A stretch of DNA of 64,000 nucleotides from Candidatus Scalinduaceae bacterium. Lineage in GTDB: Bacteria > Planctomycetota > Brocadiia > Brocadiales > Scalinduaceae. Shown piece after piece: positions 1-64,000 of this stretch (the stretch's first letter is position 1; every line of letters begins with the position of its first letter). The stretch lies in contig JBHICG010000004.1 in the NCBI GenBank assembly GCA_046759445.1, forward strand, positions 48,083 through 112,082. Reading direction: 5' to 3'. The position numbers were made by a program, and so were the translations under genes. The notes below the pieces were generated by a model, which was not told the origin of the DNA, did not search any database, and worked only from the letters and a program-made list of their open reading frames with translations.

Positions 1-546
1 TCTTTAACTCCACCCGAGGAAACTCTGTTAGACAAAGCGGTAAAGAAAGGGTATGCAGTCATAGGTGTTGGTAAGATTGGTGATATTTTTGCGCATAGGG
101 GGCTAACAAAGGAAATACATACTTCCGACAACCATGATGGTATTTCAAAGACGATAAAATGTATTAAGGAGGATTTCAAAGGAATTATTTTTACGAACTT
201 AATTGACTTTGATATGAAGTACGGACATAGAAACAACCCAAAAGGTTATGCAGAAGCATTGGAGTCATTTGATGATAGACTACCGGAAATTGTAGATGCA
301 TTAAGAAAAGAGGATGTTATCATTCTTACAGCCGATCATGGCTGTGACCCAACTACACCCAGCACAGATCATTCACGGGAATATGTGCCACTTTTGGTTT
401 ATGGGAAAACATTGGGGAGGCCTAAATCACTTGGTGTTCGCAAATCGTTTGCGGATGTAGGTGCAACTGTAGCTGAAATCTTACAAATATTAGAATTTGA
501 TAAGGGAGAAAGTTTTCTAAAGGAATTGATAAATAATCAGGCCTGA
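1..546 (+). CDS. deoB: Phosphopentomutase, C-terminal part (5' end outside window)
   Basis: Frame 1 is open from base 1 ([11 protein letters not shown]...GVGKIGDIF...[16 protein letters not shown]...TADHGCDPT...[10 protein letters not shown]), typical DeoB metal-binding motifs. Confidence 0.93.
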
Positions 547-792
547 TTTAGTTTATGGGGTTATTCCTATTATACATATTAGTAATAGCAGTAGTTTCGA
601 TGAATTCACACCTTTAATAATGATATTTGTTTTTCAGGGTCCAGTACGTTTGCATTGTACGGCTATTTGTGCGTTCAATGTAACTGTTCTGTAATCGAAT
701 TTTACTAAACCCATTTTTTTTCTGCCTTTAATCATCGTTGTTCTTCATGTAATAAAGAAATATGTTTGTAAACAATTAGTATAAAAGTGGTG

Positions 793-820
793 TTTACTTT
801 TGTTATAAAAATGATACTAT
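793..820 (+). promoter_or_regulatory. Possible sigma70-type promoter for the locus
   Basis: TTTACT-16 nt-TACTAT with extended -10 TG (812-813), about 45 bp upstream of the first UbiA gene; AT-rich context weakens the call. Confidence 0.3.
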
Positions 821-864
821 ATGTATTTTGTGAATAAATATTTGTTGCCCAAGGAAAATTAAAG

Positions 865-1743
865 ATGTTTCGACTAATAGATATCCTGCACCTTCTCCGC
901 CCGCAAGAGTGGATTAAAAATACATTTGTTTTTGCCGCCCTAATTTTCTCCCAGCAGCTATTAAACGTAATGGATGTTCTGAAAGTGATTGGTGCGTTTG
1001 TGCTGTTCTGCATGGTATCAGGGGTAATTTACATTATAAATGATATCTTTGATCTGGAACATGATAGAGTACATCCGATAAAAAAGGATAGACCTCTTGC
1101 TTCGGGACGGATAAATATTTCCCTGGCCTGGCTCTTGGCCGTGATTCTGGTAGTGATATCTATGACCTTTTCATTTGCTCTTCAACCAAACTTCATGTTT
1201 GTTCTGGTGTTATATTTTCTGATTAATTTTGCTTATTCTCTTTATCTCAAAGGGATCGTTATTGTGGATGTTATGACTCTGGCTTTTGGTTTTGTTTTAA
1301 GGGCTATTGCTGGAGGCGTGGTGATACAGGTGCCGGTATCTTCATGGTTAATTGTCTGTACTGCTCTAATATCCCTGTTTTTAGGTTTTGGGAAAAGACG
1401 ACATGAGCTTATTTTACTAGATGAGGAAGCCGGCAATCATAGAAGTATTTTAAGGGAATACAGTCCCTATTTTTTAGACCAGATGATATCCGTAGTTACG
1501 GCTTCGTCGGTTATTGCTTATACCTTCTATACCATGTCCGAAGAGGTACAGGAAAAACTTCATACTCATTATCTTGGGCTTACGATCCCATTTGTTCTAT
1601 ACGGAATCTTTCGGTATCTTTACCTGGTACATCAAAAACAAGGTGGCGGGAATCCTGCTCAGGAACTTCTCGCAGACAGGCCCCTTCTTATCAATGGGAC
1701 ACTTTGGGTTCTTGCCGTAATAGTAATTCTTTATGATTGGTAA
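865..1743 (+). CDS. UbiA-family polyprenyl-phosphate phosphoribosyltransferase (DPPR synthase-like), copy 1
   Basis: LLRPQEWIKN start, YIINDIFDLEHDRVHPIKKDRPLASG motif, KRRHEL, multiple TM helices; typical of the Rv3806c-like subfamily. Confidence 0.88.
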   Translation: MFRLIDILHLLRPQEWIKNTFVFAALIFSQQLLNVMDVLKVIGAFVLFCMVSGVIYIINDIFDLEHDRVHPIKKDRPLASGRINISLAWLLAVILVVISMTFSFALQPNFMFVLVLYFLINFAYSLYLKGIVIVDVMTLAFGFVLRAIAGGVVIQVPVSSWLIVCTALISLFLGFGKRRHELILLDEEAGNHRSILREYSPYFLDQMISVVTASSVIAYTFYTMSEEVQEKLHTHYLGLTIPFVLYGIFRYLYLVHQKQGGGNPAQELLADRPLLINGTLWVLAVIVILYDW

Positions 1744-2833
1744 AAATATGACACGATCGATCGTTGTTGTTAAAAGAACAAAACCTGATACTGTTCTTTC
1801 TGATTTCGAGGAAATTATTCAGGCATCTGGTCTACTGGAGGCTTTAGACTCCTCCCGTGTTACAATTTTGAAGGACAATATTACATGGCATTTCCCTTTC
1901 TTAAGCGCTAATACTACTCCCTGGCAGTTGGAGGGGACCATTTTGGCTCTAAAAAATGCCGGCTTTAACAAACTTGTGGCCGTCCATAATAATACAGTTG
2001 TTACAAATCCTTATAAGGGAGGGATATTAAACAAGCTGACTCCCATCTACAAGAAATATGGCATCGAAGAAAGGTACAACTTCCTGCCTGAAGATATCAA
2101 ATGGATAACTTATAAACCGAAGGCAGAGATGCGAGTGCTTAATAATATTTACAAAAAAGGGATTAAAATTCCTGAATTTTTTATTGATAAAAATATTGTT
2201 CATCTACCCACCATGAAAACCCACATTTACACTCAGATCACAGGAGCTATGAAGAATGCCTTTGGTGGTTTACTTAACACCAGGCGTCACTATACACATA
2301 GTGTCATCCACGAGACGTTAGTTGACCTTTTGGCTATTCAAAAAGAAATTCATGCTGGAATATTTGCGGTGATGGATGGAACGATTTGTGGAAGTGGTCC
2401 CGGCCCGAGGACTATGCAGCCTGTAGAAAAGGATTATATTTTGGCCAGCTCAGACAGCGTAGCCATTGATGCCGTTTCTGCTAAGATGATGGGCTTTAAT
2501 CCCATGAAGATACCCTTCATACGTTTGGCGCATGAAGATGGACTAGGGAAAGGCAACCTGTCACAGATTGAAGTATCAGGAGAGGATATCTCAATGGTTA
2601 ATTTTGGGTTCCAGGTAGGGGATAATCTTGCAAGCCTTGTGGGCGATGCCTTCTGGTTCAGTCCTGCCAAAATGTTTCAGAGGCTTCTTTTTCACACTCC
2701 ATTGGTGTACGCCTTCGTGCTCGGATCATATATATACCATGATTATGTCTGGTGGCCCTTTAAGGGTAAAAGAAAAATGGCTGAAATCAGTGAAACCAAA
2801 TGGGGGAAATTATTTGCCTCATACGATAGTTAA
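1733..2833 (+). CDS. DUF362-family protein (start may be ATG 1748)
   Basis: LKDNITWH...NTTPWQLEG, HLPTMKTH..TQITGAMKNAFGGL, AVMDGTICGSGPGP, DSVAIDAV..KMMG motifs. Confidence 0.8.
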   Translation: MIGKNMTRSIVVVKRTKPDTVLSDFEEIIQASGLLEALDSSRVTILKDNITWHFPFLSANTTPWQLEGTILALKNAGFNKLVAVHNNTVVTNPYKGGILNKLTPIYKKYGIEERYNFLPEDIKWITYKPKAEMRVLNNIYKKGIKIPEFFIDKNIVHLPTMKTHIYTQITGAMKNAFGGLLNTRRHYTHSVIHETLVDLLAIQKEIHAGIFAVMDGTICGSGPGPRTMQPVEKDYILASSDSVAIDAVSAKMMGFNPMKIPFIRLAHEDGLGKGNLSQIEVSGEDISMVNFGFQVGDNLASLVGDAFWFSPAKMFQRLLFHTPLVYAFVLGSYIYHDYVWWPFKGKRKMAEISETKWGKLFASYDS

Positions 2834-2890
2834 AATATAAGGGATATTATCATTTCTAAGATTGTATTGGAGTTTTGTATTTAAAAAAAT

Positions 2891-4093
2891 ATGAAGGAGA
2901 AGAAAAAAATGAAAAAAGGACTAATTTTAATATTCGTATTAATTGCATTTTTCACTTTGAGTATCTCAACAATTATTCAAACAGACGAAAGAATGAATCA
3001 GGCGTTCGCGGGACAATATTATGATGAGCCATTAACAGATGCTCCACCCCTCACTGATTCCGATGACATCTCCGATGCTGCGCCAGAAGATAAACCAATT
3101 AAAGATTCCCAGTCTATTTCAGATTCTGATATTACTTACGACACTACCCCTCTACCACAGATTACTGAGCACAGTGAACAGGCCATCAAGACTTCAGGGG
3201 AGTATCTGGGACAGAAATGGTTTATCGATGAGAACCATCTTCTGTGGTGGGATGGAGAGCCATATATTCCTTATGGATTGAATGCGGCGCTAACCCCTAA
3301 AGATGGAATCAAGGATTTTGCAATATGGAGCGACCCCGATTTTTTGGGAACTGATTCAGAGCGGTTCGAGTGGCTTGACAGATTAACGGATAAGATTACT
3401 GAACAGGGAGGAACCTATTTTATGCTCTTCCTCTTAAATCCGGAATTAAGGGATCTTTCTGATTTAAATAAGCCCAGGGTAAAGTCACAAATTGAATTAA
3501 AATGGAGAAAATTTGCGCCGGCGGTAAGAAAAAAAGGTTTGAGAGCAATCACATTTTTTAATGAGATTAATATGCTAAAGGCATCTCGAACTATCAGTTT
3601 AAAAGAGTATGGACGGATTTTAAATGACTATGCAAAGAGTCTGAAAGAGATAGTAGGAAATGTGCCTGTAATATTAAAGATTGGCGGTGATTGGAATATT
3701 GAGCCAATAATGGTAACAATTCAGGGTGATTACGTCGATGGTCTTGGAGGGGATTTCTTTGCGAGCGAACCAGATGAGAATTTAAAAAGACAGATGGTCA
3801 AACCTACAACTTTACTAAATCAATCTAAGAAAACCAAGCTTTTCTGGATTACCGAATTAAGTAGAGCGGCGGGAGGAGATGCCGGTACACTCTGGCTTAA
3901 ATTTGAAAATAAGAATAACATGAGAAGCTTCCTTAAGGCTTTTTTGTTATATGGAGCAACAGGCTTCTTTTACTTTGACATACATCCGACTGCAGATGGA
4001 TATGCTCAAGTAACTCAGGAGACGGCGAAATGGTTTCGGGAACTAAAGTCTGAGGTAGTTAAAGAGATTTTATCCTTTAAGAAAGGCGGTTAA
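2891..4093 (+). CDS. Exported protein with D/S/T/P-rich linker and glycoside-hydrolase-like (clan GH-A) TIM-barrel domain
   Basis: Basic N-terminus plus hydrophobic stretch; DGEPYIPYGLN; FFNEIN (acid/base-like) and FWITEL (nucleophile-like) motifs. Confidence 0.5.
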   Translation: MKEKKKMKKGLILIFVLIAFFTLSISTIIQTDERMNQAFAGQYYDEPLTDAPPLTDSDDISDAAPEDKPIKDSQSISDSDITYDTTPLPQITEHSEQAIKTSGEYLGQKWFIDENHLLWWDGEPYIPYGLNAALTPKDGIKDFAIWSDPDFLGTDSERFEWLDRLTDKITEQGGTYFMLFLLNPELRDLSDLNKPRVKSQIELKWRKFAPAVRKKGLRAITFFNEINMLKASRTISLKEYGRILNDYAKSLKEIVGNVPVILKIGGDWNIEPIMVTIQGDYVDGLGGDFFASEPDENLKRQMVKPTTLLNQSKKTKLFWITELSRAAGGDAGTLWLKFENKNNMRSFLKAFLLYGATGFFYFDIHPTADGYAQVTQETAKWFRELKSEVVKEILSFKKGG

Positions 4094-4280
4094 TTTATAC
4101 AAAGCTGTGAAATTAATATGAAGATAAATAACAAGTAGTTAGGTTTTGCTTAAAAGGCCGGCTTTTAGACAATTTCGATAAGTAATGGGAAAAGGCAAAT
4201 TATTGAAATGGATATTTAAGGGGATTGTCTTTTCCTCTTACTCATAAACTTGAATTTTCTTTAGCATTGTCCCTTTTGTT

Positions 4281-5717
4281 TTGATTGATGAGATGAATAA
4301 ATACCTTATTATACTTTCTAGAGTTAAAAATCCCTTGGATCTTAGATTCAAGAAGGACGAAATTTATGGTTCATCTTTATTCAAGATTGTTGCCATTTTA
4401 TCCCTTGGATGTATGTTAGGGTTTGTGACATACAAATTAAAATATATTGCTCCTTTTCTCTTGTTGGGCGTTTTTGGTATAACATTAGCTGGCATCTATT
4501 CAGAAATCGGAATCGTTATTTTTCTCCTGATAATCAATCTCAGTTTCTTACAAGCTATGAATGTTCCTTATGTTAAATTGTCTTTCATAGGTTTTTTTGC
4601 CATGTGGTGGTTATATTTCCTTGGGAATAGATTGAAAATCACTCGTTCTAATCAGATGACCTTCCTCATGGTATTGTATATTTCGTTGTTTATATTGTCG
4701 TTCCTATCTGGTGGCAACTTTTTTGGTAAGATTGGTGGTGGGTTGAACTATTATTCTAATATGTTCTTTGCATTCGTGATCATGACCACGATCAGGGCAG
4801 AGGAACAGGTAAGGAAATTTTTGGATCTGTTAATTCTGTGGGGTGTTTTTCTGGCCGCTATTGGGGTTATTCAATTTGTTACAAAACGTCCCCTTTTCCC
4901 AGGAGCTGTTTCAGAAGGTGGTCTCCCGGTCACGGGGAGTACCATAGGCGATACTGTATTTTATGCCGTTCATATGCAATTTGTCATAATCTTGTGCTTT
5001 TACAAGCTATTGTATAAATATAATAACAAAGAAAAGATAGTTCCCATTCTTTTCGTCCTTATTTTATTAGTACTGGGTTGGGCCTTTAGTTTTAATAGAG
5101 TAACTATGGTTAGTTTTGTAGTGGCTATCTTTGTTATTGCTCATTTGCATGGTCAAAAAAAGAAAGCGTTATTGTTTTTGTTAATAGCCTTGATATTTAT
5201 ATATATATTTGCTCCCAGGTTTTTCTCTCAGATGTATAGCATTATTACTTCTATTTTGTATCCTGCAGGCACCCATTGGGAGGGTAGATTAAATCTTACC
5301 ATGGCTGGCTTGAAAGCAATTAAAGATTATCCGTTAGCTTTATTGACAGGATTTGGGCCAGGACAATACGTTAATGTAATCATGCCATATTTAACTCCAT
5401 GGCAAAAGTTGAATTTAGGAGGTACAGGTAGCATGTTTCCTGTCTATCTGTTGGTGGAGATTGGGATATTCGGAACGGCTTTATTTTTCTGGTTCATATG
5501 GTTAACACTCAAAGATCTTTTTAATGTACAAAAGTTGTTTGAACAACGCAAGAGACATGATATGTTTTTAATTACTCAGGGTTTATTTGTAGCTTTTATA
5601 AGCCTATTGATTACAAGTTTTACAGGCCCTCCTCACCTCTTTTTTGCCTTCTGGATACCCATTGCAATGGTAGCAGTTTTAAACAACTTGTGTCAGAAAA
5701 AGATGGCAAATCAATAG
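4281..5717 (+). CDS. O-antigen ligase/polymerase (WaaL/Wzy-like) family membrane protein (start may be ATG 4293)
   Basis: About 12 TM segments, SFNR motif, periplasmic loop GRLNLT...GFGPGQY, LLVEIGIFG. Confidence 0.75.
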   Translation: MIDEMNKYLIILSRVKNPLDLRFKKDEIYGSSLFKIVAILSLGCMLGFVTYKLKYIAPFLLLGVFGITLAGIYSEIGIVIFLLIINLSFLQAMNVPYVKLSFIGFFAMWWLYFLGNRLKITRSNQMTFLMVLYISLFILSFLSGGNFFGKIGGGLNYYSNMFFAFVIMTTIRAEEQVRKFLDLLILWGVFLAAIGVIQFVTKRPLFPGAVSEGGLPVTGSTIGDTVFYAVHMQFVIILCFYKLLYKYNNKEKIVPILFVLILLVLGWAFSFNRVTMVSFVVAIFVIAHLHGQKKKALLFLLIALIFIYIFAPRFFSQMYSIITSILYPAGTHWEGRLNLTMAGLKAIKDYPLALLTGFGPGQYVNVIMPYLTPWQKLNLGGTGSMFPVYLLVEIGIFGTALFFWFIWLTLKDLFNVQKLFEQRKRHDMFLITQGLFVAFISLLITSFTGPPHLFFAFWIPIAMVAVLNNLCQKKMANQ

Positions 5718-5835
5718 AAAGCCCCTTTGGTATTTTATTCTTTCTCTTGTAGCAATATGCAGGAGAACCTTAAGCAGAAAACATGGGGAATTTATTAAGT
5801 TCTGCGATTAAGGATAACTTCAAGATAATAAAAAA

Positions 5836-8175
5836 ATGAGTATGAGAATCAATAAGTTATCGATTATTGAGGATAAATGTCCTAATTTCTGGGTGATGGT
5901 TATTTTATTCCTTTTGCAGTTGATGTTGTTGTGGAGAATGATTTTTTTAAACCAGTTTCCTCTAGATTGGGACCTTATGGGGCAGATATATCCGTGGAGG
6001 GTTATCTCTGCCAAGATGATTAAGGATGGGATTATACCCTTGTGGAATCCTTATATTTTAAGCGGCACACCTCTCTTAGCCGATATGTTGAGCGGAGTAT
6101 TTTATCCCCTCAATCTTCTTTTTTTAATCCTGACGCCGTTTACGGCCATGAAGTTAAACTATTTTATACATTATTTTCTAATGGGAATCTTTACGTATTT
6201 TTTTTGTATATCTATTAAAATGGATAGATTCGGTGGATTGATTGCGGCCACTATTTTTCCCTTTAGTCTTTATGTCTTCTCTAGAGAGACTCTTGCTACA
6301 AATACTACTGTCCTGGCTTCAATAACCTGGTTGCCCCTTTTGTTTATGCTAGTCGAACGATTATTGGCAAAAAACAGGTTGACAATTTCAATGTTATTAG
6401 GGGTCGTCCTTGCTTTACAGTTTCTTGCCGGACATCCCCAAATTGCTTATTATTCAACGTTGTCTCTCATATTATATCTGGTTTTTAGGTGCTACAGTGA
6501 AAAAAGGGAGTGGCGTAAAATTCTTAAATCGTGTTTCCTTCTTGCCTTCGCTCTTTTTCTCGGCGTGTTTTTGTCTGCTGTTCAAATATTACCTACGATT
6601 GAGTTTACAACACTGAGTTACAGGGGATGGAATCAGGATGTACTTGGGGGCCTGGGTCCCAGCGACTTCTTTCGCCTGGGAGGGGTATATGTGGGTATAG
6701 TACCTCTAATACTGATTTTACCTTTACTCATATTCCAAAGGAATATGTATGCATTTTTTTTCTTTGCGCTTATCATTATAAGTTTTCTGGTAATGGTTGA
6801 ATTTACTCATTTTTCTTCTTTGTTATCTCGTATTATCCCCTTTTTCCGAACCTTTTATGGAGCAAATAGGGTAATTTTCCTCTATATCTTTTCTGTGTCT
6901 ATACTGGCTGGGATTGGAGTAAACACCTTGATAGAGAACTTTGATACAGAAAAAAAGGATTATCTGGCAAAACTCTGTAAGTTTATGGCATTTTTCAGCA
7001 TACTCCTAGTATTTGTCTTAGTTTTTGCCTATTGGGGGAGAGAAGTTATCTTTTCTTTGTCTTTAAAGGTGATTTCAAATATTACGAGTTCTGCTGAAAC
7101 TAGCGAAAAATTATATAAAATTCACTCATCTTTTATCTCCTTAATGTGGTTTTCGCTCTCGGTCATCATTCTTAGTATGGCCCTCGTATTTCTTCGATTA
7201 AGAAATAAGTTCGGTAATCACTTATTTATGGCAGGTATTTTGTTGCTTGTCCTGGCCGTCCTTTTGATACAAGAAAAACCAACTAATGTTGACTTAAGAG
7301 TATATTTTGAGAAAACTGAGGCGACTAAATTTTTAAAAAACCACAATAAATATCAACGAATAGATGCCATTGACCCAAAATATGTTATAGATAGGCCACA
7401 ATTAAACTTTTTCGTTCCTAATATTAACAGTATACACAATATTTACGGGATCCGCGGATATACCCCACTTCATATGTCTTATTATCTGGAATTTATAGAC
7501 CTGATAAATGGAGCTGGAGTGGATTCATCTCTTTATAGGAGTGGAGAGAAAAAGCGTTTTTTATGGGTAGACAACTTTAAGTCTAAATTAGTTGACCTAT
7601 TAAATGTCAGATATATAGTTACCAGTAAAGGAATAAAAGATCCACAATTTAATCTTGTCTATGCAGATGATATTAAAATCTACGAAAATAAAAATGTGCT
7701 TGAAAGAGCATTTATGGTATACGATTATAAAGTAATTAAAGACAAACAAGGAATTTTGTCAGAACTTGGGAGTGATGATTTTAATCCCAGAAAGGTGGTA
7801 ATACTGGAAAGAGAACCTCAAAAAGTTTTGAAGAATGAAGGTGATTTATCAGTATCACAACTCGATAGCGTTGACATAATTACCTATCTTCCCAATGAGG
7901 TAGTTATTCAGACTGAATCGGATAGGGGTGGATTCTTAGTATTGGGTGATACTTATTATCCAGGTTGGAAGGTGTTTGTGGATAGGAATGAAGACGTAAT
8001 ATATAAAGCGAACTACATCTTGAGAGGTGTATACTTAGATGAAGGGTCCCATACCATTAAGTTTATCTATGATCCCATTTCTTTTAAGTTAGGATGGATT
8101 GTAAGCTTGACAACATTGGTTGGCATATCGCTATTTTTCCTGTGTTGCATCTGGCCTTTGAGGTTAGAGAGGTAA
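5836..8175 (+). CDS. YfhO-family GT-C membrane glycosyltransferase
   Basis: PLWNPYILSGTPLLAD, LAGHPQ, AVQILPT; C-terminal GFLVLGDTYYPGWKVFVD...ANYILRGV...Y.P.SF. Confidence 0.85.
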   Translation: MSMRINKLSIIEDKCPNFWVMVILFLLQLMLLWRMIFLNQFPLDWDLMGQIYPWRVISAKMIKDGIIPLWNPYILSGTPLLADMLSGVFYPLNLLFLILTPFTAMKLNYFIHYFLMGIFTYFFCISIKMDRFGGLIAATIFPFSLYVFSRETLATNTTVLASITWLPLLFMLVERLLAKNRLTISMLLGVVLALQFLAGHPQIAYYSTLSLILYLVFRCYSEKREWRKILKSCFLLAFALFLGVFLSAVQILPTIEFTTLSYRGWNQDVLGGLGPSDFFRLGGVYVGIVPLILILPLLIFQRNMYAFFFFALIIISFLVMVEFTHFSSLLSRIIPFFRTFYGANRVIFLYIFSVSILAGIGVNTLIENFDTEKKDYLAKLCKFMAFFSILLVFVLVFAYWGREVIFSLSLKVISNITSSAETSEKLYKIHSSFISLMWFSLSVIILSMALVFLRLRNKFGNHLFMAGILLLVLAVLLIQEKPTNVDLRVYFEKTEATKFLKNHNKYQRIDAIDPKYVIDRPQLNFFVPNINSIHNIYGIRGYTPLHMSYYLEFIDLINGAGVDSSLYRSGEKKRFLWVDNFKSKLVDLLNVRYIVTSKGIKDPQFNLVYADDIKIYENKNVLERAFMVYDYKVIKDKQGILSELGSDDFNPRKVVILEREPQKVLKNEGDLSVSQLDSVDIITYLPNEVVIQTESDRGGFLVLGDTYYPGWKVFVDRNEDVIYKANYILRGVYLDEGSHTIKFIYDPISFKLGWIVSLTTLVGISLFFLCCIWPLRLER

Positions 8176-8281
8176 TAGTGTTAATTCGGCTTAATAAACT
8201 TTTAAATTAAGGAGGTGCTACTTTTACTTACAACAAAAATAGTAGGTAACTGTAGCGAAAAGGTCTTTTGGGGAAAATTAA

Positions 8282-9223
8282 ATGAATATTTTGCCATACT
8301 TAAAGGTAATGCGCATCGATCATTACCACAAGAATGTTTTTGTAATTGTTGGTATTGTCGTATTCTTTAAGGTCGCTGATGCAAAAATAGACATACCCCT
8401 TTTATTCAAACTTTTTGGGGCAATACTCATTGCTTGTATTGCATCATCCTTTAATTATATTATAAACGAATTACTAGATTCGGACTCAGATAAATTTCAT
8501 CCGAAAAAAAAACATAGGCCTGTTCCATCAGGAGATACCAACATATATGTTGTTTTAACTATAAGCGTCTGTATTTTATTGGTTACTTTATGTTTAAGCT
8601 TCTTCTACTACAGCATGTATTTTTTTATAACACTAATTTTGTTTTTCCTTTTAGCAATTCTATATAATGTGCCGCCCCTTCGGTTTAAGGATGTTGTATA
8701 CATGGATGTAGTAATTGAATCAGCTAATGCCCCCATTAGAATATTATTGGGTTGGTATGCAATTGGGACGAATATGCTTCCAAAATTATCAGTTCTGGTA
8801 TCGGTTTGGTGTCTAGGTGGTTTTCTTATGACGGCAAAACGATATGCTGAGCATAAATTTATATCAAATGACTCTGACAGGGGCATGTATAGAAGGTCTT
8901 ATAACACTTATACAAGTGAAATATTGTCTACTTATATGGTTTTCTGGCTTATCCTTTTCAATTTTGCATTTGGTATATTTATTGTACGTATAGAACCCGC
9001 AACATTAGTAGTATCTCCATTTTTAATAACTTTTTTTATCTGGTATTGGTGGTTATCGACGAAACCCGATTCTATAGTTAAAGAGCCAGAAAGGGTCTTT
9101 GAAGAAAAGGGATTTTTTGTTTATTCGGTATTTCTTTCAATCCTTTTTGGTGTCGTTTTTTTATTCGGCAGTGAAATTCCCTTGATTGATTATATTCACC
9201 ATCGCTATCTTTTCCCCAAATAA
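8282..9223 (+). CDS. UbiA-family polyprenyl-phosphate phosphoribosyltransferase, copy 2 (divergent subfamily)
   Basis: MRIDHYHKN, NYIINELLDSDSDKFHPKKKHRPVPSG, YNVPPLRFKD, ESANAPIR, KRYAE. Confidence 0.82.
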   Translation: MNILPYLKVMRIDHYHKNVFVIVGIVVFFKVADAKIDIPLLFKLFGAILIACIASSFNYIINELLDSDSDKFHPKKKHRPVPSGDTNIYVVLTISVCILLVTLCLSFFYYSMYFFITLILFFLLAILYNVPPLRFKDVVYMDVVIESANAPIRILLGWYAIGTNMLPKLSVLVSVWCLGGFLMTAKRYAEHKFISNDSDRGMYRRSYNTYTSEILSTYMVFWLILFNFAFGIFIVRIEPATLVVSPFLITFFIWYWWLSTKPDSIVKEPERVFEEKGFFVYSVFLSILFGVVFLFGSEIPLIDYIHHRYLFPK

Positions 9224-9312
9224 ATGTTTGTGCTTTCTTATATAACTTCCTGTTGCTAAAATAAAGATAGACCTATTAGGCATTAAGGGAATTAATAGTG
9301 CTTATACTTGAG

Positions 9313-9469
9313 TAATTAGTTTCTGTTGCGGAAAACTGAAATCCCCAAAAATGTCATTCTGAACTTGTTTCAGAATCTATGCATATCAATCCTGAATCAA
9401 GTTCAGGATCAGAGACCCTGAAACGAGTTCAGGGTGACAATATAACGTTTCCGCAACAGAAACTAATTA
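9313..9469. mobile_element. MITE/REP-like element with perfect 22-bp terminal inverted repeats, copy 1
   Basis: TAATTAGTTTCTGTTGCGGAAA (9313) ... TTTCCGCAACAGAAACTAATTA (ends 9469); internal TGTCATTCTGAACTTGTTTCAGAATCT and CCTGAA..GTTCAGG palindromes; related copy at 22974. Confidence 0.75.
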
Positions 9470-9536
9470 TTAATAATGAGATTGGATATAAATTATAGCC
9501 GTTTCCTTTGGTTAATAAAAGGAATCGAGGGAGAGA

Positions 9537-10562
9537 ATGAAAAAGACTAAAATACTGAAAACGGGATTGAGGTTTTCCAGAAAGTTTGTTTTGAATAAAT
9601 TGGGGATAAGAGCTCCATTTCATGTTCAATGGGAAATCCTTTATGGATGCAACCTCAAATGCGATTTCTGTAATGTGTGGAGAGACCATACTTATGATGC
9701 GACTAGATTGAAGAGAGAGGATGCACTGCATTTGGTTGATGAATTGGCGGAAGTAGGCGTGATGTTTCTGAATCTCACAGGAGGAGAACCATTAATGCTT
9801 GACCACACAACTGACGTACTTCAAAGGGCAAAAGAACACGGCATCTACACTTCCATGAACACTAATGGGGTATATGTTAAGGATAAGGTTAAGGAATTAA
9901 AGAAGGGGATTGAATTACTGTATGTTTCCCTCGATAGTCCTTATGCTAAAACCCACGATGAATTAAGGGGAGCGGAGGGATGTTTTTCCCAGATAATGGA
10001 TGGGATTAGGGCTGCATATGACGAAGGTATTAACCTGGCAATCAACATGACTGTCACAAAAAAGAACTTTGATCATATGGAGAAGATGTGTGAATTGGCA
10101 ACTAATTTAAATGTTCCTTTGTACATTAGGCACGTTAAAGTTATCCCAACCGAATTCAATGATGTTTCCAATGCTTCCAAACTAAATTACTCAGCGATGA
10201 AACATGTAGAGGCAGTGAGGAAATTGAAGAAAAAGTACAAGGCAATAAAGACAAGTGATGCATATCTAAATTTTATGGAGAACAAAGGTTTTACTAATTA
10301 CCCGTGCAAGGCTATGAAAATAAGTCTGAACATTAAGCCGGATGGTACACTGGTTCTGCCTTGTGGGTATTTTCCCGTGCATAAATTTAAGAAGAACGGC
10401 AAGTCATTAAAGGAGATAATAAAGAGCAAAGGATTTGAGGAAAAAACAAATATTAGGTGGTATGATTTCTGCGATAACTGCACTTTAAGTTGTTTTTATG
10501 TTCCAACAGCAATGATGGATTTTAAGAATTATATTTCCCTGGTGAAGAGTTATGTTAGATAA
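9537..10562 (+). CDS. Radical SAM protein with twitch/SPASM-type C-terminal Cys domain
   Basis: CNLKCDFC (CX3CX2C), TGGEPL, C-terminal CKA...DGTLVLPC...CDNCTLSC. Confidence 0.9.
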   Translation: MKKTKILKTGLRFSRKFVLNKLGIRAPFHVQWEILYGCNLKCDFCNVWRDHTYDATRLKREDALHLVDELAEVGVMFLNLTGGEPLMLDHTTDVLQRAKEHGIYTSMNTNGVYVKDKVKELKKGIELLYVSLDSPYAKTHDELRGAEGCFSQIMDGIRAAYDEGINLAINMTVTKKNFDHMEKMCELATNLNVPLYIRHVKVIPTEFNDVSNASKLNYSAMKHVEAVRKLKKKYKAIKTSDAYLNFMENKGFTNYPCKAMKISLNIKPDGTLVLPCGYFPVHKFKKNGKSLKEIIKSKGFEEKTNIRWYDFCDNCTLSCFYVPTAMMDFKNYISLVKSYVR

Positions 10563-10631
10563 AACATTTCTGGAATTAATGTTTGACCTAGTAATAACAA
10601 AATAAATATCTTTGCTTTTAAAAAGAGGATA

Positions 10632-11669
10632 GTGAAAATTTTATTAAAGACATTAAGGGTTGCGACTAAAGCTACGAAAGGTGTTTTTTTAGGGAAGAGA
10701 ATTCCCATTAACGTTATGTTGTCCCTCACCGATCGGTGTCAATCCCTTTGTACCTATTGTCAAATTCCCCAGCGTCAAAAAAAGGAAATGACAACAAAAC
10801 AAATTCGGTTATTGATTGACCAGATTATTGCGGAAGGCTGCGAGAGGATAGCGCTTTGGGGAGGAGAGCCGCTCCTTCGTAAAGATATTGGTGATATTAT
10901 TCGGTATTGTAAGAGTAAAAATTTATATGTTACCATGGATACAAATGGATTTTTGATTGAGAAACACCTTGAGGAAATAGCAAATCTTGATGTACTCCTG
11001 ATTAGTTGGGACGGCCCAGAGCAGGCGCATGAGGCAAATCGAATCCCCAACAGTTACGACAGAGTCGTAGATGCCATAAAAATAGCGAAGGAAAAGGTAA
11101 AGGTGTGGACTCTTACTGTTTTAACAAAACATAATATTAACCGCATTAATGAGATACTGGAAATTGGAGGGCGGCTTGATGTTCCTATGCTTTTTCAACT
11201 CCTTTACCACAATCAAGACCAGTCTGGTAACACGAGCAACCTTCTTCCGAGCCGCCAGGAACATTTGGATGCCTTTAAACGGCTTATTGAAGCCAAAAAA
11301 AAGGGTATTCCAATTGTGAATTCTTATGCCTATTTGAAACACCTGACCTCCTGGAAGGACTTTTCCAAACAAACTCAATCATTCCGGAAACGTGGTTATC
11401 CATTATGCAGAGCAGGTCAATTTTTCTGTAACGTTGATGTTGACGGTAAAGTTTATCCTTGTAATAGACTTGTAGAGCAAGTTGGTGCGAAGAGTTTTCT
11501 GGATGTGGGGTTTAAAGAGGCGTTTGGGTTTACGAGCCGGAATGGCTGTGAATCCTGTATTACGCCGGGGATTGAGTTTAGCCTTATGTTTTCCTTTGAT
11601 ATTGCGTCTATTGTCAACTGGATCAATTTCATATTAAAAACCCAATCTCGCCCACGACAAGACCAGTAA
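10632..11669 (+). CDS. Radical SAM protein with twitch/SPASM-type C-terminal Cys domain
   Basis: CQSLCTYC, WGGEPL, CRAGQFFCNVDVDGKVYPC...CESC; GTG start after AGAGGA. Confidence 0.9.
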   Translation: MKILLKTLRVATKATKGVFLGKRIPINVMLSLTDRCQSLCTYCQIPQRQKKEMTTKQIRLLIDQIIAEGCERIALWGGEPLLRKDIGDIIRYCKSKNLYVTMDTNGFLIEKHLEEIANLDVLLISWDGPEQAHEANRIPNSYDRVVDAIKIAKEKVKVWTLTVLTKHNINRINEILEIGGRLDVPMLFQLLYHNQDQSGNTSNLLPSRQEHLDAFKRLIEAKKKGIPIVNSYAYLKHLTSWKDFSKQTQSFRKRGYPLCRAGQFFCNVDVDGKVYPCNRLVEQVGAKSFLDVGFKEAFGFTSRNGCESCITPGIEFSLMFSFDIASIVNWINFILKTQSRPRQDQ

Positions 11670-11679
11670 TTACTTATTA

Positions 11680-12594
11680 ATGGAACATTCAAAGATGAAA
11701 GTACTTGTTACAGGAGCTACTGGTTTTGTAGGACAACGGCTGATTTCAAGCTTGGTGGAAAGAAGCCATGATGTTATCGCCTTTGCTTTACAGGACGACA
11801 GTCCTGCTGTTGCCTTGTTTCAAAGAAATGTAGAAGTTAAATATGGCGATATTAGGGATCAGTCATCTATTGAAAAAGCCCTTAATGAGGTTGAAGCTGT
11901 TATAAATTTAGCAGCAGTACAGGAATCTAACGACCAAAAGCTTAATGAAGAGGTTAATTATAAAGGTGTAAAAAACCTTATTGGGGCTTGTAAAAAACGT
12001 TCCACCAGACGCTTAATTCACTTATCTAGTATTGCCACCTGCTACAAAAATAAAAATTATTATGGTAAATCAAAAGAAAAGGCTGATCAATATGTAATGA
12101 ATAAATCTGATATGGATTATACAATAATTCGCCCTACCTTGATTTACGGTGACTGCATGGGAGGGCCTTTCCATACCTTTATAAAAACATTAGAGATACT
12201 ACCATTTATAATTCCAGTTATTGGTAATGGAAAAGCATTAAAACGGCCAATATTTGTAGATGACGTTGTTTCTGCCGTCATCCTTTCATTGGAATTGGAA
12301 ATAGCCATTGGCAAATATTACAACATTAGCGGCCGTGATATTGTTTCCGTCGAGAAAATGATTAAGCGGATATTAGCAAGGAAAGGTATTAAAAAATTGA
12401 TTGTCAAGATTCCAGTTTGGATTTTATACCCTTTTGCGTTTGTCTTAGAAATGTTTTTTACTAATCCTCCTTTTACGCGTGCATCTCTGATAACGGCTAC
12501 ACAGGACGGTATCTTAGATCATAGTTTAATCAGGGATGAGCTTGGATTTAGACCAGTGTCTTTTGAAGAAGGACTTGCGAAAACTGGTTTTTAA
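11680..12594 (+). CDS. NAD(P)-dependent epimerase/reductase (extended/atypical SDR)
   Basis: VLVTGATGFVG, YGKSK (YxxxK), TIIRPTLIYG. Confidence 0.85.
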   Translation: MEHSKMKVLVTGATGFVGQRLISSLVERSHDVIAFALQDDSPAVALFQRNVEVKYGDIRDQSSIEKALNEVEAVINLAAVQESNDQKLNEEVNYKGVKNLIGACKKRSTRRLIHLSSIATCYKNKNYYGKSKEKADQYVMNKSDMDYTIIRPTLIYGDCMGGPFHTFIKTLEILPFIIPVIGNGKALKRPIFVDDVVSAVILSLELEIAIGKYYNISGRDIVSVEKMIKRILARKGIKKLIVKIPVWILYPFAFVLEMFFTNPPFTRASLITATQDGILDHSLIRDELGFRPVSFEEGLAKTGF

Positions 12595-12623
12595 CAACAG
12601 GTGTTAACTTCCTTGTTGTAATT

Positions 12624-14681
12624 ATGCCGAAGATTAAGATTGATCTTGGGAAGTTCAGGAAAAGGTTTGAGATGAAAATCAGTGACTACATAAACAATTC
12701 CAATAAAGCTATTACTTGTATGGTTGTCATAGTTACAGGTGTCTGGTTTAGCTCTTTATTTTTTCTTCCCAAAGATGCTTTTTGGTCGGGAGACATGGGA
12801 GTTAAATTGATACAGGTAAATAGTTTTATTTCAAAACAGTATAGTGGAATCTCCCTGGACTACCCGGGAAGGGATATTGATCCTCAATTAAAATTTTATC
12901 CACTCTCAGGCGATGAGGGTGCAGTTTTAGTCTTTGAAGTTGATGGGAAAATGTATTCCAAGGATCAAGTTTTTTTCACCTTTTTATCATCTTTTTTTTA
13001 TAAGGCATTTGGATACTCAGGCCTGTATGTGATTTCTTTTTTTGCAGGGGCCTTTACTTTAATACTCACATTTTTAATATGTAAGCATAGTCCTGCCCGG
13101 AAATATGCCTGGTGCAGTATTTTTTTGATTGGCCTTGCAACACCACTCTGGTTTTACTCCATAACATTTTGGGGACACACTTTAGCAACCTTCCTATTTT
13201 CATTGGCCTTGTTTTTAATGATACTAGGAAGACAGAAGGGGAACCTATTTCTCTTTTTCGTTTCAGGGCTCATAATAGGTGTGGGAATTTGGAGCCGACC
13301 GGAAATTTATCTTTTGGTAGTAGCCTCTATTGCAGCACTTATTTTAGACAATAAAGATAGAAAAACTAAATTTCAAAGGATAATGTGGATGCTTATAGGA
13401 ACCCTTTTGCTCCTTTTACCGATGTGGGGTTTTAATCTGATGATTTTCAATAAACCTTTTACCCCACATATGGCACAATTATCACACAGTACATTTACCA
13501 GTCTTGTATATTCCTTTGTTAGTACCTTAACCATGTTATTTCATGGACCTTTACAAAATATATTCCACGACCTTCTTTTACAGATTCCTTTTGCCATACT
13601 GTTTGTTTTAAGTATAAACTTAAAAACCGATAGATTATGGCCCAAACTATTCTCTATAGTGTTGTTGAGTTGTATATTAGTTTCATTCACAGCATTACTT
13701 AAAACTGACCGCACTGTTTCAGGTCTTGTGCCTCTTAGCCCTTTTATTGCCTTTTCCTTCCTGCTTTTATCTTATCCAATAAATGTTTTCAGAGAAATTC
13801 TTATGCGAGATCAGAAGATTCGTACAATCAGTTCTGTTTTTAATATCCTGTTTAGCTTTGTCTGGGTAGCAGCTTCTTTGTTTTTATTTACGAAACCTGA
13901 GTTTACGGTCATATTAGGACTACCTTATCAAGGCAGATTCTTCTGGCCTATTGCATTTATTTTATTGGCTATAATTCAAATATTATTGGTCTCTTGGTTA
14001 TTAAATAAAAGAGACGAAAAAAATACTATTGGTTTTGTTGATGATGAAAGAGTATGGGTTAAATTTCTCGGTGTAATTTTTATAGTTTATATTCTACTGA
14101 CATGTGTTTCCACTCCATCTCCGGGAGGCAATGAATATGGCCCCCGCTATTTACTTCCTCTTTATCCTGTCCTTATTGTTCTAACCCTGATTGCCGTAAC
14201 TAAACTTTTTGAAAGCGGGTTTTTTCACGTGTATAAAAAGGTTTTCTTTTTATCTTTCATTATTCTTTTCGGTTTATCTGTAATGTTTCAGGTTAAAGGA
14301 GTGAAAATATTGAATGAGAAGAAAAAGGCCTGTCTTTCTCTTGTTAGGGCTACCCAGAAACTGGGTTCTCAGGTTGTTATTACAGATGCCTTAAACTATC
14401 CCTGGGAGACTGCTTCGATTTTTTATGAGAAGAAATTGTTTTATATTTCTGATAAGAAAAAATTAGCGGGATTATTGAATATTTTGGTCAGTAAGGATAT
14501 AGATGAGTTCATATTTGTTACCTGGTCTGATCTTAATAAAAGCCTTCTTAATGGTATGGATACTTTACTGCCATACAAAATACAAAGCAGTCCTTCTGAT
14601 AGGTTATATGTTTCCAGCCCAATCTTGTTAGGTAATTTTGTTCTCCAAAAATATAAAATTATGTTTAGCAGAAGTACTTAA
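12624..14681 (+). CDS. GT-C-fold membrane glycosyltransferase
   Basis: Many TM helices; first luminal loop SGDMGVKLIQ; WFYS..FWGHT; RPE; GPRYLLPLYP; soluble C-terminal domain. Confidence 0.65.
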   Translation: MPKIKIDLGKFRKRFEMKISDYINNSNKAITCMVVIVTGVWFSSLFFLPKDAFWSGDMGVKLIQVNSFISKQYSGISLDYPGRDIDPQLKFYPLSGDEGAVLVFEVDGKMYSKDQVFFTFLSSFFYKAFGYSGLYVISFFAGAFTLILTFLICKHSPARKYAWCSIFLIGLATPLWFYSITFWGHTLATFLFSLALFLMILGRQKGNLFLFFVSGLIIGVGIWSRPEIYLLVVASIAALILDNKDRKTKFQRIMWMLIGTLLLLLPMWGFNLMIFNKPFTPHMAQLSHSTFTSLVYSFVSTLTMLFHGPLQNIFHDLLLQIPFAILFVLSINLKTDRLWPKLFSIVLLSCILVSFTALLKTDRTVSGLVPLSPFIAFSFLLLSYPINVFREILMRDQKIRTISSVFNILFSFVWVAASLFLFTKPEFTVILGLPYQGRFFWPIAFILLAIIQILLVSWLLNKRDEKNTIGFVDDERVWVKFLGVIFIVYILLTCVSTPSPGGNEYGPRYLLPLYPVLIVLTLIAVTKLFESGFFHVYKKVFFLSFIILFGLSVMFQVKGVKILNEKKKACLSLVRATQKLGSQVVITDALNYPWETASIFYEKKLFYISDKKKLAGLLNILVSKDIDEFIFVTWSDLNKSLLNGMDTLLPYKIQSSPSDRLYVSSPILLGNFVLQKYKIMFSRST

Positions 14682-14692
14682 GGGGATGCGTA

Positions 14693-16006
14693 TTGAGTAT
14701 GGTTAGAAACATCAATTCTTTTAGTTCCGGGATTCATTTGCCAATTGCCATAATTAGTTTTGCATTGTTGTTGAGAATATTGGCGGTACTCTTCATAGTA
14801 GATCCTTCTACCCCTACAGGGGATGTTCAGCATGATATGTATGCCGTAAATATTATAAACGGGAATGGATTTCGGATTGATAATCTCCTTAGTATTCAAG
14901 GAGGTGAAACACCGGGAAGCTTTGGGCTGGACACCCTGTTTTCTTTTAAGCCACCTTTGTATCCCATGTTTCTAGCGACAATCTATTCTACTTGCGATCG
15001 TAATTTTTTGGCAGTTGGAATAATACAGGCATTTTTAGGCTCCCTATCCTGTTTAATTCTCTTCCAAATTAGCAAAAGGATATTTGATGAGAAAGTAGGT
15101 TTAATTTCTACATCAATATTTGCACTATATCCTTATTTCGTTCTTCAGGGAACAAAAGTTATGGATACCACTTTATTTACATTTCTAACCGTAATAAGTA
15201 TTTTGTATTTATATAAAGTTACAGAAAGGCCAACTTCTGTGAATATGGTGGCGGCAGGAATAATTATGGGTCTTGCAATACTATGTAGACCCATTTTTCT
15301 TCCATTCATCCCTTTTGTTTTCGTCTGGTTGTGGTTTTCTTCCCCCTCAAAAAAGATAAGGGTACTTAAAATCATCACGATAACTTCTATATTTATCATA
15401 TTAACGGTGTTACCCTGGACTGTAAGAAATTATATGGTTCATGGACGACTTGTTTTACTTGGTACCAATGGAGGCTATACATTCTGGCAGGCAAACAATC
15501 AGTTTACTGAAAAGTATATCAAAATGCGTAGTGATTTAGACCCTATTGCCTTTAACGAAGGTATTGACTGGAAGGAAGAAGGGCTGTATGGACTTTCTGA
15601 GGTAGAGCAGAATAGTTGGTTTTATAAAGAGGGGGTGGGATATATTTACAATCACCCATTTGATTTGGTCAGGTTGTCAGCGCTTAAGTTTCTCAGTTTA
15701 TGGAGTTGGCATATTTATCCATCCTCTGAAAGTAAACTAAAAAATGCCATCTATACCTTTACATATGGGCCTATACTCATAATGGCAATAGCTGGAATAG
15801 TGTTGAGTCATAATAGATGGGAAAAGACATCCCTATTATTGCTTCTATTCTTTGCTTTTACTATTGTATATGCGATATTTTACGGAAAGACAATCTACCG
15901 ATCCCCATTAGACCCATTTCTCTTTGTTTTTTCCGCATATACTTTACGCATTATTTGGAACAAGATAAAGAGCCCCGTTCTTGGTAAAAATTTTTCTGAT
16001 GTATAA
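14693..16006 (+). CDS. GT39/PMT_2 (ArnT-like) membrane glycosyltransferase
   Basis: GD...YAVNIINGNGF, KPPLYPMFLA, LCRP, PWTVRNY, GGYTFWQAN. Confidence 0.82.
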   Translation: MSMVRNINSFSSGIHLPIAIISFALLLRILAVLFIVDPSTPTGDVQHDMYAVNIINGNGFRIDNLLSIQGGETPGSFGLDTLFSFKPPLYPMFLATIYSTCDRNFLAVGIIQAFLGSLSCLILFQISKRIFDEKVGLISTSIFALYPYFVLQGTKVMDTTLFTFLTVISILYLYKVTERPTSVNMVAAGIIMGLAILCRPIFLPFIPFVFVWLWFSSPSKKIRVLKIITITSIFIILTVLPWTVRNYMVHGRLVLLGTNGGYTFWQANNQFTEKYIKMRSDLDPIAFNEGIDWKEEGLYGLSEVEQNSWFYKEGVGYIYNHPFDLVRLSALKFLSLWSWHIYPSSESKLKNAIYTFTYGPILIMAIAGIVLSHNRWEKTSLLLLLFFAFTIVYAIFYGKTIYRSPLDPFLFVFSAYTLRIIWNKIKSPVLGKNFSDV

Positions 16007-16090
16007 GAAATTGTAAACTAGCGTACAGAGAAAAAACCTTATTGTTCTCTTTGATTAATCAAGATTTGTTCTGAGGTTTGGAGTTATAAT

Positions 16091-17794
16091 ATGTTTCGAG
16101 AAAGATATGTGACAATTTTAATAGTGGTTCTTTTGTCTGCTCTTACTCTACAGGTGATTTTAATCATGAAGGAAAAGTCTGTAACGGCCGACGAGATGAT
16201 CTTCATTAAATCTGGGCATCAATACTTGAAAACGGGCAACATTAATATCGATGATGTTAATCCACCATTAATAATGATCATATCTGCCTTACCCCTTTTA
16301 TTTCTGAATACAACCGTAGAAACCGAAATTCCACCAGGAGTTGAGGAATTATGGTTTCAGCTTTACTCGTATAGCCAAAATCCTGATCAGATCCTCTTTT
16401 GGGCAAGGGTTCCTATGCTTCTTTTATCTTTGATGTTGGCTTTATTGGTATTTAGATGGGCTAGAGATTTTTACGGTACTAAGGCTGGTTTATTGGCCCT
16501 ATCCTTATATTCTTTCAGTCCAACTATTATAAGTTTATCAGGATTTGCTACACTTGATTTGGGTTCGACCTTCTTTATCTTTCTAGCCTTATATCTCTTT
16601 TGGAAATTTCTGAAGAACCCGAGTCTGGGAAGGTTAGTGATTATGTGCCTTTCTGTTGGATTGGCTTTTTCTTCCAAGCATACTTCATTGATGTTAATCC
16701 CAAGTTTCATTTTGTTATCTTTTATTGTTGTTTTTAAAGGAAATTTTAACTTACCAGCTACCTGGCCTTTCTTCAAGAAATATGGGAAAAATCATAAAAT
16801 TATCTTTTGGGGAACATCTTCCGGAATATTAATAATCATATTGGTACTGACGGTCAATATTGTATGCGGATTTAATGGCACAGGAATACCATTAGGGGAT
16901 CTCCCATTCGTGGAAAAAGAAGTTTTTAAGAGTCATCCTCTTTTTAGTAGATTAATAAATCCTTATACCGATTGGATACCGATCCCACTTCCCTATGCAT
17001 ATCTTCGTGGGATAGGTTCAACGATAGCTCGTACTACCATGACACATGGTTTTCCTTCTTTTTTAATGGGGGAGATTTCTCCAGATGGGTGGTGGTATTA
17101 TTTTCTCTTTGCATTTGCGGTTAAGACACCTATTCCTTTTCTTATTGCAATTCTATTCAGCATTGTCTTAATTAAAAAGTCAAAGAATATCAATTGGTGT
17201 GATGAGCTCTTTTTAGCAATTCCAATCGGTGTAATGTTTATTATGGCCTCCAGGAGCAACGCCCAGATGGGTATACGCCATATATTAGTGGTTTACCCAC
17301 TTCTGTTTGTATTTGCGAGTAAGCTCGTCCAGGTGGATTTGAAACGAAAGATAATCACTATAATTTGTGGGATAATATTGGGAATATGGTACGTTTACGC
17401 TTCTATTTCCGTATCACCTCATTATCTCTCGTACTTTAACGAATTTGTGGGTGGACCGAAAAATGGATATCGATATTTAATAGACTCTAACCTTGATTGG
17501 GGTCAGGATGTGAAAGGCTTGGTAAAATTAATGGATAGGAAGGGCATAGATAAGATTAAGTTTGGTCATTGGATAGGGATAGAGCCGAGGTATGCATCTC
17601 GTTTTGAAGAGTTAGGATGTGAACCAACTACAGGTTGGGTGGCGATTCAAGTCAACTCGTTGCAAGGATTAACGGAAGCCTGGGGGGTATTAAGCCCGGA
17701 CTGTTATGCGTGGTTAAGAAAACTGGAACCTGTAGATAGGGCTGGGTATTCAATCTTTGTGTATTATATTCCAACCAAGCCATTATCATTATGA
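16091..17794 (+). CDS. GT39/PMT_2 membrane glycosyltransferase
   Basis: SVTADE luminal motif, NPPL, ARVPM, SKHT, GWWYYF, KTP, GIRH, DSNLDWGQD. Confidence 0.82.
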   Translation: MFRERYVTILIVVLLSALTLQVILIMKEKSVTADEMIFIKSGHQYLKTGNINIDDVNPPLIMIISALPLLFLNTTVETEIPPGVEELWFQLYSYSQNPDQILFWARVPMLLLSLMLALLVFRWARDFYGTKAGLLALSLYSFSPTIISLSGFATLDLGSTFFIFLALYLFWKFLKNPSLGRLVIMCLSVGLAFSSKHTSLMLIPSFILLSFIVVFKGNFNLPATWPFFKKYGKNHKIIFWGTSSGILIIILVLTVNIVCGFNGTGIPLGDLPFVEKEVFKSHPLFSRLINPYTDWIPIPLPYAYLRGIGSTIARTTMTHGFPSFLMGEISPDGWWYYFLFAFAVKTPIPFLIAILFSIVLIKKSKNINWCDELFLAIPIGVMFIMASRSNAQMGIRHILVVYPLLFVFASKLVQVDLKRKIITIICGIILGIWYVYASISVSPHYLSYFNEFVGGPKNGYRYLIDSNLDWGQDVKGLVKLMDRKGIDKIKFGHWIGIEPRYASRFEELGCEPTTGWVAIQVNSLQGLTEAWGVLSPDCYAWLRKLEPVDRAGYSIFVYYIPTKPLSL

Positions 17795-17884
17795 CTTTAA
17801 TCTCAAATACTTGCATGGTATTATAAACTGAAGAAAGCAGGATGTTTAACCACAAAATCTGGATGGAAGTGAAGATATAATATT

Positions 17885-18568
17885 ATGGATGGTAATAATA
17901 CAATTTCAATAGTTATTCCAACTAAAAACGAAGAGAAGACAATCGGGGAGGTAATTAATACAGTTAAATCTTATGGAGACGAAATATTAGTAGTAGATGG
18001 GCACTCTACTGACCTAACCAGGGAGATTGCCGAAGAACAAGGAGCGAAAGTTGTACTGGATAATGGAAAGGGAAAGGGAGATGGAATACGGGTGGCAATT
18101 GAAAAGGTAAGTGGAAGTATAATAGTCTTCATCGATGCAGACGGTTCGCATGACCCACAGGATATCCCTAAGCTCTTAGCTCCCATATTAGAAGGAAATG
18201 CCGACCTTGTTATGGGTTCAAGGATGACTGGAGGAAGCGACGAGTTACACGGTTCAATTGGAGAGGTTGCAAGATTATTAGGGAGTGTCATAATTACGTT
18301 AGGGATAAATTACAGATATGGTGTAAGGCTTACAGATTATCAAAACGGTTTCAGGGCTATTAAGACATCTGTGGCCAGAGCAATAGGTCTAAAAGAGGAC
18401 ATTACTACCATAGAGCAAGAAATGGCGATAAAGTGTCTGAAAAAGGGATTTGCTGTTACAGAGGTTCCAACACATGAATATAAAAGAAAGTACGGTGATT
18501 CTCGAATTAACTTGAGGAAAGTTTGGTATAGATACATTTATAGTTGGCAGAAGTATATGTTTTTCTAA
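17885..18568 (+). CDS. GT2, DPM-synthase-like polyprenyl-phosphate glycosyltransferase
   Basis: IVIPTKNEE, VVDGHSTD, GKG, FIDADGSH, GSR, TDYQNGFRA, EVP...R.YG.S. Confidence 0.85.
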   Translation: MDGNNTISIVIPTKNEEKTIGEVINTVKSYGDEILVVDGHSTDLTREIAEEQGAKVVLDNGKGKGDGIRVAIEKVSGSIIVFIDADGSHDPQDIPKLLAPILEGNADLVMGSRMTGGSDELHGSIGEVARLLGSVIITLGINYRYGVRLTDYQNGFRAIKTSVARAIGLKEDITTIEQEMAIKCLKKGFAVTEVPTHEYKRKYGDSRINLRKVWYRYIYSWQKYMFF

Positions 18569-18599
18569 TTGTTTTCACATAACAATATACCGTTGTTCA

Positions 18600-20009
18600 A
18601 TGAAACAAAACAAAAAGGTTCTTCTTATTATACCCAATGATCACGATACTTACCAAACCAAGGTGCGGGTGGCAATGTATAGTGTCCCTCCAGTCAACAT
18701 GGCCACTATATCAACGCCCTTGATAAAGGCAGGTCATCATGTAGAAATATTGAATTTGAACTTAATGAAGAATAATCTGAATACAGTTAGAGATCGAGTA
18801 TCAAACCTTTTGCCAGATTATGTTGGTGTGACCTTCAAGACCCCGTGTTTTTATGATGCTGTGGAGATAGGCAAGATAGTAAAGGAGAATAACCCGGGCA
18901 CCATTCTTATATGTGGAGGCCCACACACTTCTTCATTTCCTGAGGATACACTCCTGGACTCACCATTTGATATAGCCGTGGTTGGTGAGGGTGATTTTAC
19001 TCTAGAAGAGATTGTTTCTGGCAAACCATGTGAAGAAATAAAGGGTATCTGTTTCAAAGATGAAGATGGACGGATAATAATGAACGAGAGGAGAAAACAG
19101 ATTAAAGATTTAGACAATCTCCCCCTACCGTCCTGGCATCTCTATAATCTAAGAGATTACAAAAGCCCACGAGTAGTTTGCAAGAAAAATCCGGTAGGGA
19201 TCATGGAGACCAGCAGGGGTTGCGTCTACAGTTGTATTTATTGTAATAAAAGTGTCTTTGGCAATAATTTTAGGGTTAAATCACCAGAGAGAGTGGTTGA
19301 TGAAATGGAGTTTATGTTACAGTCTGGGTTTAGGGAGATTTGGATTGCTGACGATATGTTTTCTACCAATATTAATAGGGCTAAGAGTATCTGCGACTTA
19401 ATAATAAAAAGAGAGTTGAAGTTCCCATGGGCTCTTTTTAATGGTATCAGAGTAGATTTTGTTGATGAGGAGTTATGTTATAAAATGAAGAAGTCGGGAT
19501 GTTATTATGTATCCGTTGGTGTAGAATCAGGAAATCAGAAAGTATTAGATAGTACAGATAAGCGTATTACCTTGGAACAGGTAAGGGAAGCTTTTAGGCA
19601 TTTGAGGAAAGCCCATATAATGATTCAGGCATACTTTATGTTTGGTCTGCCACAGGATACAGAGGCCTCTATGCAGGATACCATCGATTTTGCTAAAGAG
19701 TTACTTCCGGATATCCCCAAAGCGGCTATCACTGTACCTTTGCCGGCTACCCCCCTATATGAGGGACTTCATAGAAAAGGAAGAATAAAGACTAACGATT
19801 GGAGGGCATATAATCAGCAAACGACAAAAGAGTTATTTGTGCATCCTAATTTGTCCTGGGAGATCATATGTGAATATAACAGACGATTTTACAAGGAATT
19901 ATATCTAAACCCAAAATATATCTTTCAAAGAATTAGAAGAGGACTAACCGATGGGCAGATATTTTGGGATTGTTACTATTTTTTGAAGAGCCTTAGATAC
20001 AAGTGGTAA
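18600..20009 (+). CDS. B12-binding-domain radical SAM protein
   Basis: N-terminal cobalamin-binding-like domain (GGPH, GEGD), TSRGCVYSCIYC, DDMF, GVESG, FMFGLP. Confidence 0.9.
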   Translation: MKQNKKVLLIIPNDHDTYQTKVRVAMYSVPPVNMATISTPLIKAGHHVEILNLNLMKNNLNTVRDRVSNLLPDYVGVTFKTPCFYDAVEIGKIVKENNPGTILICGGPHTSSFPEDTLLDSPFDIAVVGEGDFTLEEIVSGKPCEEIKGICFKDEDGRIIMNERRKQIKDLDNLPLPSWHLYNLRDYKSPRVVCKKNPVGIMETSRGCVYSCIYCNKSVFGNNFRVKSPERVVDEMEFMLQSGFREIWIADDMFSTNINRAKSICDLIIKRELKFPWALFNGIRVDFVDEELCYKMKKSGCYYVSVGVESGNQKVLDSTDKRITLEQVREAFRHLRKAHIMIQAYFMFGLPQDTEASMQDTIDFAKELLPDIPKAAITVPLPATPLYEGLHRKGRIKTNDWRAYNQQTTKELFVHPNLSWEIICEYNRRFYKELYLNPKYIFQRIRRGLTDGQIFWDCYYFLKSLRYKW

Positions 20010-20248
20010 TTGGTTAACGTTGAGGCAGGTAGAAATAGAACTCGCCGCAGAGTCACTCCCGTTAAATTCTTACCAATAATGAGGGAATCTTGGAAAATGC
20101 GTTTTTTGGTAGAAGACAAGGTATTAGGGATAATGTCATTATCCACGTAATCCTAAACCTGAAAGGCCACTAAGTTCAATAATCAACTCAATTCTTTATT
20201 ACCATATTTTTCTGTCCTAAAAACTATATTATAAATATACGAGCGATA

Positions 20249-22108
20249 ATGATAATAAATAAGAATAAAAGCCGCTTCATCTTTTACATTTTCTTGGCTT
20301 TAGTATTTTCTACCCTTTATTGGTTGTGCGAAGTAAGATATCGTGACCATTCCCCCGTTGACCCTCTGCCTAATTTACCCGATTACCTTTTGGATTTACC
20401 TTTACCCTTAGGACTTGATAAATTACTCCAGAATATGTGTGCGTTCTTGCACATACCAACTGGATTCCTGGAATTAACCATTAAAATGATATCTTCGTTT
20501 TGTCTGCGAATAGGTCTATTGATTCCGGCGGGACTTTTTTGGGGCTTGGTGATAAGCGACATGATTCCTTATTGTTCTTTAATTAAGGTTGGCAATTTTT
20601 TGAAAAATATTGGAGAAAAGAAACTCCTAATAGCTCTATTTTTAATAGTCTTAATCTTAACTAGTAGTATATCATCCTTTCTTTATCACCATGAAGTTCA
20701 TATTGCTGATTCAGTTAGTTATCTGTTCCAGGCTAAGATATTTGCCACAGGAAAGTTATATGCACAGGCGCCACCTTTGAAAGAATTCTTTGATTATGGT
20801 TACATTGCTATAGTGAATGATGGGGGAAAATGGTATGGCGCTACCTTTCTAGGCCACTCCTTTATGCTCTTATGGGGAGTATTACTAGGTATTCCGTGGG
20901 CGGTAGGCTCTCTTTTAGTTTCGATGTCTGTGGTCTTAATCTATCTGATAGGAAAGGAAATGTACGAAAGAGAGACAGGATTGTATGCTGCGTTATTTGC
21001 AATCTTGTCCCCCTTCCTCTTATTTATTTCTGCTACTTATATGTCTCATTCTTCCTCTCTTTTTTTTATCTCTTTATCTCTGTTTTTCTTTGTCAGGACA
21101 GTTAAATATGGTAAATGGTTTGACCCTTTACTCACAGGAATCTTTTTGGGCCTGGAGTTTAATATCAGACCGTTAATAAGTATCACGTTAGGTATTCCCT
21201 TGATGGTCTATTTTTTATACTCTTTTTTTAAGACCAGGATAATACATTTCAGGACGATTGTGCTATTTGTTCTGCCTTGTGTAATTTTTGTAGGAATATT
21301 TCTTTTCAATAATTACGTAGTAACTGGAGATTTCCTTATCACCCCTTATGAAAAATATCGCCCCAATGCTCACTTCGGCTTTGGAGAGGATCTGCCTCAT
21401 GGCGGATATGATCCTATTAAGGGCCTTTTTCGGAACATGCTTAATCTGTACAATCTTAACGAGACTCTATTCGGTTGGCCAGGGCTTTCGCTTTTGTTTG
21501 TTTTGCTTTTCCTCTTATCCTCAAAGAATAAATGGGACTACATCCTTTTTGCGTTTTTGGCATTTACGATAATTGCTCATTATTTTCATTTTGCCCAGGA
21601 CACTCGAAGGTGGTATGGAACCTTACCCGCTTTATTACTACTAACTATAAAAGGGTTAAAAGCGACACCAACTCTAATTGAAAGAATTCCTTTTTTTAAC
21701 CGAATATCAAAAGAAAGAACAATATTCATTACGATCATTTTTGTATTTTTTCTATTTCTACAGAGCTTTATTCTGTACTTGCCCAGTATTGTAAAACAAT
21801 ATCGTAATAGCTTTTGGGATGCCGATAAGGTTCTTTTTAATTCTCTGAAGGAGCAAAATATAGATAACGCCCTTGTGTTCATGGATGTATCTAATACTAT
21901 ATACGATTTGGGTTTTTCAAGGATGTCCCCAGACTTAAAAGACAAAGTAATTTTTGCTCGAGACCTGGGTGATAAAAATGCTATGCTTATGCAACAATTT
22001 CCAAGAAGGAAATATTATCAATTAACCTTTGATGAAATAGATAGGAAGGCATATTTAATTCCATTATTTGATTCTAAACAATCTAAGACATTGGAGGAGA
22101 GACAATGA
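20249..22108 (+). CDS. GT39/PMT_2 membrane glycosyltransferase
   Basis: IADSVSYLFQAKIFA, SPF..FISATYMSH, NIRP, NYVVTGD, ARDLGDKN. Confidence 0.8.
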   Translation: MIINKNKSRFIFYIFLALVFSTLYWLCEVRYRDHSPVDPLPNLPDYLLDLPLPLGLDKLLQNMCAFLHIPTGFLELTIKMISSFCLRIGLLIPAGLFWGLVISDMIPYCSLIKVGNFLKNIGEKKLLIALFLIVLILTSSISSFLYHHEVHIADSVSYLFQAKIFATGKLYAQAPPLKEFFDYGYIAIVNDGGKWYGATFLGHSFMLLWGVLLGIPWAVGSLLVSMSVVLIYLIGKEMYERETGLYAALFAILSPFLLFISATYMSHSSSLFFISLSLFFFVRTVKYGKWFDPLLTGIFLGLEFNIRPLISITLGIPLMVYFLYSFFKTRIIHFRTIVLFVLPCVIFVGIFLFNNYVVTGDFLITPYEKYRPNAHFGFGEDLPHGGYDPIKGLFRNMLNLYNLNETLFGWPGLSLLFVLLFLLSSKNKWDYILFAFLAFTIIAHYFHFAQDTRRWYGTLPALLLLTIKGLKATPTLIERIPFFNRISKERTIFITIIFVFFLFLQSFILYLPSIVKQYRNSFWDADKVLFNSLKEQNIDNALVFMDVSNTIYDLGFSRMSPDLKDKVIFARDLGDKNAMLMQQFPRRKYYQLTFDEIDRKAYLIPLFDSKQSKTLEERQ

Positions 22109-22968
22109 GTATAGAATCTAAAGTTTCTGTCATTATACCAGTGTACAACGAAGAAGGCATAATCAGAGAAGCAATCAAATCGATTCAGCGCTTAAATAAA
22201 GGATATGAGATAATGGTTGTGGATGATGGTTCTATTGATGATACATTTCGTATAGCCGTTGATACCAGGGCAAAGGTCGTTCAACATCGCCAAAATAAAG
22301 GATATGGCGCTGCCCTGAAAACGGGGGCTAACAAGGCGACAAACGATATTCTTGTTTTTTTTGATGGCGATGGTCAACATAAACCTGAAGATATTGAAAG
22401 ATTATTACAATATATGCAGGATAGTGATCTTGTTATGGGGGCTAGAACGAACCTTAGCGAGATAAACCTAATCAGAATGCCGGGGAGATTTATCTTAAAA
22501 ATATTGGCAAATTATTTATCTGGAAATAGGGTTCCTGACGTAAATTCTGGACTTTTGGCCATTAAGAAGGAGCTATTTTTAAAATACATTCCTCTTCTAC
22601 CAGATGGATTCTCCTGTTCGACTACAATACTTTTGGCTATGCTTAATGGAAGATACAAGGTAGATTTTTGTCCTATTAAAATAGGAAAGAGGAAAGGGAA
22701 AAGTACGGTGAGACCTATAAGAGATGGATTTAATACAGTTATGTCCATGATTCGATTGATTGCTTTGTTTAATCCGTTGAGAATTTTTTTGCCGGTTTCA
22801 TTGTTTCTGTTAGCTGCAGGGATTACGTATGGATTATATAAATTTATTACTGTGAATTTTGGTCTTTCCGTGGGGTCTCTGTTACTTATTCTGTCCGGGG
22901 TGGTTGTATTCTTATTTGGAATTCTTTGTGATCAGATATCCTCACTCCGTCTTGAAAGATATAAATGA
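22105..22968 (+). CDS. GT2, DPM-synthase-like with two C-terminal TM helices
   Basis: IIPVYNEE, VVDDGSID, NKGYGAAL, FDGDGQH, DVNSG, LPDGFS; ATGA overlap with upstream gene. Confidence 0.85.
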   Translation: MSIESKVSVIIPVYNEEGIIREAIKSIQRLNKGYEIMVVDDGSIDDTFRIAVDTRAKVVQHRQNKGYGAALKTGANKATNDILVFFDGDGQHKPEDIERLLQYMQDSDLVMGARTNLSEINLIRMPGRFILKILANYLSGNRVPDVNSGLLAIKKELFLKYIPLLPDGFSCSTTILLAMLNGRYKVDFCPIKIGKRKGKSTVRPIRDGFNTVMSMIRLIALFNPLRIFLPVSLFLLAAGITYGLYKFITVNFGLSVGSLLLILSGVVVFLFGILCDQISSLRLERYK

Positions 22969-22973
22969 GTATC

Positions 22974-23364
22974 TAATTAGTTTCTGTTGCAGAAAACTGA
23001 AATGCCTAAAAAATGTCATTGGCAATTCTGCAACAGCAGAATTGCTTAGGTGATTCTACTCGCCGAGTAGAATCACACCTGAACCAAGTCCTGAATTAAA
23101 TTCAGAATAAATTTCAGAATCTATATATATGTATAGGAATTTCAAAGTTTGGTAGGAGCCAACTCCCGTTGGCGACAGAGGCTCGCACGCCGTTGTGTGG
23201 GGTCGCCGGTAATTCTATGAATTGCTTAGCTGTTCCACCTGGAACACCGTCGGGAGACGGCTCCTACCGCATAAAAATTAAAGTCGCCGAAGGCGCTAAT
23301 TTAATATCAATCCTGAATCAAGTTCAGGGTGACAATATAGTATATCCGCAACAGAAACTAATTA
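22974..23364. mobile_element. MITE/REP-like element, copy 2, expanded by nested palindromic insertions
   Basis: TAATTAGTTTCTGTTGCAGAAAACTGAAAT start and TCCGCAACAGAAACTAATTA end match copy 1; about 230 bp of extra internal sequence. Confidence 0.75.
23151..23268. repeat. GTAG-type REP doublet nested in the MITE
   Basis: GGTAGGAGCCAACTCCCGTTGGCGA ... CGTCGGGAGACGGCTCCTACC in inverted orientation; same REP at 59198. Confidence 0.7.
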
Positions 23365-23464
23365 CAAGTTAATCCATGACTTTGGCGATCAACCATTGAG
23401 TTTGATATTTGTAATGGATTGGAAAGGCATTCGACAGTCTTATTAGGAGGGATGGAACAATAGG

Positions 23465-25360
23465 ATGTGCGGAATTTGTGGAAGGCTTGATTTTAAAAAA
23501 GAAGTAAAAGCAAGCAACATTTCTAGTATGACACAAAGCCTGTTTCACCGAGGACCGGATGAAGAAGGTATTTATGTTGAGGGTAGAATTGGATTGGGTT
23601 GCAGGAGGTTGAGCATAATAGACCTTAAAGGAGGGCATCAACCTCTCAGTAATGAGGATAAGAATATTTGGGCCGTTTTCAATGGAGAGATTTACAATTT
23701 TAAAGAGGTAAAGGTTTATCTGGAAAAGCAAGGTCATGTTTTTAAAACAAGATGTGATACGGAAGTAATAGTACATTCCTACGAAGAATGGGGAACAAAT
23801 TTTGTGATACACCTCAATGGAATGTTTGCCATTGCGCTCTGGGACAGCAGGCAAAAGAAACTGGTACTGGTGCGTGATAGGGTGGGAATTAAACCTCTGT
23901 ATTATGCGATTTCTGAAGATGGGATTACATTTGGATCTGAATTAAAGGCAGTTTTGAATGATCCCATGGTTCAAGTTGATTTAGATTCCAAGGCAGTGCA
24001 CTATTTTTTCGCCTTGAATTACATTCCTGCGCCATTAACCATTTACAAGCAGGTTAAGAAGTTGAATCCGGGGGAAATGCTTATTTGTGATAGAGACCAC
24101 GTCAGTACGAAGTGTTATTGGGATTTACCCAGAGAATCTGAGGAAGAGAATTCTCTTGGTTTCTATTCCAAAAAGACATATGAAGGGCTTTTAGAATCGG
24201 TAGGGTTGAGGTTGATGAGCGATGTGCCCATGGGGATTTTCCTTAGTGGAGGAGTTGATTCTTCCATAATCTGTGCGCTTTATTCACAAATTACCCAGCA
24301 GAAAATTAAAACTTTTTCTGTAGGGTTTAAAGAGTCTTCATATAATGAACTCGACAAGGCCCGGTTGGTTGCTGAGAGATTTAATACTGATCACTATGAA
24401 TTGATTATTACTCCAAAGATTGATGATATACTTCCAAAACTGGTTCGGTGTTTTGATGAGCCCTTTGCCGATTCCTCTGCTATTCCACTGTATTATGTTT
24501 CTACATTGGCCAGTGAATATGTAAAAGTTGTCCTTACCGGGGACGGGGCCGACGAGATATTTGGAGGATATGAAACCTATGTAGCGAATAACCTGATTAA
24601 TTTATACAAAAAGATACCACCGTTTGTAAGAAAAGGGATTATTGCCAAATTGTCATATGCGTTGCCAGTGTGTCACTCTAAGATTAGCTTGGATTATAAA
24701 ATAAAGAGATTTATAGCTGGAGCCGAACTTTCACCCATTCATGCACATGCCTTTTGGAGAACTATATTTTCTCTTGAGGAACAGAGTAAAATGTTTTCGG
24801 CATCCTTCCAGAGGAATATTTCTGAAACCAATTATTTTGAGGATTACGAGGACCATTTTACATTAGGAAAGGAATTTGATTTCCTGAATAGATATATGTA
24901 TGTGGATGTAAAATTGTATTTGCCCAACGATATGCTTGTAAAGGTAGATAGGGTGACTATGGCAAACTCCATTGAAGCTCGGGTTCCGTTTTTAGACCAC
25001 AATTTGATTGAAATGGCCTTCAAAATGCCATCAAAATATAAAATTAATTATTTTTCGAAAAAGTATATCCTTAAAAAGGCTTTTTCAGGGATCTTATGTA
25101 AAAAGCTTCTTTTTCAGAAAAAACAAGGTTTTAATGTACCAATACCTATGTGGATCAACAATGAACTTAAGGAACTAATTCGGGACAATTTATTTTCAAA
25201 GAAGATGATGGAATCTGGCATATTTGAGCGCCATTTCTTGAGAAAAATAGTGGATGAACACGCCAAAAGGATTTTTAATCATAGCCACAAGATCTGGGGT
25301 CTTTTGATGTTCTCTCTCTGGTTTGATAACTATAAGCAGTTAAAAAGCCAAAATTTGTAA
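23465..25360 (+). CDS. asnB: Asparagine synthase-like glutamine-hydrolysing amidotransferase (probably glycan amidation)
   Basis: MCGICG N-terminus, HRGPD, RRLSIID..GGHQP, FNGEIYN, LSGGVDSS, GDGADEIFGGY, EARVPFLD. Confidence 0.92.
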   Translation: MCGICGRLDFKKEVKASNISSMTQSLFHRGPDEEGIYVEGRIGLGCRRLSIIDLKGGHQPLSNEDKNIWAVFNGEIYNFKEVKVYLEKQGHVFKTRCDTEVIVHSYEEWGTNFVIHLNGMFAIALWDSRQKKLVLVRDRVGIKPLYYAISEDGITFGSELKAVLNDPMVQVDLDSKAVHYFFALNYIPAPLTIYKQVKKLNPGEMLICDRDHVSTKCYWDLPRESEEENSLGFYSKKTYEGLLESVGLRLMSDVPMGIFLSGGVDSSIICALYSQITQQKIKTFSVGFKESSYNELDKARLVAERFNTDHYELIITPKIDDILPKLVRCFDEPFADSSAIPLYYVSTLASEYVKVVLTGDGADEIFGGYETYVANNLINLYKKIPPFVRKGIIAKLSYALPVCHSKISLDYKIKRFIAGAELSPIHAHAFWRTIFSLEEQSKMFSASFQRNISETNYFEDYEDHFTLGKEFDFLNRYMYVDVKLYLPNDMLVKVDRVTMANSIEARVPFLDHNLIEMAFKMPSKYKINYFSKKYILKKAFSGILCKKLLFQKKQGFNVPIPMWINNELKELIRDNLFSKKMMESGIFERHFLRKIVDEHAKRIFNHSHKIWGLLMFSLWFDNYKQLKSQNL

Positions 25361-25387
25361 AGATGATACTAAAAAAGTAATATTTAC

Positions 25388-26800
25388 ATGGTTAAAATGA
25401 AAAAGGTTCTTCTTCTTAATCCTCCTGGAGATGATCTGCATCAAAGAGATGGATACTGCAGCGTAATTTCCAAAGCCAATTACTATTTTCCGCCTCTAGA
25501 CCTTTTAGTATTGAGCGGATGGCTCTACTTAAGATTTGAGGTGGTGGTATTGGATGCCATTGTTTGTAAGACGGATAGAAAAGAGTGTTTGTGTCAGATA
25601 GATAAAATTAAGTACGATGCAATAATTTTTTTGACCGGAACATCTTCATATCAAGAGGACTTTGATTTCATGGGGGAGGTTAAAGACAGAAATCCAAAGA
25701 CTCTATTACTGGCCAGCGGTGGGTTTTTGTTGTTCGAGGGAAGGAAAGTAATGGAGGAGAATTTGTGGTTGGACGGTATCATATTGGACTTTACTAATGA
25801 TGATACTGTAAGGTATCTTTCTCACGATCTGCAGGGACTGAGAAATTTTATTTATCGTAATGGCCATACAATTGTTGAAAAGAGAACAAAGGTTGCTGAC
25901 GAGGTAAAGTATCCTTTACCTCGTCACGAACTTTTTCCGCTGAATGAATATCGCATGCCTCACGGACGATTCTCACGATTTACCAGGATAATTTCCAGCT
26001 GGGGATGTCCTTTTAAGTGTACTTTTTGTGTTTACAGTTCGGTGAAGTTCAGGATTCGTAGTGTTTCAGATATCATTCAAGAGATGAGGCACATTTCATC
26101 GTTAGGGATAAAGAGCGTTTACTTTATGGATCCGACATTTACGGCGGATATAGTACATGCCCGAGAATTATGTCGGAGGATGATAGAAGATGGAATAGAA
26201 CTGAGTTGGGTATGTGAGACCCGAGTGGATAGAGTGGACAAAGATCTTTTGGGTTTAATGAAAAGGGCGGGGTGTTATACAATCCAATTTGGAATAGAGA
26301 GTTCTAACTTAGAATTGTTACAGGATCACCGCAAGGCAATATCTCACGAGCAAACCAGGAAGGTATTTGCATTGTGTAAGGAATTGCAGATAAGAACCTT
26401 GGGACATTTTATACTGGGACTTCCTGATGATACTGAGGAGTCTATCAAGGACACAATAAGATTTGCTATAGAATTAGACTGCGACTATGCAGCTTTTAAT
26501 ATTGCAGCTCCAATTATCGGAACAAGAATGAGGGAAGAAGCTATAGCAAGTGGGTTCACGTCTGCCGAATTAACTCAATTGGATAGTTCCCACAGCTACC
26601 CCTTGCTGGAAACAAATAAATTATCACGGGAAAGATTATGGCAATTGCGTAATTATGCCATTAGACGTTTTCATCTCAGGCCTTACTATCTGTTTAAGAG
26701 AACAATTAATATAGAGTCTTTTTTTGAACTTGAAAATTTGTTAAGGCTGGGAACTTCCTTGTTGAAATCGACATTAAAGACTAGGGTGAAGGATGGATAA
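25388..26800 (+). CDS. B12-binding-type radical SAM protein (HpnJ-like N-terminus)
   Basis: LLLNPP...RDGYCS..SKANYYFPPLDL, SWGCPFKCTFC, DPTF, GIES, HFILGLP. Confidence 0.87.
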   Translation: MVKMKKVLLLNPPGDDLHQRDGYCSVISKANYYFPPLDLLVLSGWLYLRFEVVVLDAIVCKTDRKECLCQIDKIKYDAIIFLTGTSSYQEDFDFMGEVKDRNPKTLLLASGGFLLFEGRKVMEENLWLDGIILDFTNDDTVRYLSHDLQGLRNFIYRNGHTIVEKRTKVADEVKYPLPRHELFPLNEYRMPHGRFSRFTRIISSWGCPFKCTFCVYSSVKFRIRSVSDIIQEMRHISSLGIKSVYFMDPTFTADIVHARELCRRMIEDGIELSWVCETRVDRVDKDLLGLMKRAGCYTIQFGIESSNLELLQDHRKAISHEQTRKVFALCKELQIRTLGHFILGLPDDTEESIKDTIRFAIELDCDYAAFNIAAPIIGTRMREEAIASGFTSAELTQLDSSHSYPLLETNKLSRERLWQLRNYAIRRFHLRPYYLFKRTINIESFFELENLLRLGTSLLKSTLKTRVKDG

Positions 26801-28524
26801 TGCATAACTGGAGACTAAATAGATATGAGATTTATATTCTGTGTATTATTATCATGCTTGCTTTGTTTCTTAGGGTAATGGGGATATGGTGGGGAGTACC
26901 CAGTAGCGAGAAAGCTAGTTTTTTTTACCAGTATCCCGCATCAGAGGCATACAATATTCCTGAGATTGGTGAGGCATTACATTCCTATCATGCAGATGAG
27001 CCAAAGATTCTACAGGCAATTTCTAATATGAATCCATCAGAATTTGACCTCAACCCCCACTTATTTATTTATCCAACTTTGTATATTTACATGGTTGCTG
27101 GCGCTTTGGAGGTGGCATCAATTTTCAACATGATTGTTTTGAATCCCTTAAAGGAATTTTATTTTCTTTACCCTGATCAGATGGGGAAGTTCTATTTAAT
27201 TGGACGGATAGTAACCGTTATTTTGGGCCTTTTAACCGTATATATAACCTATATTATTGGTAAACGAATGTATAATAAATGGGTTGGAATTATTGCTGGG
27301 CTGATTTTGGCGTTATTGCCCTTGCATGTTGTTCATTCCAAATATATGTCAGTAGATGTCCCTACTACCTTTTGGATTGTTCTATCTGTTCTGTGTGCCA
27401 TTAGAATAGAAGGTTCTAGAGGCTACAAATGGTACATTCTTTCAGGTCTCACAGCAGGTCTGGCTACCGCCACTAAGTATTATGCTATTCTAGTGGTGAT
27501 AAGTATATTTATGGCCCATTACTTGAACTCTCATAATGGTCTAGATAACAAATGTTTTTTTAAGGTTTTTAGAAATAATAGGATCGCTATTGTTTGTATC
27601 ATGACGATAGCAGGGTTCTTTATAGGGTCTCCCTATGTTTTTTTGTCTCCCACTGAATTCTACTCAGGTGCTATTTTACACCATATTGATTCCATAGTCG
27701 GTGGGGAAGAAAATTACGATATGATTTATGGCCACTTTAAGTACCCCTTTTTATTTCATGTCTATGCCTCTTTATTTATTGGTATGGGACCTTTCTTATG
27801 GTTTCTTGCGCTGGCGGGAGTGGCCTATAGTCTTATCAGACATAAAAAGTCTGATCTGATTATATTTTCTTTTATAATTCCTTATTATCTGATGATAGGG
27901 ATTTCTTTTCTACGCCCTATGAGATATTCTATTCCCCTGTTGCCATTTATGGCCATTGTCTCTGCCAGATTGATCTTCGATATCTATCAATCAATGGATG
28001 TGGTTTCGTGGAAAAAGATAGTAAGGGGAGCCTACATTTCATTTATGGGACTTATCATGGCATATACCTTAATGGATTCCTTAGCTTATGGCCTGATGAT
28101 GTCGCAAAAAGATAATAGAGATAAGGCTGCCAAATGGATAATTGAAAATGTTGATAAGAGAAGCACTATCGGTATTACTAGAGCGCAAGGTTTTTTTTCA
28201 GTGCCTCTTAATCCCAATTCCTATCAGATAAAGGTCATTGGTTTTGACAGGCAATTGTTTAAGAAAGTAGAACCTGATTATTTTGTTATGAGTGAATTTG
28301 AATATCGTGAATTCCTGAGACTTCGCACCAAATATCCTAAAAAGGCAGAATTTATCGACCAGTTGGTCTCTGGGAAATTTCAATTTAATGATTTCAAGTA
28401 TGATACAATCTGGTTTGAGAGTAGGCCCAAGATATCAGGATTGGATTTTGGGCATAGATATCCTCCCCATGACTGGTTGTATCCATTCCCCAAGGTTGTA
28501 ATATTAAAGAAGGAAAGGTTGTAA
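26800..28524 (+). CDS. GT39/PMT membrane glycosyltransferase
   Basis: SYHADEP, NPHLFIYPTL, GR, HSKYMSVD, ATKY, RY.IPL; 1-bp overlap (TAATG) with radical SAM gene. Confidence 0.85.
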   Translation: MHNWRLNRYEIYILCIIIMLALFLRVMGIWWGVPSSEKASFFYQYPASEAYNIPEIGEALHSYHADEPKILQAISNMNPSEFDLNPHLFIYPTLYIYMVAGALEVASIFNMIVLNPLKEFYFLYPDQMGKFYLIGRIVTVILGLLTVYITYIIGKRMYNKWVGIIAGLILALLPLHVVHSKYMSVDVPTTFWIVLSVLCAIRIEGSRGYKWYILSGLTAGLATATKYYAILVVISIFMAHYLNSHNGLDNKCFFKVFRNNRIAIVCIMTIAGFFIGSPYVFLSPTEFYSGAILHHIDSIVGGEENYDMIYGHFKYPFLFHVYASLFIGMGPFLWFLALAGVAYSLIRHKKSDLIIFSFIIPYYLMIGISFLRPMRYSIPLLPFMAIVSARLIFDIYQSMDVVSWKKIVRGAYISFMGLIMAYTLMDSLAYGLMMSQKDNRDKAAKWIIENVDKRSTIGITRAQGFFSVPLNPNSYQIKVIGFDRQLFKKVEPDYFVMSEFEYREFLRLRTKYPKKAEFIDQLVSGKFQFNDFKYDTIWFESRPKISGLDFGHRYPPHDWLYPFPKVVILKKERL

Positions 28525-28621
28525 GATTATATCCTTTTTAGTTAGTTCTATTTTTAAGTGAGAGTAAATGTCAATTATGAAAATCGAAATTACTATAACT
28601 TAGACGTTAGGAACATAAGTC

Positions 28622-29788
28622 TTGAAGAAAATCAACGTCTTGCATTTTAGAAATTGCCGAGGCATAAACACCTTAACCGGCCCCGAGACCTATCTCCTGG
28701 ATCTATTAAGTGGTATCAATGCGGATATTTTTAACGTCGTAATTGCTTGCATTATAGATCCGAAAAATCAAAGGCAATTATTTATAGAAGAGTTGCAAAA
28801 GAGGAAAATACATTTTGAACTAATCAAGATTAAAAACAAATTAGATATAAAAGATTTCTTCCTCGTAAGTAAAATGATAAAAAGGTATAATATAGATTTT
28901 ATTCATACTCATGATTCTCGTTCAGACGTGATAGGAGTTTTGGTAAGTAAGATGAATCGTATTGCCATGATTTCTTTTGCTCACGGGTGGCTTAACTGGA
29001 CATCTTCCTTGTCCAAAGAGAGATTATATGCCTATTTAGAGGCTTTGGCGGTATCACTATCAGATGGAATTGTGGTTGCCTCAAATGATATGCAACAGGA
29101 CTTATTAATCAAAGGAATCCCAAAAAGAAAGATATTCCATATTCCATACGGAATCGACACCAGAAAATTTAATATAAACACTGAGGGAAGCTATTTTAGA
29201 GAGGAGTTTGATATTCCCATTGACATCCCCTTAATCGGAACGGTAGGAAGGATTCATCCATGGAAGGGACACAGGTATTTTTTAGAAGCAGCCAAGATTG
29301 TGAGTGGGAAATATACAGAAGCAATGTTTTTAATAGTAGGGGATGCGGCCTTTGATCGACATAGAAAGTATAAGCAGGAATTATTGGAGCTTGTGCAAGC
29401 CATGAACATAAAAGAGAAAGTAATCTTTACAGGAAGTCGAAGCGACGTTACTCAGATAATGAAGTCTATGGATCTGTTTGTCTTGCCATCACTGCGTGAG
29501 CCTTTTGGGATAGTTATCTTAGAGGCCCAGGCCTGTGGTAAGCCGGTTATCGCAACCTCTGTAGGTGGTATTCCGGAGGTCATAAAGGATGGCGATACTG
29601 GGATTCTTGTAAAACCGAAAGACAGTGATGGATTAGCCGATGCAATAATTACTCTCTTGGGCGATCGTGAGAAAATGCGAAAGATGGGATTATCAGGTAG
29701 AGAGAGGGTAGAAGCTCTGTTTTCTACAGATCGTATGGTGAAGGAAACCGAAGAGTTATACAGAGCAATCTGGAAGAATAGCAAATAA
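28622..29788 (+). CDS. GT4 glycosyltransferase
   Basis: IHTH, VGRIHPWKG, DLFVLPSLREPFGIVILEAQACGKPVIATSVGGIPE (EX7E). Confidence 0.92.
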   Translation: MKKINVLHFRNCRGINTLTGPETYLLDLLSGINADIFNVVIACIIDPKNQRQLFIEELQKRKIHFELIKIKNKLDIKDFFLVSKMIKRYNIDFIHTHDSRSDVIGVLVSKMNRIAMISFAHGWLNWTSSLSKERLYAYLEALAVSLSDGIVVASNDMQQDLLIKGIPKRKIFHIPYGIDTRKFNINTEGSYFREEFDIPIDIPLIGTVGRIHPWKGHRYFLEAAKIVSGKYTEAMFLIVGDAAFDRHRKYKQELLELVQAMNIKEKVIFTGSRSDVTQIMKSMDLFVLPSLREPFGIVILEAQACGKPVIATSVGGIPEVIKDGDTGILVKPKDSDGLADAIITLLGDREKMRKMGLSGRERVEALFSTDRMVKETEELYRAIWKNSK

Positions 29789-29982
29789 ATAAAATCCCAA
29801 GCTCAAAGAAGAAGTGCAACACATGGGATAATAACGTGCCCTATGTGTATGAAAGTAAAGAATAAATATAAACAACTCTCAAACGAAGATAGAGACTAAA
29901 TAGCTGTTCTCCGCTCTCAAGGAAAATCTATAAAGTTTTTCTTTGTGAATTTAGTAATTTAACTATTGAAAAGAATTTTCTA

Positions 29983-31299
29983 TTGAATTGTGAAAACAAC
30001 AAAGTGTTTTTTTTGAAATCCTCAGCGCAATATGGTGTACAGGACTTAATTGTAATAACTACCGGAAAGATAGGTAATGCTCTTTTCGCTTTTATTGTAA
30101 GTGTCCTGATTGCCAGAAACCTTGGTGCAAGTGGTTTTGGTTTATTTACGTTGTCTCTGTCAGTTTTAATAATAACACTTGAACTTGTCGGCAGTGAGGC
30201 TGTAGACAATGGTCTGGTCAGGTTTGCATCGTTATATATGGATAAGAACACAAACAAGGTGCACCTGATATTTAAGATCGCATTAGAATTCAAGTTGTTA
30301 TCGGCTTCAATTCTTCTTTTACTTGGTTTCCTGTTTGTCAAACTGGTTTTGGCTTCGATCATAGGTAGGCCGGAATTAAAAGATGCTATAATGTATGGAC
30401 TGGCTGGTGGCTGTTTTGCTTCATTCTGGCGCTACATCCTCGCTATTTTACAAAGTTACGAGAGATTTGTCACTTACGCTGTTATCAATGTAATCCCCAA
30501 TCTGTTGAAGGTCTTATTCGTCCTTTTCTTGATCTTGGCCAACTCATTAAATTTAACTTATGCATTGACCATTAACGTTATTGTGGTCATTTTAGGATTT
30601 TTTGCAGGGTTCTCATTTATCCCAAAACATTTTATCAAGGCTAAGGGAGATAAAAAAGATGTTGCTTTCCAATTATTTCACTTTTCAAAATGGATAATAA
30701 TATCCAATTTGTTCTTTGCCATTTATTCCAGGCTCGATATTTTCATTTTATCCTATTTTAAGGATGCAGAAATATTAGGTATTTACTCTGTTGCCTTAAG
30801 TTTGATAACCGCCTTGGATTTGTTTTATGTCTCCATGCTCACAAAGCTCTTCCCCCAGGCAAGCGCTTTGACTCATCGAGAAGAATTTTCAGCCCATATT
30901 AAGAGATCACTGGGAATATCGTCGGCCTTGGCGTTACTTCTGACTCCATTATTTTTCGTTGCAGAACCTTTAATTCTTTTGTTTTTTTCTGAAAAATTTT
31001 TTGATTCAATCCTTATTTTCAAATTCCTTCTGTTTGGGTTTCTGTTTACCCTCCTGTTTAATCCACTTTTGCTAATTTTGTATGCCAGAAACAAGCCATA
31101 TCTAGTGACCATTGTCTACTTTATATTGCTTCCACTCAGTTTCGTCGGTAATTTAATCTTTATACCAATGTACGGAGCTATGGGTGCTGCCTGTATAGTT
31201 TTGGCAACTAGGGTAACAGGGGGGTTGTTGGTGCTATTTCTTGTTTATAGAGAAATCTTTACACCTGATGACGTGTCGCTAAAGCAGAACAGTCCTTAG
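29983..31299 (+). CDS. wzx: Wzx-type oligosaccharide flippase
   Basis: LIARNLGASGFG, RLDIFILSYF...LGIYSVA, FPQAS, LIFIPMYGAMGAA; about 12 TM. Confidence 0.82.
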   Translation: MNCENNKVFFLKSSAQYGVQDLIVITTGKIGNALFAFIVSVLIARNLGASGFGLFTLSLSVLIITLELVGSEAVDNGLVRFASLYMDKNTNKVHLIFKIALEFKLLSASILLLLGFLFVKLVLASIIGRPELKDAIMYGLAGGCFASFWRYILAILQSYERFVTYAVINVIPNLLKVLFVLFLILANSLNLTYALTINVIVVILGFFAGFSFIPKHFIKAKGDKKDVAFQLFHFSKWIIISNLFFAIYSRLDIFILSYFKDAEILGIYSVALSLITALDLFYVSMLTKLFPQASALTHREEFSAHIKRSLGISSALALLLTPLFFVAEPLILLFFSEKFFDSILIFKFLLFGFLFTLLFNPLLLILYARNKPYLVTIVYFILLPLSFVGNLIFIPMYGAMGAACIVLATRVTGGLLVLFLVYREIFTPDDVSLKQNSP

Positions 31300-31376
31300 A
31301 AGGTAGAGTTATTATGTAGTGAAAAAATGATTTTTTTTACGTATTTAAGAAATAAGTAAAGCAGGAGAAGTGACAA

Positions 31377-32456
31377 GTGTTAACTGAATTTTTGGCTTTT
31401 TCAATCCGTTATTTGAAATATAAGCGATTTCAAAGTGCTCCAATCTGGATAACATTTGATATTACTTGGAATTGCAATTGCCGATGTGATTATTGCAATT
31501 ATTGGAAAGAAGGCCATGTTGATCTGTCTACAGGAGAGATTAAGAGGATCATTAAAAATCTCAAGACAATGGGCGTTATGTACCTGGGTTTAAGTGGGGG
31601 GGAACCTTTATTAAGAAAAGACGTCCCAGAGATCGTGGGCTATGCTAAAGGGCTTGGAATGCATGTTGGGTTGAATACTAACGGAACTGTTGGAAAAATC
31701 GAGGTCTACCGTACCTTAATGGAAAAAGGGATTGATACTATATGTTTCTCTATAGACGGTGCAAAGGCATCTACCCATGAACGGTTTAGAAAGAACTGTT
31801 CTTTCAAAAAGGTTGTAAATTCTATCCGAGAAACTGTACGTATAAGGAATCGAGGGAACTATAGAACGAATATTAGTACAAACACAGTGATTCATAGAGC
31901 AAATGTGGATGACCTGGAGGAGATTTCCAGAATCCGTTCTACGCTAGGGGTGGATAGAAACAACTTTCAACCTGTTTGGTATTGCAATGTAGATGTTAAA
32001 GGGGATGAGTTTAACTCGAAAATTGGATTCAGTTATGAAGATGGAGAGTTGTTGAAAAAGGTCAGCAAAACCATAGATACACTTCCGGATGGCAACCTGA
32101 AAAGCTACAACGACCTCCTTCCTTATTACTATACGGACTATAAGAGAGTGAGAGATATAGAGTGCTTTGCCGGAAGAGCCTTTGCATACGTAGATCCGAA
32201 GGGCATTCTATATCCCTGTTCTATTCTATTGGAACCTTTGGGTTCATTGCTAGAAGAGGATAATAAGACATTCCTTCGGTCTTCAAAAGTGAAAAAGATT
32301 CTGAAAAAAACTGCTGTACAAAATTGCAAGGGCTGTTCCATGGTCTGTTATATGGAAAGAAATATAATGTTAAATAACATATTTAATCCTTTTATGTTGC
32401 GAGAGATTCTGTTTAAGAGATACTTGGCGTTAATATATACTCGGGAGCGAAATTGA
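31377..32456 (+). CDS. Radical SAM protein with twitch/SPASM-type domain
   Basis: CNCRCDYC, SGGEPL, CFAGRAFAYVDPKGILYPC...CKGCSMVC. Confidence 0.9.
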   Translation: MLTEFLAFSIRYLKYKRFQSAPIWITFDITWNCNCRCDYCNYWKEGHVDLSTGEIKRIIKNLKTMGVMYLGLSGGEPLLRKDVPEIVGYAKGLGMHVGLNTNGTVGKIEVYRTLMEKGIDTICFSIDGAKASTHERFRKNCSFKKVVNSIRETVRIRNRGNYRTNISTNTVIHRANVDDLEEISRIRSTLGVDRNNFQPVWYCNVDVKGDEFNSKIGFSYEDGELLKKVSKTIDTLPDGNLKSYNDLLPYYYTDYKRVRDIECFAGRAFAYVDPKGILYPCSILLEPLGSLLEEDNKTFLRSSKVKKILKKTAVQNCKGCSMVCYMERNIMLNNIFNPFMLREILFKRYLALIYTRERN

Positions 32457-33875
32457 ATGAAAATTGCATTTGTAAATCCACCTGCTACGAGGAAAGATAG
32501 ATATGGAACTTTAGCTCCTGCAGGCTCATATGCTCCTCCTTTGGCTCTTTGCTCACTGGCAGCCGTTACTAGAGAAGTTGGGTATGAAACAATTATTATT
32601 GATTCTCAGGTTGAAAACCTGAACCACGAAGATTCACTGAACAGAATTGAGGCTTTTTCCCCTCAGGTAGTTGGGATAACATCTACTACATCAACCTTTT
32701 TGAGCGCGGCCGAACTAGCCAGTATGATTAAAAGAAGTAATAGTGATACGGTAGTAGTGGCAGGAGGGGTGCATATTTCAGCTTTACCCCGGGAGAGTTT
32801 ACTGAATCATAAAGATATAGATATAGCCGTACTTGGAGAAGGGGAAGAAACAATTATAGAACTGATGGATGTGCTTAAAGATGGAAGAGATTTAAGAGAA
32901 GTTAAAGGGATTGTATGCAGAAATAGTGAAGAAATAACTTTCACTGAGGATAGGTTACTTATTAAAGATTTGGATAGTCTCCCATTACCTGCCTGGGACC
33001 TTCTTCCAAATTTTCCTGATGCATATAATGTTCAGGCTCAGAGTGTGGCAAATTTTCCTTCTACCTCTGTATGTACCTCCACTGGTTGTACCGGAAAATG
33101 TACATTTTGTGACAGAAGGATTTTTGGTAGTAAAATAAGGGCCCACAGTGCCGAATACGTCATTAAAATGATAAAAGACCTGTATTATAATTATGGTGTC
33201 AGAGACATTCAATTTGAAGATGACAACTTTATGCTCTTGCGTACAAGACTTTTAAAGATGTGTGAAATGCTGAAGGAAGAGAAAATGGATATTACATGGT
33301 CGTGCCAGGCAAGGGTTGATATGGTAAAATTAGAGACACTGAGAAAGATGAAGGAAACTGGTTGCTGGATGATTTTATATGGGGTTGAGAGTGGCAGCAA
33401 AAAAGTGCTGGATTTAATGAAGAAGGGAATTTCTAAGGAGAAGATAGAAAAGGCCGTTGACATAACCCATAAAGCCAGAATCATGTGCAAGGGATTCTTT
33501 ATCACTGGTTTTTTGAACGAGGATAAAAATACATTAAGAGAAACTTATGATTTTATAGAAAAAACCAAGCTTGATGACATTAGTTTACATTATTATACAC
33601 CTTTTCCAGGAAGTAAGGCATATGAAATGGCACATAAACACGGGACGGTCAAAGGAGACATCAGTGATATGACTTATTACAAACCGGTTTTTATTCCTAA
33701 TGGGTTAACCGAAGAGGATTTGATAAAACATACAAAAGCCTGCTATAGTATGTTTTATTTAAAACTTAGAACCATTATAAATTATATCAGAAGGGTTAGG
33801 GGGTTGCCACATCTTCTCTATTTTGTGAAGAGTTCCTCTGCTCTGATTAAATATATTATTTTGAAGAGAGAATGA
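32457..33875 (+). CDS. B12-binding-domain radical SAM protein
   Basis: FVNPP, PPLALCSLAA, GGVH, GEGE, TSTGCTGKCTFC, DDNF, GVESG, PFPGS. Confidence 0.9.
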   Translation: MKIAFVNPPATRKDRYGTLAPAGSYAPPLALCSLAAVTREVGYETIIIDSQVENLNHEDSLNRIEAFSPQVVGITSTTSTFLSAAELASMIKRSNSDTVVVAGGVHISALPRESLLNHKDIDIAVLGEGEETIIELMDVLKDGRDLREVKGIVCRNSEEITFTEDRLLIKDLDSLPLPAWDLLPNFPDAYNVQAQSVANFPSTSVCTSTGCTGKCTFCDRRIFGSKIRAHSAEYVIKMIKDLYYNYGVRDIQFEDDNFMLLRTRLLKMCEMLKEEKMDITWSCQARVDMVKLETLRKMKETGCWMILYGVESGSKKVLDLMKKGISKEKIEKAVDITHKARIMCKGFFITGFLNEDKNTLRETYDFIEKTKLDDISLHYYTPFPGSKAYEMAHKHGTVKGDISDMTYYKPVFIPNGLTEEDLIKHTKACYSMFYLKLRTIINYIRRVRGLPHLLYFVKSSSALIKYIILKRE

Positions 33876-33879
33876 AATT

Positions 33880-35409
33880 ATGAGGATTTGTTTTGTTTAC
33901 GGAGCCAACGAGAATTTAGGTGTTGAATATCTATCGGGCGTTCTCAAGAACTCTGGACATGAGACGACCCTAGCCTTTGATCCGCTTCTTTTTGATGAGA
34001 TTTTTTTTAAATTGCCCTTGTTGAGTAATCTTCTGAGTTACAAAAGTAATCTTATCCAGGAGGTGCTTGATTTCATGCCGGATCTTGTTGCTTTTTCTGT
34101 GATTACGGAGACTTATCAGTGGGCTTCCCAGATAGCAACAGAGATCAAAAAAGAGATGAATGTTCCTATAGTCTTTGGGGGGGTACATCCGACCCTGGTT
34201 CCTGATAGAGTAATTAATAATCCTAATGTAGATATTCTGTGCCTCGGAGAGGGAGAGTATGCTATGTTAGATCTTGCTAATCGTATGGAAGATGGGGGGA
34301 TTAAAGACGCAAAGTCTATTCCGAACCTTTGGGTAAAGTGTAATGGTGAAGTTTATCGCAATCAGATACGTTCCAATATTCAAGATCTTAATGTTTTGCC
34401 ATTTCCTGATAAAGACATTTATTACGAAAAGGCCTCATGCTTTGAAAATGAATACACCATTATGGCCAGTCGGGGATGTCCTTATAACTGTACCTTTTGC
34501 ACGAATTATTCCTTAAGAACTATCTACAAAGATAAAGGGAAGTATCTTCGCATGAGAGACGTTGATAATGTTATCCAGGAGTTGGTTGGGGCCAAGGAAA
34601 TATATAAATTTAAACGGGTAAGCTTCTACGACGATATGTTTACATTCAACAAACAATGGATTCTTGATTTCTGTAACAAATATAAAGAGAAAATTGATTT
34701 GCCTTTCAGATGTATTATACACCCGGTGAGGGTGGACAGAGATATCCTTTCTGCCCTGAAGATGGCTGGTTGTATAAATATGGAGATCGGTGTTCAATCT
34801 ATGGATGAAATAACTCGCATGAAGGTGCTGGAACGTCGAGAAACTAATGAAAAATTAAAGCGAGGGTTAACAATGATCAAAAAGTCGGGGATAGATTTTT
34901 ATATTGATCATATTTTAGGCATTCCGTATGAAGATGAGAAGCATCACATTGAGGCGGCATACTATTATAACGAGTTGAGACCGCCTCTCATCGATGTTTT
35001 TTGGCTTACACATTATCCAAAAACTAAGATCGTAGAGATTAGCAAGGTTGCTGGACAGTTAAGTTCTGAGACCATCGAAAGGCTTGAGGATGGACTGGGT
35101 GCTTCCATGAAACAGGATGGAAGCGTTGCAGCGCCAAAGAAGTTATATCAATTCCAATATCTTTTAGGGTATCTTCCCTTATTACCCCGGAAAGTTGTAA
35201 ATCTAATAATCAGAAAGAAATGGTATCGCTTCTTTTCTTATCCCTCTATCTTTCTATCTACTATCCTTCCCAGGATTTTACACTCTATCTTTTGGAATGA
35301 TTTTAGACTCAGAAGCCTGATGCTCCGTCACTTTTACTTTTCTTACTGGGTACTTTACCGAAAGATCAGAAAATTGTTAAAAACAAAAAAAAGACCTGCT
35401 GATGTTTGA
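33880..35409 (+). CDS. B12-binding-domain radical SAM protein
   Basis: ENLGVEYLS, GGVHPT, GEGE, SRGCPYNCTFC, DDMF, GVQS, DHILG. Confidence 0.9.
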   Translation: MRICFVYGANENLGVEYLSGVLKNSGHETTLAFDPLLFDEIFFKLPLLSNLLSYKSNLIQEVLDFMPDLVAFSVITETYQWASQIATEIKKEMNVPIVFGGVHPTLVPDRVINNPNVDILCLGEGEYAMLDLANRMEDGGIKDAKSIPNLWVKCNGEVYRNQIRSNIQDLNVLPFPDKDIYYEKASCFENEYTIMASRGCPYNCTFCTNYSLRTIYKDKGKYLRMRDVDNVIQELVGAKEIYKFKRVSFYDDMFTFNKQWILDFCNKYKEKIDLPFRCIIHPVRVDRDILSALKMAGCINMEIGVQSMDEITRMKVLERRETNEKLKRGLTMIKKSGIDFYIDHILGIPYEDEKHHIEAAYYYNELRPPLIDVFWLTHYPKTKIVEISKVAGQLSSETIERLEDGLGASMKQDGSVAAPKKLYQFQYLLGYLPLLPRKVVNLIIRKKWYRFFSYPSIFLSTILPRILHSIFWNDFRLRSLMLRHFYFSYWVLYRKIRKLLKTKKRPADV

Positions 35410-36679
35410 GAAGATTTCTATGCGATACTGGAAGGGAATGGATGGCTATTTGATATTCTTGCTTTTTTCTATCTTCATAAGCAAGCTGGTCGTGGATGCT
35501 TTTCTCATCTATATTTTTGACATCCCTAAGGGTTCTATGGATTACCATTACCTTGCGCAGAACCTCCTTTCCGGTAATGGTTATGTCTTGGAGCCAGACG
35601 GGCCACCAAATCTATGGCGCCCCCCCCTTTACCCCTTCTTTTTAGCTGGAATTTACGGTTTTTTTGGTCAAAATCATGTGGTCCTGGTATTGACACAGAT
35701 TTTTTTCGATCTCATAAGTTGCGTGATACTCTTTCTTATCGGAAAGACTATTTTTGATAGAAAAACTGCTTTCATAGCCGTAATGGTTTGGGGGTTCTAT
35801 CCCTTTTCTACTTATTATACCGCAAGGATTATGACTGAACCTATGTTTACGTTATTACTAGCCCTTTTAATTTATGTAATAATAAAAACAAAGGATAATA
35901 TCTCTGGGAAAATGGCTTTTTCAATAGGAGCAATTCAAGCTTTTATTTGTCTTTGTAAGGCGTCAATGTTATATACCTTGCCATTGGTTGCAATCTATTT
36001 ATTTGGTATACGTAAGATCAGGCAATATGTAACTCTCAGGAATATTTTCTTATTATTTCTTGGATTTTTTTTATTTGTTTCACCTTGGACAATCAGGAAT
36101 TATTTTGTTTCCGAAAGATTCATTTTAATCTCAACACCTGGAGGTTATGCCTTTTGGAGCGGAAATTATTTTCTTACGGACGGCAGAGATGATGATGAAC
36201 TTAGCCCTTATCAGCTTGAGTTACTTGAAGAAGCCCGGAAGGGAATTGCCACAAACGATAAAGATTTTATGGCACCTGAAAATAGTATTCTCTTTTTAAA
36301 AGCCACTATTGAAAACATTAAGAGTAAACCTAATGAATTTGTCAAGTTGACTTTTAAAAAATTTCTTAGATTCTGGTATTCTATCTTTCACCCAAAGGTG
36401 AAGGGTTTTCAAGTTTGGGTAACCATACTTCAATTAGGCATCCTTATACCAGGGTTCTTTGGCGTTTATCGAGCAGTAAAAAACAATAAGAATGTCTTTC
36501 CTATATTAATGATAATTCTTTATTTGGTCATTATTCACACCATTACATCTTCAACTCTGAGATATTCTATTCCTATCATGCCTTACATGGTCCTTTTTGC
36601 CACCTATTGGTTTAGTGAAATAAGGATAACGGTGAGAAATTGGACTTCCAAGTTTCAGGGATCACGTTTTTATAAATGA
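35402..36679 (+). CDS. GT39/PMT_2 (ArnT-like) membrane glycosyltransferase
   Basis: YHYLAQNLLSGNGY, WRPPLYPFFLA, MTEP, PWTIRNY, GGYAFWSGN. Confidence 0.85.
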   Translation: MFEKISMRYWKGMDGYLIFLLFSIFISKLVVDAFLIYIFDIPKGSMDYHYLAQNLLSGNGYVLEPDGPPNLWRPPLYPFFLAGIYGFFGQNHVVLVLTQIFFDLISCVILFLIGKTIFDRKTAFIAVMVWGFYPFSTYYTARIMTEPMFTLLLALLIYVIIKTKDNISGKMAFSIGAIQAFICLCKASMLYTLPLVAIYLFGIRKIRQYVTLRNIFLLFLGFFLFVSPWTIRNYFVSERFILISTPGGYAFWSGNYFLTDGRDDDELSPYQLELLEEARKGIATNDKDFMAPENSILFLKATIENIKSKPNEFVKLTFKKFLRFWYSIFHPKVKGFQVWVTILQLGILIPGFFGVYRAVKNNKNVFPILMIILYLVIIHTITSSTLRYSIPIMPYMVLFATYWFSEIRITVRNWTSKFQGSRFYK

Positions 36680-36864
36680 ATTTCTAAATCTCTCCGTTAA
36701 CAAGAATTTTATGGCTTATTAAAGGACACTATGGTAATGAGGTTCCCACCGCCCCCTTTTAAAATGGTCTGCTAAATTGGCCTTTAATATCTTTAATTTC
36801 ATGTTGAGTACGACATATATTATCATATTTGAGATTTGTAAAGCAGACCTACTAAAAGAAAAGT

Positions 36865-36893
36865 TTGCAATGCCACGTTGATGTATTTATAAT
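36865..36893 (+). promoter_or_regulatory. Sigma70-type promoter
   Basis: TTGCAA-17 nt-TATAAT, about 110 bp upstream of the 37006 ORF. Confidence 0.55.
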
Positions 36894-37005
36894 TAATAAA
36901 AACCAAAAAAAACTACGCACAAAGTCAAGAAATTAGTTGCCAGATGATTACTATAAAGGACTATTTGGAAAATTTAAAGAAACGTATTAATTTAGTTTTG
37001 ATGCC

Positions 37006-37344
37006 ATGAGGAAGATTATTTCTATATTTTTTATCTTTTCATTGCTCCCTTCTCTTTCTCGAGCAGTCGAACTAAAAAACACTAGTTTTTTCATGAAGAG
37101 TGTTGGCCAGGCTGACTATATAGAAGGAGAGATGCTGGTGAAATATAGGAAAGAAGTTTCTTTGGAGAGAATAGAAGCTATCAATAGTCAATTTGGAGTG
37201 GAGGTGATAAAGGTAATGCCTAGAATTGACGTTTATCATGTTAAGATTCCACCAGATACTACAGTGATTGATATGGTCGAGAAATATTCGAATATTCCTG
37301 AAGTAGAATTTGCAGAACCAAATTATCAGATGAGGATTGACTAA
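37006..37344 (+). CDS. Secreted stand-alone subtilisin prodomain (I9/fervidolysin-N-like)
   Basis: Signal peptide, then YIEGEMLVKYR...VEFAEPNY; aligns by eye with the prodomain of the S8 protease at 62572; stop follows immediately. Confidence 0.72.
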   Translation: MRKIISIFFIFSLLPSLSRAVELKNTSFFMKSVGQADYIEGEMLVKYRKEVSLERIEAINSQFGVEVIKVMPRIDVYHVKIPPDTTVIDMVEKYSNIPEVEFAEPNYQMRID

Positions 37345-37493
37345 GCTAGATGTTGCTTTAACTATTTTATTGTGGATTTTATTAATTTTAGGTTTATGAG
37401 TATGATCTATCCATGAAAATGATATTATGTATTTTTAGATTGTAGAATGGAAATCCAGAGAAACCAACATCATAATTTATCACCAAATGTGTT

Positions 37494-38840
37494 ATGGTGT
37501 TCAATGATTATAATTCCACCAATATGTCTTCCACTTTTAAAAATGATTCGAAAAAGAAATTATATAGTATTTCTAATCTCATAAGAGAAAGAAAGCGACA
37601 TGAGATTGTTCTCATTGTATTTGCTCTTACAATGCTTACGAACCTCATCTTCGTTTTCCTGGTCTTTTATTTTTCTGAGCCTAATACCGGTACCACAGAA
37701 TATCAGGAGATTGCCAGAAATATTGCTCAAGGCAATGGTTTTGTCTTAAAGGAAGGGGGCGAGCCGATTCTCTGGAGGCCACCCCTTTATATATATATCT
37801 TATCCTTTTTTTATCATTTCTCTGATATCCCCTACTGTGCAATAGTTGCCTTTCAAATAGTTTTGAATGCTATGACGGGTGTTGTTGTTTTTCTGATTGG
37901 CGAAAGGGTTCTTAACCGTTCAGTTGGTTTTTTTTCGGCAGTCTTGCTTTCGATATACCCTTTGTTTGTATATAATTGTCTTCGTTTAATGCCGGAGGCC
38001 TTATTTGCTTTTCTTATTTCCATTATAGTACTTCTTACATTAGATTTTCTCAAAGGAACAAATTGGAAGCTCTCTATTCTTCTCGGTTTATTTCTAGGGC
38101 TGGCATCTCTTTCTAGGGCTGCTATACAGTTTTATCCTATAATACTTTTCTTTGTTACGGTGTTCTTTTTAAAAAAACGAGAAAAGTTGTATGGTCAAAT
38201 AAGAAATCTGTCCATATTGGCAGTTATAATGCTTGCTACTATACTTCCCTGGACAATCAGAAATTATGTAGTTTCTAAAGAATTTATCTTTCTTGATACC
38301 TCAGGAGGGTATACCTTTTGGATTGGAAATCGTATTGCAACAGATGGCTACGATGATGATCCCCTAACAGAAGAAGAATTTATCGATGTAGAAAAGGATC
38401 TAGCAAGAATACTAGAGTTGAAATACACGCCTTCTTTTGATGTATCCACTACTGCCTGGGCTAGTGGGGCAAACAGTAGTAAGCTATATTTGGAAGGAAT
38501 TAAGAATATAATTAAAAGCCCTTCTGGGACTCTTTTGCTGTGGTTTAAGAAGTTGTATCGATTATGGTTCTCTTATATTGGAGAAAAATCGAAACTCCAA
38601 TTTATTATCTTCTTTATTCAAATTCCACTATTAGTAGCTGCAGTTTTTGGTATATATTTGTCTTTTAGAGATGGAAGGTCTATCTTCCCTCTTATTTTAA
38701 TGATCACTTATTTTTCTGTAATCCATATGGCTGCAACTGCAAATGTGAGGCATAGTGTAGCGATAATACCTTATGTTATCATCCTAGCCGTATACGTCGT
38801 AGATAACTTGAAAAGAAGGTTTCTGGTAAAGAGATGTTAA
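37494..38840 (+). CDS. GT39/PMT_2 (ArnT-like) glycosyltransferase, paralog of 35402
   Basis: YQEIARNIAQGNGF, WRPPLY, MPEAL, PWTIRNY, GGYTFWIGN, TDGYDDD. Confidence 0.85.
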   Translation: MVFNDYNSTNMSSTFKNDSKKKLYSISNLIRERKRHEIVLIVFALTMLTNLIFVFLVFYFSEPNTGTTEYQEIARNIAQGNGFVLKEGGEPILWRPPLYIYILSFFYHFSDIPYCAIVAFQIVLNAMTGVVVFLIGERVLNRSVGFFSAVLLSIYPLFVYNCLRLMPEALFAFLISIIVLLTLDFLKGTNWKLSILLGLFLGLASLSRAAIQFYPIILFFVTVFFLKKREKLYGQIRNLSILAVIMLATILPWTIRNYVVSKEFIFLDTSGGYTFWIGNRIATDGYDDDPLTEEEFIDVEKDLARILELKYTPSFDVSTTAWASGANSSKLYLEGIKNIIKSPSGTLLLWFKKLYRLWFSYIGEKSKLQFIIFFIQIPLLVAAVFGIYLSFRDGRSIFPLILMITYFSVIHMAATANVRHSVAIIPYVIILAVYVVDNLKRRFLVKRC

Positions 38841-40939
38841 AATCACTCTCCGACATATCACTGCTGTTTTTAATACTATTATCTAAAATTGTTTTACAGG
38901 TATTTATTCTTAGGGATGGATTTATTGCAGTGTCCGGTGATGACTTTTTAAGGACTCTTATCTCTTATGAATGGTCTAAGGAACCGTTTATGGCTTCTAC
39001 CTCCTTTGGTGAGGTTTCTGCTACATGGATGCCTCTTCATTTTTGGATTGTTGGTTCCTTACTAAAGATTTACATGGATTTATGGGTAATTCCAGCATTA
39101 GTAAGCCTCATTTTTTCTCTATTAACGTTAGTCATGCTATATTTAATAGCTCAACACCTTTTTAATAGTAAGGTTGGGTTGATAACAGTTCTTCTGGCAG
39201 GATTTTTTCCCTGGGAAGTATGGTTGAGTGTTTCAGGAACGGCAGCTACGATTTATCAATTTACAATTGTTACTGGTATATATTACGTATTGAAGTGGGA
39301 GGGAAGTAAAAAATCCAATAGTAAAATATTATTTTTAGCATCCCTTGCTTTTTTGGCATCGACTATGTTGAGACCGGGAGGTTGGATTTTTACGGTCGTA
39401 TTTAGTTCATATCTCTTGTACCTTATTTTTACCCGGTCAAAGAGTCCCACTGTTTATGCCAATAATGGTAATAGTAAAGAAAAATCAACAGTTACAGGAG
39501 GGTTTAAAGTTCTGGGGGGATTTACCAATTGGAAAAAGATAGAGCACAAGGGATTCATGACCATTGCAATGATTCTTTCATGGCTATTTATTGGTTATTG
39601 GTTATATTTTAATTACACTGCTTATGGTGATTTTCTCTATTTTGTCAAGCAGAGTCAACAGAGCTATCAAATGGAAGCCGCAAACCTGGATTCGCTGGCT
39701 ATTAGAATCTTTAAGTATCCGGTGATTATGTTCTTTGTATCTCCTATCATTTTTTTTTTGAGTGTCTTTTCCTTGGTGTATTTTATAAGGTCTTGGAGCA
39801 AGGCAGGTGTTGCAAGAATTTACCTATTTTTCATCCTAGCTGGACTTTTACTGTTGATATTAGGAAGCGTTCTTGGTTCTGGTACCAGGAGTACTCCGCA
39901 GAGGTATGTGATATTAAATCTAATTCTGTTCATTCCGCTTGTATCGTACATGTTTGATAACTATCTTAAACGAGATGGGTGGAAGAGTATAATATCAGTG
40001 GCTATAGCGCTTATACTTGGCCTAAATATCGTATTAAGTTTTAATTACCCGACGGCATACAGTGATGAAGCGAAGGTGGGAAGATTCTTAAGGGATCAAT
40101 GGAGGGAAAGGAGACTTAGTGAGGAAGAGATGGTTAGTGCAGAAAGGACCTTTCAGGCATACAGTAATATTCCGCTTACGGGTTATTTAGAAAGAATGTA
40201 TTCGTTGACAAATCGCTGGGCTATGCAAGTTCTGTCAAATCATCCCGAAAATTTTGTTTTTAGTATAATAGAAGATATTGATTTAGACTTGAATATGAAT
40301 CGGCGAAAAATTGCCGAATATTTTCAAAAACGTAAAATTAAATTGATTACCGTAAAATCTGAAGAAGCTGTAAAGAAGATTCCTAAGGCCTTCAATTTTG
40401 TTGGCACTGTCGGGGGGTACATGTTGTTCTCTGATGAATCAGATATTTTCAAAGGGTCAATACCTTCTCATTTAGGCAAGATTAACTATAAGATAATGAA
40501 GAATTTTGGTAATGCTGTAACTCTTTTAGGTTATAATGTTGATAATGGTTCCTTTCCGAGATATATATCGCTGTACTTGAAGCTCTTGAAAAAGACAGAA
40601 ATAGACTATAGATTTTCTGTTAAATATATAGATACCGTGGAGAAAAATATACACCACTCGGTCATTACAGCCCCACACTATGGTGCATATAATACAAGCC
40701 AGTGGAAAACAAATGAAGTCATAGAAGAACGTTTATATTTTCCTTATAAAGATGAGCTTGTACCAGATGAATATATACTAAGGCTATCTCTTATAGACCC
40801 TTATGGTGAGATGGTCGGAAAAGAATTGGATATAGGTCCCTTTTATGTTATATCATCAAAACGGGCTGTAATTAAGGAATTCTTAACTGGGGGAAAAAGA
40901 GACCCATGGCTCCTTTTCAGGGTTTTGATTACTCTTTAA
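38834..40939 (+). CDS. GT-C glycosyltransferase with C-terminal beta-sandwich-like domain
   Basis: SGDDFLR, WMPLHFW, MLRP, QRYV; C-terminal FGNAVTLLGY...TSQWKTNEVIEE. Confidence 0.72.
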   Translation: MLKSLSDISLLFLILLSKIVLQVFILRDGFIAVSGDDFLRTLISYEWSKEPFMASTSFGEVSATWMPLHFWIVGSLLKIYMDLWVIPALVSLIFSLLTLVMLYLIAQHLFNSKVGLITVLLAGFFPWEVWLSVSGTAATIYQFTIVTGIYYVLKWEGSKKSNSKILFLASLAFLASTMLRPGGWIFTVVFSSYLLYLIFTRSKSPTVYANNGNSKEKSTVTGGFKVLGGFTNWKKIEHKGFMTIAMILSWLFIGYWLYFNYTAYGDFLYFVKQSQQSYQMEAANLDSLAIRIFKYPVIMFFVSPIIFFLSVFSLVYFIRSWSKAGVARIYLFFILAGLLLLILGSVLGSGTRSTPQRYVILNLILFIPLVSYMFDNYLKRDGWKSIISVAIALILGLNIVLSFNYPTAYSDEAKVGRFLRDQWRERRLSEEEMVSAERTFQAYSNIPLTGYLERMYSLTNRWAMQVLSNHPENFVFSIIEDIDLDLNMNRRKIAEYFQKRKIKLITVKSEEAVKKIPKAFNFVGTVGGYMLFSDESDIFKGSIPSHLGKINYKIMKNFGNAVTLLGYNVDNGSFPRYISLYLKLLKKTEIDYRFSVKYIDTVEKNIHHSVITAPHYGAYNTSQWKTNEVIEERLYFPYKDELVPDEYILRLSLIDPYGEMVGKELDIGPFYVISSKRAVIKEFLTGGKRDPWLLFRVLITL

Positions 40940-40964
40940 ACTTAGTATTTGAAAAGTATGAATA

Positions 40965-42041
40965 ATGATGGTTCTTTTTTCAAAAGAAATAGTTAAAGGC
41001 ACAAGCAAGATTAAGAGGCTTTTTGATCCCCCAACTCCTTTAAGGGTTAAGAGGGCAAATCTTGCTATTACGTATTTGTGCGATAGCAAGTGTCAGATGT
41101 GTAATATATGGCAGGAATACAGAAACAAACCTGAGGAGAGAGAAAACGAAATAACATTTGATGAAATTAAAAAAATGTTAGAAGAGTCAAAATACCTTGA
41201 GTCATTAGACGAAATACTATTAACCGGTGGGGAGCCGTTTCTTAGAAACGACCTTTACAAAATCTTTCAATACATTACCTCAAAATATAAATATGCGGGC
41301 ATCGTCATATCCACCAATGGTATGCTCGGGAGACGTATAATTGAAACATTAAAAAAGATGCTCGAGTTGGATGGGGCATCAAGGATGATTCTTGTATTTT
41401 CAATTGATGGAATCGGTGAAAAGCACGATAAGATCAGGGGCATAAAAGGGGCCTTTAATAAGACCTTGGGTACGATTAAGTTAGTTAAGGAATTAGACCC
41501 GTCAATGCAGCTTGGACTCAGTTGCACGATAACACAAGAGAATTATGATGACTTTGCCTCCGTATACGAGCTTTCAAAGGAACTCCATGTAGGGTTTACT
41601 ATGAGGTTTGCGGCCACAAGTGGGAACTTTTATGCAAATAAGGAAAATAAGTATCATTGGCCGAAAGAAGTATTGGATAAAATTGAGGAAGAGATCAACA
41701 AAATAATAGATGATATTTCCAATAACCGCAATATCATAAAGAGGTTCTTTAATCCAGACACCTATTTCTTCTCCAGACTTGTAGATTATCAGAAAAATCC
41801 CAGACGCATATTTCAATGTTACTCAGGTATTCATTCATTCTTTCTTGACCCATATGGAAATGTTTATCCTTGTATATATATTGATGAATCACTTGGAAAC
41901 ATTAGAAATACACCATTTGATGAGATGTGGTTCTCTTCAAAGGCACAAAGGTTAAGAGAGTTCATTAAGAATGAGAAATGTCATTGTTGGTCTGAGTGTG
42001 AGGTTCTGCCATCGCTACAAAGAAGAATAATTAGACGATAG
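40965..42041 (+). CDS. Radical SAM protein with SPASM/twitch domain
   Basis: CDSKCQMC, TGGEPF, CYSGIHSFFLDPYGNVYPC...CHCWSEC. Confidence 0.9.
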   Translation: MMVLFSKEIVKGTSKIKRLFDPPTPLRVKRANLAITYLCDSKCQMCNIWQEYRNKPEERENEITFDEIKKMLEESKYLESLDEILLTGGEPFLRNDLYKIFQYITSKYKYAGIVISTNGMLGRRIIETLKKMLELDGASRMILVFSIDGIGEKHDKIRGIKGAFNKTLGTIKLVKELDPSMQLGLSCTITQENYDDFASVYELSKELHVGFTMRFAATSGNFYANKENKYHWPKEVLDKIEEEINKIIDDISNNRNIIKRFFNPDTYFFSRLVDYQKNPRRIFQCYSGIHSFFLDPYGNVYPCIYIDESLGNIRNTPFDEMWFSSKAQRLREFIKNEKCHCWSECEVLPSLQRRIIRR

Positions 42042-42049
42042 GCAAAATT

Positions 42050-43156
42050 ATGGCGACAAAACGGATTATCATGATTGAGCCTTGTGGTAAACGTGGTATA
42101 ATTCATTATACCCATAATTTAAGTAACGAATTAGTCAGACTTGGTCATCAAGTCTTATTGGTTACTTCCTTAGGCTTTGAAACAAAGGGGCTGAGGAGAA
42201 ACTATCAGGCTATAGAGGTTTTTGACAGGTTTATGCCCCATCCTTTCAGGTTCTGTAATTTCCTAATAAGAACGGTACGGATTAAACCCGACATTATACA
42301 CCTTCAAGGTGCAATACATCCCATTTTATATTTTTTTTTACTGAAGGTGTTGAGAAGGATATCCAGGGCTAAGTTCATCTATACAGCCCATGAGGTTATT
42401 CCAAAGGGCAAGAAATGGTATGGAAACTATGGTTTACTTACGAGACTGTACCAGATTGTCAATAGTATTATAGTTCATGCAAATACATCCAAAGAGGAAA
42501 TTGTAGGGTATTTCAATATAAAACCTGAAAAGATTTTTATTTCATTGCATGGAAACTATATTTTTTTTAGAAAGATAAGTGATGATATAGAAGATAGCAT
42601 AGAGAGATGCAGCAATCAAAAGGTAATCCTTTTTTTTGGGATAATTGAGGAAAGAAAAGGATTGATATACTTGATCCGGGCATTTTCTCAGGTGAGGAAA
42701 AAGATTTATAATGTAAGGCTTCTCATAGTTGGACAACCATTTGAGGATGTAACCCCTTATTTGAAAGAGATTAAAATATTGAATCTTCAGAGTTGGGTGG
42801 ATACCCACTTTGAGTATATTCCTGTAAAGGAAGTATCTAAGTATTTTAGGTTTGCTGACATTGTTGTTCTTCCATATATTTATGCTTCTCAGAGTGGCGT
42901 AATAGCAGCAGCTTATTCTTTTGCTAAGCCCGTAATAGCGACTAATTGTGGAGGATTATCTGAGATGGTTGAGGATGGAAAGAGTGGTTTTATCGTGCCA
43001 GCTAAAGATGTTGAAAGCCTAACCTCTGCTATGGTAAAGATATTAAAGGATGATATTTTGAGGGATAGAATGGGAAAGTATGCAGAAAGATTAGCCAGAG
43101 AGAAATTCTCCTGGGATAAGATTGCCAAGGGTATCGAGAGGATCTATGAGTCTTAA
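42050..43156 (+). CDS. GT4 glycosyltransferase
   Basis: YTAHEV, FFGIIEERKG, DIVVLPY..ASQSGV...KPVIATNCGGLSE. Confidence 0.9.
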   Translation: MATKRIIMIEPCGKRGIIHYTHNLSNELVRLGHQVLLVTSLGFETKGLRRNYQAIEVFDRFMPHPFRFCNFLIRTVRIKPDIIHLQGAIHPILYFFLLKVLRRISRAKFIYTAHEVIPKGKKWYGNYGLLTRLYQIVNSIIVHANTSKEEIVGYFNIKPEKIFISLHGNYIFFRKISDDIEDSIERCSNQKVILFFGIIEERKGLIYLIRAFSQVRKKIYNVRLLIVGQPFEDVTPYLKEIKILNLQSWVDTHFEYIPVKEVSKYFRFADIVVLPYIYASQSGVIAAAYSFAKPVIATNCGGLSEMVEDGKSGFIVPAKDVESLTSAMVKILKDDILRDRMGKYAERLAREKFSWDKIAKGIERIYES

Positions 43157-43847
43157 ACCAGAGTTATCCATCGTAATCCCTCTTTTTAATGAAGAAAGAA
43201 ATGTTGAGGTAGTAACAAAAGAACTTGTTGCAGAACTCGAAGTAAATGAAATAACTTATGAGTTAATACTCGTAGATAATGGTTCTTTTGATAGAACATC
43301 AAGGATAATAGAGGAATTAGTTGATGAAAACCCTAGAATAAAACCAATTTATTTATCTCAAAATCAAGGTTATGGAGGAGGGATTCTGGCTGGGCTGAGT
43401 GAATGTAATGGAAGGTATATAGGTTATATGTGGGGAGATAGGCAGGTAGTTGCCAAGGATGTTATAAGGATATTTAAGAAACTTAAAGACGAGGGATTAG
43501 ATTTATGTAAATCTATTCGCATCGAGCGCCATGATGGACTGAAAAGAAAGATTATTACGAAGGCATACAATTTTATATTCCCCTTTTTCTTTAGTGTATC
43601 TTCGAGGGACATAAACGGTTGTCCGAAGATGTTCAAAAGCGAACGTTTCTACGAACTCAATATTACATTGAGGGACTGGTTTATAGACCCGGAGATAATG
43701 GTTAAATCTCAAAAGAGGAATTTCAAGATCGGTGAGGTACCTGTGATCTTTTATAGTAGGAATCACGGATCTTCAAATGTTAGATTATGTACTGTTTTCG
43801 AATTCATTAAGAATATGATTTATTTTAAATTTAAAGGGATATTATGA
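43146..43847 (+). CDS. GT2, DPM-synthase-like (start revised to ATG 43146)
   Basis: IVIPLFNEE, VDNGSFD, NQGYGGG, WGDRQ, DINGCPK, DPE, EVPV.F..R..G.S. Confidence 0.82.
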   Translation: MSLKPELSIVIPLFNEERNVEVVTKELVAELEVNEITYELILVDNGSFDRTSRIIEELVDENPRIKPIYLSQNQGYGGGILAGLSECNGRYIGYMWGDRQVVAKDVIRIFKKLKDEGLDLCKSIRIERHDGLKRKIITKAYNFIFPFFFSVSSRDINGCPKMFKSERFYELNITLRDWFIDPEIMVKSQKRNFKIGEVPVIFYSRNHGSSNVRLCTVFEFIKNMIYFKFKGIL

Positions 43848-43859
43848 CATTCAGTAGAG

Positions 43860-43942
43860 CGTTTCATTAATATATTTGCATTTCAACATATGGTAGCCGC
43901 AATCTTTAGGTTGCGGCTACCTGTAAACATTTTAATGAAACG
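43860..43942. repeat. Small palindromic element with central GTAG hairpin
   Basis: CGTTTCATTAA...TTAATGAAACG ends enclosing GGTAGCCGCAA-TCTTTAGG-TTGCGGCTACC. Confidence 0.65.
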
Positions 43943-44030
43943 TTATACTAGTATAGCATTTACTGTTCGGTACGAAAACTGCTTAAGCTCAAAATACGAT
44001 CGAACAATTGCTTCAGTGAGGATTTGAGAG

Positions 44031-44158
44031 TGTCATTCCTGCCTGCCATCGGACGGGTAGGCAGGCTGAGCCCTTCGCTTTATGTCATTCTGAGCGTAGC
44101 GAAGAATCTTGACCTTGGTGTAATAGATTCTTCGGTCGCGAACTCCCTCAGAATGACA
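44031..44158. repeat. TGTCATT-type REP doublet with nested CCTGCCTGCC...GGTAGGCAGG palindrome
   Basis: TGTCATTCTGAGCGTAGCGAAGAATCT ... AGATTCTTCGGTCGCGAACTCCCTCAGAATGACA inverted pair. Confidence 0.7.
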
Positions 44159-44290
44159 AATTCCGGCATTTTGTACCACTGACAAAAATTGTGCTGAACA
44201 ATATTGGGACAAGGCCGTAGTGCTGGATTAACAATAAAATAAATATTAAGAGGTTAATAATAGAAAAAAGTATTTTTACGGGGTGATTAA

Positions 44291-45268
44291 ATGGCTGGTA
44301 ATCTAAAGGATATAAGTGCTTTTGTGACAGGTGCTACTGGATTTATAGGATCTCATCTAACCAGGAGACTTGTCCATGAAGGCGCTGAGGTTTCCATAAT
44401 CGCGAGACCAAATTCAAAAACATTCAGAATTGATGACATATTGGATAAAATAAGAATATACCGCCTGGATCTTATTGATTTTAATCTGGTTAAACAAGCA
44501 GTTAAAGATACGAAGCCCCAAAAGGTCTTCCATCTGGCAGGACATACTAATGTGGAAAGAGGTTTTAAAACAGCCAATGATTCGGTCAAAGATGTTCAAT
44601 ATACAGTGAATTTGCTTAGAAGCCTTCAGGATATAGCCCACGATTGTTTCATTTATACCGGAACCTGCGAGGAATACGGTGATAATCCAGCCCCTTTCAG
44701 AGAAGACCAAAACCCTAATCCTGTCTCAGCATATTCTGCATCTAGGGTAGCCTCAACAGCATATTGTCAGATGTTCCACAAGACCCTTGGATGTCCCATT
44801 ATTATCTTGCGTCCTTTCTTTACGTATGGACCATATCAAAAAGCTTCAAGATTTATTTCAAACGTGATTTTATCCGGATTAAAAGGCGAAGTCTTAAATA
44901 TGACATGGGGGGAACAGACGAGGGAGTTTAATTATGTTTCTGATATCGTGGACGGATTCATAAAGGCATCTGTTAATAAAGAGGCCATTGGAGAAATTAT
45001 CAATATCGGGAATGGTATTGAATTTACATTGAAAGAAATGGTTGAAAAAGTATCCGCTATAATGGGAAATCGATTGAAGGTTAAATATGGAGCTTTGCCG
45101 TATAGGCCAGGTGAAACATGGCATTTTTACTGCGATAATACTAAAGCTAAAAGACTATTGAACTGGGAGCCAAAGATGGACCTGGAAACTGGCTTGAGGA
45201 TGACTATAGATTGGTACACTAAGTTTTATAAGATTTTACTTAAGGAAGAGTCTTGTGAAGGGTGTTAG
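44291..45268 (+). CDS. NAD-dependent nucleotide-sugar epimerase/dehydratase/reductase (extended SDR)
   Basis: VTGATGFIG, FHLAG, GTCEEYG, YSASR, LRPFFTYGP, TREFNYVSD. Confidence 0.88.
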   Translation: MAGNLKDISAFVTGATGFIGSHLTRRLVHEGAEVSIIARPNSKTFRIDDILDKIRIYRLDLIDFNLVKQAVKDTKPQKVFHLAGHTNVERGFKTANDSVKDVQYTVNLLRSLQDIAHDCFIYTGTCEEYGDNPAPFREDQNPNPVSAYSASRVASTAYCQMFHKTLGCPIIILRPFFTYGPYQKASRFISNVILSGLKGEVLNMTWGEQTREFNYVSDIVDGFIKASVNKEAIGEIINIGNGIEFTLKEMVEKVSAIMGNRLKVKYGALPYRPGETWHFYCDNTKAKRLLNWEPKMDLETGLRMTIDWYTKFYKILLKEESCEGC

Positions 45269-45653
45269 GTTGATTAAATTAGACAAGAAGGAAGATCATA
45301 GAGGATGGTTTCTAAAGATATTGATGAATCATCAAATCGAAGGGAAAAGAGAGTTTGGAGAGATATATTTGAGTACTGCGTACCCTGGAGAAACAAAAGG
45401 GAATCACTATCATAATTTTGCAACTGAGTGGTTTTGCCTAATCAAAGGAAAAGCGATTCTTTCGTTAATGGACATAAAAACTAAACAGAAAGAGAATATA
45501 ATGCTTGGAGAAGAGATTCCTATGACAATAGAAGTATCTCCACAGATTGCCCATTCAGTAAAAAATCAAGGAGAAGATTCGTTGTTTCTTCTCGCTTACT
45601 CTGATACGCCATATGATCAACAGAACGCTGATAGTATCCCCTTCTCATTATAA
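45255..45653 (+). CDS. Cupin sugar isomerase/epimerase (WxcM/CapF-C-like)
   Basis: DHRGWF, PGETKGNHYH..ATEWF, IAHSV cupin motifs. Confidence 0.78.
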   Translation: MKGVRLIKLDKKEDHRGWFLKILMNHQIEGKREFGEIYLSTAYPGETKGNHYHNFATEWFCLIKGKAILSLMDIKTKQKENIMLGEEIPMTIEVSPQIAHSVKNQGEDSLFLLAYSDTPYDQQNADSIPFSL

Positions 45654-45673
45654 ATTTTTCTTACAAACCTCCT

Positions 45674-46642
45674 ATGATATCTGTAATTGTTCCAGTTTAT
45701 AATGGAGAGAAGACAATTGAGAGTTGTATAAAATCTCTCCAGAATCAGTCCTGTCCCAATGAAACGTATGAGATTATAGTTGTTGATGATGGTTCTACAG
45801 ACAGTTCACCTAATATCTTAGAAGGATTAGGCATTAGGTTTATTACTCAGCCAAATAGAGGGCCAGCAACAGCAAGGAACAGAGGTGCTCAAATAGCGAA
45901 AGGCAATATCCTGCTCTTTACGGATGCGGATTGCGTTGCTGATAAAAGATGGATAGAAGAGATGGTTAGACCTTTTAGTAATCCTGAGATAGTCGGTGTA
46001 AAAGGTTCGTACAAGACTTTACAAAAGGAGCTAATTGCCAGATTTGCGCAAGCCGAGTTTGAAGAGAGATATCGACTACAAAAGAGATTTGAATTTATAG
46101 ACTTTGTTGATTCGTATTCGGCAGGTTTCAGGAAGGATGTCTTTTTTGAAATTGGTGGATTTGATGAAAGTTTTCCATTACCTGACCATGAGGATGTTGA
46201 TCTATCTTATAGGCTTTCCAGAGCTGGAAAGAAGATGGTTTTCAATCCAAAGGCATTTATATATCATCAGCATCCAAACAGTTTGATAAGGTATTTAAGG
46301 ATAAAGTTTCGGCGAGCTTTTTGGAGAATGGTCGTTTATAAGAGATATCCAGAAAAAATATTGAAAGACACATACACACCCCCGAATTTAAAATTTCAGG
46401 TATTGTTTTTCTATTGTATTATATTTTCTTTTTTAGGAGCCTTTTTTAGTTATTATTTTGTATGTATTTTTATAATTGCTCTTCTTCTGTTTTTTTTTAC
46501 AACTATAAATTTTACATTAATTATCCTTAAAGATGATATGCGAGTAGGCCTTTTAGCTCCAGTTTTCCTCTTTTTGCGGGCATCTGCCCTTGGTTTTGGT
46601 ATAATCTATGGGGTAGTTTTCTGGAAGAATCGTATTACTTAG
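45674..46642 (+). CDS. GT2 glycosyltransferase with C-terminal TM helices
   Basis: VIVPVYN, VVDDGSTD, GPATARN, FTDADC, GGFDE, EDVDLSYR. Confidence 0.9.
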   Translation: MISVIVPVYNGEKTIESCIKSLQNQSCPNETYEIIVVDDGSTDSSPNILEGLGIRFITQPNRGPATARNRGAQIAKGNILLFTDADCVADKRWIEEMVRPFSNPEIVGVKGSYKTLQKELIARFAQAEFEERYRLQKRFEFIDFVDSYSAGFRKDVFFEIGGFDESFPLPDHEDVDLSYRLSRAGKKMVFNPKAFIYHQHPNSLIRYLRIKFRRAFWRMVVYKRYPEKILKDTYTPPNLKFQVLFFYCIIFSFLGAFFSYYFVCIFIIALLLFFFTTINFTLIILKDDMRVGLLAPVFLFLRASALGFGIIYGVVFWKNRIT

Positions 46643-46645
46643 TGG

Positions 46646-46778
46646 TAAATACGGTGACGTATTTTAACTGTCATGATATTGAGACTCTTCACTTCGTTTA
46701 GAGTGACAGGCGCTGTCATTCTGAGGATCGAAGTGACGAAGAATCTCTTGCTCGAAAGACAATACGTAACCGTATTTA
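46646..46778. repeat. MITE-like element with 18-bp terminal inverted repeats and internal TGTCATT REPs
   Basis: TAAATACGGTGACGTATT ... AATACGTAACCGTATTTA (1 mismatch); internal GAGACTCTTCAC...AGAGTGACA and TGTCATTCTGAG...GAAGAATCTC. Confidence 0.68.
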
Positions 46779-46851
46779 TGAAATGTAGTACTTAGTTTTT
46801 GTTACTGAAAATATTTATAAATATTTTCTATTTTTTGGTGAGATTATTTCA

Positions 46852-48291
46852 ATGATAAATAAAAAAAAATGTATTTCCTGTATGGTCTTCATCTTGTTTG
46901 ATGTCTTTGGTGTCTATTCAGCCGTTTATCTAACTTACTATTTAAGGATCCTTTTAAATCCTTTATTTACCTTAAACTTTTCCATTGAGAATATAAGTGA
47001 TTACTTTATCAATCCTTTCATTGTAATTATCATATGGGTTATTGTTTCAACACAAAGCGGCTTGTATGATCTGAAAAACATCGGTTCTTTTAAAAATTGG
47101 ATAAAAACACTAAATGCCAGCTTTATTACTTTAGTTTTTTTAATAACCATTTCATTTATACTCAAAAAAGAAGAGATATCTAGATCGTTAATAATTTTAT
47201 TTATTTTTTTTAATATAATATCTGTCAGCTTCTTTCGTTTTTTAGGTTGTAAAGTATTATCATGGTTTAAGGAAAAAGGGGTTTGGGGTGAGAGGGTTGC
47301 CATAATTGGGGAGAATATACATGTCACAGAAATAGCTCATCTTCTGAGAAAAAGAGGGCGTTTAGGAACTATATTTAGTGGTCACATTACTTTAAATTCA
47401 AAAAAACTCAATTTGCCACAGAATTTTGACAGTGAACTTGTTTTGGGTAGTATTGACGATGTAGAAAGTATAGTGAGAAAACATAATATTAATAGAGTAA
47501 TATTTGTTGATAAATCTCTATCAGAGGAGAAGCTGTTTCCTTTAATTGAGTTCTGTGAAAAACTTAATGTTACCTTTGAGATCTTGCCAGATCTCTATAA
47601 TCTTACAGCAAGTAAGATAAATGATGAGATAGAAGGGATTCCCTTAATACAACTTAGAGGATTTCACTTACCAAGAAGTGTTCTTTTAGTTAAAAGAACA
47701 CTCGAAACCACGATTAGTTTAATATTATGCATTTTATTGTTACCTTTTCTTATATTGGTACCTGTTTTGATAAAGTTAGAATCTAAAGGGTCAATGATCT
47801 TTAGACAAAAGCGCTATGGGAAAAATGGAATGATTTTCACATTTTATAAGTTCAGATCTATGGCCGAGGATGCTTATGTTAAAAGGACTGATCTAAAGGA
47901 GTATAATGAAAAGGGTGATTTTATTTTTAAGATCAAAGATGATCCCAGAATTACTAAAGTTGGTCGATTTATTAGGAGGTATAGCCTGGATGAATTACCA
48001 CAGTTATTTAACATTCTTAAAGGTGAGATGAGCCTGGTAGGACCAAGACCCCTTCCTGTTGAAGACTTGATTGATATAGAAAAGAGTAAATATAAGAGTT
48101 GGTTCAAATATAGATCGCAGTTACCACCAGGCCTCACAGGACTTTGGCAAGTAAGTGGAAGAAGTGAATCAGAGTTTGAAGATTTAGTTAAGGATGATCT
48201 CTATTATATTCAAAACTGGACTCTTTCGATGGATATAATGATAATCTTAAAGACATTCTATGTTGTTATTAGAGGATATGGGGCTTATTGA
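46852..48291 (+). CDS. Initiating polyprenyl-phosphate hexose-1-phosphate transferase (WcaJ/WbaP/CpsE family)
   Basis: N-terminal TMs, KFRSM, DPRITKVGRFIRRYSLDELPQLFNILKGEMSLVGPRP, PGLTGLWQVSGRS. Confidence 0.93.
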   Translation: MINKKKCISCMVFILFDVFGVYSAVYLTYYLRILLNPLFTLNFSIENISDYFINPFIVIIIWVIVSTQSGLYDLKNIGSFKNWIKTLNASFITLVFLITISFILKKEEISRSLIILFIFFNIISVSFFRFLGCKVLSWFKEKGVWGERVAIIGENIHVTEIAHLLRKRGRLGTIFSGHITLNSKKLNLPQNFDSELVLGSIDDVESIVRKHNINRVIFVDKSLSEEKLFPLIEFCEKLNVTFEILPDLYNLTASKINDEIEGIPLIQLRGFHLPRSVLLVKRTLETTISLILCILLLPFLILVPVLIKLESKGSMIFRQKRYGKNGMIFTFYKFRSMAEDAYVKRTDLKEYNEKGDFIFKIKDDPRITKVGRFIRRYSLDELPQLFNILKGEMSLVGPRPLPVEDLIDIEKSKYKSWFKYRSQLPPGLTGLWQVSGRSESEFEDLVKDDLYYIQNWTLSMDIMIILKTFYVVIRGYGAY

Positions 48292-49149
48292 ATTTTACAC
48301 ACCCTAAAACCGGGGGTGCATCGTGAATAGGTTTTGTGGGAGAAAATATGAAGATGATACTTAGAAATCTAATTTTGAAGCCTCAAAAACAATATAAAAG
48401 GGCTTGCCTATTGAAGGTATGCAAAAATATACTAAGCTGCAAGATCAATTCCTTATGATAACTAAATATATTTCCATAGGAACGATCTATTAACCATTCT
48501 CATACCATCATATACTAAGAGAAGATTTATCGTTGTTTGCATTGAAATCTATGAAAACAATCCTGAATACACAATTATTTAAACGGAGATGAATGGTTCT
48601 TAAAAATAATTTTCTGGGTGTTGTCAAGCGTATTCAAGCTATGAAATCAGCGAAAAATTTACAAACTGGACAAAAGGGAAAATTTAAAAAAAGAAATACA
48701 AGAAATTTAATCGGTGAAGCGACAATTAAGATACAACGCAAGAGACAAAATCATTATATAGTATATTCAAAGAGATTGGTAAAATTTTAATGAAACAAAA
48801 AAAGAAAAAGATATCACAAATTTACAACTATGGATATTTTACATTGACTGGATTGTTTTGAGTGAACTGTGATAAGAAAAGATGCTAGTAATAGGTTATA
48901 GTACATCTTGTCAAGTTTAAAAATAATTGCGAGAAAAGTAAAAAAGGATAAGAATTTTTCGAAGCTCATCGAAAGTATTGAGAGGAAATTGTCAATATGA
49001 AACAGGTTTTCTGGGTATAGGTGTTTTATAGAATGTTGCACCCATAAAACCTATGTTTTCAGCGCTTGGGTTTTTACATTTTGAGTTCTAAGATAGGCCT
49101 GAAAGGTTTTAATCTCCTTCACACTACACACTATGCTTTAGATTTTTTC

Positions 49150-52100
49150 ATGATAAACAAAATAGGATATTATCTTCTTATATTAACAGCATATATTGTC
49201 TTAAGCTTGATATTTACCTGTCCTCTCGGTCTCCATATTTCAACCCACCTCCCATCGGTAGTTGATCCCAAAATATCTGGCCAAGGTGATATATGGAATT
49301 ATCTATGGATGTTCTGGCAGTTCAAAAAGAGTTTACTTATGGGTAAAGGTATACCATTTTATACAACGGATGTCTTTTATCCTCAGGGGATAGAACTTCC
49401 TACTGCCTATGTGTTAACTTATTATTCCATGATTTATATGCCATTAAAAGAGATGTTTAATCCCGTTGCTGCTTGGAATCTACTAATTTTGTCAGCATTT
49501 GTTTTCTCTGGATTTGGGATGTATCTTTTGTGTTATTACTTAACGGGCAGCAGAATCGCATCTTTTATCGGTGGGATAATCTTTGCCTTTAGCCCCTATC
49601 ATTTAGCACGTGCTGATGCTGCTCACATAACGCTTTTGTCATCTCAATGGGTACCTTTGTATACCTTATTCCTGTTACGCACAATACGAGAATCAAGTTG
49701 GAAAAATCCTTTACTGGCGGCTGCCTTCCTGTTTTTGTCATGTATATCTTCAATCTATTACACAGTAATGCTTTTTATGATAACAGGATTTTTGCTGACT
49801 TATTACTTAATTTATCAAAGAAATTTGTTATTCTCGGTTGTCTTCATTAAAAGGCTCCTACTGGTTATTTTCTGTGTCTTTCTAACTTTACTTGTCTTTG
49901 TTTTTCCTCTTTTTACGCTGAGACATTCTTTTGGATATGTCTATACACCACTCAATGACCCACACAGAATGGGGGTAGATTTATTATCATTTTTCTTGCC
50001 AAGTGTATTTCACCCTATTTTTGGAAAATATGTGGTACTCTTTAATAAATATTTTCCTAGAAATTTTGAAGAAGGGGTTGTTTATGTTGGTTATTGTGCC
50101 TTGGTACTATCTTTTTTTGCAATTTGGCATAGGACAAAAGACAGAGATATTCGATTATGGGCGTTTTTGGCTTTAATCTTTTTCTTGTTAACGATGGGTT
50201 CCTACTTTTCTATAGGAGGGATTAGTGAATTTCACTTGGGGGGTTATCATTTTAAGATACCCTTGCCGTATTTCCTTATGCAATATATCCCTATCATAAA
50301 AGGAATACGAGCTCCTATACGATTCGATCTATTCTTAATGCTTTCTATTGCTATTCTATCAAGTTTTGGATTCAGGTTTCTTATTCAAATGTTAAGGATA
50401 AACCGATTCCAGAAGGTTGTCTTAATAACATCTGTCATTTCTATTATCCTTTTGGAGTATAATACTTTACCCCTTCGCACGAAAAAGATTGAAATTCCCA
50501 CAATTTATAACATGCTGGCAGAAGAGAAAGGGGACTTTTCTATTTTAGAACTACCTTGCTATGGTGATAACCAACAGATATTTCAATATTACCAGACCAT
50601 ACATGGTAAAAAGTTACTATTTGGTCATACTGCAAGGATTCCAAGGCATTTATTATTTAAAAAGCAAGAGGATAGGATAATAAGGTCGCTTACATATCCA
50701 AATCTCATAGATAAACCTGAGGAGATCCTTCGATACAGCTATCTATTTGATAGCTTGATTCATTTTAACCATATCTATTATGTACTCATTCATAAGAAAT
50801 ATTTGTCACAAAGAGATTATGAAAAGATTAACAGGATTGTTCAAGAAGGAATGAGTGAAAGGAAGTTTTATGAGGATGAAGATGTAGTTGTTTATAAGAC
50901 GAGGGAGGTAAATGAGAATAGAATACTCAAATATAAAAGCAGGGGATGGTCGTGGCTTGAAGAAAATATAGTTGCGAAAATTGACTTTGGAAAGAATGAT
51001 GAATCCATAAAAATGGAGGGTTATAGCTTTGTCGAGCTGATGGGAGGTAACAAGACTAATTTCACATTTCGGTGGTCAGTTGGAGATAGTTCAATTGTGT
51101 ACGTACCGATTGAATATCCTGATTATTATATCTTATATCTTAATCTCAGGCCATTTACTTATAAGGGGGCTCCCCAACAGACGTTAAAGGTTTATATAAA
51201 TGGGAAGTTTAATTCTGAAATATACATACATCCGCCTGGTAAAAGGGTTTTTGATGATTATGCGGTAGAGACTGATTCAAGATTATGGAAGAAGGGAATA
51301 AACAAAATAGAATTCCGTTATGGTTATACGGCTAAACCTGTTGATGTTATAGATTCGAAAGATCATCGCCCCTTATCCGTGGCATTTACGTGGATGCATA
51401 TCAAGCACAGGTATTTAGACTATAACTGGTCTGACGGAAAGGAATCAGAACTGATTGTCAAATTCCCTGATCAACAAAAGGATTACACAATGTTTCTAGG
51501 GCTTGTGCCGTTTGATTTTTGGGATGGGGAAAAACAAAAGATAAAGGTATATATGAATGATAAATTTTTAAGAGAAATCGAGCTTTCAAATGGCTTTAGT
51601 GAATATCAAGTTAGAATACCTAATACCTATATAATACAAGGAAATAACAAAATTCGGTTTAGCTATGCTCGTCTTAATAACAGAAGATATATTAACAGAG
51701 TAGCGTTCTATTATATAAAATTTGATAATGATGGCGAAATGGTGGATAATGTTTATCGTCTTAATCCTTCGAATGATGAGTTTATCCATTTTATAAGTGG
51801 ATGGAGCCCTCTTAGGGACATAGATAGAAAATCGATTAGTTGGCAAACTAAAAACAGGGGAATTATTGTGATTCAAAATCCTGGTAAGGACGCTTTATTA
51901 AAATTTAAGGGTTATACTAGGTTAAAAAATAATAGAGACAGACAGAATATACACCTTTATATTGCTGATGTTAGGGTAGATACATTTGATTACAATGAAT
52001 TTAATAAGTGTTATTTTCTTCCACAATCTATTTTTAATGGAGCTAGAAGCATTTTAGCAACTTTTGTTCTGGAACATCCTGTGGATGCAAGTGGGTTACA

Positions 52101-53007
52101 GGGGTTATTTATCGAAGAAATAAACGTAATATCCGATAGTGATGAGATTGTATTAGGCAATGGCTGGTACCGTGAGGAAAAAGGTAGAGTTAGTAGAAAA
52201 TGGAGGTGGATAGGAAAAGGTGCTCAAAGTTATTTAAAAAAACATAAGGATGACGTAATGTTAAGAGTAGAAGGAAAAACAAATATTGAATATTTCAATA
52301 GACCGTTAAAAGTGGTTATATCTTTAGCTGATAAAGTAATAGATGAATTTATATTAACAAAGTACATTAGCAATTTTTCGAAAGCTTATATTTTAGATGA
52401 CGATCTTTCAAATGGTGATTGGCACGAATTAATAATTGAGACAGACCAGACCTTTATACCCGATGAGGTTTTACATAACGGTGATAAGCGAGAGTTGGCC
52501 TTGATGATTACGAATATTAACTTAGGTGATGTTAATAAAAACCGTAAGGATTTGATGATAGAAGAGGCGAAAAACGTCAAGCAAGAAAAAATTATATTTG
52601 GCATAGGTTGGTACCCTGAAGAAAAAAGTGAAGATGGCAAAAAATACAGGAGATGGATGTGGGAAAGAGCCGTGTGCTACATCAAAAACCTTAAAAGGAA
52701 TATGGTCGTTAATATCGAGGGGACGACAAGTGTTAGATTTTTCAAAAAACCTATAAAAGTAATTATATATTTGTCTGATAAAAAAATAGATGAATTTATT
52801 TTGCCGACTAAAGTCTTTTCAAAAGTAAAATCGAAGTTAACGGGAAGGCTTTTTTCAAAGACATATAATATAAATAATTCTCATGAGGATGGTGAATGGC
52901 ACGAATTAATAATTGAGACAGACCAGACCTTTATACCAGACGAGGTTTTACATAACGGTGATAAGCGAGAGTTAGCCTTGATGATTACGAATATTAGTGT
53001 CAAATAA
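49150..53007 (+). CDS. Very large YfhO-like GT-C glycosyltransferase with tandem extracellular beta-sandwich domains (start revised to ATG 49150)
   Basis: GD.W.YLW, FYPQG, FAFSPYH, DLLSFFLP, YVGY, IRAPIRF, YYQTIHGK; C-terminal repeats with GW..E....RW. Confidence 0.75.
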   Translation: MINKIGYYLLILTAYIVLSLIFTCPLGLHISTHLPSVVDPKISGQGDIWNYLWMFWQFKKSLLMGKGIPFYTTDVFYPQGIELPTAYVLTYYSMIYMPLKEMFNPVAAWNLLILSAFVFSGFGMYLLCYYLTGSRIASFIGGIIFAFSPYHLARADAAHITLLSSQWVPLYTLFLLRTIRESSWKNPLLAAAFLFLSCISSIYYTVMLFMITGFLLTYYLIYQRNLLFSVVFIKRLLLVIFCVFLTLLVFVFPLFTLRHSFGYVYTPLNDPHRMGVDLLSFFLPSVFHPIFGKYVVLFNKYFPRNFEEGVVYVGYCALVLSFFAIWHRTKDRDIRLWAFLALIFFLLTMGSYFSIGGISEFHLGGYHFKIPLPYFLMQYIPIIKGIRAPIRFDLFLMLSIAILSSFGFRFLIQMLRINRFQKVVLITSVISIILLEYNTLPLRTKKIEIPTIYNMLAEEKGDFSILELPCYGDNQQIFQYYQTIHGKKLLFGHTARIPRHLLFKKQEDRIIRSLTYPNLIDKPEEILRYSYLFDSLIHFNHIYYVLIHKKYLSQRDYEKINRIVQEGMSERKFYEDEDVVVYKTREVNENRILKYKSRGWSWLEENIVAKIDFGKNDESIKMEGYSFVELMGGNKTNFTFRWSVGDSSIVYVPIEYPDYYILYLNLRPFTYKGAPQQTLKVYINGKFNSEIYIHPPGKRVFDDYAVETDSRLWKKGINKIEFRYGYTAKPVDVIDSKDHRPLSVAFTWMHIKHRYLDYNWSDGKESELIVKFPDQQKDYTMFLGLVPFDFWDGEKQKIKVYMNDKFLREIELSNGFSEYQVRIPNTYIIQGNNKIRFSYARLNNRRYINRVAFYYIKFDNDGEMVDNVYRLNPSNDEFIHFISGWSPLRDIDRKSISWQTKNRGIIVIQNPGKDALLKFKGYTRLKNNRDRQNIHLYIADVRVDTFDYNEFNKCYFLPQSIFNGARSILATFVLEHPVDASGLQGLFIEEINVISDSDEIVLGNGWYREEKGRVSRKWRWIGKGAQSYLKKHKDDVMLRVEGKTNIEYFNRPLKVVISLADKVIDEFILTKYISNFSKAYILDDDLSNGDWHELIIETDQTFIPDEVLHNGDKRELALMITNINLGDVNKNRKDLMIEEAKNVKQEKIIFGIGWYPEEKSEDGKKYRRWMWERAVCYIKNLKRNMVVNIEGTTSVRFFKKPIKVIIYLSDKKIDEFILPTKVFSKVKSKLTGRLFSKTYNINNSHEDGEWHELIIETDQTFIPDEVLHNGDKRELALMITNISVK
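52420..52996 (+). repeat. 100-bp direct repeat inside the large GT-C gene (52420-52519 and 52897-52996)
   Basis: Both copies encode WHELIIETDQTFIPDEVLHNGDKRELALMITNI; 3 differences, all synonymous. Confidence 0.9.
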
Positions 53008-53947
53008 TTTTATGGAAACAGATCAAATAGATTATTCTATTACTATACCCGTTTACAACAGCGAAAGAAGCCTTCCAGAGCTAATTAAGCGCCTGGCACA
53101 AGTGATGGACAAAATTGGTCAACCATACGAGATTCTCCTCGTAAACGATGCCTCATTGGACAAATCCTGGCAAGTGATCAGACAGCTCAAAGAAAGGTAC
53201 CCTCAGATTAGGGCCTTCAATTTGATGAACAATGTTGGTCAGTTCAGGGCCCTGATGTGTGCCTTTGATTATGTGAGGGGGGAGTATGTGATTACGATGG
53301 ATGATGATCTGCAACAACCCCCTGAAGAGATTACCAAATTGATTAAGGTTATTAAGACTAGCCCTGATCTGGATTGTGTTTTTGGAATTCCACAAGAAAA
53401 GCACCACCACTATTATCGTAACTTAGGTACACTCTTAATCAGATATATTAACTATAAGGTTTTTGATAAACCAAAGGGGTTAAAAACCTCCAGTTTTCGC
53501 GTATTCAAGCGTTACATTAATGACACATTGGTTCAGTATAAAACCCGTAATCCCGTTCTTAACCCATTAATTATTAGAAGTACGAAATGTATTGCAAATG
53601 TTACTGTAGAACATTGTGAGCGTAAGTATGGGACTTCAGGTTATAGTTTATCACGTTTGATCAAGACTACATTTGATAACGTACTTAATTTTTCAACCCT
53701 ACCTCTAAAGTTTGTGAGTGGTTTAGGCCTCGTAGCCTCTCTGGGAAGTATACTTCTCACAGTGTTCTATGCAGTTCGTTATTTTCAAGGAGCTATAAAA
53801 GTACCTGGTTGGGTTACATTGGTCTTATTACTGACCTTTTTCTCTGGTTTGAATCTCTTTTCTATAGGTTTGGTTGGGGAATATCTGATCAGGATTATTA
53901 GGGAGGTTAACCATTCTCCACTATATGTAGTTAAAGACAAATTATAA
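52997..53947 (+). CDS. ArnC/GtrB-like GT2 undecaprenyl-phosphate glycosyltransferase (start may be ATG 53012)
   Basis: IPVYNSE, VNDASLD, NVGQ, TMDDDLQQPPEEI, SSFR, HCERKYG.SGY, two C-terminal TMs, GEYL.R. Confidence 0.88.
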   Translation: MSNNFMETDQIDYSITIPVYNSERSLPELIKRLAQVMDKIGQPYEILLVNDASLDKSWQVIRQLKERYPQIRAFNLMNNVGQFRALMCAFDYVRGEYVITMDDDLQQPPEEITKLIKVIKTSPDLDCVFGIPQEKHHHYYRNLGTLLIRYINYKVFDKPKGLKTSSFRVFKRYINDTLVQYKTRNPVLNPLIIRSTKCIANVTVEHCERKYGTSGYSLSRLIKTTFDNVLNFSTLPLKFVSGLGLVASLGSILLTVFYAVRYFQGAIKVPGWVTLVLLLTFFSGLNLFSIGLVGEYLIRIIREVNHSPLYVVKDKL

Positions 53948-54008
53948 CATAAGAAAGATAAGTACGGCATAAGAAACTGAAAAAATAATTGGAAGATTAG
54001 GCAGGAAA

Positions 54009-54866
54009 ATGGAAAGGTTCTTGTCAACAAAAAAAGACGGAAACTCGCTTTGCTCTGTATGCTCCCAAAACGGAGAGAGTATTGCCTCATTAAATATAAA
54101 AGAGTGGGAGACAAATTTTTTTAAAAGAAAATTTGGGATTCTCAATATTAACCATCATGTTTTAGTAAATATGAATATTGAGGAGATTCATTATACTTTA
54201 GATTCATTACTTTCATTTGCGGATAAAAATAGTTTCAGACTAGTAGAGTTACAACTGAATGCATATGGATTAGAATTTGTCCCTCTATTGGAAGATAAGG
54301 GCTTTCGCCTTGTTGATACAAGGACGACATTTATAACATTGATGAAAAGGTCGACTTTAAAAGCCAATTTGTGTGAGGTAGGGGATATTGGTTTTGCGTC
54401 AAGAGACGATCTTGAAGAAATATTAATCTTAACTCATAAATCATTTACTAATAATCATTTATTTTATTCTCGTTTCAAAAATAAGAAATATTTCACAAAA
54501 GAAGAAAGCGAGAGATACTATACTACCTGGATAGAAAATCATATAGAAGATAAAAAATCGTTTTTTTGTGTGCTAAAAAAGGATCAAAAGGTAATTGGCT
54601 ACTCCATTTTAAAAGATGCTGGTCATAAAAATGGGGAGAAATTATACAAGGCTATCTTGTCTACCGTTGATTCTAATTACAGAGGGCGTAATATCTACCT
54701 TCTTATTCAATCGTTCTTATGCAATAATCTTCAGGAAGATCAATTCTATTTGGACAACACGACTCAGCTTACTAATTTTGCAATGATTAGAAATCACATA
54801 AAAGCACAAAAAGGGTTGGATAGCATCTCACTCATTTTTTACCGAACTGAGATAGAGATTTCTTAA
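54009..54866 (+). CDS. WecD-like GNAT acetyltransferase (divergent)
   Basis: WETNFF..KFG, LEDKGF.LVD, SRF, YY..WIEN, VDSNYRGRN, TQLTN..MIR; pattern resembles TDP-fucosamine acetyltransferase. Confidence 0.6.
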   Translation: MERFLSTKKDGNSLCSVCSQNGESIASLNIKEWETNFFKRKFGILNINHHVLVNMNIEEIHYTLDSLLSFADKNSFRLVELQLNAYGLEFVPLLEDKGFRLVDTRTTFITLMKRSTLKANLCEVGDIGFASRDDLEEILILTHKSFTNNHLFYSRFKNKKYFTKEESERYYTTWIENHIEDKKSFFCVLKKDQKVIGYSILKDAGHKNGEKLYKAILSTVDSNYRGRNIYLLIQSFLCNNLQEDQFYLDNTTQLTNFAMIRNHIKAQKGLDSISLIFYRTEIEIS

Positions 54867-54969
54867 CCACAAACACATTATCTTTCATAAAGAATATTCA
54901 TATTTTTCTTTATCTCAAGAAGGACAAACCTTCTATCAATTGAAGTTGTATTAAAGGGGAATCGTACAA

Positions 54970-56274
54970 ATGACCAATTACCTGAGACTTTTGGCTACAT
55001 GGTACAGATTAAAAACCTTCCAATACCGTAAAATTGAAGATATCAAACGTTATCAGCTTAAGCGATTCAAAGAATTGTGCCAGCATGCTTACAAACATAT
55101 ACCTATATACCGTGAATTATATGATTCCTATGATTTTAACCCTTCATCTGTATATGTATATGATGATATTGAAAGAGTACCCGTTATTACCAAAGAAATT
55201 ATTCGCAGTTTTCCCCTAAAAAAGAAAGTTGATTCTCGAGTGACTGAAAGAGAAGTTCTCAAGGAACCAACCAGCGGTTCAACTGGAGAACCTCTGGAGG
55301 TATGGACCGGTAGAACAGAAAGTCTGATTCAGTCAATGAAGTGTATTCGTTTTCTTCGTGAATGGGGTTATTCGATATTTGATAATACAGTTCAGATATC
55401 TATTTTTGACAATACAGTACAGGATGAGAGAATCGTTTCTAAACCGAAGGTTTCATTAATTCAAAAACTTGGGTTATATAAGCGGAAATATATATCCGTT
55501 TTGTATAATTCAGACACTATAGTAGATAAATTATCCATAAACCGGAGTGACGTTCTTTATTCCTCCCGCTCTTCACTTGAAGTTCTTGCGGATGGCTTGG
55601 AAAAAAGAGGAGTAACAATAAATCCTCGTATTCTAGTAGCAGGAATGGAAATTGTTACGGAAGAACACAGACAATTATTTAAAAACATATTTGGGTGCGA
55701 TACTTTAGAAATTTATGGATGTATTGAAGTGGGTAATATAGCTTGGGAATGTCCTAATGTTAGTAGGTCCCATAATCTTCATATAGATATGGAAACGGCT
55801 GTTGTTAATTTTCATAAAATACAAACAAGGGAGGATGGCAGCAGGGTAGGGTCAATTATTGTTACAAATCTTGAAAATTATGTAATGCCTTTTATCAGAT
55901 ATGATCTTGGCGATCAGGTCTTGTTTCCTTCGAATAATGAATGTACATGTGGACGAACACTACAAGTTTTAGGCAAGGTTCTTGGTAGAAACGATGATGT
56001 TCTAGAGTATAAAGGAAGGAAATTTAATTGGCATTTTTTCTATAATTACTTCAAAGATTATTCGTATATTAAGAAGTATAAAGTTGTTCAGAATAAAAAC
56101 GGTGACATTGAATTCAGGGTTCAATTGTTAAACGATACGAAAGAATTTCGAAGACGTTGTTTATTAGATTTGAATTCAGCATTCGGTAAATATTTTTCTC
56201 TAGTGAAAGTCAAATTTTTTAAAGTCTTTTCTCTTACTTCAGGAGGAAAGTTTAAGGTTATTGAAAAAATGTAA
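54970..56274 (+). CDS. PaaK/CapK-like adenylate-forming enzyme
   Basis: TSGSTGEP, YGCIEVG.IAWEC, MPFIRYDLGD, CTCGR, GRNDD, SGGKF. Confidence 0.85.
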   Translation: MTNYLRLLATWYRLKTFQYRKIEDIKRYQLKRFKELCQHAYKHIPIYRELYDSYDFNPSSVYVYDDIERVPVITKEIIRSFPLKKKVDSRVTEREVLKEPTSGSTGEPLEVWTGRTESLIQSMKCIRFLREWGYSIFDNTVQISIFDNTVQDERIVSKPKVSLIQKLGLYKRKYISVLYNSDTIVDKLSINRSDVLYSSRSSLEVLADGLEKRGVTINPRILVAGMEIVTEEHRQLFKNIFGCDTLEIYGCIEVGNIAWECPNVSRSHNLHIDMETAVVNFHKIQTREDGSRVGSIIVTNLENYVMPFIRYDLGDQVLFPSNNECTCGRTLQVLGKVLGRNDDVLEYKGRKFNWHFFYNYFKDYSYIKKYKVVQNKNGDIEFRVQLLNDTKEFRRRCLLDLNSAFGKYFSLVKVKFFKVFSLTSGGKFKVIEKM

Positions 56275-56289
56275 GGAAAGGGTAAATTT

Positions 56290-56318
56290 TTGACTTATCA
56301 TTTTTATTTTGATAAGTT
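56290..56318 (+). promoter_or_regulatory. Possible sigma70 promoter overlapped by inverted repeat
   Basis: TTGACT-17 nt-TAAGTT with extended TG; ACTTATCA (56293-56300) / TGATAAGT (56310-56317) dyad. Confidence 0.45.
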
Positions 56319-56504
56319 TACGCTTTTTTAAAATTGATTTATGGTGATAAAAACTCAAAAACTTCCTAATAATTGGGCGTGGGATTTTAAATGAACCTGG
56401 GAAATTGTAACCGTTGAATTTTAGTTCTTGGGATAGTTATATAAAGGGTTTGAAAGTTTTTACAATTATTCATTAACTAATAACAAGCCATCTACGATAA
56501 GCTT

Positions 56505-57257
56505 ATGCGGCTAAAAAATAAAGTAGCTCTTATTACGGGAGGCACATCTGGAATTGGGCGAGCTACCGTTGAGTTATTCATCGCAGAAGGTGCCAAAGTA
56601 GCTTTTACTGGCAGACGGGTTGAGTTAGGAAAATCTATTGCGAAGGAGATCGGCGCCCTATTTATTGAAGTCGATCATAAACGACTAGAGGATTGTAAGC
56701 GTTCAGTACAAGAAACAATGAATGAATTCGGAAGGATTGATATATTGTTTAATAATGCTGGTGTTATAAAAGGGGGTTCAGCTGAAACCACTACGGAAGA
56801 AGATTGGAATGAAACTGTACTTATAAATGTTACGAGTGTTTGGCGCATGTCTAAACTCGTTATACCGATAATGCGTGAGCAAAAAGGAGGTGTAATTATA
56901 AACAATGCATCAGACTGGGGTCTTGTTGGGGGGAGAAATGCTGTTGCTTATTGCGCGTCCAAGGGTGCTGTTGTTTTATTAACAAAAGCTATGAGCTTGG
57001 ATTATGCCCGTGAGCATATTCGTATTAATGCAGTTTGTCCAGGCGATACTCATGTTGAACGTTGGAAAAAAAAGGAATATTTTCGCAACCGGGATGGAGT
57101 AGATAAGATGTTGGCGCAGTTGAGTGAATCTATACCTCTTGGCCGGGTAGGTAATGTCTCGGAGATTGCTCGTGCGGTCTTATTTCTTTCTTCCGATGAA
57201 TCCAGTTTTATGACCGGTGCAACACTAGTGGTTGACGGTGGAAATACTGCACAATGA
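56505..57257 (+). CDS. Classical short-chain dehydrogenase/reductase
   Basis: TGGTSGIG, DILFNNAG, YCASK, RINAVCPG, FMTG..LVVDGG. Confidence 0.92.
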   Translation: MRLKNKVALITGGTSGIGRATVELFIAEGAKVAFTGRRVELGKSIAKEIGALFIEVDHKRLEDCKRSVQETMNEFGRIDILFNNAGVIKGGSAETTTEEDWNETVLINVTSVWRMSKLVIPIMREQKGGVIINNASDWGLVGGRNAVAYCASKGAVVLLTKAMSLDYAREHIRINAVCPGDTHVERWKKKEYFRNRDGVDKMLAQLSESIPLGRVGNVSEIARAVLFLSSDESSFMTGATLVVDGGNTAQ

Positions 57258-57290
57258 TTGAGTAGATTCCAATAATATTATGTGGATTGA

Positions 57291-58229
57291 ATGAAATCAA
57301 AGATTACTATCTTAATTAAGCTAATTGTGTCTGTATTACTTCTTGTTTTTTTAATTAATCAAGCAGGGACACGTGAGCTTTTGACTGAACTTAAAAAGGC
57401 ATCTCCTTTCTTTTTCACTTTGATGGTTATTATTGGTCTCTTACGTCAGTTTGTCGGGGGTTGGAGATGGCGATATATACTTGGAAATGCTGGCAATATT
57501 GACGCATCTATTCTTACCACCACAAAGATATATTTTGTGTCAATCTTCATGAGTAACTTTCTCCCAGGGGCAAATACTGGAGACGTTATTCGTCCATTTT
57601 GTCTTAAAAATTTAGAAGCTGGGCGTCAAAAATTTGTTTTAGCTACCATTATCTATGAGCGCTTTTTGGGTCTGATTAGTATTATTTTGCTTGCAATTAT
57701 TGGAGCTATTTTCATGGCGTGGAGAGATAAAATTGTTTATCTCAACCTAATAGGTAGTGTAATTGCAATTATTGGGTTAATGGTTTTTCTTTATCGTTAT
57801 TTAAGTAATGTGAAAATCTTTCAAAGAGGTCTTTTAAAAAAGTTTATTGATGCTATTAATTACATATTTGATCAAATTGAGTATATGTTACGTCAGCGAA
57901 AGATGACTGTCATTGTGTTTATAATAAGCGTTTTTTATCAAATAATATTTATTGTTATGTATTGGCTTAATAGCATTGCCTTGCACGCTAACGTCTCCTT
58001 TTTTGTAATTTTTTTGGCCGTTCCATTGGGATGGCTTGCAACAATGATTCCAGTTTCTCTTAATGGTCTTGGTCTTCGCGAAGGATTAATGTGTTTTGTA
58101 TTAAAAGAGTTTGGTATTCCGATAGAAACCTCTTTAGCTATAGCGCTTCTTTTTTTGCCAGCCTTAGCATTTTATTCTTTTATTGGTGCATTTTTTTTTA
58201 TGACTATTCGTTTAAAAATCAGACATTAA
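57291..58229 (+). CDS. UPF0104 / lysylphosphatidylglycerol-synthase TM-domain protein (putative lipid-linked sugar flippase)
   Basis: KLIVS, RWR, NFLPG..GDVIR, ERFLG, IPVSLNGLGLRE. Confidence 0.82.
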   Translation: MKSKITILIKLIVSVLLLVFLINQAGTRELLTELKKASPFFFTLMVIIGLLRQFVGGWRWRYILGNAGNIDASILTTTKIYFVSIFMSNFLPGANTGDVIRPFCLKNLEAGRQKFVLATIIYERFLGLISIILLAIIGAIFMAWRDKIVYLNLIGSVIAIIGLMVFLYRYLSNVKIFQRGLLKKFIDAINYIFDQIEYMLRQRKMTVIVFIISVFYQIIFIVMYWLNSIALHANVSFFVIFLAVPLGWLATMIPVSLNGLGLREGLMCFVLKEFGIPIETSLAIALLFLPALAFYSFIGAFFFMTIRLKIRH

Positions 58230-58240
58230 GGGAATGTTTT

Positions 58241-59110
58241 ATGTCTCCTGAACAGTATACCGAATATATTACTAGGCGGTTAATGCAGGATTCTAATGGA
58301 ATATGGAGTTTTCCTGGCAGAGGCAATCTGTCTGTATCATACCCGGAAGAAGCTAATATGCGCTGCTTCATGATTGAGGACAATTCTTTCTGGTTTGAAC
58401 ATCGTAATCGTGTTATAAGCCAAGCTGTCAGTCGCTTTCCTCCTAAAGGATTAATTTTTGACGTGGGGGGAGGGAATGGTTTTGTCTCTGTTTGTTTACA
58501 GAATGATGGTTATGAATGTATATTGGTTGAACCCGGATATAATGGATGTTTGAATGCTCGTAATCGGGGCCTTAAAGCTATTTTATGTGCAACTTTTGAA
58601 GACCTTCAACTTGAAGATAATTCAGTTGATGCTGTTGGATTATTTGATGTTCTTGAACATATAGAGTTTCCTATCTTGTTTTTAAAAAACATTTGTACTA
58701 CTTTAAAGAAAGGAAAGAACATGGGTAGGCTCTATATTACTGTACCTGCCCACATGTGGCTGTGGAGTAATTACGATTCATCATCGGGGCATTTCATGAG
58801 ATATAACATTTATTCATTAAAATCAATAATCAAGAAATCAGGTTTCAAAATTGAATATTCAACATATTTTTTTTCATTTTTAAGTGGACCCATTTTCTTA
58901 TCAAGGACCATTCCCTATCTCTTTGGACTAAAAAGAAAGCTAGAAAAATCAACCCCTGTAAAAACCCGTATAGCTCAAAGACAACATGAAAAAAGAAAAG
59001 GCGTAAAAAGTTGGTTAATGAATTTTTGCTTTGAAAGGGAACTAAGACGAATAACGTATGGAAGGGTATCGCATGGCGCCAGTATCATGGCCGTTTGTAG
59101 CCCATTATAA
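58241..59110 (+). CDS. Class I SAM-dependent methyltransferase (start revised to ATG 58241)
   Basis: EDNSFWFEHRN, DVGGGNG, FDVLEHI, TVPA..WLWS..D...GH..RY. Confidence 0.85.
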   Translation: MSPEQYTEYITRRLMQDSNGIWSFPGRGNLSVSYPEEANMRCFMIEDNSFWFEHRNRVISQAVSRFPPKGLIFDVGGGNGFVSVCLQNDGYECILVEPGYNGCLNARNRGLKAILCATFEDLQLEDNSVDAVGLFDVLEHIEFPILFLKNICTTLKKGKNMGRLYITVPAHMWLWSNYDSSSGHFMRYNIYSLKSIIKKSGFKIEYSTYFFSFLSGPIFLSRTIPYLFGLKRKLEKSTPVKTRIAQRQHEKRKGVKSWLMNFCFERELRRITYGRVSHGASIMAVCSPL

Positions 59111-59118
59111 CATTGATA

Positions 59119-59254
59119 GTATAGGAATTTCCATTTTAAGTCTTTTGGAGTTAAGGCTTTAGCCTTTTAAAACGATCAAAATATATTATGAGCTTACGGT
59201 AGGAGCCGACTCCCGTTGGCGACCTTAGTCCGCCTGTAGGGCGTTAAATTTAAT
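59119..59254. repeat. Relative of the GTAG-REP insert at 23131-23305
   Basis: Shares GTATAGGAATTTC start, GGTAGGAGCC.ACTCCCGTTGGCGAC core (59198) and a GGCG.TAA..TTTAAT-like end. Confidence 0.65.
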
Positions 59255-59267
59255 GAAAAACTGAATT

Positions 59268-60413
59268 ATGGTGAAAATTCCTTTTAATAAACCCTTCATT
59301 ATTGGTAAGGAACTTTATTATATAACCAAATCGGTAATGAGCGGGCATATAGCCGGTGATGGAACATTTACTAAAAAGTGTCATCAATTGATGGAAAAAA
59401 AGTTTGATGCCAAAAGGGTGCTTTTAACGAATTCCTGTACGGCTGCGCTTGAGATGGCGGCGATTCTTTGCGAGGTTGGTATTGGCGATGAGGTGATAAT
59501 GCCGTCTTTTACGTTTGTATCCACTGCCAATGCCTTTTATCTGCGAGGGGCAAAACCGGTTTTTGTGGATATCCGCCCTGACACACTCAATATTGATGAG
59601 TCAAAGATAGGGGCTGCTATAACAGAATGCACAAAAGTGCTAGTTCCCGTTCATTATGCGGGGATCAGTTGTGAGATGGAAGCTATAAAAGATATTGCTC
59701 GAAGACATAAACTGTATGTGGTTGAAGATGTAGCTCAGGGGGTCAATGCAAAATACAAGGACAAATATCTGGGAACTATAGGAGACATTGGCGCATTCAG
59801 CTTTCATGAAACCAAGAATTATATATGTGGTGAGGGCGGAGCTATTGTCTTAAACAATGAAAAATTTATTGAACGGGCAGAGATTATTCGTGAAAAGGGA
59901 ACCAATCGAAGCAAATTCTTCCGAGGAGAAGTGGACAAATATACCTGGTTGGACATAGGATCATCCTATGTACCTTCTGATCTCTTAGCCGCCTTCCTGT
60001 ATGCACAACTTGAAAAGATGGATGAAATTGACAAGCGCCGTCGTGAGAATTTCGATTATTACTTTCAGTCCTTAACTCCTCTTGCAAACGATGGCCTTCT
60101 AAGATTGCCGGAATTTCCTCCTAAATATCGAGGCAACAACCATCTATTTTATGTCATCCTCAAAGACAGTGAAACCAGAGATGCCCTCATGAATTATTTG
60201 AGATCCAAAGGTATATTGGCGGTATTCCACTATCTTCCACTTCATCTTTCTCCTGTTGGGCTTTCTTTGGGTTACGAGGAAGGGCAATTCCCTGTGACTG
60301 AATCAATAAGTGGTCGCCTCCTTCGCCTTCCTTTCTTTTATGATTTGAAGCGAGAGGAACAAGCTGAAGTTGTGAAAGGTATTAAAAAGTTTTTTGGAAT
60401 AAAAAGAGAATAA
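59268..60413 (+). CDS. wecE: dTDP-4-amino-4,6-dideoxygalactose transaminase
   Basis: IPFNKP, SCTAALEMAA, SFHETKN..CGEGG, IREKGTNRS.FFRG.VDKYTW.DIGSSY, AVFHY.PLH. Confidence 0.92.
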   Translation: MVKIPFNKPFIIGKELYYITKSVMSGHIAGDGTFTKKCHQLMEKKFDAKRVLLTNSCTAALEMAAILCEVGIGDEVIMPSFTFVSTANAFYLRGAKPVFVDIRPDTLNIDESKIGAAITECTKVLVPVHYAGISCEMEAIKDIARRHKLYVVEDVAQGVNAKYKDKYLGTIGDIGAFSFHETKNYICGEGGAIVLNNEKFIERAEIIREKGTNRSKFFRGEVDKYTWLDIGSSYVPSDLLAAFLYAQLEKMDEIDKRRRENFDYYFQSLTPLANDGLLRLPEFPPKYRGNNHLFYVILKDSETRDALMNYLRSKGILAVFHYLPLHLSPVGLSLGYEEGQFPVTESISGRLLRLPFFYDLKREEQAEVVKGIKKFFGIKRE

Positions 60414-61592
60414 TTATGAATTCAATACATCTTTAAAAACCTTTAGATGGGCCTTTGCAGATTGCTCCCAACTAAAGTTTTTTGACCTTTCTAATCCCTT
60501 ATTTATTAGAGAAAACCTTAATGTTTCATCAGTCAGCACCTTGTATATACCTTCTGCTATACTATCCACCTTGTAAGGATCAACATAATACGCGGCATCT
60601 CCACATGCCTCTGGGAGAGAAGATGTATTGGATACAACGACAGGACAGCCACAAGCCATGGCTTCCAGAGGTGGTAATCCAAACCCCTCATAAAAAGAAG
60701 GATATATAAGACAAGAAGCCATATTCATCAAAATAGCAACATCTATATTGGGTAGATTACCAAGGAATAATACATCATCTATGTGATTAGAAAGTGATTG
60801 TAACACATCTTTATTTTTCCATCCCGGTGCCCCTGCAATAACGAGCTTAAATTCCTTTTTTGTATTAAGGCGGAGATATGCTTCGAGAAGCCCTTTTAAA
60901 TTTTTCCTCGGTTCAATGGTTCCTACATAAAATATGAATTTTTCTGGTAGTTGATACTTCTCTCTTACCCTTTCCTCTTCTTCCTTAGGGTAAATTTTGA
61001 ATATATCCCTATCTATTCCGGCGGGAATCACAATAATCATTTCCTTTTTAATACCCATTAGAGCAACTAGTTCATTCTTTATCTCTGACGATAAGACAAT
61101 CACCCGGTCTGATCGCTTCAAACCTTCATCAAAATATTTGTCAAAGTATTTTATTCTGTCCTTTGGGTGACAGTGTGGAAATTTCTTAAATGACAGGTCA
61201 CAGACAGCAGTAACAACCTTTTTGGCCCTGATATTGGTAGGTATAAAGTTGGATTCAAAGTAGAGATCAAATTCCTGCCTTTTGAGCGAGGATAATATGT
61301 CTTTACACTTTCTGCCATACGAACCGATTAGAGAGCTTTTTTTTAAATTTTCTTTCACCTTATATAAACTTCTTATAACGGAACTATCACTATAGGTATA
61401 TAGTTCTTTACTATAATAGCCATAAAAAAACGTATATTCGTTCTTTTGATCTAGTGACAAAAAAGCCCTTGATAGGTTTAGGGTATAATTGCCTATACCC
61501 GTTAAAGGAGAGAGAAGGGGTAAGGCGTTAATAACGACTTTGTTCCTTACAGATTCCGGATATTCCCTTAGTGATAACCTGTATGGTTTCAT
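60414..61592 (-). CDS. GT4 glycosyltransferase (MtfB/WbaZ-like); only minus-strand gene of the locus (start ATG 61592 or TTG 61607)
   Basis: TGIGNY, DLSF, VGTIEPRKNL, PSFYEGFGLPPLEAMACGCPV, FSW. Confidence 0.9.
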   Translation of the reverse strand: MKPYRLSLREYPESVRNKVVINALPLLSPLTGIGNYTLNLSRAFLSLDQKNEYTFFYGYYSKELYTYSDSSVIRSLYKVKENLKKSSLIGSYGRKCKDILSSLKRQEFDLYFESNFIPTNIRAKKVVTAVCDLSFKKFPHCHPKDRIKYFDKYFDEGLKRSDRVIVLSSEIKNELVALMGIKKEMIIVIPAGIDRDIFKIYPKEEEERVREKYQLPEKFIFYVGTIEPRKNLKGLLEAYLRLNTKKEFKLVIAGAPGWKNKDVLQSLSNHIDDVLFLGNLPNIDVAILMNMASCLIYPSFYEGFGLPPLEAMACGCPVVVSNTSSLPEACGDAAYYVDPYKVDSIAEGIYKVLTDETLRFSLINKGLERSKNFSWEQSAKAHLKVFKDVLNS

Positions 61593-61825
61593 GATTTTTT
61601 CTGGCAAATTTTTTATAAAAACAAAGAATAACGTATTTATGGTGTGTTTTTCAAGATATTTTTCGATTTTTTTATAAATTTATGGGAAAATAAAGTTCAG
61701 GTGATTTTAAACAATACATTGGCCAATACAGTATCAATACCTGTGCAAATCCGTGTGTAGCCCTCGATAATACACGCGGATGGGAATTTAACTCCAATAT
61801 TTGCAGTGCATCATTTGGGAAATCA

Positions 61826-61913
61826 TGGGGTTAGGAAGGGTAATGCCAGTTGGATAAAGCTTCACACCTTGAGTTCTGAGGTTATGGTTACGGGTGATAT
61901 GGATGAGAACTAA
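61826..61913 (+). pseudogene. Orphan fragment of the FG-GAP-like repeat found in the downstream protease
   Basis: Encodes VRKGNASWIKLHTLSSEVMVTGDMDEN-stop vs VRKNDAGWIQLHPSSPVSMVTGDMDGN at 63919-63999. Confidence 0.7.
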
Positions 61914-62426
61914 AGAACAAGGGTTTAAAGTTTGAAAATTAAGTATTAGGAGGAAGAAATATGCATGATAAAAAGTTTCAATTCAGAAATAACTAATTTT
62001 CTTATTTATTATTCTTGAGCTGTGTTGCAAAACACAAAATGTATAAGAATTTCAATCATAGTTTCCCCTCTTTCTAGAGGGGAGCTTTAAAGTGTTGCTG
62101 AAGGCTTAACTCGTGCATAAAACACTTACATAGAATAATGAGTACCTTTGAGACATTGTGTTAATTTAAGTAAGTTTAAGCCTAAAAATTAGACCTTCTT
62201 TACTGTTATTCTCTCTTAAAAAATCACCACAAGTGTTATAACTTTAAGGAATTACAAAATTTATTCTAAAACTATTAACTATGGTACGGTATTTGTCATA
62301 AATTTTTAAGATTTGAGACCGATAAAAAGCTTAGTATAATTATCTAACGTGGTAAAATATTTATAATGCTGTCTGTTCACATTTTCTTCTCTGTAAGCTG
62401 GTTACAGGCATCTTGCATCTAAACTA

Positions 62427-62455
62427 TTGCCACTGGCCTAATGTTATGATAGTAT
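62427..62455 (+). promoter_or_regulatory. Possible sigma70 promoter of the S8 protease
   Basis: TTGCCA-17 nt-TAGTAT with extended -10 TG. Confidence 0.4.
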
Positions 62456-62571
62456 ATTATACAAAATCCTAATGAATTCATTTTTTTTTTTAATTAAAGA
62501 GATATGGTATATTTTCTTAATTATTTATGTGTTATTCCTTATGCCATTTACTCCATAATAAAGAGTTAACG

Positions 62572-64000
62572 ATGATAAAAAACAAAAAAATATTTTGCCT
62601 ATTTATGATTATTCTTAGTGTGACCATAATGATTCAGCTTTCACATGCAGAAGGCTTACCTGAATTTGTTGAAGACGAATTACTTATCAAGTTTAAGGAC
62701 ACCGTTTCTGCTGAAAGCATCCAGACATGTGAAAATGACCACAATATAGAATTTGTTAAGGAATTTTCTCAGTTCAAGGTGTTCTTACATAGGATTAGGG
62801 ATGGAAGGGACGTAATTTCTGTCTGCAATGATCTCAATAATGATCCGAGAATCGAATATGCAGAACCAAACTACATTCAAAAGGTGGATGCAGTGCCTAA
62901 TGATCCTATGTATGATCAATTATGGGGTATGAATAATACTGGTCAGACCGGTGGTACTCCGGATGCCGATATTGATGCACCTGAGGCATGGGACATAAAT
63001 AAAGGTGGTTCTAATATTGTAGTAGGCGTTATCGATACGGGGGTGGATTATAACCATGAGGATCTGGCTGCAAATATGTGGGTCAATTCAGGCGAGATAC
63101 CTGAAAACGGGATTGATGATGACGGTAATGAGTATATTGACGACATCCATGGGATAGATGCCTTCAACAATGATGGCGATCCTTTTGATGATAATGGCCA
63201 CGGTACACATGTTTCAGGCACTATTGGCGCAGTGGGCAACAATGGCATCGGTGTGGTTGGTGTTAACTGGAATGTAAAAATCATGGCTCTGAAGTTTTTA
63301 GGCGCAGGCGGTTCAGGTTCTACTGCAGGCGCAATAGAATGCCTTGACTATGTCACCATGATGAAGAATAATTTCGGAGTTAATATAAAGCTTACTAACA
63401 ACAGTTGGGGTGGTGGTGGTTTTTCTCAGGCATTAAAAGATGCAATAGAGGCATCGGGGATATTATTCGCTGCTGCAGCCGGTAATGACGCTGTTGATAA
63501 CGACATTATTCCTCATTACCCAGCAAACTATGATTCTTCGAACATATTAGCAGTTGCATCCACCGATCATAATGACGGTTTAAGTTCTTTTTCAAATTTT
63601 GGACTACAATCAGTCGATATTGGAGCCCCTGGAAGTAGTATCTTGAGCACAAAACCAGGTAATACATACGCCGTACATAGCGGTACATCCATGGCAACAC
63701 CTCATGCCTCGGGTGTTGCAGCCTTACTTGTGGCTGCAAATCCTGCACTCAGCTTTAGTGAATTGAAGTCAAAGATTATGTCATCTACCGATCCAATTCC
63801 AGCATTAAGTGGCAAAACGGTAACTGGTGGCAGACTTAATGCCCAATCAGCACTTATTGTATTTTCTAATATTGGCGATGAAGTTATAATAGACTTTGGT
63901 CCTGGTACTGGTATATGGGTGAGGAAGAACGATGCCGGTTGGATACAGCTTCACCCCTCTAGTCCTGTGAGTATGGTTACGGGGGATATGGATGGGAACG
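62572..64000 (+). CDS. Secreted S8 (subtilisin-like) serine protease with prodomain and C-terminal FG-GAP-like repeat; runs off window; absent from ORF track
   Basis: My translation: MIKNKKIFCLF... signal peptide, EYAEPNY prodomain end, VIDTG (Asp), HGTHVSG (His), GTSMATPH (Ser), then DEVIIDFGPGTGIWVR...TGDMDGN. Confidence 0.93.
   Translation, partial: MIKNKKIFCLFMIILSVTIMIQLSHAEGLPEFVEDELLIKFKDTVSAESIQTCENDHNIEFVKEFSQFKVFLHRIRDGRDVISVCNDLNNDPRIEYAEPNYIQKVDAVPNDPMYDQLWGMNNTGQTGGTPDADIDAPEAWDINKGGSNIVVGVIDTGVDYNHEDLAANMWVNSGEIPENGIDDDGNEYIDDIHGIDAFNNDGDPFDDNGHGTHVSGTIGAVGNNGIGVVGVNWNVKIMALKFLGAGGSGSTAGAIECLDYVTMMKNNFGVNIKLTNNSWGGGGFSQALKDAIEASGILFAAAAGNDAVDNDIIPHYPANYDSSNILAVASTDHNDGLSSFSNFGLQSVDIGAPGSSILSTKPGNTYAVHSGTSMATPHASGVAALLVAANPALSFSELKSKIMSSTDPIPALSGKTVTGGRLNAQSALIVFSNIGDEVIIDFGPGTGIWVRKNDAGWIQLHPSSPVSMVTGDMDGN

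Follow-up and report, generated by a model that had tools for sequence, protein, structure and literature searches.

Several described systems resemble the locus analysed here. The pentofuranose pathway is established and, as set out in the available text of Kelly et al. 2024 (PMC11127046), consists of a UbiA synthase, a flippase and a GT-C transferase, with or without an SDR epimerase that acts on undecaprenyl-phosphate-ribose; in Citrobacter youngae O1/O2 the same text assigns these roles to the PPPRS ORF15, the MATE flippase ORF14, the GT-C enzyme ORF12 (GT136) and the SDR epimerase ORF13. Mycobacteria use the series DPPR synthase-DprE1-DprE2-Emb-Aft, and a GT2 synthase is paired with a PMT_2/YfhO-type GT-C in GtrA/GtrB/GtrC, ArnC/ArnE-F/ArnT, CsbB/GtcA/YfhO and Ppm1/Pmt. 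Among radical SAM (rSAM) enzymes, HpnJ (hopanoid cyclitol-ether formation) and the calditol synthase Cds have been proposed to act on sugars that already sit on a membrane lipid, and the functionally assigned class B members in the available sections of a 2026 review include none from a surface-glycan pathway. In the anammox bacterium Kuenenia the S-layer O-glycan has six sugars with as many as five methyl groups among them; the genes are left unassigned in the accessible part of the report (PMC5088730).

The island described below shares with the pentofuranose system the logic of post-polymerization, extracytoplasmic decoration. As in that system and in the mycobacterial pathway, a UbiA phosphoribosyltransferase (865) is paired with GT-C, and an SDR (11680) is found in the second UbiA arm. 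Unlike the pentofuranose system, however, the island has two rSAM genes between UbiA and SDR, couples its first UbiA to a DUF362 protein and has a candidate flippase of the Wzx type rather than MATE or SMR; furthermore, Pfam revealed no phosphoribose phosphatase, of either the HAD PRP-domain or the PAP2 kind, in the 44 window ORFs, which, in contrast to the mycobacterial pathway, also lack DprE1. The pairing of GT2 synthase-like genes with PMT_2/YfhO-type GT-C genes recalls the Gtr, Arn, CsbB and Ppm1 systems, although here an rSAM gene lies between, or overlaps, synthase and GT-C, all the GT2 matches are below equivalog cut-offs and up to nine such GT-C genes occur in one island. An earlier note on this DNA knew of no characterized surface-glycan pathway built in this way; the combination of UbiA and GT-C, with an SDR epimerase, is nevertheless that in the available text of Kelly et al. 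(PMC11127046), to which the rSAM step would be an addition.

Composition of the island

The island is a large, strain-specific cell-surface sugar locus of a marine anammox-type bacterium (Candidatus Scalinduaceae). The window, the whole stretch of DNA that was analysed, comprises 64,000 nucleotides of contig JBHICG010000004.1, and positions 865-53947 hold 8 rSAM genes, 8 PMT_2-type and 1 YfhO-type GT-C genes, 2 UbiA genes and 5 GT2 genes (Table 1). The fifth GT2 (45674) is missing from the list in the earlier note. The island is an accessory region that two genomes of the same genus lack at the same site, and the paralogues within the window are old (22-36% identity in alignments of at least 88 residues). 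If uniform scatter along the genome is presupposed, ~1.05 of the 72 rSAM matches in the genome are expected in these 53 kb and 8 are observed (Poisson P ~1.5e-5); of the 13 PMT_2 matches, ~0.19 are expected and 8 are observed (P ~3.6e-11).

All genes had been placed on one strand, which is true of nearly all: 43 of the 45 ORFs of at least 150 aa are on the + strand, the exceptions being 23369-23854 (161 aa), which overlaps the start of the amidotransferase gene 23465 and is probably spurious, and the GT4 gene at 60414-61607. Overlapping or abutting genes, also reported previously, were found as eight pairs (865/1733, 20249/22105, 25388/26800, 31377 abutted by 32457, 33880/35402, 37494/38834, 42050/43122 and 49066/52997). 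When 865-20800 is divided into 30 bins, 26 and 27 of them are matched at 95-100% identity by contigs from two RNA libraries of another study; this lends weak support to the pathway proposed below and is not proof of transcription.

Table 1. Features of the glycan island, with positions numbered from the first letter of the window.
Feature	Position	Strand	Remarks
UbiA-family polyprenyl-phosphate phosphoribosyltransferase (DPPR-synthase type)	865..1743	+	NF008977, PDB 8J8J, 8 predicted transmembrane segments (TM)
DUF362 protein	1733..2833	+	Pfam PF04015; shares 11 nt with UbiA 865
Wzy_C-type polymerase/ligase-like membrane protein	4281..5717	+	Pfam PF04932 40.6 bits; ~10 TM
YfhO-type GT-C-like membrane protein	5836..8175	+	PF09586 44.5 bits, C-terminal match only; ~12 TM
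Divergent UbiA-family protein	8282..9223	+	PF01040 75.8 bits; best match DPPR synthase, below cut-off
Twitch/SPASM-like rSAM, rare family, PTO1314-like below cut-off	9537..10562	+	
Second twitch/SPASM-like rSAM	10632..11669	+	
Extended SDR, epimerase/reductase-like	11680..12594	+	Pfam Epimerase, 3Beta_HSD; GxxGxxG at 12; YxxxK at 94, 128, 138
Three PMT_2-type GT-C genes	12624-14681, 14693-16006, 16091-17794	+	6-13 TM
Module GT2 (17885) / B12-rSAM (18600) / GT-C (20249) / GT2 (22105)	17885..22968	+	
Module AsnB-type amidotransferase (23465) / AprD4-like rSAM without B12 domain (25388) / GT-C (26800) / GT4 (28622)	23465..29788	+	26800 shares 1 nt with 25388
Wzx-type flippase (29983) / SPASM rSAM (31377) / B12-rSAM (32457) / B12-rSAM (33880) / GT-C (35402)	29983..36679	+	35402 overlaps 33880 by 8 nt
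GT-C (37494) / GT-C (38834) / SPASM rSAM (40965) / GT4 (42050) / GT2 (43122)	37494..43847	+	
Conventional arm: 4,6-dehydratase-like SDR, FdtA-like cupin (45255-45653), GT2 (45674), initiating phosphoglycosyltransferase (46852)	44291..48291	+	
1313-aa membrane protein (49066), then ArnC/PgfS-like GT2 (52997)	49066..53947	+	the two genes overlap
Continuation of the glycan locus past 53947: WecD-like acyltransferase, adenylate-forming ligase, SDR, flippase-like protein, methyltransferase, WecE-type aminotransferase, GT4 (- strand)	54009..61607		

Synthases, transferases and radical SAM enzymes

The six candidate donor synthases listed previously (two UbiA, four GT2) are all present, UbiA 865 being the one that exceeds the curated cut-off of a named synthase. 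It scores 308 bits against NF008977 (decaprenyl-phosphate phosphoribosyltransferase; cut-off 234), aligns full-length with PDB 8J8J (E 1.3e-39, residues 7-285) and has an NDxxDxxxD motif at residue 59. UbiA 8282 passes the Pfam UbiA threshold but reaches 94 bits against the same NF008977 cut-off of 234, and NDxxD was absent from it in a pattern search. The best matches of the GT2 proteins 17885, 22105, 43122 and 52997 are AglJ, PpgS, ArnC or PgfS, all below cut-off; 52997 aligns full-length with ArnC (179 bits, cut-off 529) and, like 22105, has ~2 predicted TM, with none predicted in 17885 and 43122. The conventional arm matches TIGR03025 at 396 bits (cut-off 296), and the region 54009..61607 matches NF008687 at 594 bits (cut-off 375). 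The flippase candidates in the window are the Wzx-type 29983 and the flippase-like 57291 (TIGR00374, 78 bits; cut-off 43). Unlike the organization of GtrABC, the host genome has no GtrA-family flippase: PF04138 had 0 matches in the whole genome, while the control search was positive in 8 of 14 genomes.

The earlier count of ten GT-C genes stands for the eight PMT_2-type genes and the YfhO-type 5836. PMT_2 (PF13231) exceeds the Pfam cut-off in six of the eight (14693, 16091, 20249, 26800, 35402 and 37494); 12624 scores 25.0 bits against the Pfam cut-off of 26.1, but passes that of NCBIfam LA_3751/LA_3752 (209.7 vs 200), and 38834 is below both Pfam and NCBIfam cut-offs (E 5.8e-5 and 7.8e-11). 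An iterated profile seeded with 14693 nevertheless retrieves all eight, which are polytopic with 6-13 TM. The YfhO match of 5836 is above cut-off and confined to the C-terminal 80 residues. The tenth, 49066, is at most a putative GT-C: it has no Pfam match and a weak hhalign match to the GT-C profile (26% probability), and is DUF6311-like by language-model features only (score 0.98), with at least 8 TM followed by ~840 aa outside.

Pfam Radical_SAM was found in each of the eight genes named as rSAM, and all retain CX3CX2C. A B12-binding domain precedes this core in 18600, 32457 and 33880 (Pfam), the order seen in class B rSAM C-methyltransferases (GenK, Fms7, QCMT 9CCB and TokK), although the island enzymes reach no cut-off of that class. 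No such domain was found by Pfam in 25388, which had been counted as a fourth B12-type enzyme. The four assigned to the SPASM/twitch type fit that description, with SPASM (PF13186) above cut-off in 31377 and 40965, and C-terminal Cys clusters with no SPASM Pfam match in 9537 (C257, C276, C312, C315 and C319, invariant across 17 family members) and 10632 (5 C-terminal Cys). In accordance with the expectation that the rSAMs fall outside established non-glycan clades, none of the eight reaches the curated cut-off of any named rSAM family, including those for heme, cofactor, RiPP or lipid chemistry. Against the PTO1314 family (TIGR03961, cut-off 306) 9537 scores 164 bits and 10632 122 bits; against HpnJ (TIGR03471, cut-off 577.6), their best NCBIfam match, 18600, 25388 and 32457 score 216, 165 and 202 bits, and the window holds no shc or hpn core genes (Pfam).

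AprD4 is a sugar diol-dehydratase, QCMT a C-methyltransferase and BlsE a sugar decarboxylase. By sequence the nearest solved structure is AprD4 for 25388 (E 6.9e-32), 18600 and 33880, QCMT for 32457 (9CCB, E 1.6e-25) and BlsE for 9537, for which BlsE (7VOB) is also the best fold match (AF2 pLDDT 89.9). For each of the four large rSAMs, AprD4 (apramycin C3'-deoxygenation, PDB 6FD2, with AprD3 as reductase) ranks first or second by sequence among solved relatives. An N-terminal Rossmann-like region without a recognizable B12 motif is common to 25388 and AprD4, which does not bind cobalamin according to the available part of one report (PMC12931638). It should be emphasized, however, that 25388 scores 137 bits against the AprD4 equivalog NF033070 (cut-off 500), that its 6FD2 alignment covers the core only, and that it sits in a surface-glycan locus rather than an aminoglycoside cluster, with no AprD3-like partner adjacent.

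Gene neighbourhoods in other genomes

Adjacency of rSAM with GT2, GT-C or UbiA recurs in other lineages. The tallies below derive from six-frame ORFs and home-made profiles, a crude gene caller for GC-rich loci, and are thus lower bounds rather than curated counts, in which related genomes are non-independent samples. As background, the share of all ORFs that have a GT2 within 3 kb is 3.6% in the remainder of the window's genome, and the share with a GT-C that close is 0.4%.

Orthologues of 18600 occur in 19 of 201 genomes of the phylum of genome G416, at up to 45% identity. Of the clade's 21 loci, which come from two phyla, 14 have a dolichyl-P-hexose-synthase-like GT2 within 3 kb (11/15 loci in the G416 phylum, 3/6 in Planctomycetota), and a GT-C profile match is as close in 5/15 and 2/6, respectively. 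Two genomes from a different anammox genus (L243 and L244) have a GT2 (223-225 bits to 22105) that overlaps the B12-rSAM, after which comes a PA14-bearing PMT_2 GT-C; the unit contains no nucleotide-sugar genes, and shikimate and leucine genes flank it on the GT2 side. The pair of GT2 and B12-rSAM with a GT-C nearby is found in L243 (GT-C next downstream), L244, L241, L274, L275, L276, L284 and L285.

Of the 20 loci of the 25388 clade, none of them from the window's order, 10 have a GT-C within 3 kb (9 within 100 bp), 11 an adjacent GT9, and 2 an adjacent LpxB or LpxA. The 9537 family has few members (19 clusters at ≥33% identity among 5.8 billion proteins), and UbiA lies within 5 kb in all three informative loci, two of them archaeal: a Methanosarcinales MAG with UbiA, PAP2 phosphatase and rSAM, a Parvarchaeota MAG, and a metagenome contig (L130) with the order rSAM, GMC oxidoreductase, UbiA (184 bits to 8282). 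PAP2 adjoins the 9537 orthologue in L051; the remaining informative locus is L052. Of nine 33880-clade loci, six have within 3 kb a GT-C (3), GT2 (2) or GT4 (2). Homologues of 10632 (195-238 bits) lie in the multi-rSAM/GT loci L058 and L153, and among 15 loci with orthologues of the DUF362 protein 1733 a UbiA orthologue is directly upstream in 5 and a GT-C adjoins in 2.

Thus, the predicted recurrence of rSAM clades beside GT-C or donor synthases holds for the most part in the four clades compared, 18600, 25388, 33880 and 9537. It does not extend to 31377, with no orthologue in 195 genomes, or to 40965, with only 3 weak homologues there (2 beside GT4), and the claim that each module is built in this way was therefore too broad. 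Nor does the same GT-C clade generally recur next to the same rSAM clade, the partner usually belonging to another clade than in the window (phmmer labels). Overall, the interpretation in the earlier note is partly supported. The pairing of rSAM with a membrane GT-C recurs in unrelated anaerobes and is not known to have a studied counterpart.

A candidate pathway and its alternatives

The explanation to which we assign about an even chance is that of a Wzx/Wzy-type surface glycan island in which multi-component extracytoplasmic glycosylation modules of known kind have acquired an rSAM tailoring step. A conventional arm (initiating phosphoglycosyltransferase, GT4/GT2, Wzx and Wzy-like protein) would operate beside the modules. 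In each of these a synthase at the cytoplasmic face (a dolichyl-P-hexose-synthase/ArnC-type GT2 or a phosphoribosyltransferase of the UbiA type) would place one sugar on polyprenyl phosphate, a soluble rSAM would tailor the lipid-linked sugar independently of oxygen, the donor would be flipped across the membrane and a GT-C would move the sugar onto a glycan or surface protein. We infer the lipid-linked substrate and the acceptor, as we do the chemistry of each enzyme: the B12-domain rSAMs would probably catalyse C-methylation, the AprD4-like 25388 deoxygenation, and the twitch-type pair 9537/10632 with the SDR 11680 an oxidation/epimerization or related rearrangement. Chemistry of the HpnJ kind appears unlikely, because GT-C needs the anomeric centre, which ring contraction would abolish. 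Against the explanation, ~6 donor synthases would depend on a single Wzx and a single flippase-like protein in a genome that has no GtrA-family flippase, the window shows no phosphoribose phosphatase for its two UbiA arms, and 10 of the 20 loci of the 25388 clade have no GT-C within 3 kb.

In that clade the most constant neighbour is GT9; as a cytoplasmic Leloir enzyme it is equally compatible with nucleotide-sugar chemistry. It could be argued that the rSAMs act in the cytoplasm, on soluble nucleotide sugars or on precursors derived from PRPP, before lipid transfer, with GT2, UbiA and GT-C as mere users of the product. Although we consider this unlikely, it carries appreciable weight: the closest characterized relatives use soluble sugar substrates (AprD4, GenK, DesII and BlsE are the models), the 25388 clade is most steadily near GT9/GT4 Leloir-type transferases and a PurF-like amidotransferase, and many loci contain DegT/WecE aminotransferases and 4,6-dehydratase-like SDRs. 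The compact L243/L244 units, however, combine overlapping GT2 and rSAM genes with no nucleotide-sugar genes, rSAM and GT-C genes overlap in the window (25388/26800 and 33880/35402), and Kelly et al. argue, in the available text, that epimerization after lipid attachment spares the shared precursor pool (PMC11127046).

Action at a late stage, on a final-lipid-bound sugar or polymer, would instead yield a modified glycolipid head group or a glycan edited after assembly, the models being HpnJ with hopanoid-glucosamine and calditol synthase with glycosyl-GDGT. Editing of lipid-bound sugars by rSAMs has a precedent in Cds and HpnJ, as described in the accessible part of one source (PMC13459092), three of the large rSAMs have their highest NCBIfam score with HpnJ, and weak HpnA-, HpnB- and HpnL-like matches occur in the window. 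We regard this as distinctly improbable, as every Hpn match is far below its cut-off (HpnJ at best 216 vs 577.6 bits) and the Wzx, Wzy-like protein and initiating transferase are typical of polymer synthesis. Furthermore, the rSAMs, for none of which a TM or signal sequence is predicted, depend on a cytoplasmic reductant and would therefore have no access to a polymer outside the membrane. Even further from our preferred explanation of lipid-linked tailoring, the rSAMs may perform non-glycan chemistry (RiPP, cofactor, heme, ladderane or other lipid-tail), accessory genes merely having gathered in the island. The genome is indeed rich in rSAMs (72 matches), SPASM/twitch enzymes are often peptide maturases, with SkfB, SuiB and PqqE among the matches, and the island is accessory. 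This nevertheless seems very improbable: no rSAM reaches the cut-off of such families, and the window showed neither a precursor peptide nor an RRE domain, a peptidase or an exporter set. Moreover, rSAM and GT-C genes overlap tightly, and in other phyla the same clades lie near GT2, GT-C or UbiA far more often than the background would give.

Gene content of the island

The window (G000:C4:48083-112082) belongs to a 3.62-Mb draft genome in 145 contigs (G000). One protein family linked to anammox, TIGR04072, is hit there just short of its cut-off (310.7 bits versus 360 bits), and no match to this family was found in 14 control genomes. On the basis of Pfam and NCBIfam scans of 44 window ORFs, the eight radical SAM (rSAM) genes proposed in the earlier note, which had read 865..53947 as a modular rSAM/GT-C glycan-decoration locus, were all recovered, each with an intact CX3CX2C motif (9537, 10632, 18600, 25388, 31377, 32457, 33880 and 40965, named by window start coordinate). 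The subdivision of these enzymes holds in part. Four had been classed as B12-type, and a B12-binding domain was identified by Pfam in 18600, 32457 and 33880 but not in 25388. Similarly, the SPASM/twitch type is borne out by Pfam SPASM domains in 31377 and 40965, whereas in 9537 and 10632 the auxiliary motif is limited to C-terminal Cys clusters. Forty-three of the 45 window ORFs of at least 150 aa lie on the + strand.

Ten GT-C genes, encoding membrane glycosyltransferases that use lipid-phosphate sugars, had also been proposed. Eight are of the PMT_2 type; six of these pass the Pfam cut-off, 12624 passes that of NCBIfam, 38834 is under both, and an iterated profile retrieves all eight. A ninth candidate, 5836, has a YfhO match confined to its C-terminus. 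The remaining candidate, 49066, is a polytopic membrane protein of 1313 aa that could not be assigned to the GT-C group, as the 26% probability returned by hhalign against the window's GT-C profile is unusable. With respect to the six donor synthases claimed, the UbiA protein 865 scores above the curated NCBIfam cut-off for decaprenyl-phosphate phosphoribosyltransferase and can be aligned along its full length to the Mycobacterium tuberculosis enzyme of known structure, while the second UbiA protein, 8282, falls under that cut-off. The four GT2 proteins resemble polyprenyl-P-sugar synthases (AglJ, PpgS, ArnC and PgfS), all at scores under the respective cut-offs. The island also contains a conventional arm comprising a WbaP-type initiating transferase, GT4 genes, Wzx and a Wzy_C protein, and the locus extends to ~61.6 kb with WecD/WecE-like amino-sugar genes.

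Both enzyme classes are concentrated in this region. Within 53 kb lie 8 of the genome's 72 rSAM matches (Poisson tail ~1.5e-5 under uniform scatter) and 8 of its 13 PMT_2 matches (~3.6e-11 on the same assumption). Paralogues within the island share just 22-36% identity over alignments of at least 88 residues, indicating that they are not recent duplicates.

Coordinates of individual features in the window
Feature	Position	Description
UbiA/DUF362 pair	865-2833	Overlapping genes; UbiA DPPR-synthase-like, DUF362 protein with a single Cys
Dispersed palindromic repeat, ~158 bp	9313-9470; 22973-23130; 23312-23364	Two intergenic gaps of the island
Amidotransferase gene	23465-25360	AsnB-type
Stand-alone secreted protein, 112 aa	37006-37344	Fervidolysin-type subtilase prodomain (73.8 bits), between two GT-C genes
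Subtilase	begins at 62527	Same fervidolysin-type prodomain

Neighbours of the radical SAM clades in other genomes

The earlier note had looked for support to particular rSAM clades recurring beside GT-C, GT2 or UbiA genes elsewhere. Clades were searched individually (18600, 25388, 33880, 9537, 40965 and 31377), with neighbours tallied as six-frame ORFs and a GC1/GC2/GC3 filter applied to gene calls in GC-rich loci. Such linkage was seen for 18600, 25388, 33880 and 9537. No orthologue of 31377 turned up in 195 genomes. In the same 195 genomes 40965 has three weak homologues, two of which, from one genus, lie beside GT4 genes.

Orthologues of 18600 occur in 7 of 300 other Planctomycetota genomes (at E 1e-75 or better) and in 19 of 201 genomes of Omnitrophota, the phylum of genome G416 (at up to 45% identity). 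Of 21 loci of this clade, 14 have a GT2 gene no more than 3 kb away and 7 a GT-C profile match at that distance. For comparison, in the rest of the genome from which the window comes, 3.6% of ORFs have a GT2 gene and 0.4% a GT-C gene in that range. In that genome 8 of 43 rSAM-like ORFs outside the window have a GT2 neighbour, in loci on contigs C3, C20 and C23. A compact arrangement was found in a different anammox genus, in one locus from each of two genomes (L243 and L244), where the B12-rSAM gene is overlapped by a GT2 gene (223-225 bits to 22105) in a unit flanked on the GT2 side by shikimate and leucine genes. A PA14-bearing PMT_2 GT-C gene is next downstream of the pair in L243; in L244 a methyltransferase gene and one for a membrane protein with PA14 come after the pair, and the PA14-bearing PMT_2 GT-C gene is located beyond them, on the opposite strand.

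The 25388 clade comprises 27 orthologues of 34-46% identity, none from the window's own order, in which the best match is ~31%. Of 20 loci of the clade, 10 have a GT-C gene at a distance of at most 3 kb, and in 9 the distance is at most 100 bp. A Pfam scan covering 6.5 kb around the rSAM shows GT9 as an immediate neighbour in 11 of these loci and LpxB or LpxA in 2. Seven of the clade's loci, from one planctomycete family (L036 and L045-L050), share a fixed operon with the order N-methyl pilin-like gene, FG-GAP, B12-rSAM, GT9, AprD4-like rSAM, PMT_2 GT-C, FG-GAP. The operon is complete in about five of the seven, the GT9 or GT-C gene being without a Pfam call in L036, L047 and L050; its B12-rSAM is 35-37% identical to 32457, and the GT-C is once fused to FG-GAP repeats.

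Orthologues of 33880 were found in 10 of 400 other genomes, and within 3 kb of the rSAM in nine loci there are GT-C (three), GT2 (two) or GT4 (two) genes, with at least one of these in six. The 9537 family is rare: in a set of 5.8 billion proteins, 19 clusters reach 33% identity. Pattern scans with its alignment gave 79 and 80 loci, only 5 of which are at least 36% identical, and the remainder, mostly 22-32%, were excluded as orthologues. A UbiA gene lies within 5 kb in all three informative orthologue loci, a fourth contig being too short to judge. These are a Methanosarcinales MAG with the order UbiA, PAP2 phosphatase, rSAM (L051), a Parvarchaeota MAG (L052), and a metagenome contig (L130) on which the order is rSAM, GMC oxidoreductase, UbiA and which also encodes five polytopic proteins of 500-600 aa.

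Several related loci were seen alongside. The UbiA/DUF362 pair is kept in 5 of 15 DUF362 orthologue loci (L257, L258, L260, L262 and L265), with a GT-C gene directly downstream of it in L262 and one beside DUF362 in L267; pentofuranose systems may have in DUF362 an auxiliary enzyme that has gone unrecognised. In L252 (G405:C139), from a different genus of the window's family, the gene after a UbiA 865 orthologue (251 bits) encodes a B12-rSAM (228 bits to 18600), and next comes the gene of a 517-aa protein with seven TM segments. In Thermoplasmatota, a PTO1314-like rSAM (75-82 bits to 9537) precedes a GT4 gene (L072, L079-L082, L150, L151, L156-L159 and others), and in at least 12 such loci a GT-C profile match lies ~1-2 kb beyond the GT4; because of these neighbours the PTO1314 family, named but uncharacterised, also looks glycan-linked. 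Two loci, L085 and L090 (the latter from Desulfobacter vibrioformis), are clusters of 5-6 rSAM genes that include strong 33880 homologues (273-310 bits), partnered by type I phosphodiesterase/sulfatase-like proteins, methyltransferases and a cytidylyltransferase, and in L085 by GT9. AsnB-type amidotransferases related to 23465 adjoin B12-type rSAMs in L241, L274 and L281 (262, 313 and 530 bits, respectively), the latter two from another phylum, which hints that amidated uronic acids are part of the same chemistry. Elsewhere in the window's own genome, two GT2 genes flank a 32457 paralogue (386 bits) in the vicinity of a PMT_2 gene (C3:104-114 kb), B12-rSAMs lie beside GT2, GT4 and GT9 (C20:15-38 kb), GT9 adjoins an rSAM (C40:7.3-9.4 kb), and there is a further rSAM and GT locus (C23:7-14 kb).

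Possible chemistry of the radical SAM enzymes

No island rSAM reaches the NCBIfam cut-off of any curated family, and thus none is a member of the heme, cofactor, RiPP or hopanoid families, in keeping with the earlier note, which had set its glycan reading against such functions. By sequence, the sugar diol-dehydratase AprD4 is the top solved-structure match of 25388, 18600 and 33880 and the second of 32457, whose top match is QCMT (9CCB), described as a glutamine C-methyltransferase (PMC12931638). The top match of 9537 by both sequence and fold (AF2 model, pLDDT 89.9) is BlsE, a cytosylglucuronate decarboxylase, although generic SPASM enzymes are close behind, as are SuiB, SkfB, MoaA, anSME and viperin in the Foldseek search; the predicted fold does not decide the chemistry. 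A RiPP pathway was considered and rejected, as no set of precursor, RRE or peptidase genes was recognised in the window. For the B12 enzymes, ring contraction of the HpnJ/Cds type is ranked low, since it would remove the anomeric centre needed for GT-C transfer.

We infer that the rSAM genes most likely encode tailoring enzymes added to extracytoplasmic glycosylation modules and acting on the lipid-linked sugar. The island follows the same UbiA plus GT-C (plus SDR) logic as the three-component pentofuranose pathway of Kelly et al., in which the SDR epimerase is described as acting on undecaprenyl-P-ribose before flipping (PMC11127046), and the same GT2 plus PMT_2 logic as systems of the Gtr/Arn/Ppm-Pmt type. 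A lipid-linked substrate is suggested by the GT2/rSAM and rSAM/GT-C gene overlaps and by compact units that lack nucleotide-sugar genes. Furthermore, a segregated lipid-linked pool would spare central sugar pools, an argument that Kelly et al. make for ORF13 (PMC11127046), and rSAM action on lipid-bound sugars has precedent in HpnJ and Cds (PMC13459092). Judged from their nearest relatives, the B12-type enzymes might carry out C-methylation, 25388 deoxygenation, and 9537 and 10632, together with the SDR, oxidation or epimerisation. There are, however, gaps in the proposal of lipid-linked tailoring: a phosphoribose phosphatase was not recognised in the window, the genome lacks a GtrA-family flippase, the 25388 clade has its most consistent neighbour in GT9, a Leloir enzyme, and the GT-C partners of the rSAMs differ between lineages.

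It is possible, if somewhat doubtful, that extracytoplasmic glycosylation in anaerobes regularly includes rSAMs as a fourth component, which edit a polyprenyl-phosphate monosaccharide by C-methylation, deoxygenation or epimerisation between its synthesis and GT-C transfer. The arm consisting of UbiA, two rSAMs, SDR and GT-C would then be an oxygen- and flavin-independent counterpart of DprE1/DprE2, converting polyprenyl-P-ribose to another pentofuranose, and the B12-type enzymes could be the reason why anammox S-layer glycans are heavily methylated, a feature so far without explanation.

We class multi-component extracytoplasmic glycosylation as known and a radical SAM tailoring step within such a system as new. 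No literature joining rSAM enzymes to GT-C or three-component glycosylation was found in a search that excluded most subscription journals and supplements; the rSAM papers retrieved in this connection concern aminoglycosides, mycofactocin, lipids or ladderanes, apart from genome or transcriptome papers in which rSAM is mentioned in passing. The term 'undecaprenyl' is absent from a 2026 review of lipid-modifying rSAMs, as are 'glycan', 'polysaccharide' and 'sugar' from the main text of a 2026 review of B12-rSAMs. If the proposal is correct, a whole layer of lipid-carrier sugar chemistry has been overlooked because it occurs in uncultured anaerobes (anammox bacteria, Omnitrophota, and DPANN and Thermoplasmatota archaea), and several large unnamed rSAM clades would gain their first physiological context. 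It would also supply more oxygen-free routes to rare sugars for glycoengineering, and candidate genes for the methylated glycans on anammox S-layers. These glycans influence how the biofilms and granules exploited in wastewater treatment are formed. The compact GT2/B12-rSAM/GT-C unit is small enough for direct testing.

Distribution and RNA coverage of the island

The island is an accessory region. When 8282-28200 was compared at the DNA level with 20 relatives, no conserved coding stretch emerged, the exceptions being weak matches to the amidotransferase gene and two copies of the palindromic repeat. Two genomes of the same genus carry no rSAM/GT-C island in the 50-60 kb that follow their deoB orthologue, a region that contains a single weak rSAM match ~40 kb away and no GT-C. 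In two RNA libraries from another study, contigs of 95-100% identity span 26 and 27 of the 30 bins of 865-20800, leaving 3-4 bins without cover. There is therefore a near-identical locus elsewhere; it is probably transcribed, but the contigs could also stem from carried-over DNA. The palindromic repeat gives ~47 BLAST matches per copy in the genome, with many more in genomes of the same genus and family, and RNA-library contigs pile up on it (depth 250 in library X3), with a joint that skips 9334-9448.

Follow-up and report, generated by a model that had tools for sequence, protein, structure and literature searches.

Four genes on the forward strand of the window (the whole 64,000-nucleotide stretch of DNA that was analysed) lie where the original prediction placed them and form the module considered here: UbiA2, two radical-SAM genes (rSAM1 and rSAM2) and a short-chain dehydrogenase/reductase (SDR) gene. 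The features of the module and its surroundings are as follows.

865..2833, + strand: context, UbiA1 (DPPRS equivalog) and a DUF362 gene, overlapping by 11 bp (NF008977 308.1 bits, cut-off 234; DUF362 83.6 bits)
8282..9223, + strand: UbiA2, predicted divergent polyprenyl-phosphate 5-phosphoribosyltransferase of the PPPRS/DPPRS type, 313 aa (Pfam UbiA, NF008977, Rv3806c match, conserved ligands)
9313..9470, no strand: dispersed palindromic (MITE-like) repeat in the UbiA2-rSAM1 gap (blastn against the genome)
9537..10562, + strand: rSAM1, radical-SAM protein of a rare clade with five invariant C-terminal cysteines and a cationic N-terminal helix (Radical_SAM 94.4 bits)
10632..11669, + strand: rSAM2, radical-SAM paralogue of a larger clade (Radical_SAM 91.9 bits)
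11680..12594, + strand: extended SDR (3beta-HSD/NDUFA9/HpnA-like), probably membrane-associated (Pfam and NCBIfam matches)
12624..14681, + strand: GT-C glycosyltransferase 1 of the LA_3751/LA_3752 family, 14 hydrophobic segments (NF047440 209.7 bits, NCBIfam cut-off 200; PMT_2 25.0 bits, Pfam cut-off 26.1)
14693..16006, + strand: GT-C glycosyltransferase 2 (PMT_2 55.1 bits)
16091..17794, + strand: GT-C glycosyltransferase 3 (PMT_2 49.6 bits, PMT 28.7 bits)
17885..20009, + strand: context, a GT2 polyprenyl-phosphate glycosyl synthase-like gene and a B12-binding radical-SAM gene (Pfam/NCBIfam)

The three GT-C genes expected after the SDR gene (12624-17794) were borne out and all are of the PMT_2 type, the first falling under the Pfam cut-off but above that of NF047440. 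Same-strand gaps are 69 bp between rSAM1 and rSAM2, 10 bp between rSAM2 and the SDR gene and 29 bp between the SDR gene and the first GT-C gene. The 313-bp gap between UbiA2 and rSAM1 carries the dispersed palindromic repeat, a feature missing from the original prediction; upon blastn of segment 9224-9536 against the genome we obtained 61 matches, about 22-36 of which span segment positions 90-250, and contigs from DNA runs break at this repeat. RNA-library contigs from an independent study covered 29/30 and 27/30 locus bins, and a single 629-nt RNA-library piece spanned the rSAM2/SDR junction; both were counted as weak support, not as proof of transcription. The window contains eight radical-SAM genes and two GT2 synthase-like genes. 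The immediate neighbours of the module are all membrane enzymes, and the nearest NDP-sugar gene in the window is about 44.3 kb away. Neither a phosphoribose phosphatase (a fused or adjacent HAD) nor a MATE flippase was found beside the module.

UbiA2 scored 75.8 bits with Pfam UbiA (cut-off 34.2). Its best NCBIfam model was NF008977 (decaprenyl-phosphate phosphoribosyltransferase) at 94.3 bits, below the cut-off of 234, versus 308.1 bits for UbiA1 (865-1743), and hence its description as a divergent second phosphoribosyltransferase was correct; the ESANAPIR motif was also found, at residues 146-153. When the UbiA2 family profile was compared with solved structures, the best match was Rv3806c (8j8j, E 1.2e-27), the next UbiA structure giving 2e-11. 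Residues K17, Y59, N62, D66, Y128 and K136 of UbiA2 correspond to the Rv3806c PRPP/Mg ligands K28, Y70, N73, D77, Y138 and K143, and six of the nine ligands named in the excerpt of PMC10994848 are invariant across the UbiA2 subfamily. These sequence comparisons support UbiA2 as a putative PRPP-using phosphoribosyltransferase-type UbiA. The position of Rv3806c Gln135, which contacts ribose O3 according to the same excerpt (PMC10994848), is Ala in UbiA2, a replacement that we count against the main reading given below.

Both radical-SAM proteins had been called twitch/SPASM enzymes. The radical-SAM assignment stood: each protein has the CxxxCxxC motif, a clear Radical_SAM score and conserved C-terminal cysteines, all five of which are invariant in the rSAM1 clade; in the rSAM2 clade four never vary and the fifth almost never does. 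The twitch/SPASM assignment was backed only in part: rSAM1 scored below the Pfam SPASM cut-off (19.6 against 21.5 bits) and rSAM2 gave no match to that model. rSAM1 was also just below the cut-off for DUF3463 (30.0 against 31.3 bits). The two proteins are paralogues (26% identity, E 3e-23); the rSAM1 clade comprises 17 further clusters (33-74% identity) and rSAM2 has 154 relatives at E<=1e-15. For both, the best NCBIfam model, matched over nearly the full length, was TIGR03961, the PTO1314 family of unknown function (164 bits for rSAM1 and 122 bits for rSAM2), but these scores are below the 306-bit cut-off and therefore neither protein belongs to that family.

The AF2 models (pLDDT 91.7 for rSAM1 and 93.3 for rSAM2) have the SPASM/twitch-like radical-SAM fold in common with BlsE (7vob), DesII (8hzv) and viperin. 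BlsE was the top fold match of rSAM1 (E 4.3e-14, TM 0.67/0.70), and rSAM2 matched CteB, viperin and BlsE, with BlsE at rank 4. Identity to the matched carbohydrate-tailoring enzymes is only 15-21%, and the fold searches fail to separate sugar from peptide radical-SAM enzymes, peptide maturases scoring about equally. In both models only a single helix precedes the radical-SAM core, which begins around residue 25-30, and an N-terminal peptide-recognition domain is missing; the helix is cationic and amphipathic, with net charges of +7 (rSAM1) and +5 (rSAM2). BtrN, the NeoN/HygY epimerases and AprD4/AprD3 are radical-SAM carbohydrate-tailoring systems, and BtrN and AprD4 had been put forward as precedents. 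We found no specific tie to either: BtrN is absent among the Foldseek matches listed for the two proteins, and in a Pfam search neither has the B12-like domain of AprD4. AprD4/AprD3 does pair a radical-SAM enzyme with an NAD(P)H reductase, an arrangement mirrored by rSAM plus SDR, but the presumed substrate here is lipid-linked rather than a nucleoside or aminoglycoside.

The NAD(P)-dependent SDR predicted after the radical-SAM pair is indeed present, as an extended SDR having the GxxGxxG and YxxxK motifs (Pfam 3Beta_HSD 95.3 bits, Epimerase 91.4 bits). Among solved structures it is closest to NDUFA9 and sterol-4-alpha-carboxylate 3-dehydrogenase, and GalE-type chains matched only at E 1e-8 to 1e-5. 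Given its hydrophobic segments at 191-210 and 240-260 and the membrane-bound nature of the nearest solved SDRs, the protein is probably membrane-associated. Taken with the cationic N-terminal helices, these segments suggest that the enzymes work at the membrane. Of the 12 long matches to the SDR family that were examined, six are fusions with Gfo/Idh/MocA sugar dehydrogenases, an arrangement that fits an oxidise-then-reduce logic.

The original prediction could be checked by the conservation of this neighbourhood. Among 80 loci of the UbiA2 subfamily (55 of them with 5 kb or more of sequence to either side), the commonest neighbour was an HAD phosphatase (33/80, within 500 bp in 25/80). rSAM1 and rSAM2 each matched at one locus, in both cases the same generic gene (locus L011; 44 and 47 bits), and the SDR likewise matched at one (L042; 79 bits). 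Each was found in only 1/80 loci, and by weak matches; the subfamily as a whole usually occurs without these enzymes, the finding that the prediction had named as speaking against it. Homologues of GT-C 2 were near UbiA2 homologues at seven loci, and B12-radical-SAM homologues lay within 10 kb at 15.

Close relatives gave another picture. The UbiA2 and rSAM2 match lists both hold Logan contigs of 8408, 6366, 10377 and 13233 bp, with UbiA2 homologues at 58-65% and rSAM2 homologues at 66-75% identity. These identical sizes suggest that in four close relatives a UbiA2 and an rSAM2 homologue lie on one contig; rSAM1, judged by the sizes in its own match list, is not on these contigs. The shared contigs may result from inherited gene order rather than functional coupling. 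In addition, one metagenome contig carries both an rSAM1 orthologue (45%) and a UbiA2-type gene (37.5%); the two are 1.8 kb apart and flank a GMC oxidoreductase. The UbiA2-radical-SAM link is found only in close relatives. At 21 loci of rSAM2 relatives (27-40% identity), which came from Planctomycetota (the phylum sampled around genome G430) and from genome G432, no UbiA gene was present within about 10 kb. B12-radical-SAM genes accompany 16 of the 21, and GT2 polyprenyl-P-sugar-synthase-like genes occur in 8/12 rSAM2-relative loci, some of which also have GT-C or DUF2079 genes. NDP-sugar genes (GDP-mannose dehydratase, RmlD) are present at some of the rSAM2-relative loci, and thus the rSAM2 family may act on a nucleotide sugar or hexose. 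The module itself was not found in two same-genus genomes or in 25/25 other genomes of the family, the only relative found (31-34%) being in genome G003.

Two known systems offer comparisons. As described in the excerpt of Kelly et al. (PNAS 2024, PMC11127046), Citrobacter youngae O1/O2 uses ORF15 (PPPRS-PRP), ORF14 (MATE flippase), ORF12 (GT-C/GT136) and ORF13 (SDR epimerase). The module resembles this system in having a UbiA-type polyprenyl-phosphate phosphoribosyltransferase beside GT-Cs and an SDR as auxiliary enzyme. The resemblance extends to the UbiA2 subfamily, with its frequent HAD phosphatase and, at one relative's locus (L204), GT-C and Wzx/MATE-like genes. It differs in lacking the fused or adjacent phosphatase and the adjacent flippase, in its PMT_2-type GT-Cs and 3beta-HSD/NDUFA9-type SDR, and in the two radical-SAM enzymes between synthase and SDR, of which the published systems have none. 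The mycobacterial decaprenyl-phospho-arabinose pathway (Rv3806c DPPRS, Rv3807c, DprE1/DprE2, Emb/Aft GT-Cs) contains the closest solved structure to UbiA2, Rv3806c, and follows a similar logic: PRPP to lipid-P-ribose-5-P, lipid-P-ribose, a modified pentose donor and then a GT-C. It differs in that UbiA2 is under the DPPRS equivalog cut-off, the SDR is of the extended type and DprE2 of the classical short type, and the genome lacks a DprE1-type FAD/ALO domain. No such ALO domain was found in this 97%-complete genome, although a control search found that of C. glutamicum, which makes it reasonable to ask about an oxygen-independent route.

Our main reading, a tentative one with somewhat less than an even chance, is that the radical-SAM enzymes and the SDR tailor a lipid-linked pentose before export, epimerisation being one candidate outcome. 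From its homology and conserved ligands, UbiA2 would transfer 5-phosphoribose from PRPP to polyprenyl phosphate, and a phosphatase would then remove the 5-phosphate. Context and family logic suggest that rSAM2, and in this genome also its rarer paralogue rSAM1, would abstract a ring hydrogen of the lipid-linked pentofuranose at the cytoplasmic face of the membrane. This would leave a keto or dehydrated intermediate, which the membrane-associated SDR could reduce at the expense of NAD(P)H to give a non-ribose pentose donor, either an epimer (Araf, Xylf) or a deoxy-pentose. The donor would be flipped across the membrane, where the three adjacent GT-Cs would pass the sugar to the glycan outside. 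Counting against the main reading, besides the Gln135 replacement, are the repeat that lies between UbiA2 and rSAM1 and the failure to find a phosphatase or flippase beside the module. The pentose-epimerisation module first proposed is supported in part: the phosphoribosyltransferase-type UbiA, the missing DprE1 domain, the Gfo/Idh/MocA fusions and the apparently shared contigs speak in favour; the linkage of the radical-SAM and SDR genes to the UbiA2 subfamily as a whole did not hold. Tailoring of polyprenyl-P-pentoses has precedent in ORF13 and DprE1/E2, and in the published system one SDR by itself epimerises Ribf to Xylf (both from the excerpt of PMC11127046). Radical-SAM enzymes are thus not needed for epimerisation as such.

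This last point bears on a less likely alternative, in which the SDR alone is the pentose epimerase and the radical-SAM enzymes serve other branches, for example by joining the B12-radical-SAM enzymes in the modification of hexose donors that the GT2 gene products make. ORF13 of C. youngae O2, a GalE-like SDR with TGxxGxxG and YxxxK, converts undecaprenyl-P-Ribf to undecaprenyl-P-Xylf (excerpt of PMC11127046), and the window SDR has both motifs. The company kept by rSAM2 relatives and the number of radical-SAM and GT2 synthase-like genes in the window fit as well, but the SDR is of a type not close to GalE, only 10 bp separate it from rSAM2, and four relatives apparently have contigs common to UbiA2 and rSAM2 homologues. 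It is less probable that unmodified polyprenyl-P-ribofuranose feeds the GT-Cs while nucleotide sugars or the finished glycan are the substrates of the radical-SAM enzymes and the SDR, the adjacency of the genes being a by-product of packing many glycan genes into one locus. Apart from a phosphatase, most loci of the UbiA2 subfamily lack tailoring enzymes, NDP-sugar dehydratase/reductase genes occur in rSAM2-type loci elsewhere, and the failure to find the module in the other genomes of the genus and family fits a shuffled accessory locus. Against this stand the membrane enzymes surrounding the module, the distance to the nearest NDP-sugar gene and the helices and hydrophobic segments that suggest work at the membrane.

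We consider it very unlikely that the radical-SAM proteins are SPASM-type maturases acting on a surface protein or small peptide. The RiPP maturases SkfB, PqqE, SuiB and CteB are among their closest relatives by sequence and fold, but both radical-SAM proteins lack the peptide-recognition domain, only five C-terminal cysteines are conserved versus seven in SPASM, no precursor-peptide gene was noted and the surroundings are entirely glycan-related. Slightly less probable still is modification of the polyprenyl carrier or another isoprenoid lipid by HpnH-like double-bond addition and HpnA-like SDR chemistry. rSAM1 matches the HpnH C-terminal domain DUF3463 and full-length HpnH (74.7 bits), HpnA is the best NCBIfam model for the SDR (89.5 bits) and HpnJ that for the B12-radical-SAM protein (216.3 bits). 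However, the Hpn-model scores are far under the family cut-offs (225, 367.65 and 577.6), rSAM1 scores higher with the PTO1314, AhbD and MoaA models than with HpnH, and the window showed neither a squalene-hopene cyclase nor any other lipid gene.

The UbiA2 subfamily is a widespread group of polyprenyl-phosphate phosphoribosyltransferases, the type used in published three-component pentofuranose systems. The upstream UbiA1-DUF362 pair, which is conserved (8/21 Planctomycetota loci), is another epimerase candidate. The best explanation of the region is a surface-glycan locus of about 60 kb in a marine anammox bacterium of the Scalindua family, in which the module block is one donor-making branch.

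The genes listed in the original prediction, a divergent second UbiA phosphoribosyltransferase gene (UbiA2) followed by two radical-SAM genes, an SDR gene and three GT-C genes, were borne out at their coordinates by an ORF listing and domain scans:

8282-9223, plus strand, UbiA2: Pfam UbiA match of 75.8 bits; the best NCBIfam model is decaprenyl-phosphate phosphoribosyltransferase
9537-10562, plus strand, rSAM1: radical-SAM protein with a CxxxCxxC motif
10632-11669, plus strand, rSAM2: radical-SAM protein with a CxxxCxxC motif
11680-12594, plus strand, SDR: extended SDR with GxxGxxG and YxxxK motifs
12624-17794, directly 3' of the SDR gene: three PMT_2-type GT-C genes

rSAM1 and rSAM2 are 26% identical, and the intergenic gaps from rSAM1 onward are 69, 10, 29 and 11 bp. 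The UbiA2-rSAM1 gap is 313 bp and contains a palindromic, MITE-like repeat (9313-9470) with approximately 22-36 overlapping matches elsewhere in the genome, on many contigs. A second copy lies at about 22974-23364 between a GT2 gene and asnB, and assemblies of the DNA run break at this repeat. A promoter scan of 8000-13000 gave nothing above shuffled sequences (10 found versus 18 expected), and terminator-like sites in the same interval were weak only. Most of the locus has matches (90-100% identity) among RNA-library contigs of an independent study, which is not proof of transcription; one such contig spans the rSAM2/SDR junction, again without proving transcription, strand or operon structure. 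Bins lacking RNA-library contig cover carry no evidential weight.

The window spans G000:C4:48083-112082, and by domain scans nearly all of it is a single glycan locus. It contains eight radical-SAM genes (starts at 9537, 10632, 18600, 25388, 31377, 32457, 33880 and 40965), the latter six of which (18600-42041) are interleaved with GT-C genes. Three of these six (18600, 32457 and 33880) have a Pfam B12-binding domain and two (31377 and 40965) are SPASM-type; that at 25388 has no B12-domain match and scores below cut-off with the B12-type models HpnJ (164.9 bits) and AprD4 (137.3 bits). Nine window genes match PMT, PMT_2 or YfhO, two of them below the Pfam cut-off, and further glycan genes are of the Wzy_C, GT2, GT4, Wzx-type, initiating Bac_transf and LPG_synthase_TM kinds. 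Directly upstream of the first UbiA copy (UbiA1, 865-1743, plus strand) and on the same strand are deoC (267 bits) and the phosphopentomutase gene deoB (543 bits), at G000:C4:46739-48711 of the source genome (L202:16740-18629), the last 546 bases of which are window positions 1-546. These genes may supply pentose phosphate for PRPP.

UbiA2 scored 94.3 bits with the DPPRS equivalog model NF008977 (cut-off 234) versus 308.1 bits for UbiA1, which is above the cut-off. A profile built from UbiA2 and 25 relatives found 8j8j, the structure of the mycobacterial phosphoribosyltransferase Rv3806c, at E 1.2e-27, followed by 4tq3 (2e-11) and 6m31 (3.8e-8). UbiA2 is thus nearer to the solved phosphoribosyltransferase than to UbiA structures of the prenyltransferase type (2e-11 and weaker). 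The sections of PMC10994848 on ligand binding give K28, Y70, N73, D77, Q135, Y138, K143, Y157 and K208 of Rv3806c as ligands of PRPP, Mg and the 5'-phosphate. Six of these nine are kept in UbiA2 (K17, Y59, N62, D66, Y128 and K136) and are invariant across its subfamily, and three are replaced (Q135 by A125, Y157 by N149 and K208 by R205); the same sections have Gln135 contacting O3. The product of UbiA2 is very probably polyprenyl-P-5-phosphoribose.

Such a product has a described fate in the three-component pentofuranose systems of Kelly 2024. In the parts of PMC11127046 that set these out, undecaprenyl-P-Ribf is made by PPPRS plus a HAD phosphatase, is exported by a flippase and then serves a GT-C as sugar donor. 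This architecture is also the typical neighbourhood of the UbiA2 subfamily, where HAD hydrolase and GT-C genes recur. Members of the subfamily are numerous: relatives are encoded at 575 or more of 600 pattern matches in a species-genome collection and come from many phyla. Neighbours were counted at the best 80 loci, which are 34-40% identical to UbiA2 and 55 of which have at least 5 kb on either side. The fused or adjacent phosphatase (PRP) of the Kelly systems was not found here; in the wider subfamily a HAD hydrolase gene is found near the UbiA2 homologue at 33/80 loci (within 500 bp at 25). The scanned window ORFs gave no match to HAD, PAP2 or DSP domains, and PRP-type HADs from 24 related loci matched the genome only weakly (61 and 49 bits), on contigs other than the window's. 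The phosphopentomutase upstream of UbiA1 was considered as the missing phosphatase and ruled out, being an above-cut-off DeoB equivalog. No MATE-type flippase gene adjoins the module; possible exporter genes lie farther off in the window (Wzx-type Polysacc_synt at 29983-31299 and LPG_synthase_TM at 57291-58229). The counterpart of the Kelly GT-C would be the three PMT_2-type genes directly downstream, putative users of the lipid-linked pentose.

Epimerisation of lipid-linked pentoses has precedents of two kinds. The same parts of PMC11127046 describe epimerases acting at this level and a single SDR as enough for C3 epimerisation; the window SDR, which has GxxGxxG and YxxxK motifs, may be a counterpart of that epimerase, ORF13. 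In the mycobacterial DprE1/DprE2 route the oxidising enzyme is the FAD-dependent DprE1 (FAD_binding_4 plus ALO), of which no counterpart was found here: PF04030 (ALO) gave no match in the 97%-complete genome in a search that matched the C. glutamicum control.

The radical-SAM cluster cysteines are C38, C42 and C45 in rSAM1 and C36, C40 and C43 in rSAM2. The Pfam SPASM model gave rSAM1 19.6 bits (cut-off 21.5) and did not match rSAM2. Each clade has five conserved C-terminal cysteines, arranged as C-x12-G-x5-C ... C-x2-C-x3-C and C..C..C ... C-x2-C, which would be enough for one auxiliary cluster, not two. Both proteins fall below the cut-off (225) of the HpnH model TIGR03470 (74.7 bits for rSAM1 and 62.2 for rSAM2), and PDB sequence searches align the radical-SAM core only. 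Confidence in both AlphaFold models is high (pLDDT 91.7, rSAM1; 93.3, rSAM2). The top Foldseek match of rSAM1 is the sugar-modifying decarboxylase BlsE (E 4.3e-14, TM 0.67/0.70) and those of rSAM2 are CteB, viperin and BlsE, with peptide maturases, MoaA, anSME and DesII within two orders of magnitude of the top matches. Both models retrieve the whole SPASM/twitch neighbourhood with no discrimination. There is no room in either protein for a peptide-recognition domain. The comparison with BtrN and AprD4 in the original prediction found no specific support: BtrN was absent from the Foldseek matches to rank 50, neither protein has a B12-binding domain, and AprD4-like similarity is confined to other window genes (18600-20009, 99.8 bits, and 25388-26800, 137.3 bits; cut-off 500).

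Both radical-SAM proteins begin with a strongly cationic amphipathic helix (net charge +7 in rSAM1 and +5 in rSAM2). The SDR has two hydrophobic segments, and among solved structures it is nearest to NDUFA9, a membrane-bound subunit, and to a sterol 3-dehydrogenase. Six of the 12 long SDR relatives scanned have a C-terminal Gfo/Idh/MocA sugar-dehydrogenase domain (P0375, P0390, P0392, P0417, P0460 and P0474; 32-36% identity), which suggests that this SDR family is often one half of an oxidise/reduce pair. In P0418, another relative, the fusion partner is a polysaccharide deacetylase.

The neighbourhood conservation expected by the original prediction was refuted at subfamily level, UbiA2-type genes usually occurring without these radical-SAM genes and SDR. 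rSAM1 and rSAM2 each matched at 1/80 loci, at 44 and 47 bits, both to the same generic radical-SAM gene (locus L011), and the SDR matched at one other (L042, 79 bits). Besides the HAD hydrolase genes, the neighbours counted were B12-binding radical-SAM genes at 15/80 loci, AsnB at 14/80 by tblastn (13/80 by ORF cluster), and GT-C relatives of GTC2 (the second downstream GT-C gene, 14693-16006) and of the GT-C GTC4 at 7/80 each. Two loci from family relatives fit the Kelly architecture: L204 has a UbiA2 homologue with a GT-C and a Wzx/MATE-like gene, and at L203 a UbiA2 homologue is accompanied by a DSP-type phosphatase, a B12-radical-SAM gene and Wzm/Wzt. L046 has the same UbiA-B12 arrangement as L203, and the two are not counted as independent. 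B12-radical-SAM genes lie beside UbiA2-type genes at L046, L020, L007, L203 and ten loci of Lachnospiraceae or unclassified Bacillota MAGs (L081, L067, L064, L068, L079, L069, L083, L074, L073 and L036). Three such neighbours are 36-39% identical (316-375 bits) to the 18600-20009 gene and are probably its orthologues.

Closer relatives gave another picture for rSAM2. Its clade is the larger of the two, with 154 clusters at E<=1e-15. The sole contigs of four close rSAM2 homologues (four of the seven closest members, 66-76% identity) and of four UbiA2 homologues (58-65% identity), from the same source, measure 8408, 6366, 10377 and 13233 bp, and these equal sizes point to an apparent co-location of the two genes on four contigs. 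None of the four lengths is in the rSAM1 homologue list; a 9449-bp contig, in neither the UbiA2 nor the rSAM2 list, carries the closest homologue of rSAM1 (74%). The SDR has one 59%-identical representative and otherwise none above 40%, a distribution compatible with the same relatives as UbiA2 and rSAM2, without placing the SDR beside them.

The rSAM1 clade is tiny: 17 other clusters at 33-74% identity, followed by a drop to 28%. A search of 400 other Planctomycetota genomes, with five candidates per genome scored, yielded none at E<=1e-30. Its metagenome members, among the matches listed for a generic TGGEP pattern, are L086 and the short L087. On contig L086 an rSAM1 orthologue (45%) lies 1.8 kb from a UbiA2-type gene (37.5%; 175 bits to UbiA2 versus 55 to UbiA1), with a GMC (FAD) oxidoreductase gene and a 112-aa ORF between them. 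The four genes occupy L086:10001-13638, and five large proteins without Pfam matches flank this gene set.

Of 400 other Planctomycetota genomes, 11 have a distant rSAM2 relative (27-40% identity); so do genome G432 and 7 of 301 genomes from the phylum sampled around genome G430. In the window's own family 1 of 27 other genomes has a relative, and neither of the two same-genus genomes does. A family relative carries an rSAM2-like gene (L246, G003:C1:73183-74226; 34% identity) with one in-frame TGA. No UbiA homologue was found at the 21 distant loci, read about 10 kb to each side, and B12-radical-SAM homologues were present at 16 (11/12 in the Planctomycetota set and 5/9 in a second set). GT2 genes of the polyprenyl-P-sugar-synthase kind are at 8 of the 12 Planctomycetota loci. 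Pfam scans of six of these loci gave class I methyltransferases, DUF362-ferredoxin fusions, additional SPASM radical-SAM genes and SDRs, together with GT-C or DUF2079, an LPG_synthase_TM gene and some NDP-sugar enzymes. The general home of the rSAM2 family is therefore the glycan-tailoring locus, and its link to UbiA is specific to near relatives of the window.

Our tentative reading, at somewhat less than even confidence, is that rSAM2, rSAM1 and the SDR tailor the lipid-linked pentose of UbiA2 before the adjacent GT-Cs use it. In favor are the tight operon, the apparent UbiA2/rSAM2 co-location in four relatives, the rSAM1 orthologue near a UbiA2-type gene on L086, the hints of membrane association in a neighbourhood of membrane enzymes only, and the epimerases reported in part of PMC11127046 to act at the lipid-linked level. 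Against it stand the neighbour statistics of the UbiA2 subfamily and the lack of UbiA around the more distant rSAM2 relatives, and the shared contigs may reflect mere inherited gene order. Were the pentose tailored, epimerisation is one option for the outcome. Another, by analogy, would be deoxygenation, which is the logic of AprD4/AprD3.

For converting lipid-linked ribose without oxygen, the window offers a second candidate no weaker than the radical-SAM block: UbiA1, a full DPPRS equivalog, paired with a DUF362 gene whose start overlaps the UbiA1 stop by 11 bp (865-2833). Per the relevant part of PMC11770544, DUF362 and the N-terminal domain of LarA, the nickel-pincer lactate racemase, are in one Pfam clan; the genome encodes LarC (473 bits) and seven DUF362 paralogues. 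Orthologues of the UbiA1-adjacent DUF362 (38-67% identity by tblastn) were found in 21 of 300 other Planctomycetota genomes, and at eight of the 21 loci a UbiA1-type gene is directly upstream (within a 1.5-kb flank). The DUF362 protein could be an epimerase that works without oxygen, or another kind of partner for the ribose-lipid synthase. DUF362-ferredoxin fusions also lie beside rSAM2-type genes in radical-SAM-rich glycan loci of two other Planctomycetota genomes (L183 and L190).

Carried to its full extent, tailoring by the radical-SAM block would make rSAM2 (with rSAM1 here) the first radical-SAM enzyme shown to act on a polyprenyl-phosphate-linked sugar. Together with a membrane-bound SDR it would turn lipid-linked ribofuranose into Araf, Xylf or a deoxy-pentose; neither oxygen nor flavin would be needed, and the block would be what DprE1/DprE2 is to aerobes. 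We regard this as rather unlikely. In our literature search no paper linked radical-SAM enzymes with polyprenyl-phosphate sugars or with GT-C systems. Surface glycans of anammox bacteria carry unusual, heavily methylated residues, the identity of which is left unresolved in the parts of PMC5088730 concerned. Pentofuranose decoration of bacterial surfaces from lipid-linked donors was generalised only in 2024, and a lipid-linked pentose is known to be changed either by one SDR or by the flavoenzyme/SDR pair DprE1/E2. Radical-SAM enzymes, if they do tailor a lipid-linked donor, would be a new enzyme class for the pentofuranose pathway. This would explain pentose diversification in strict anaerobes that lack DprE1, and a radical-SAM clade with 154 or more clusters, recurrent in the glycan loci of Planctomycetota and other sampled groups, would gain a function.
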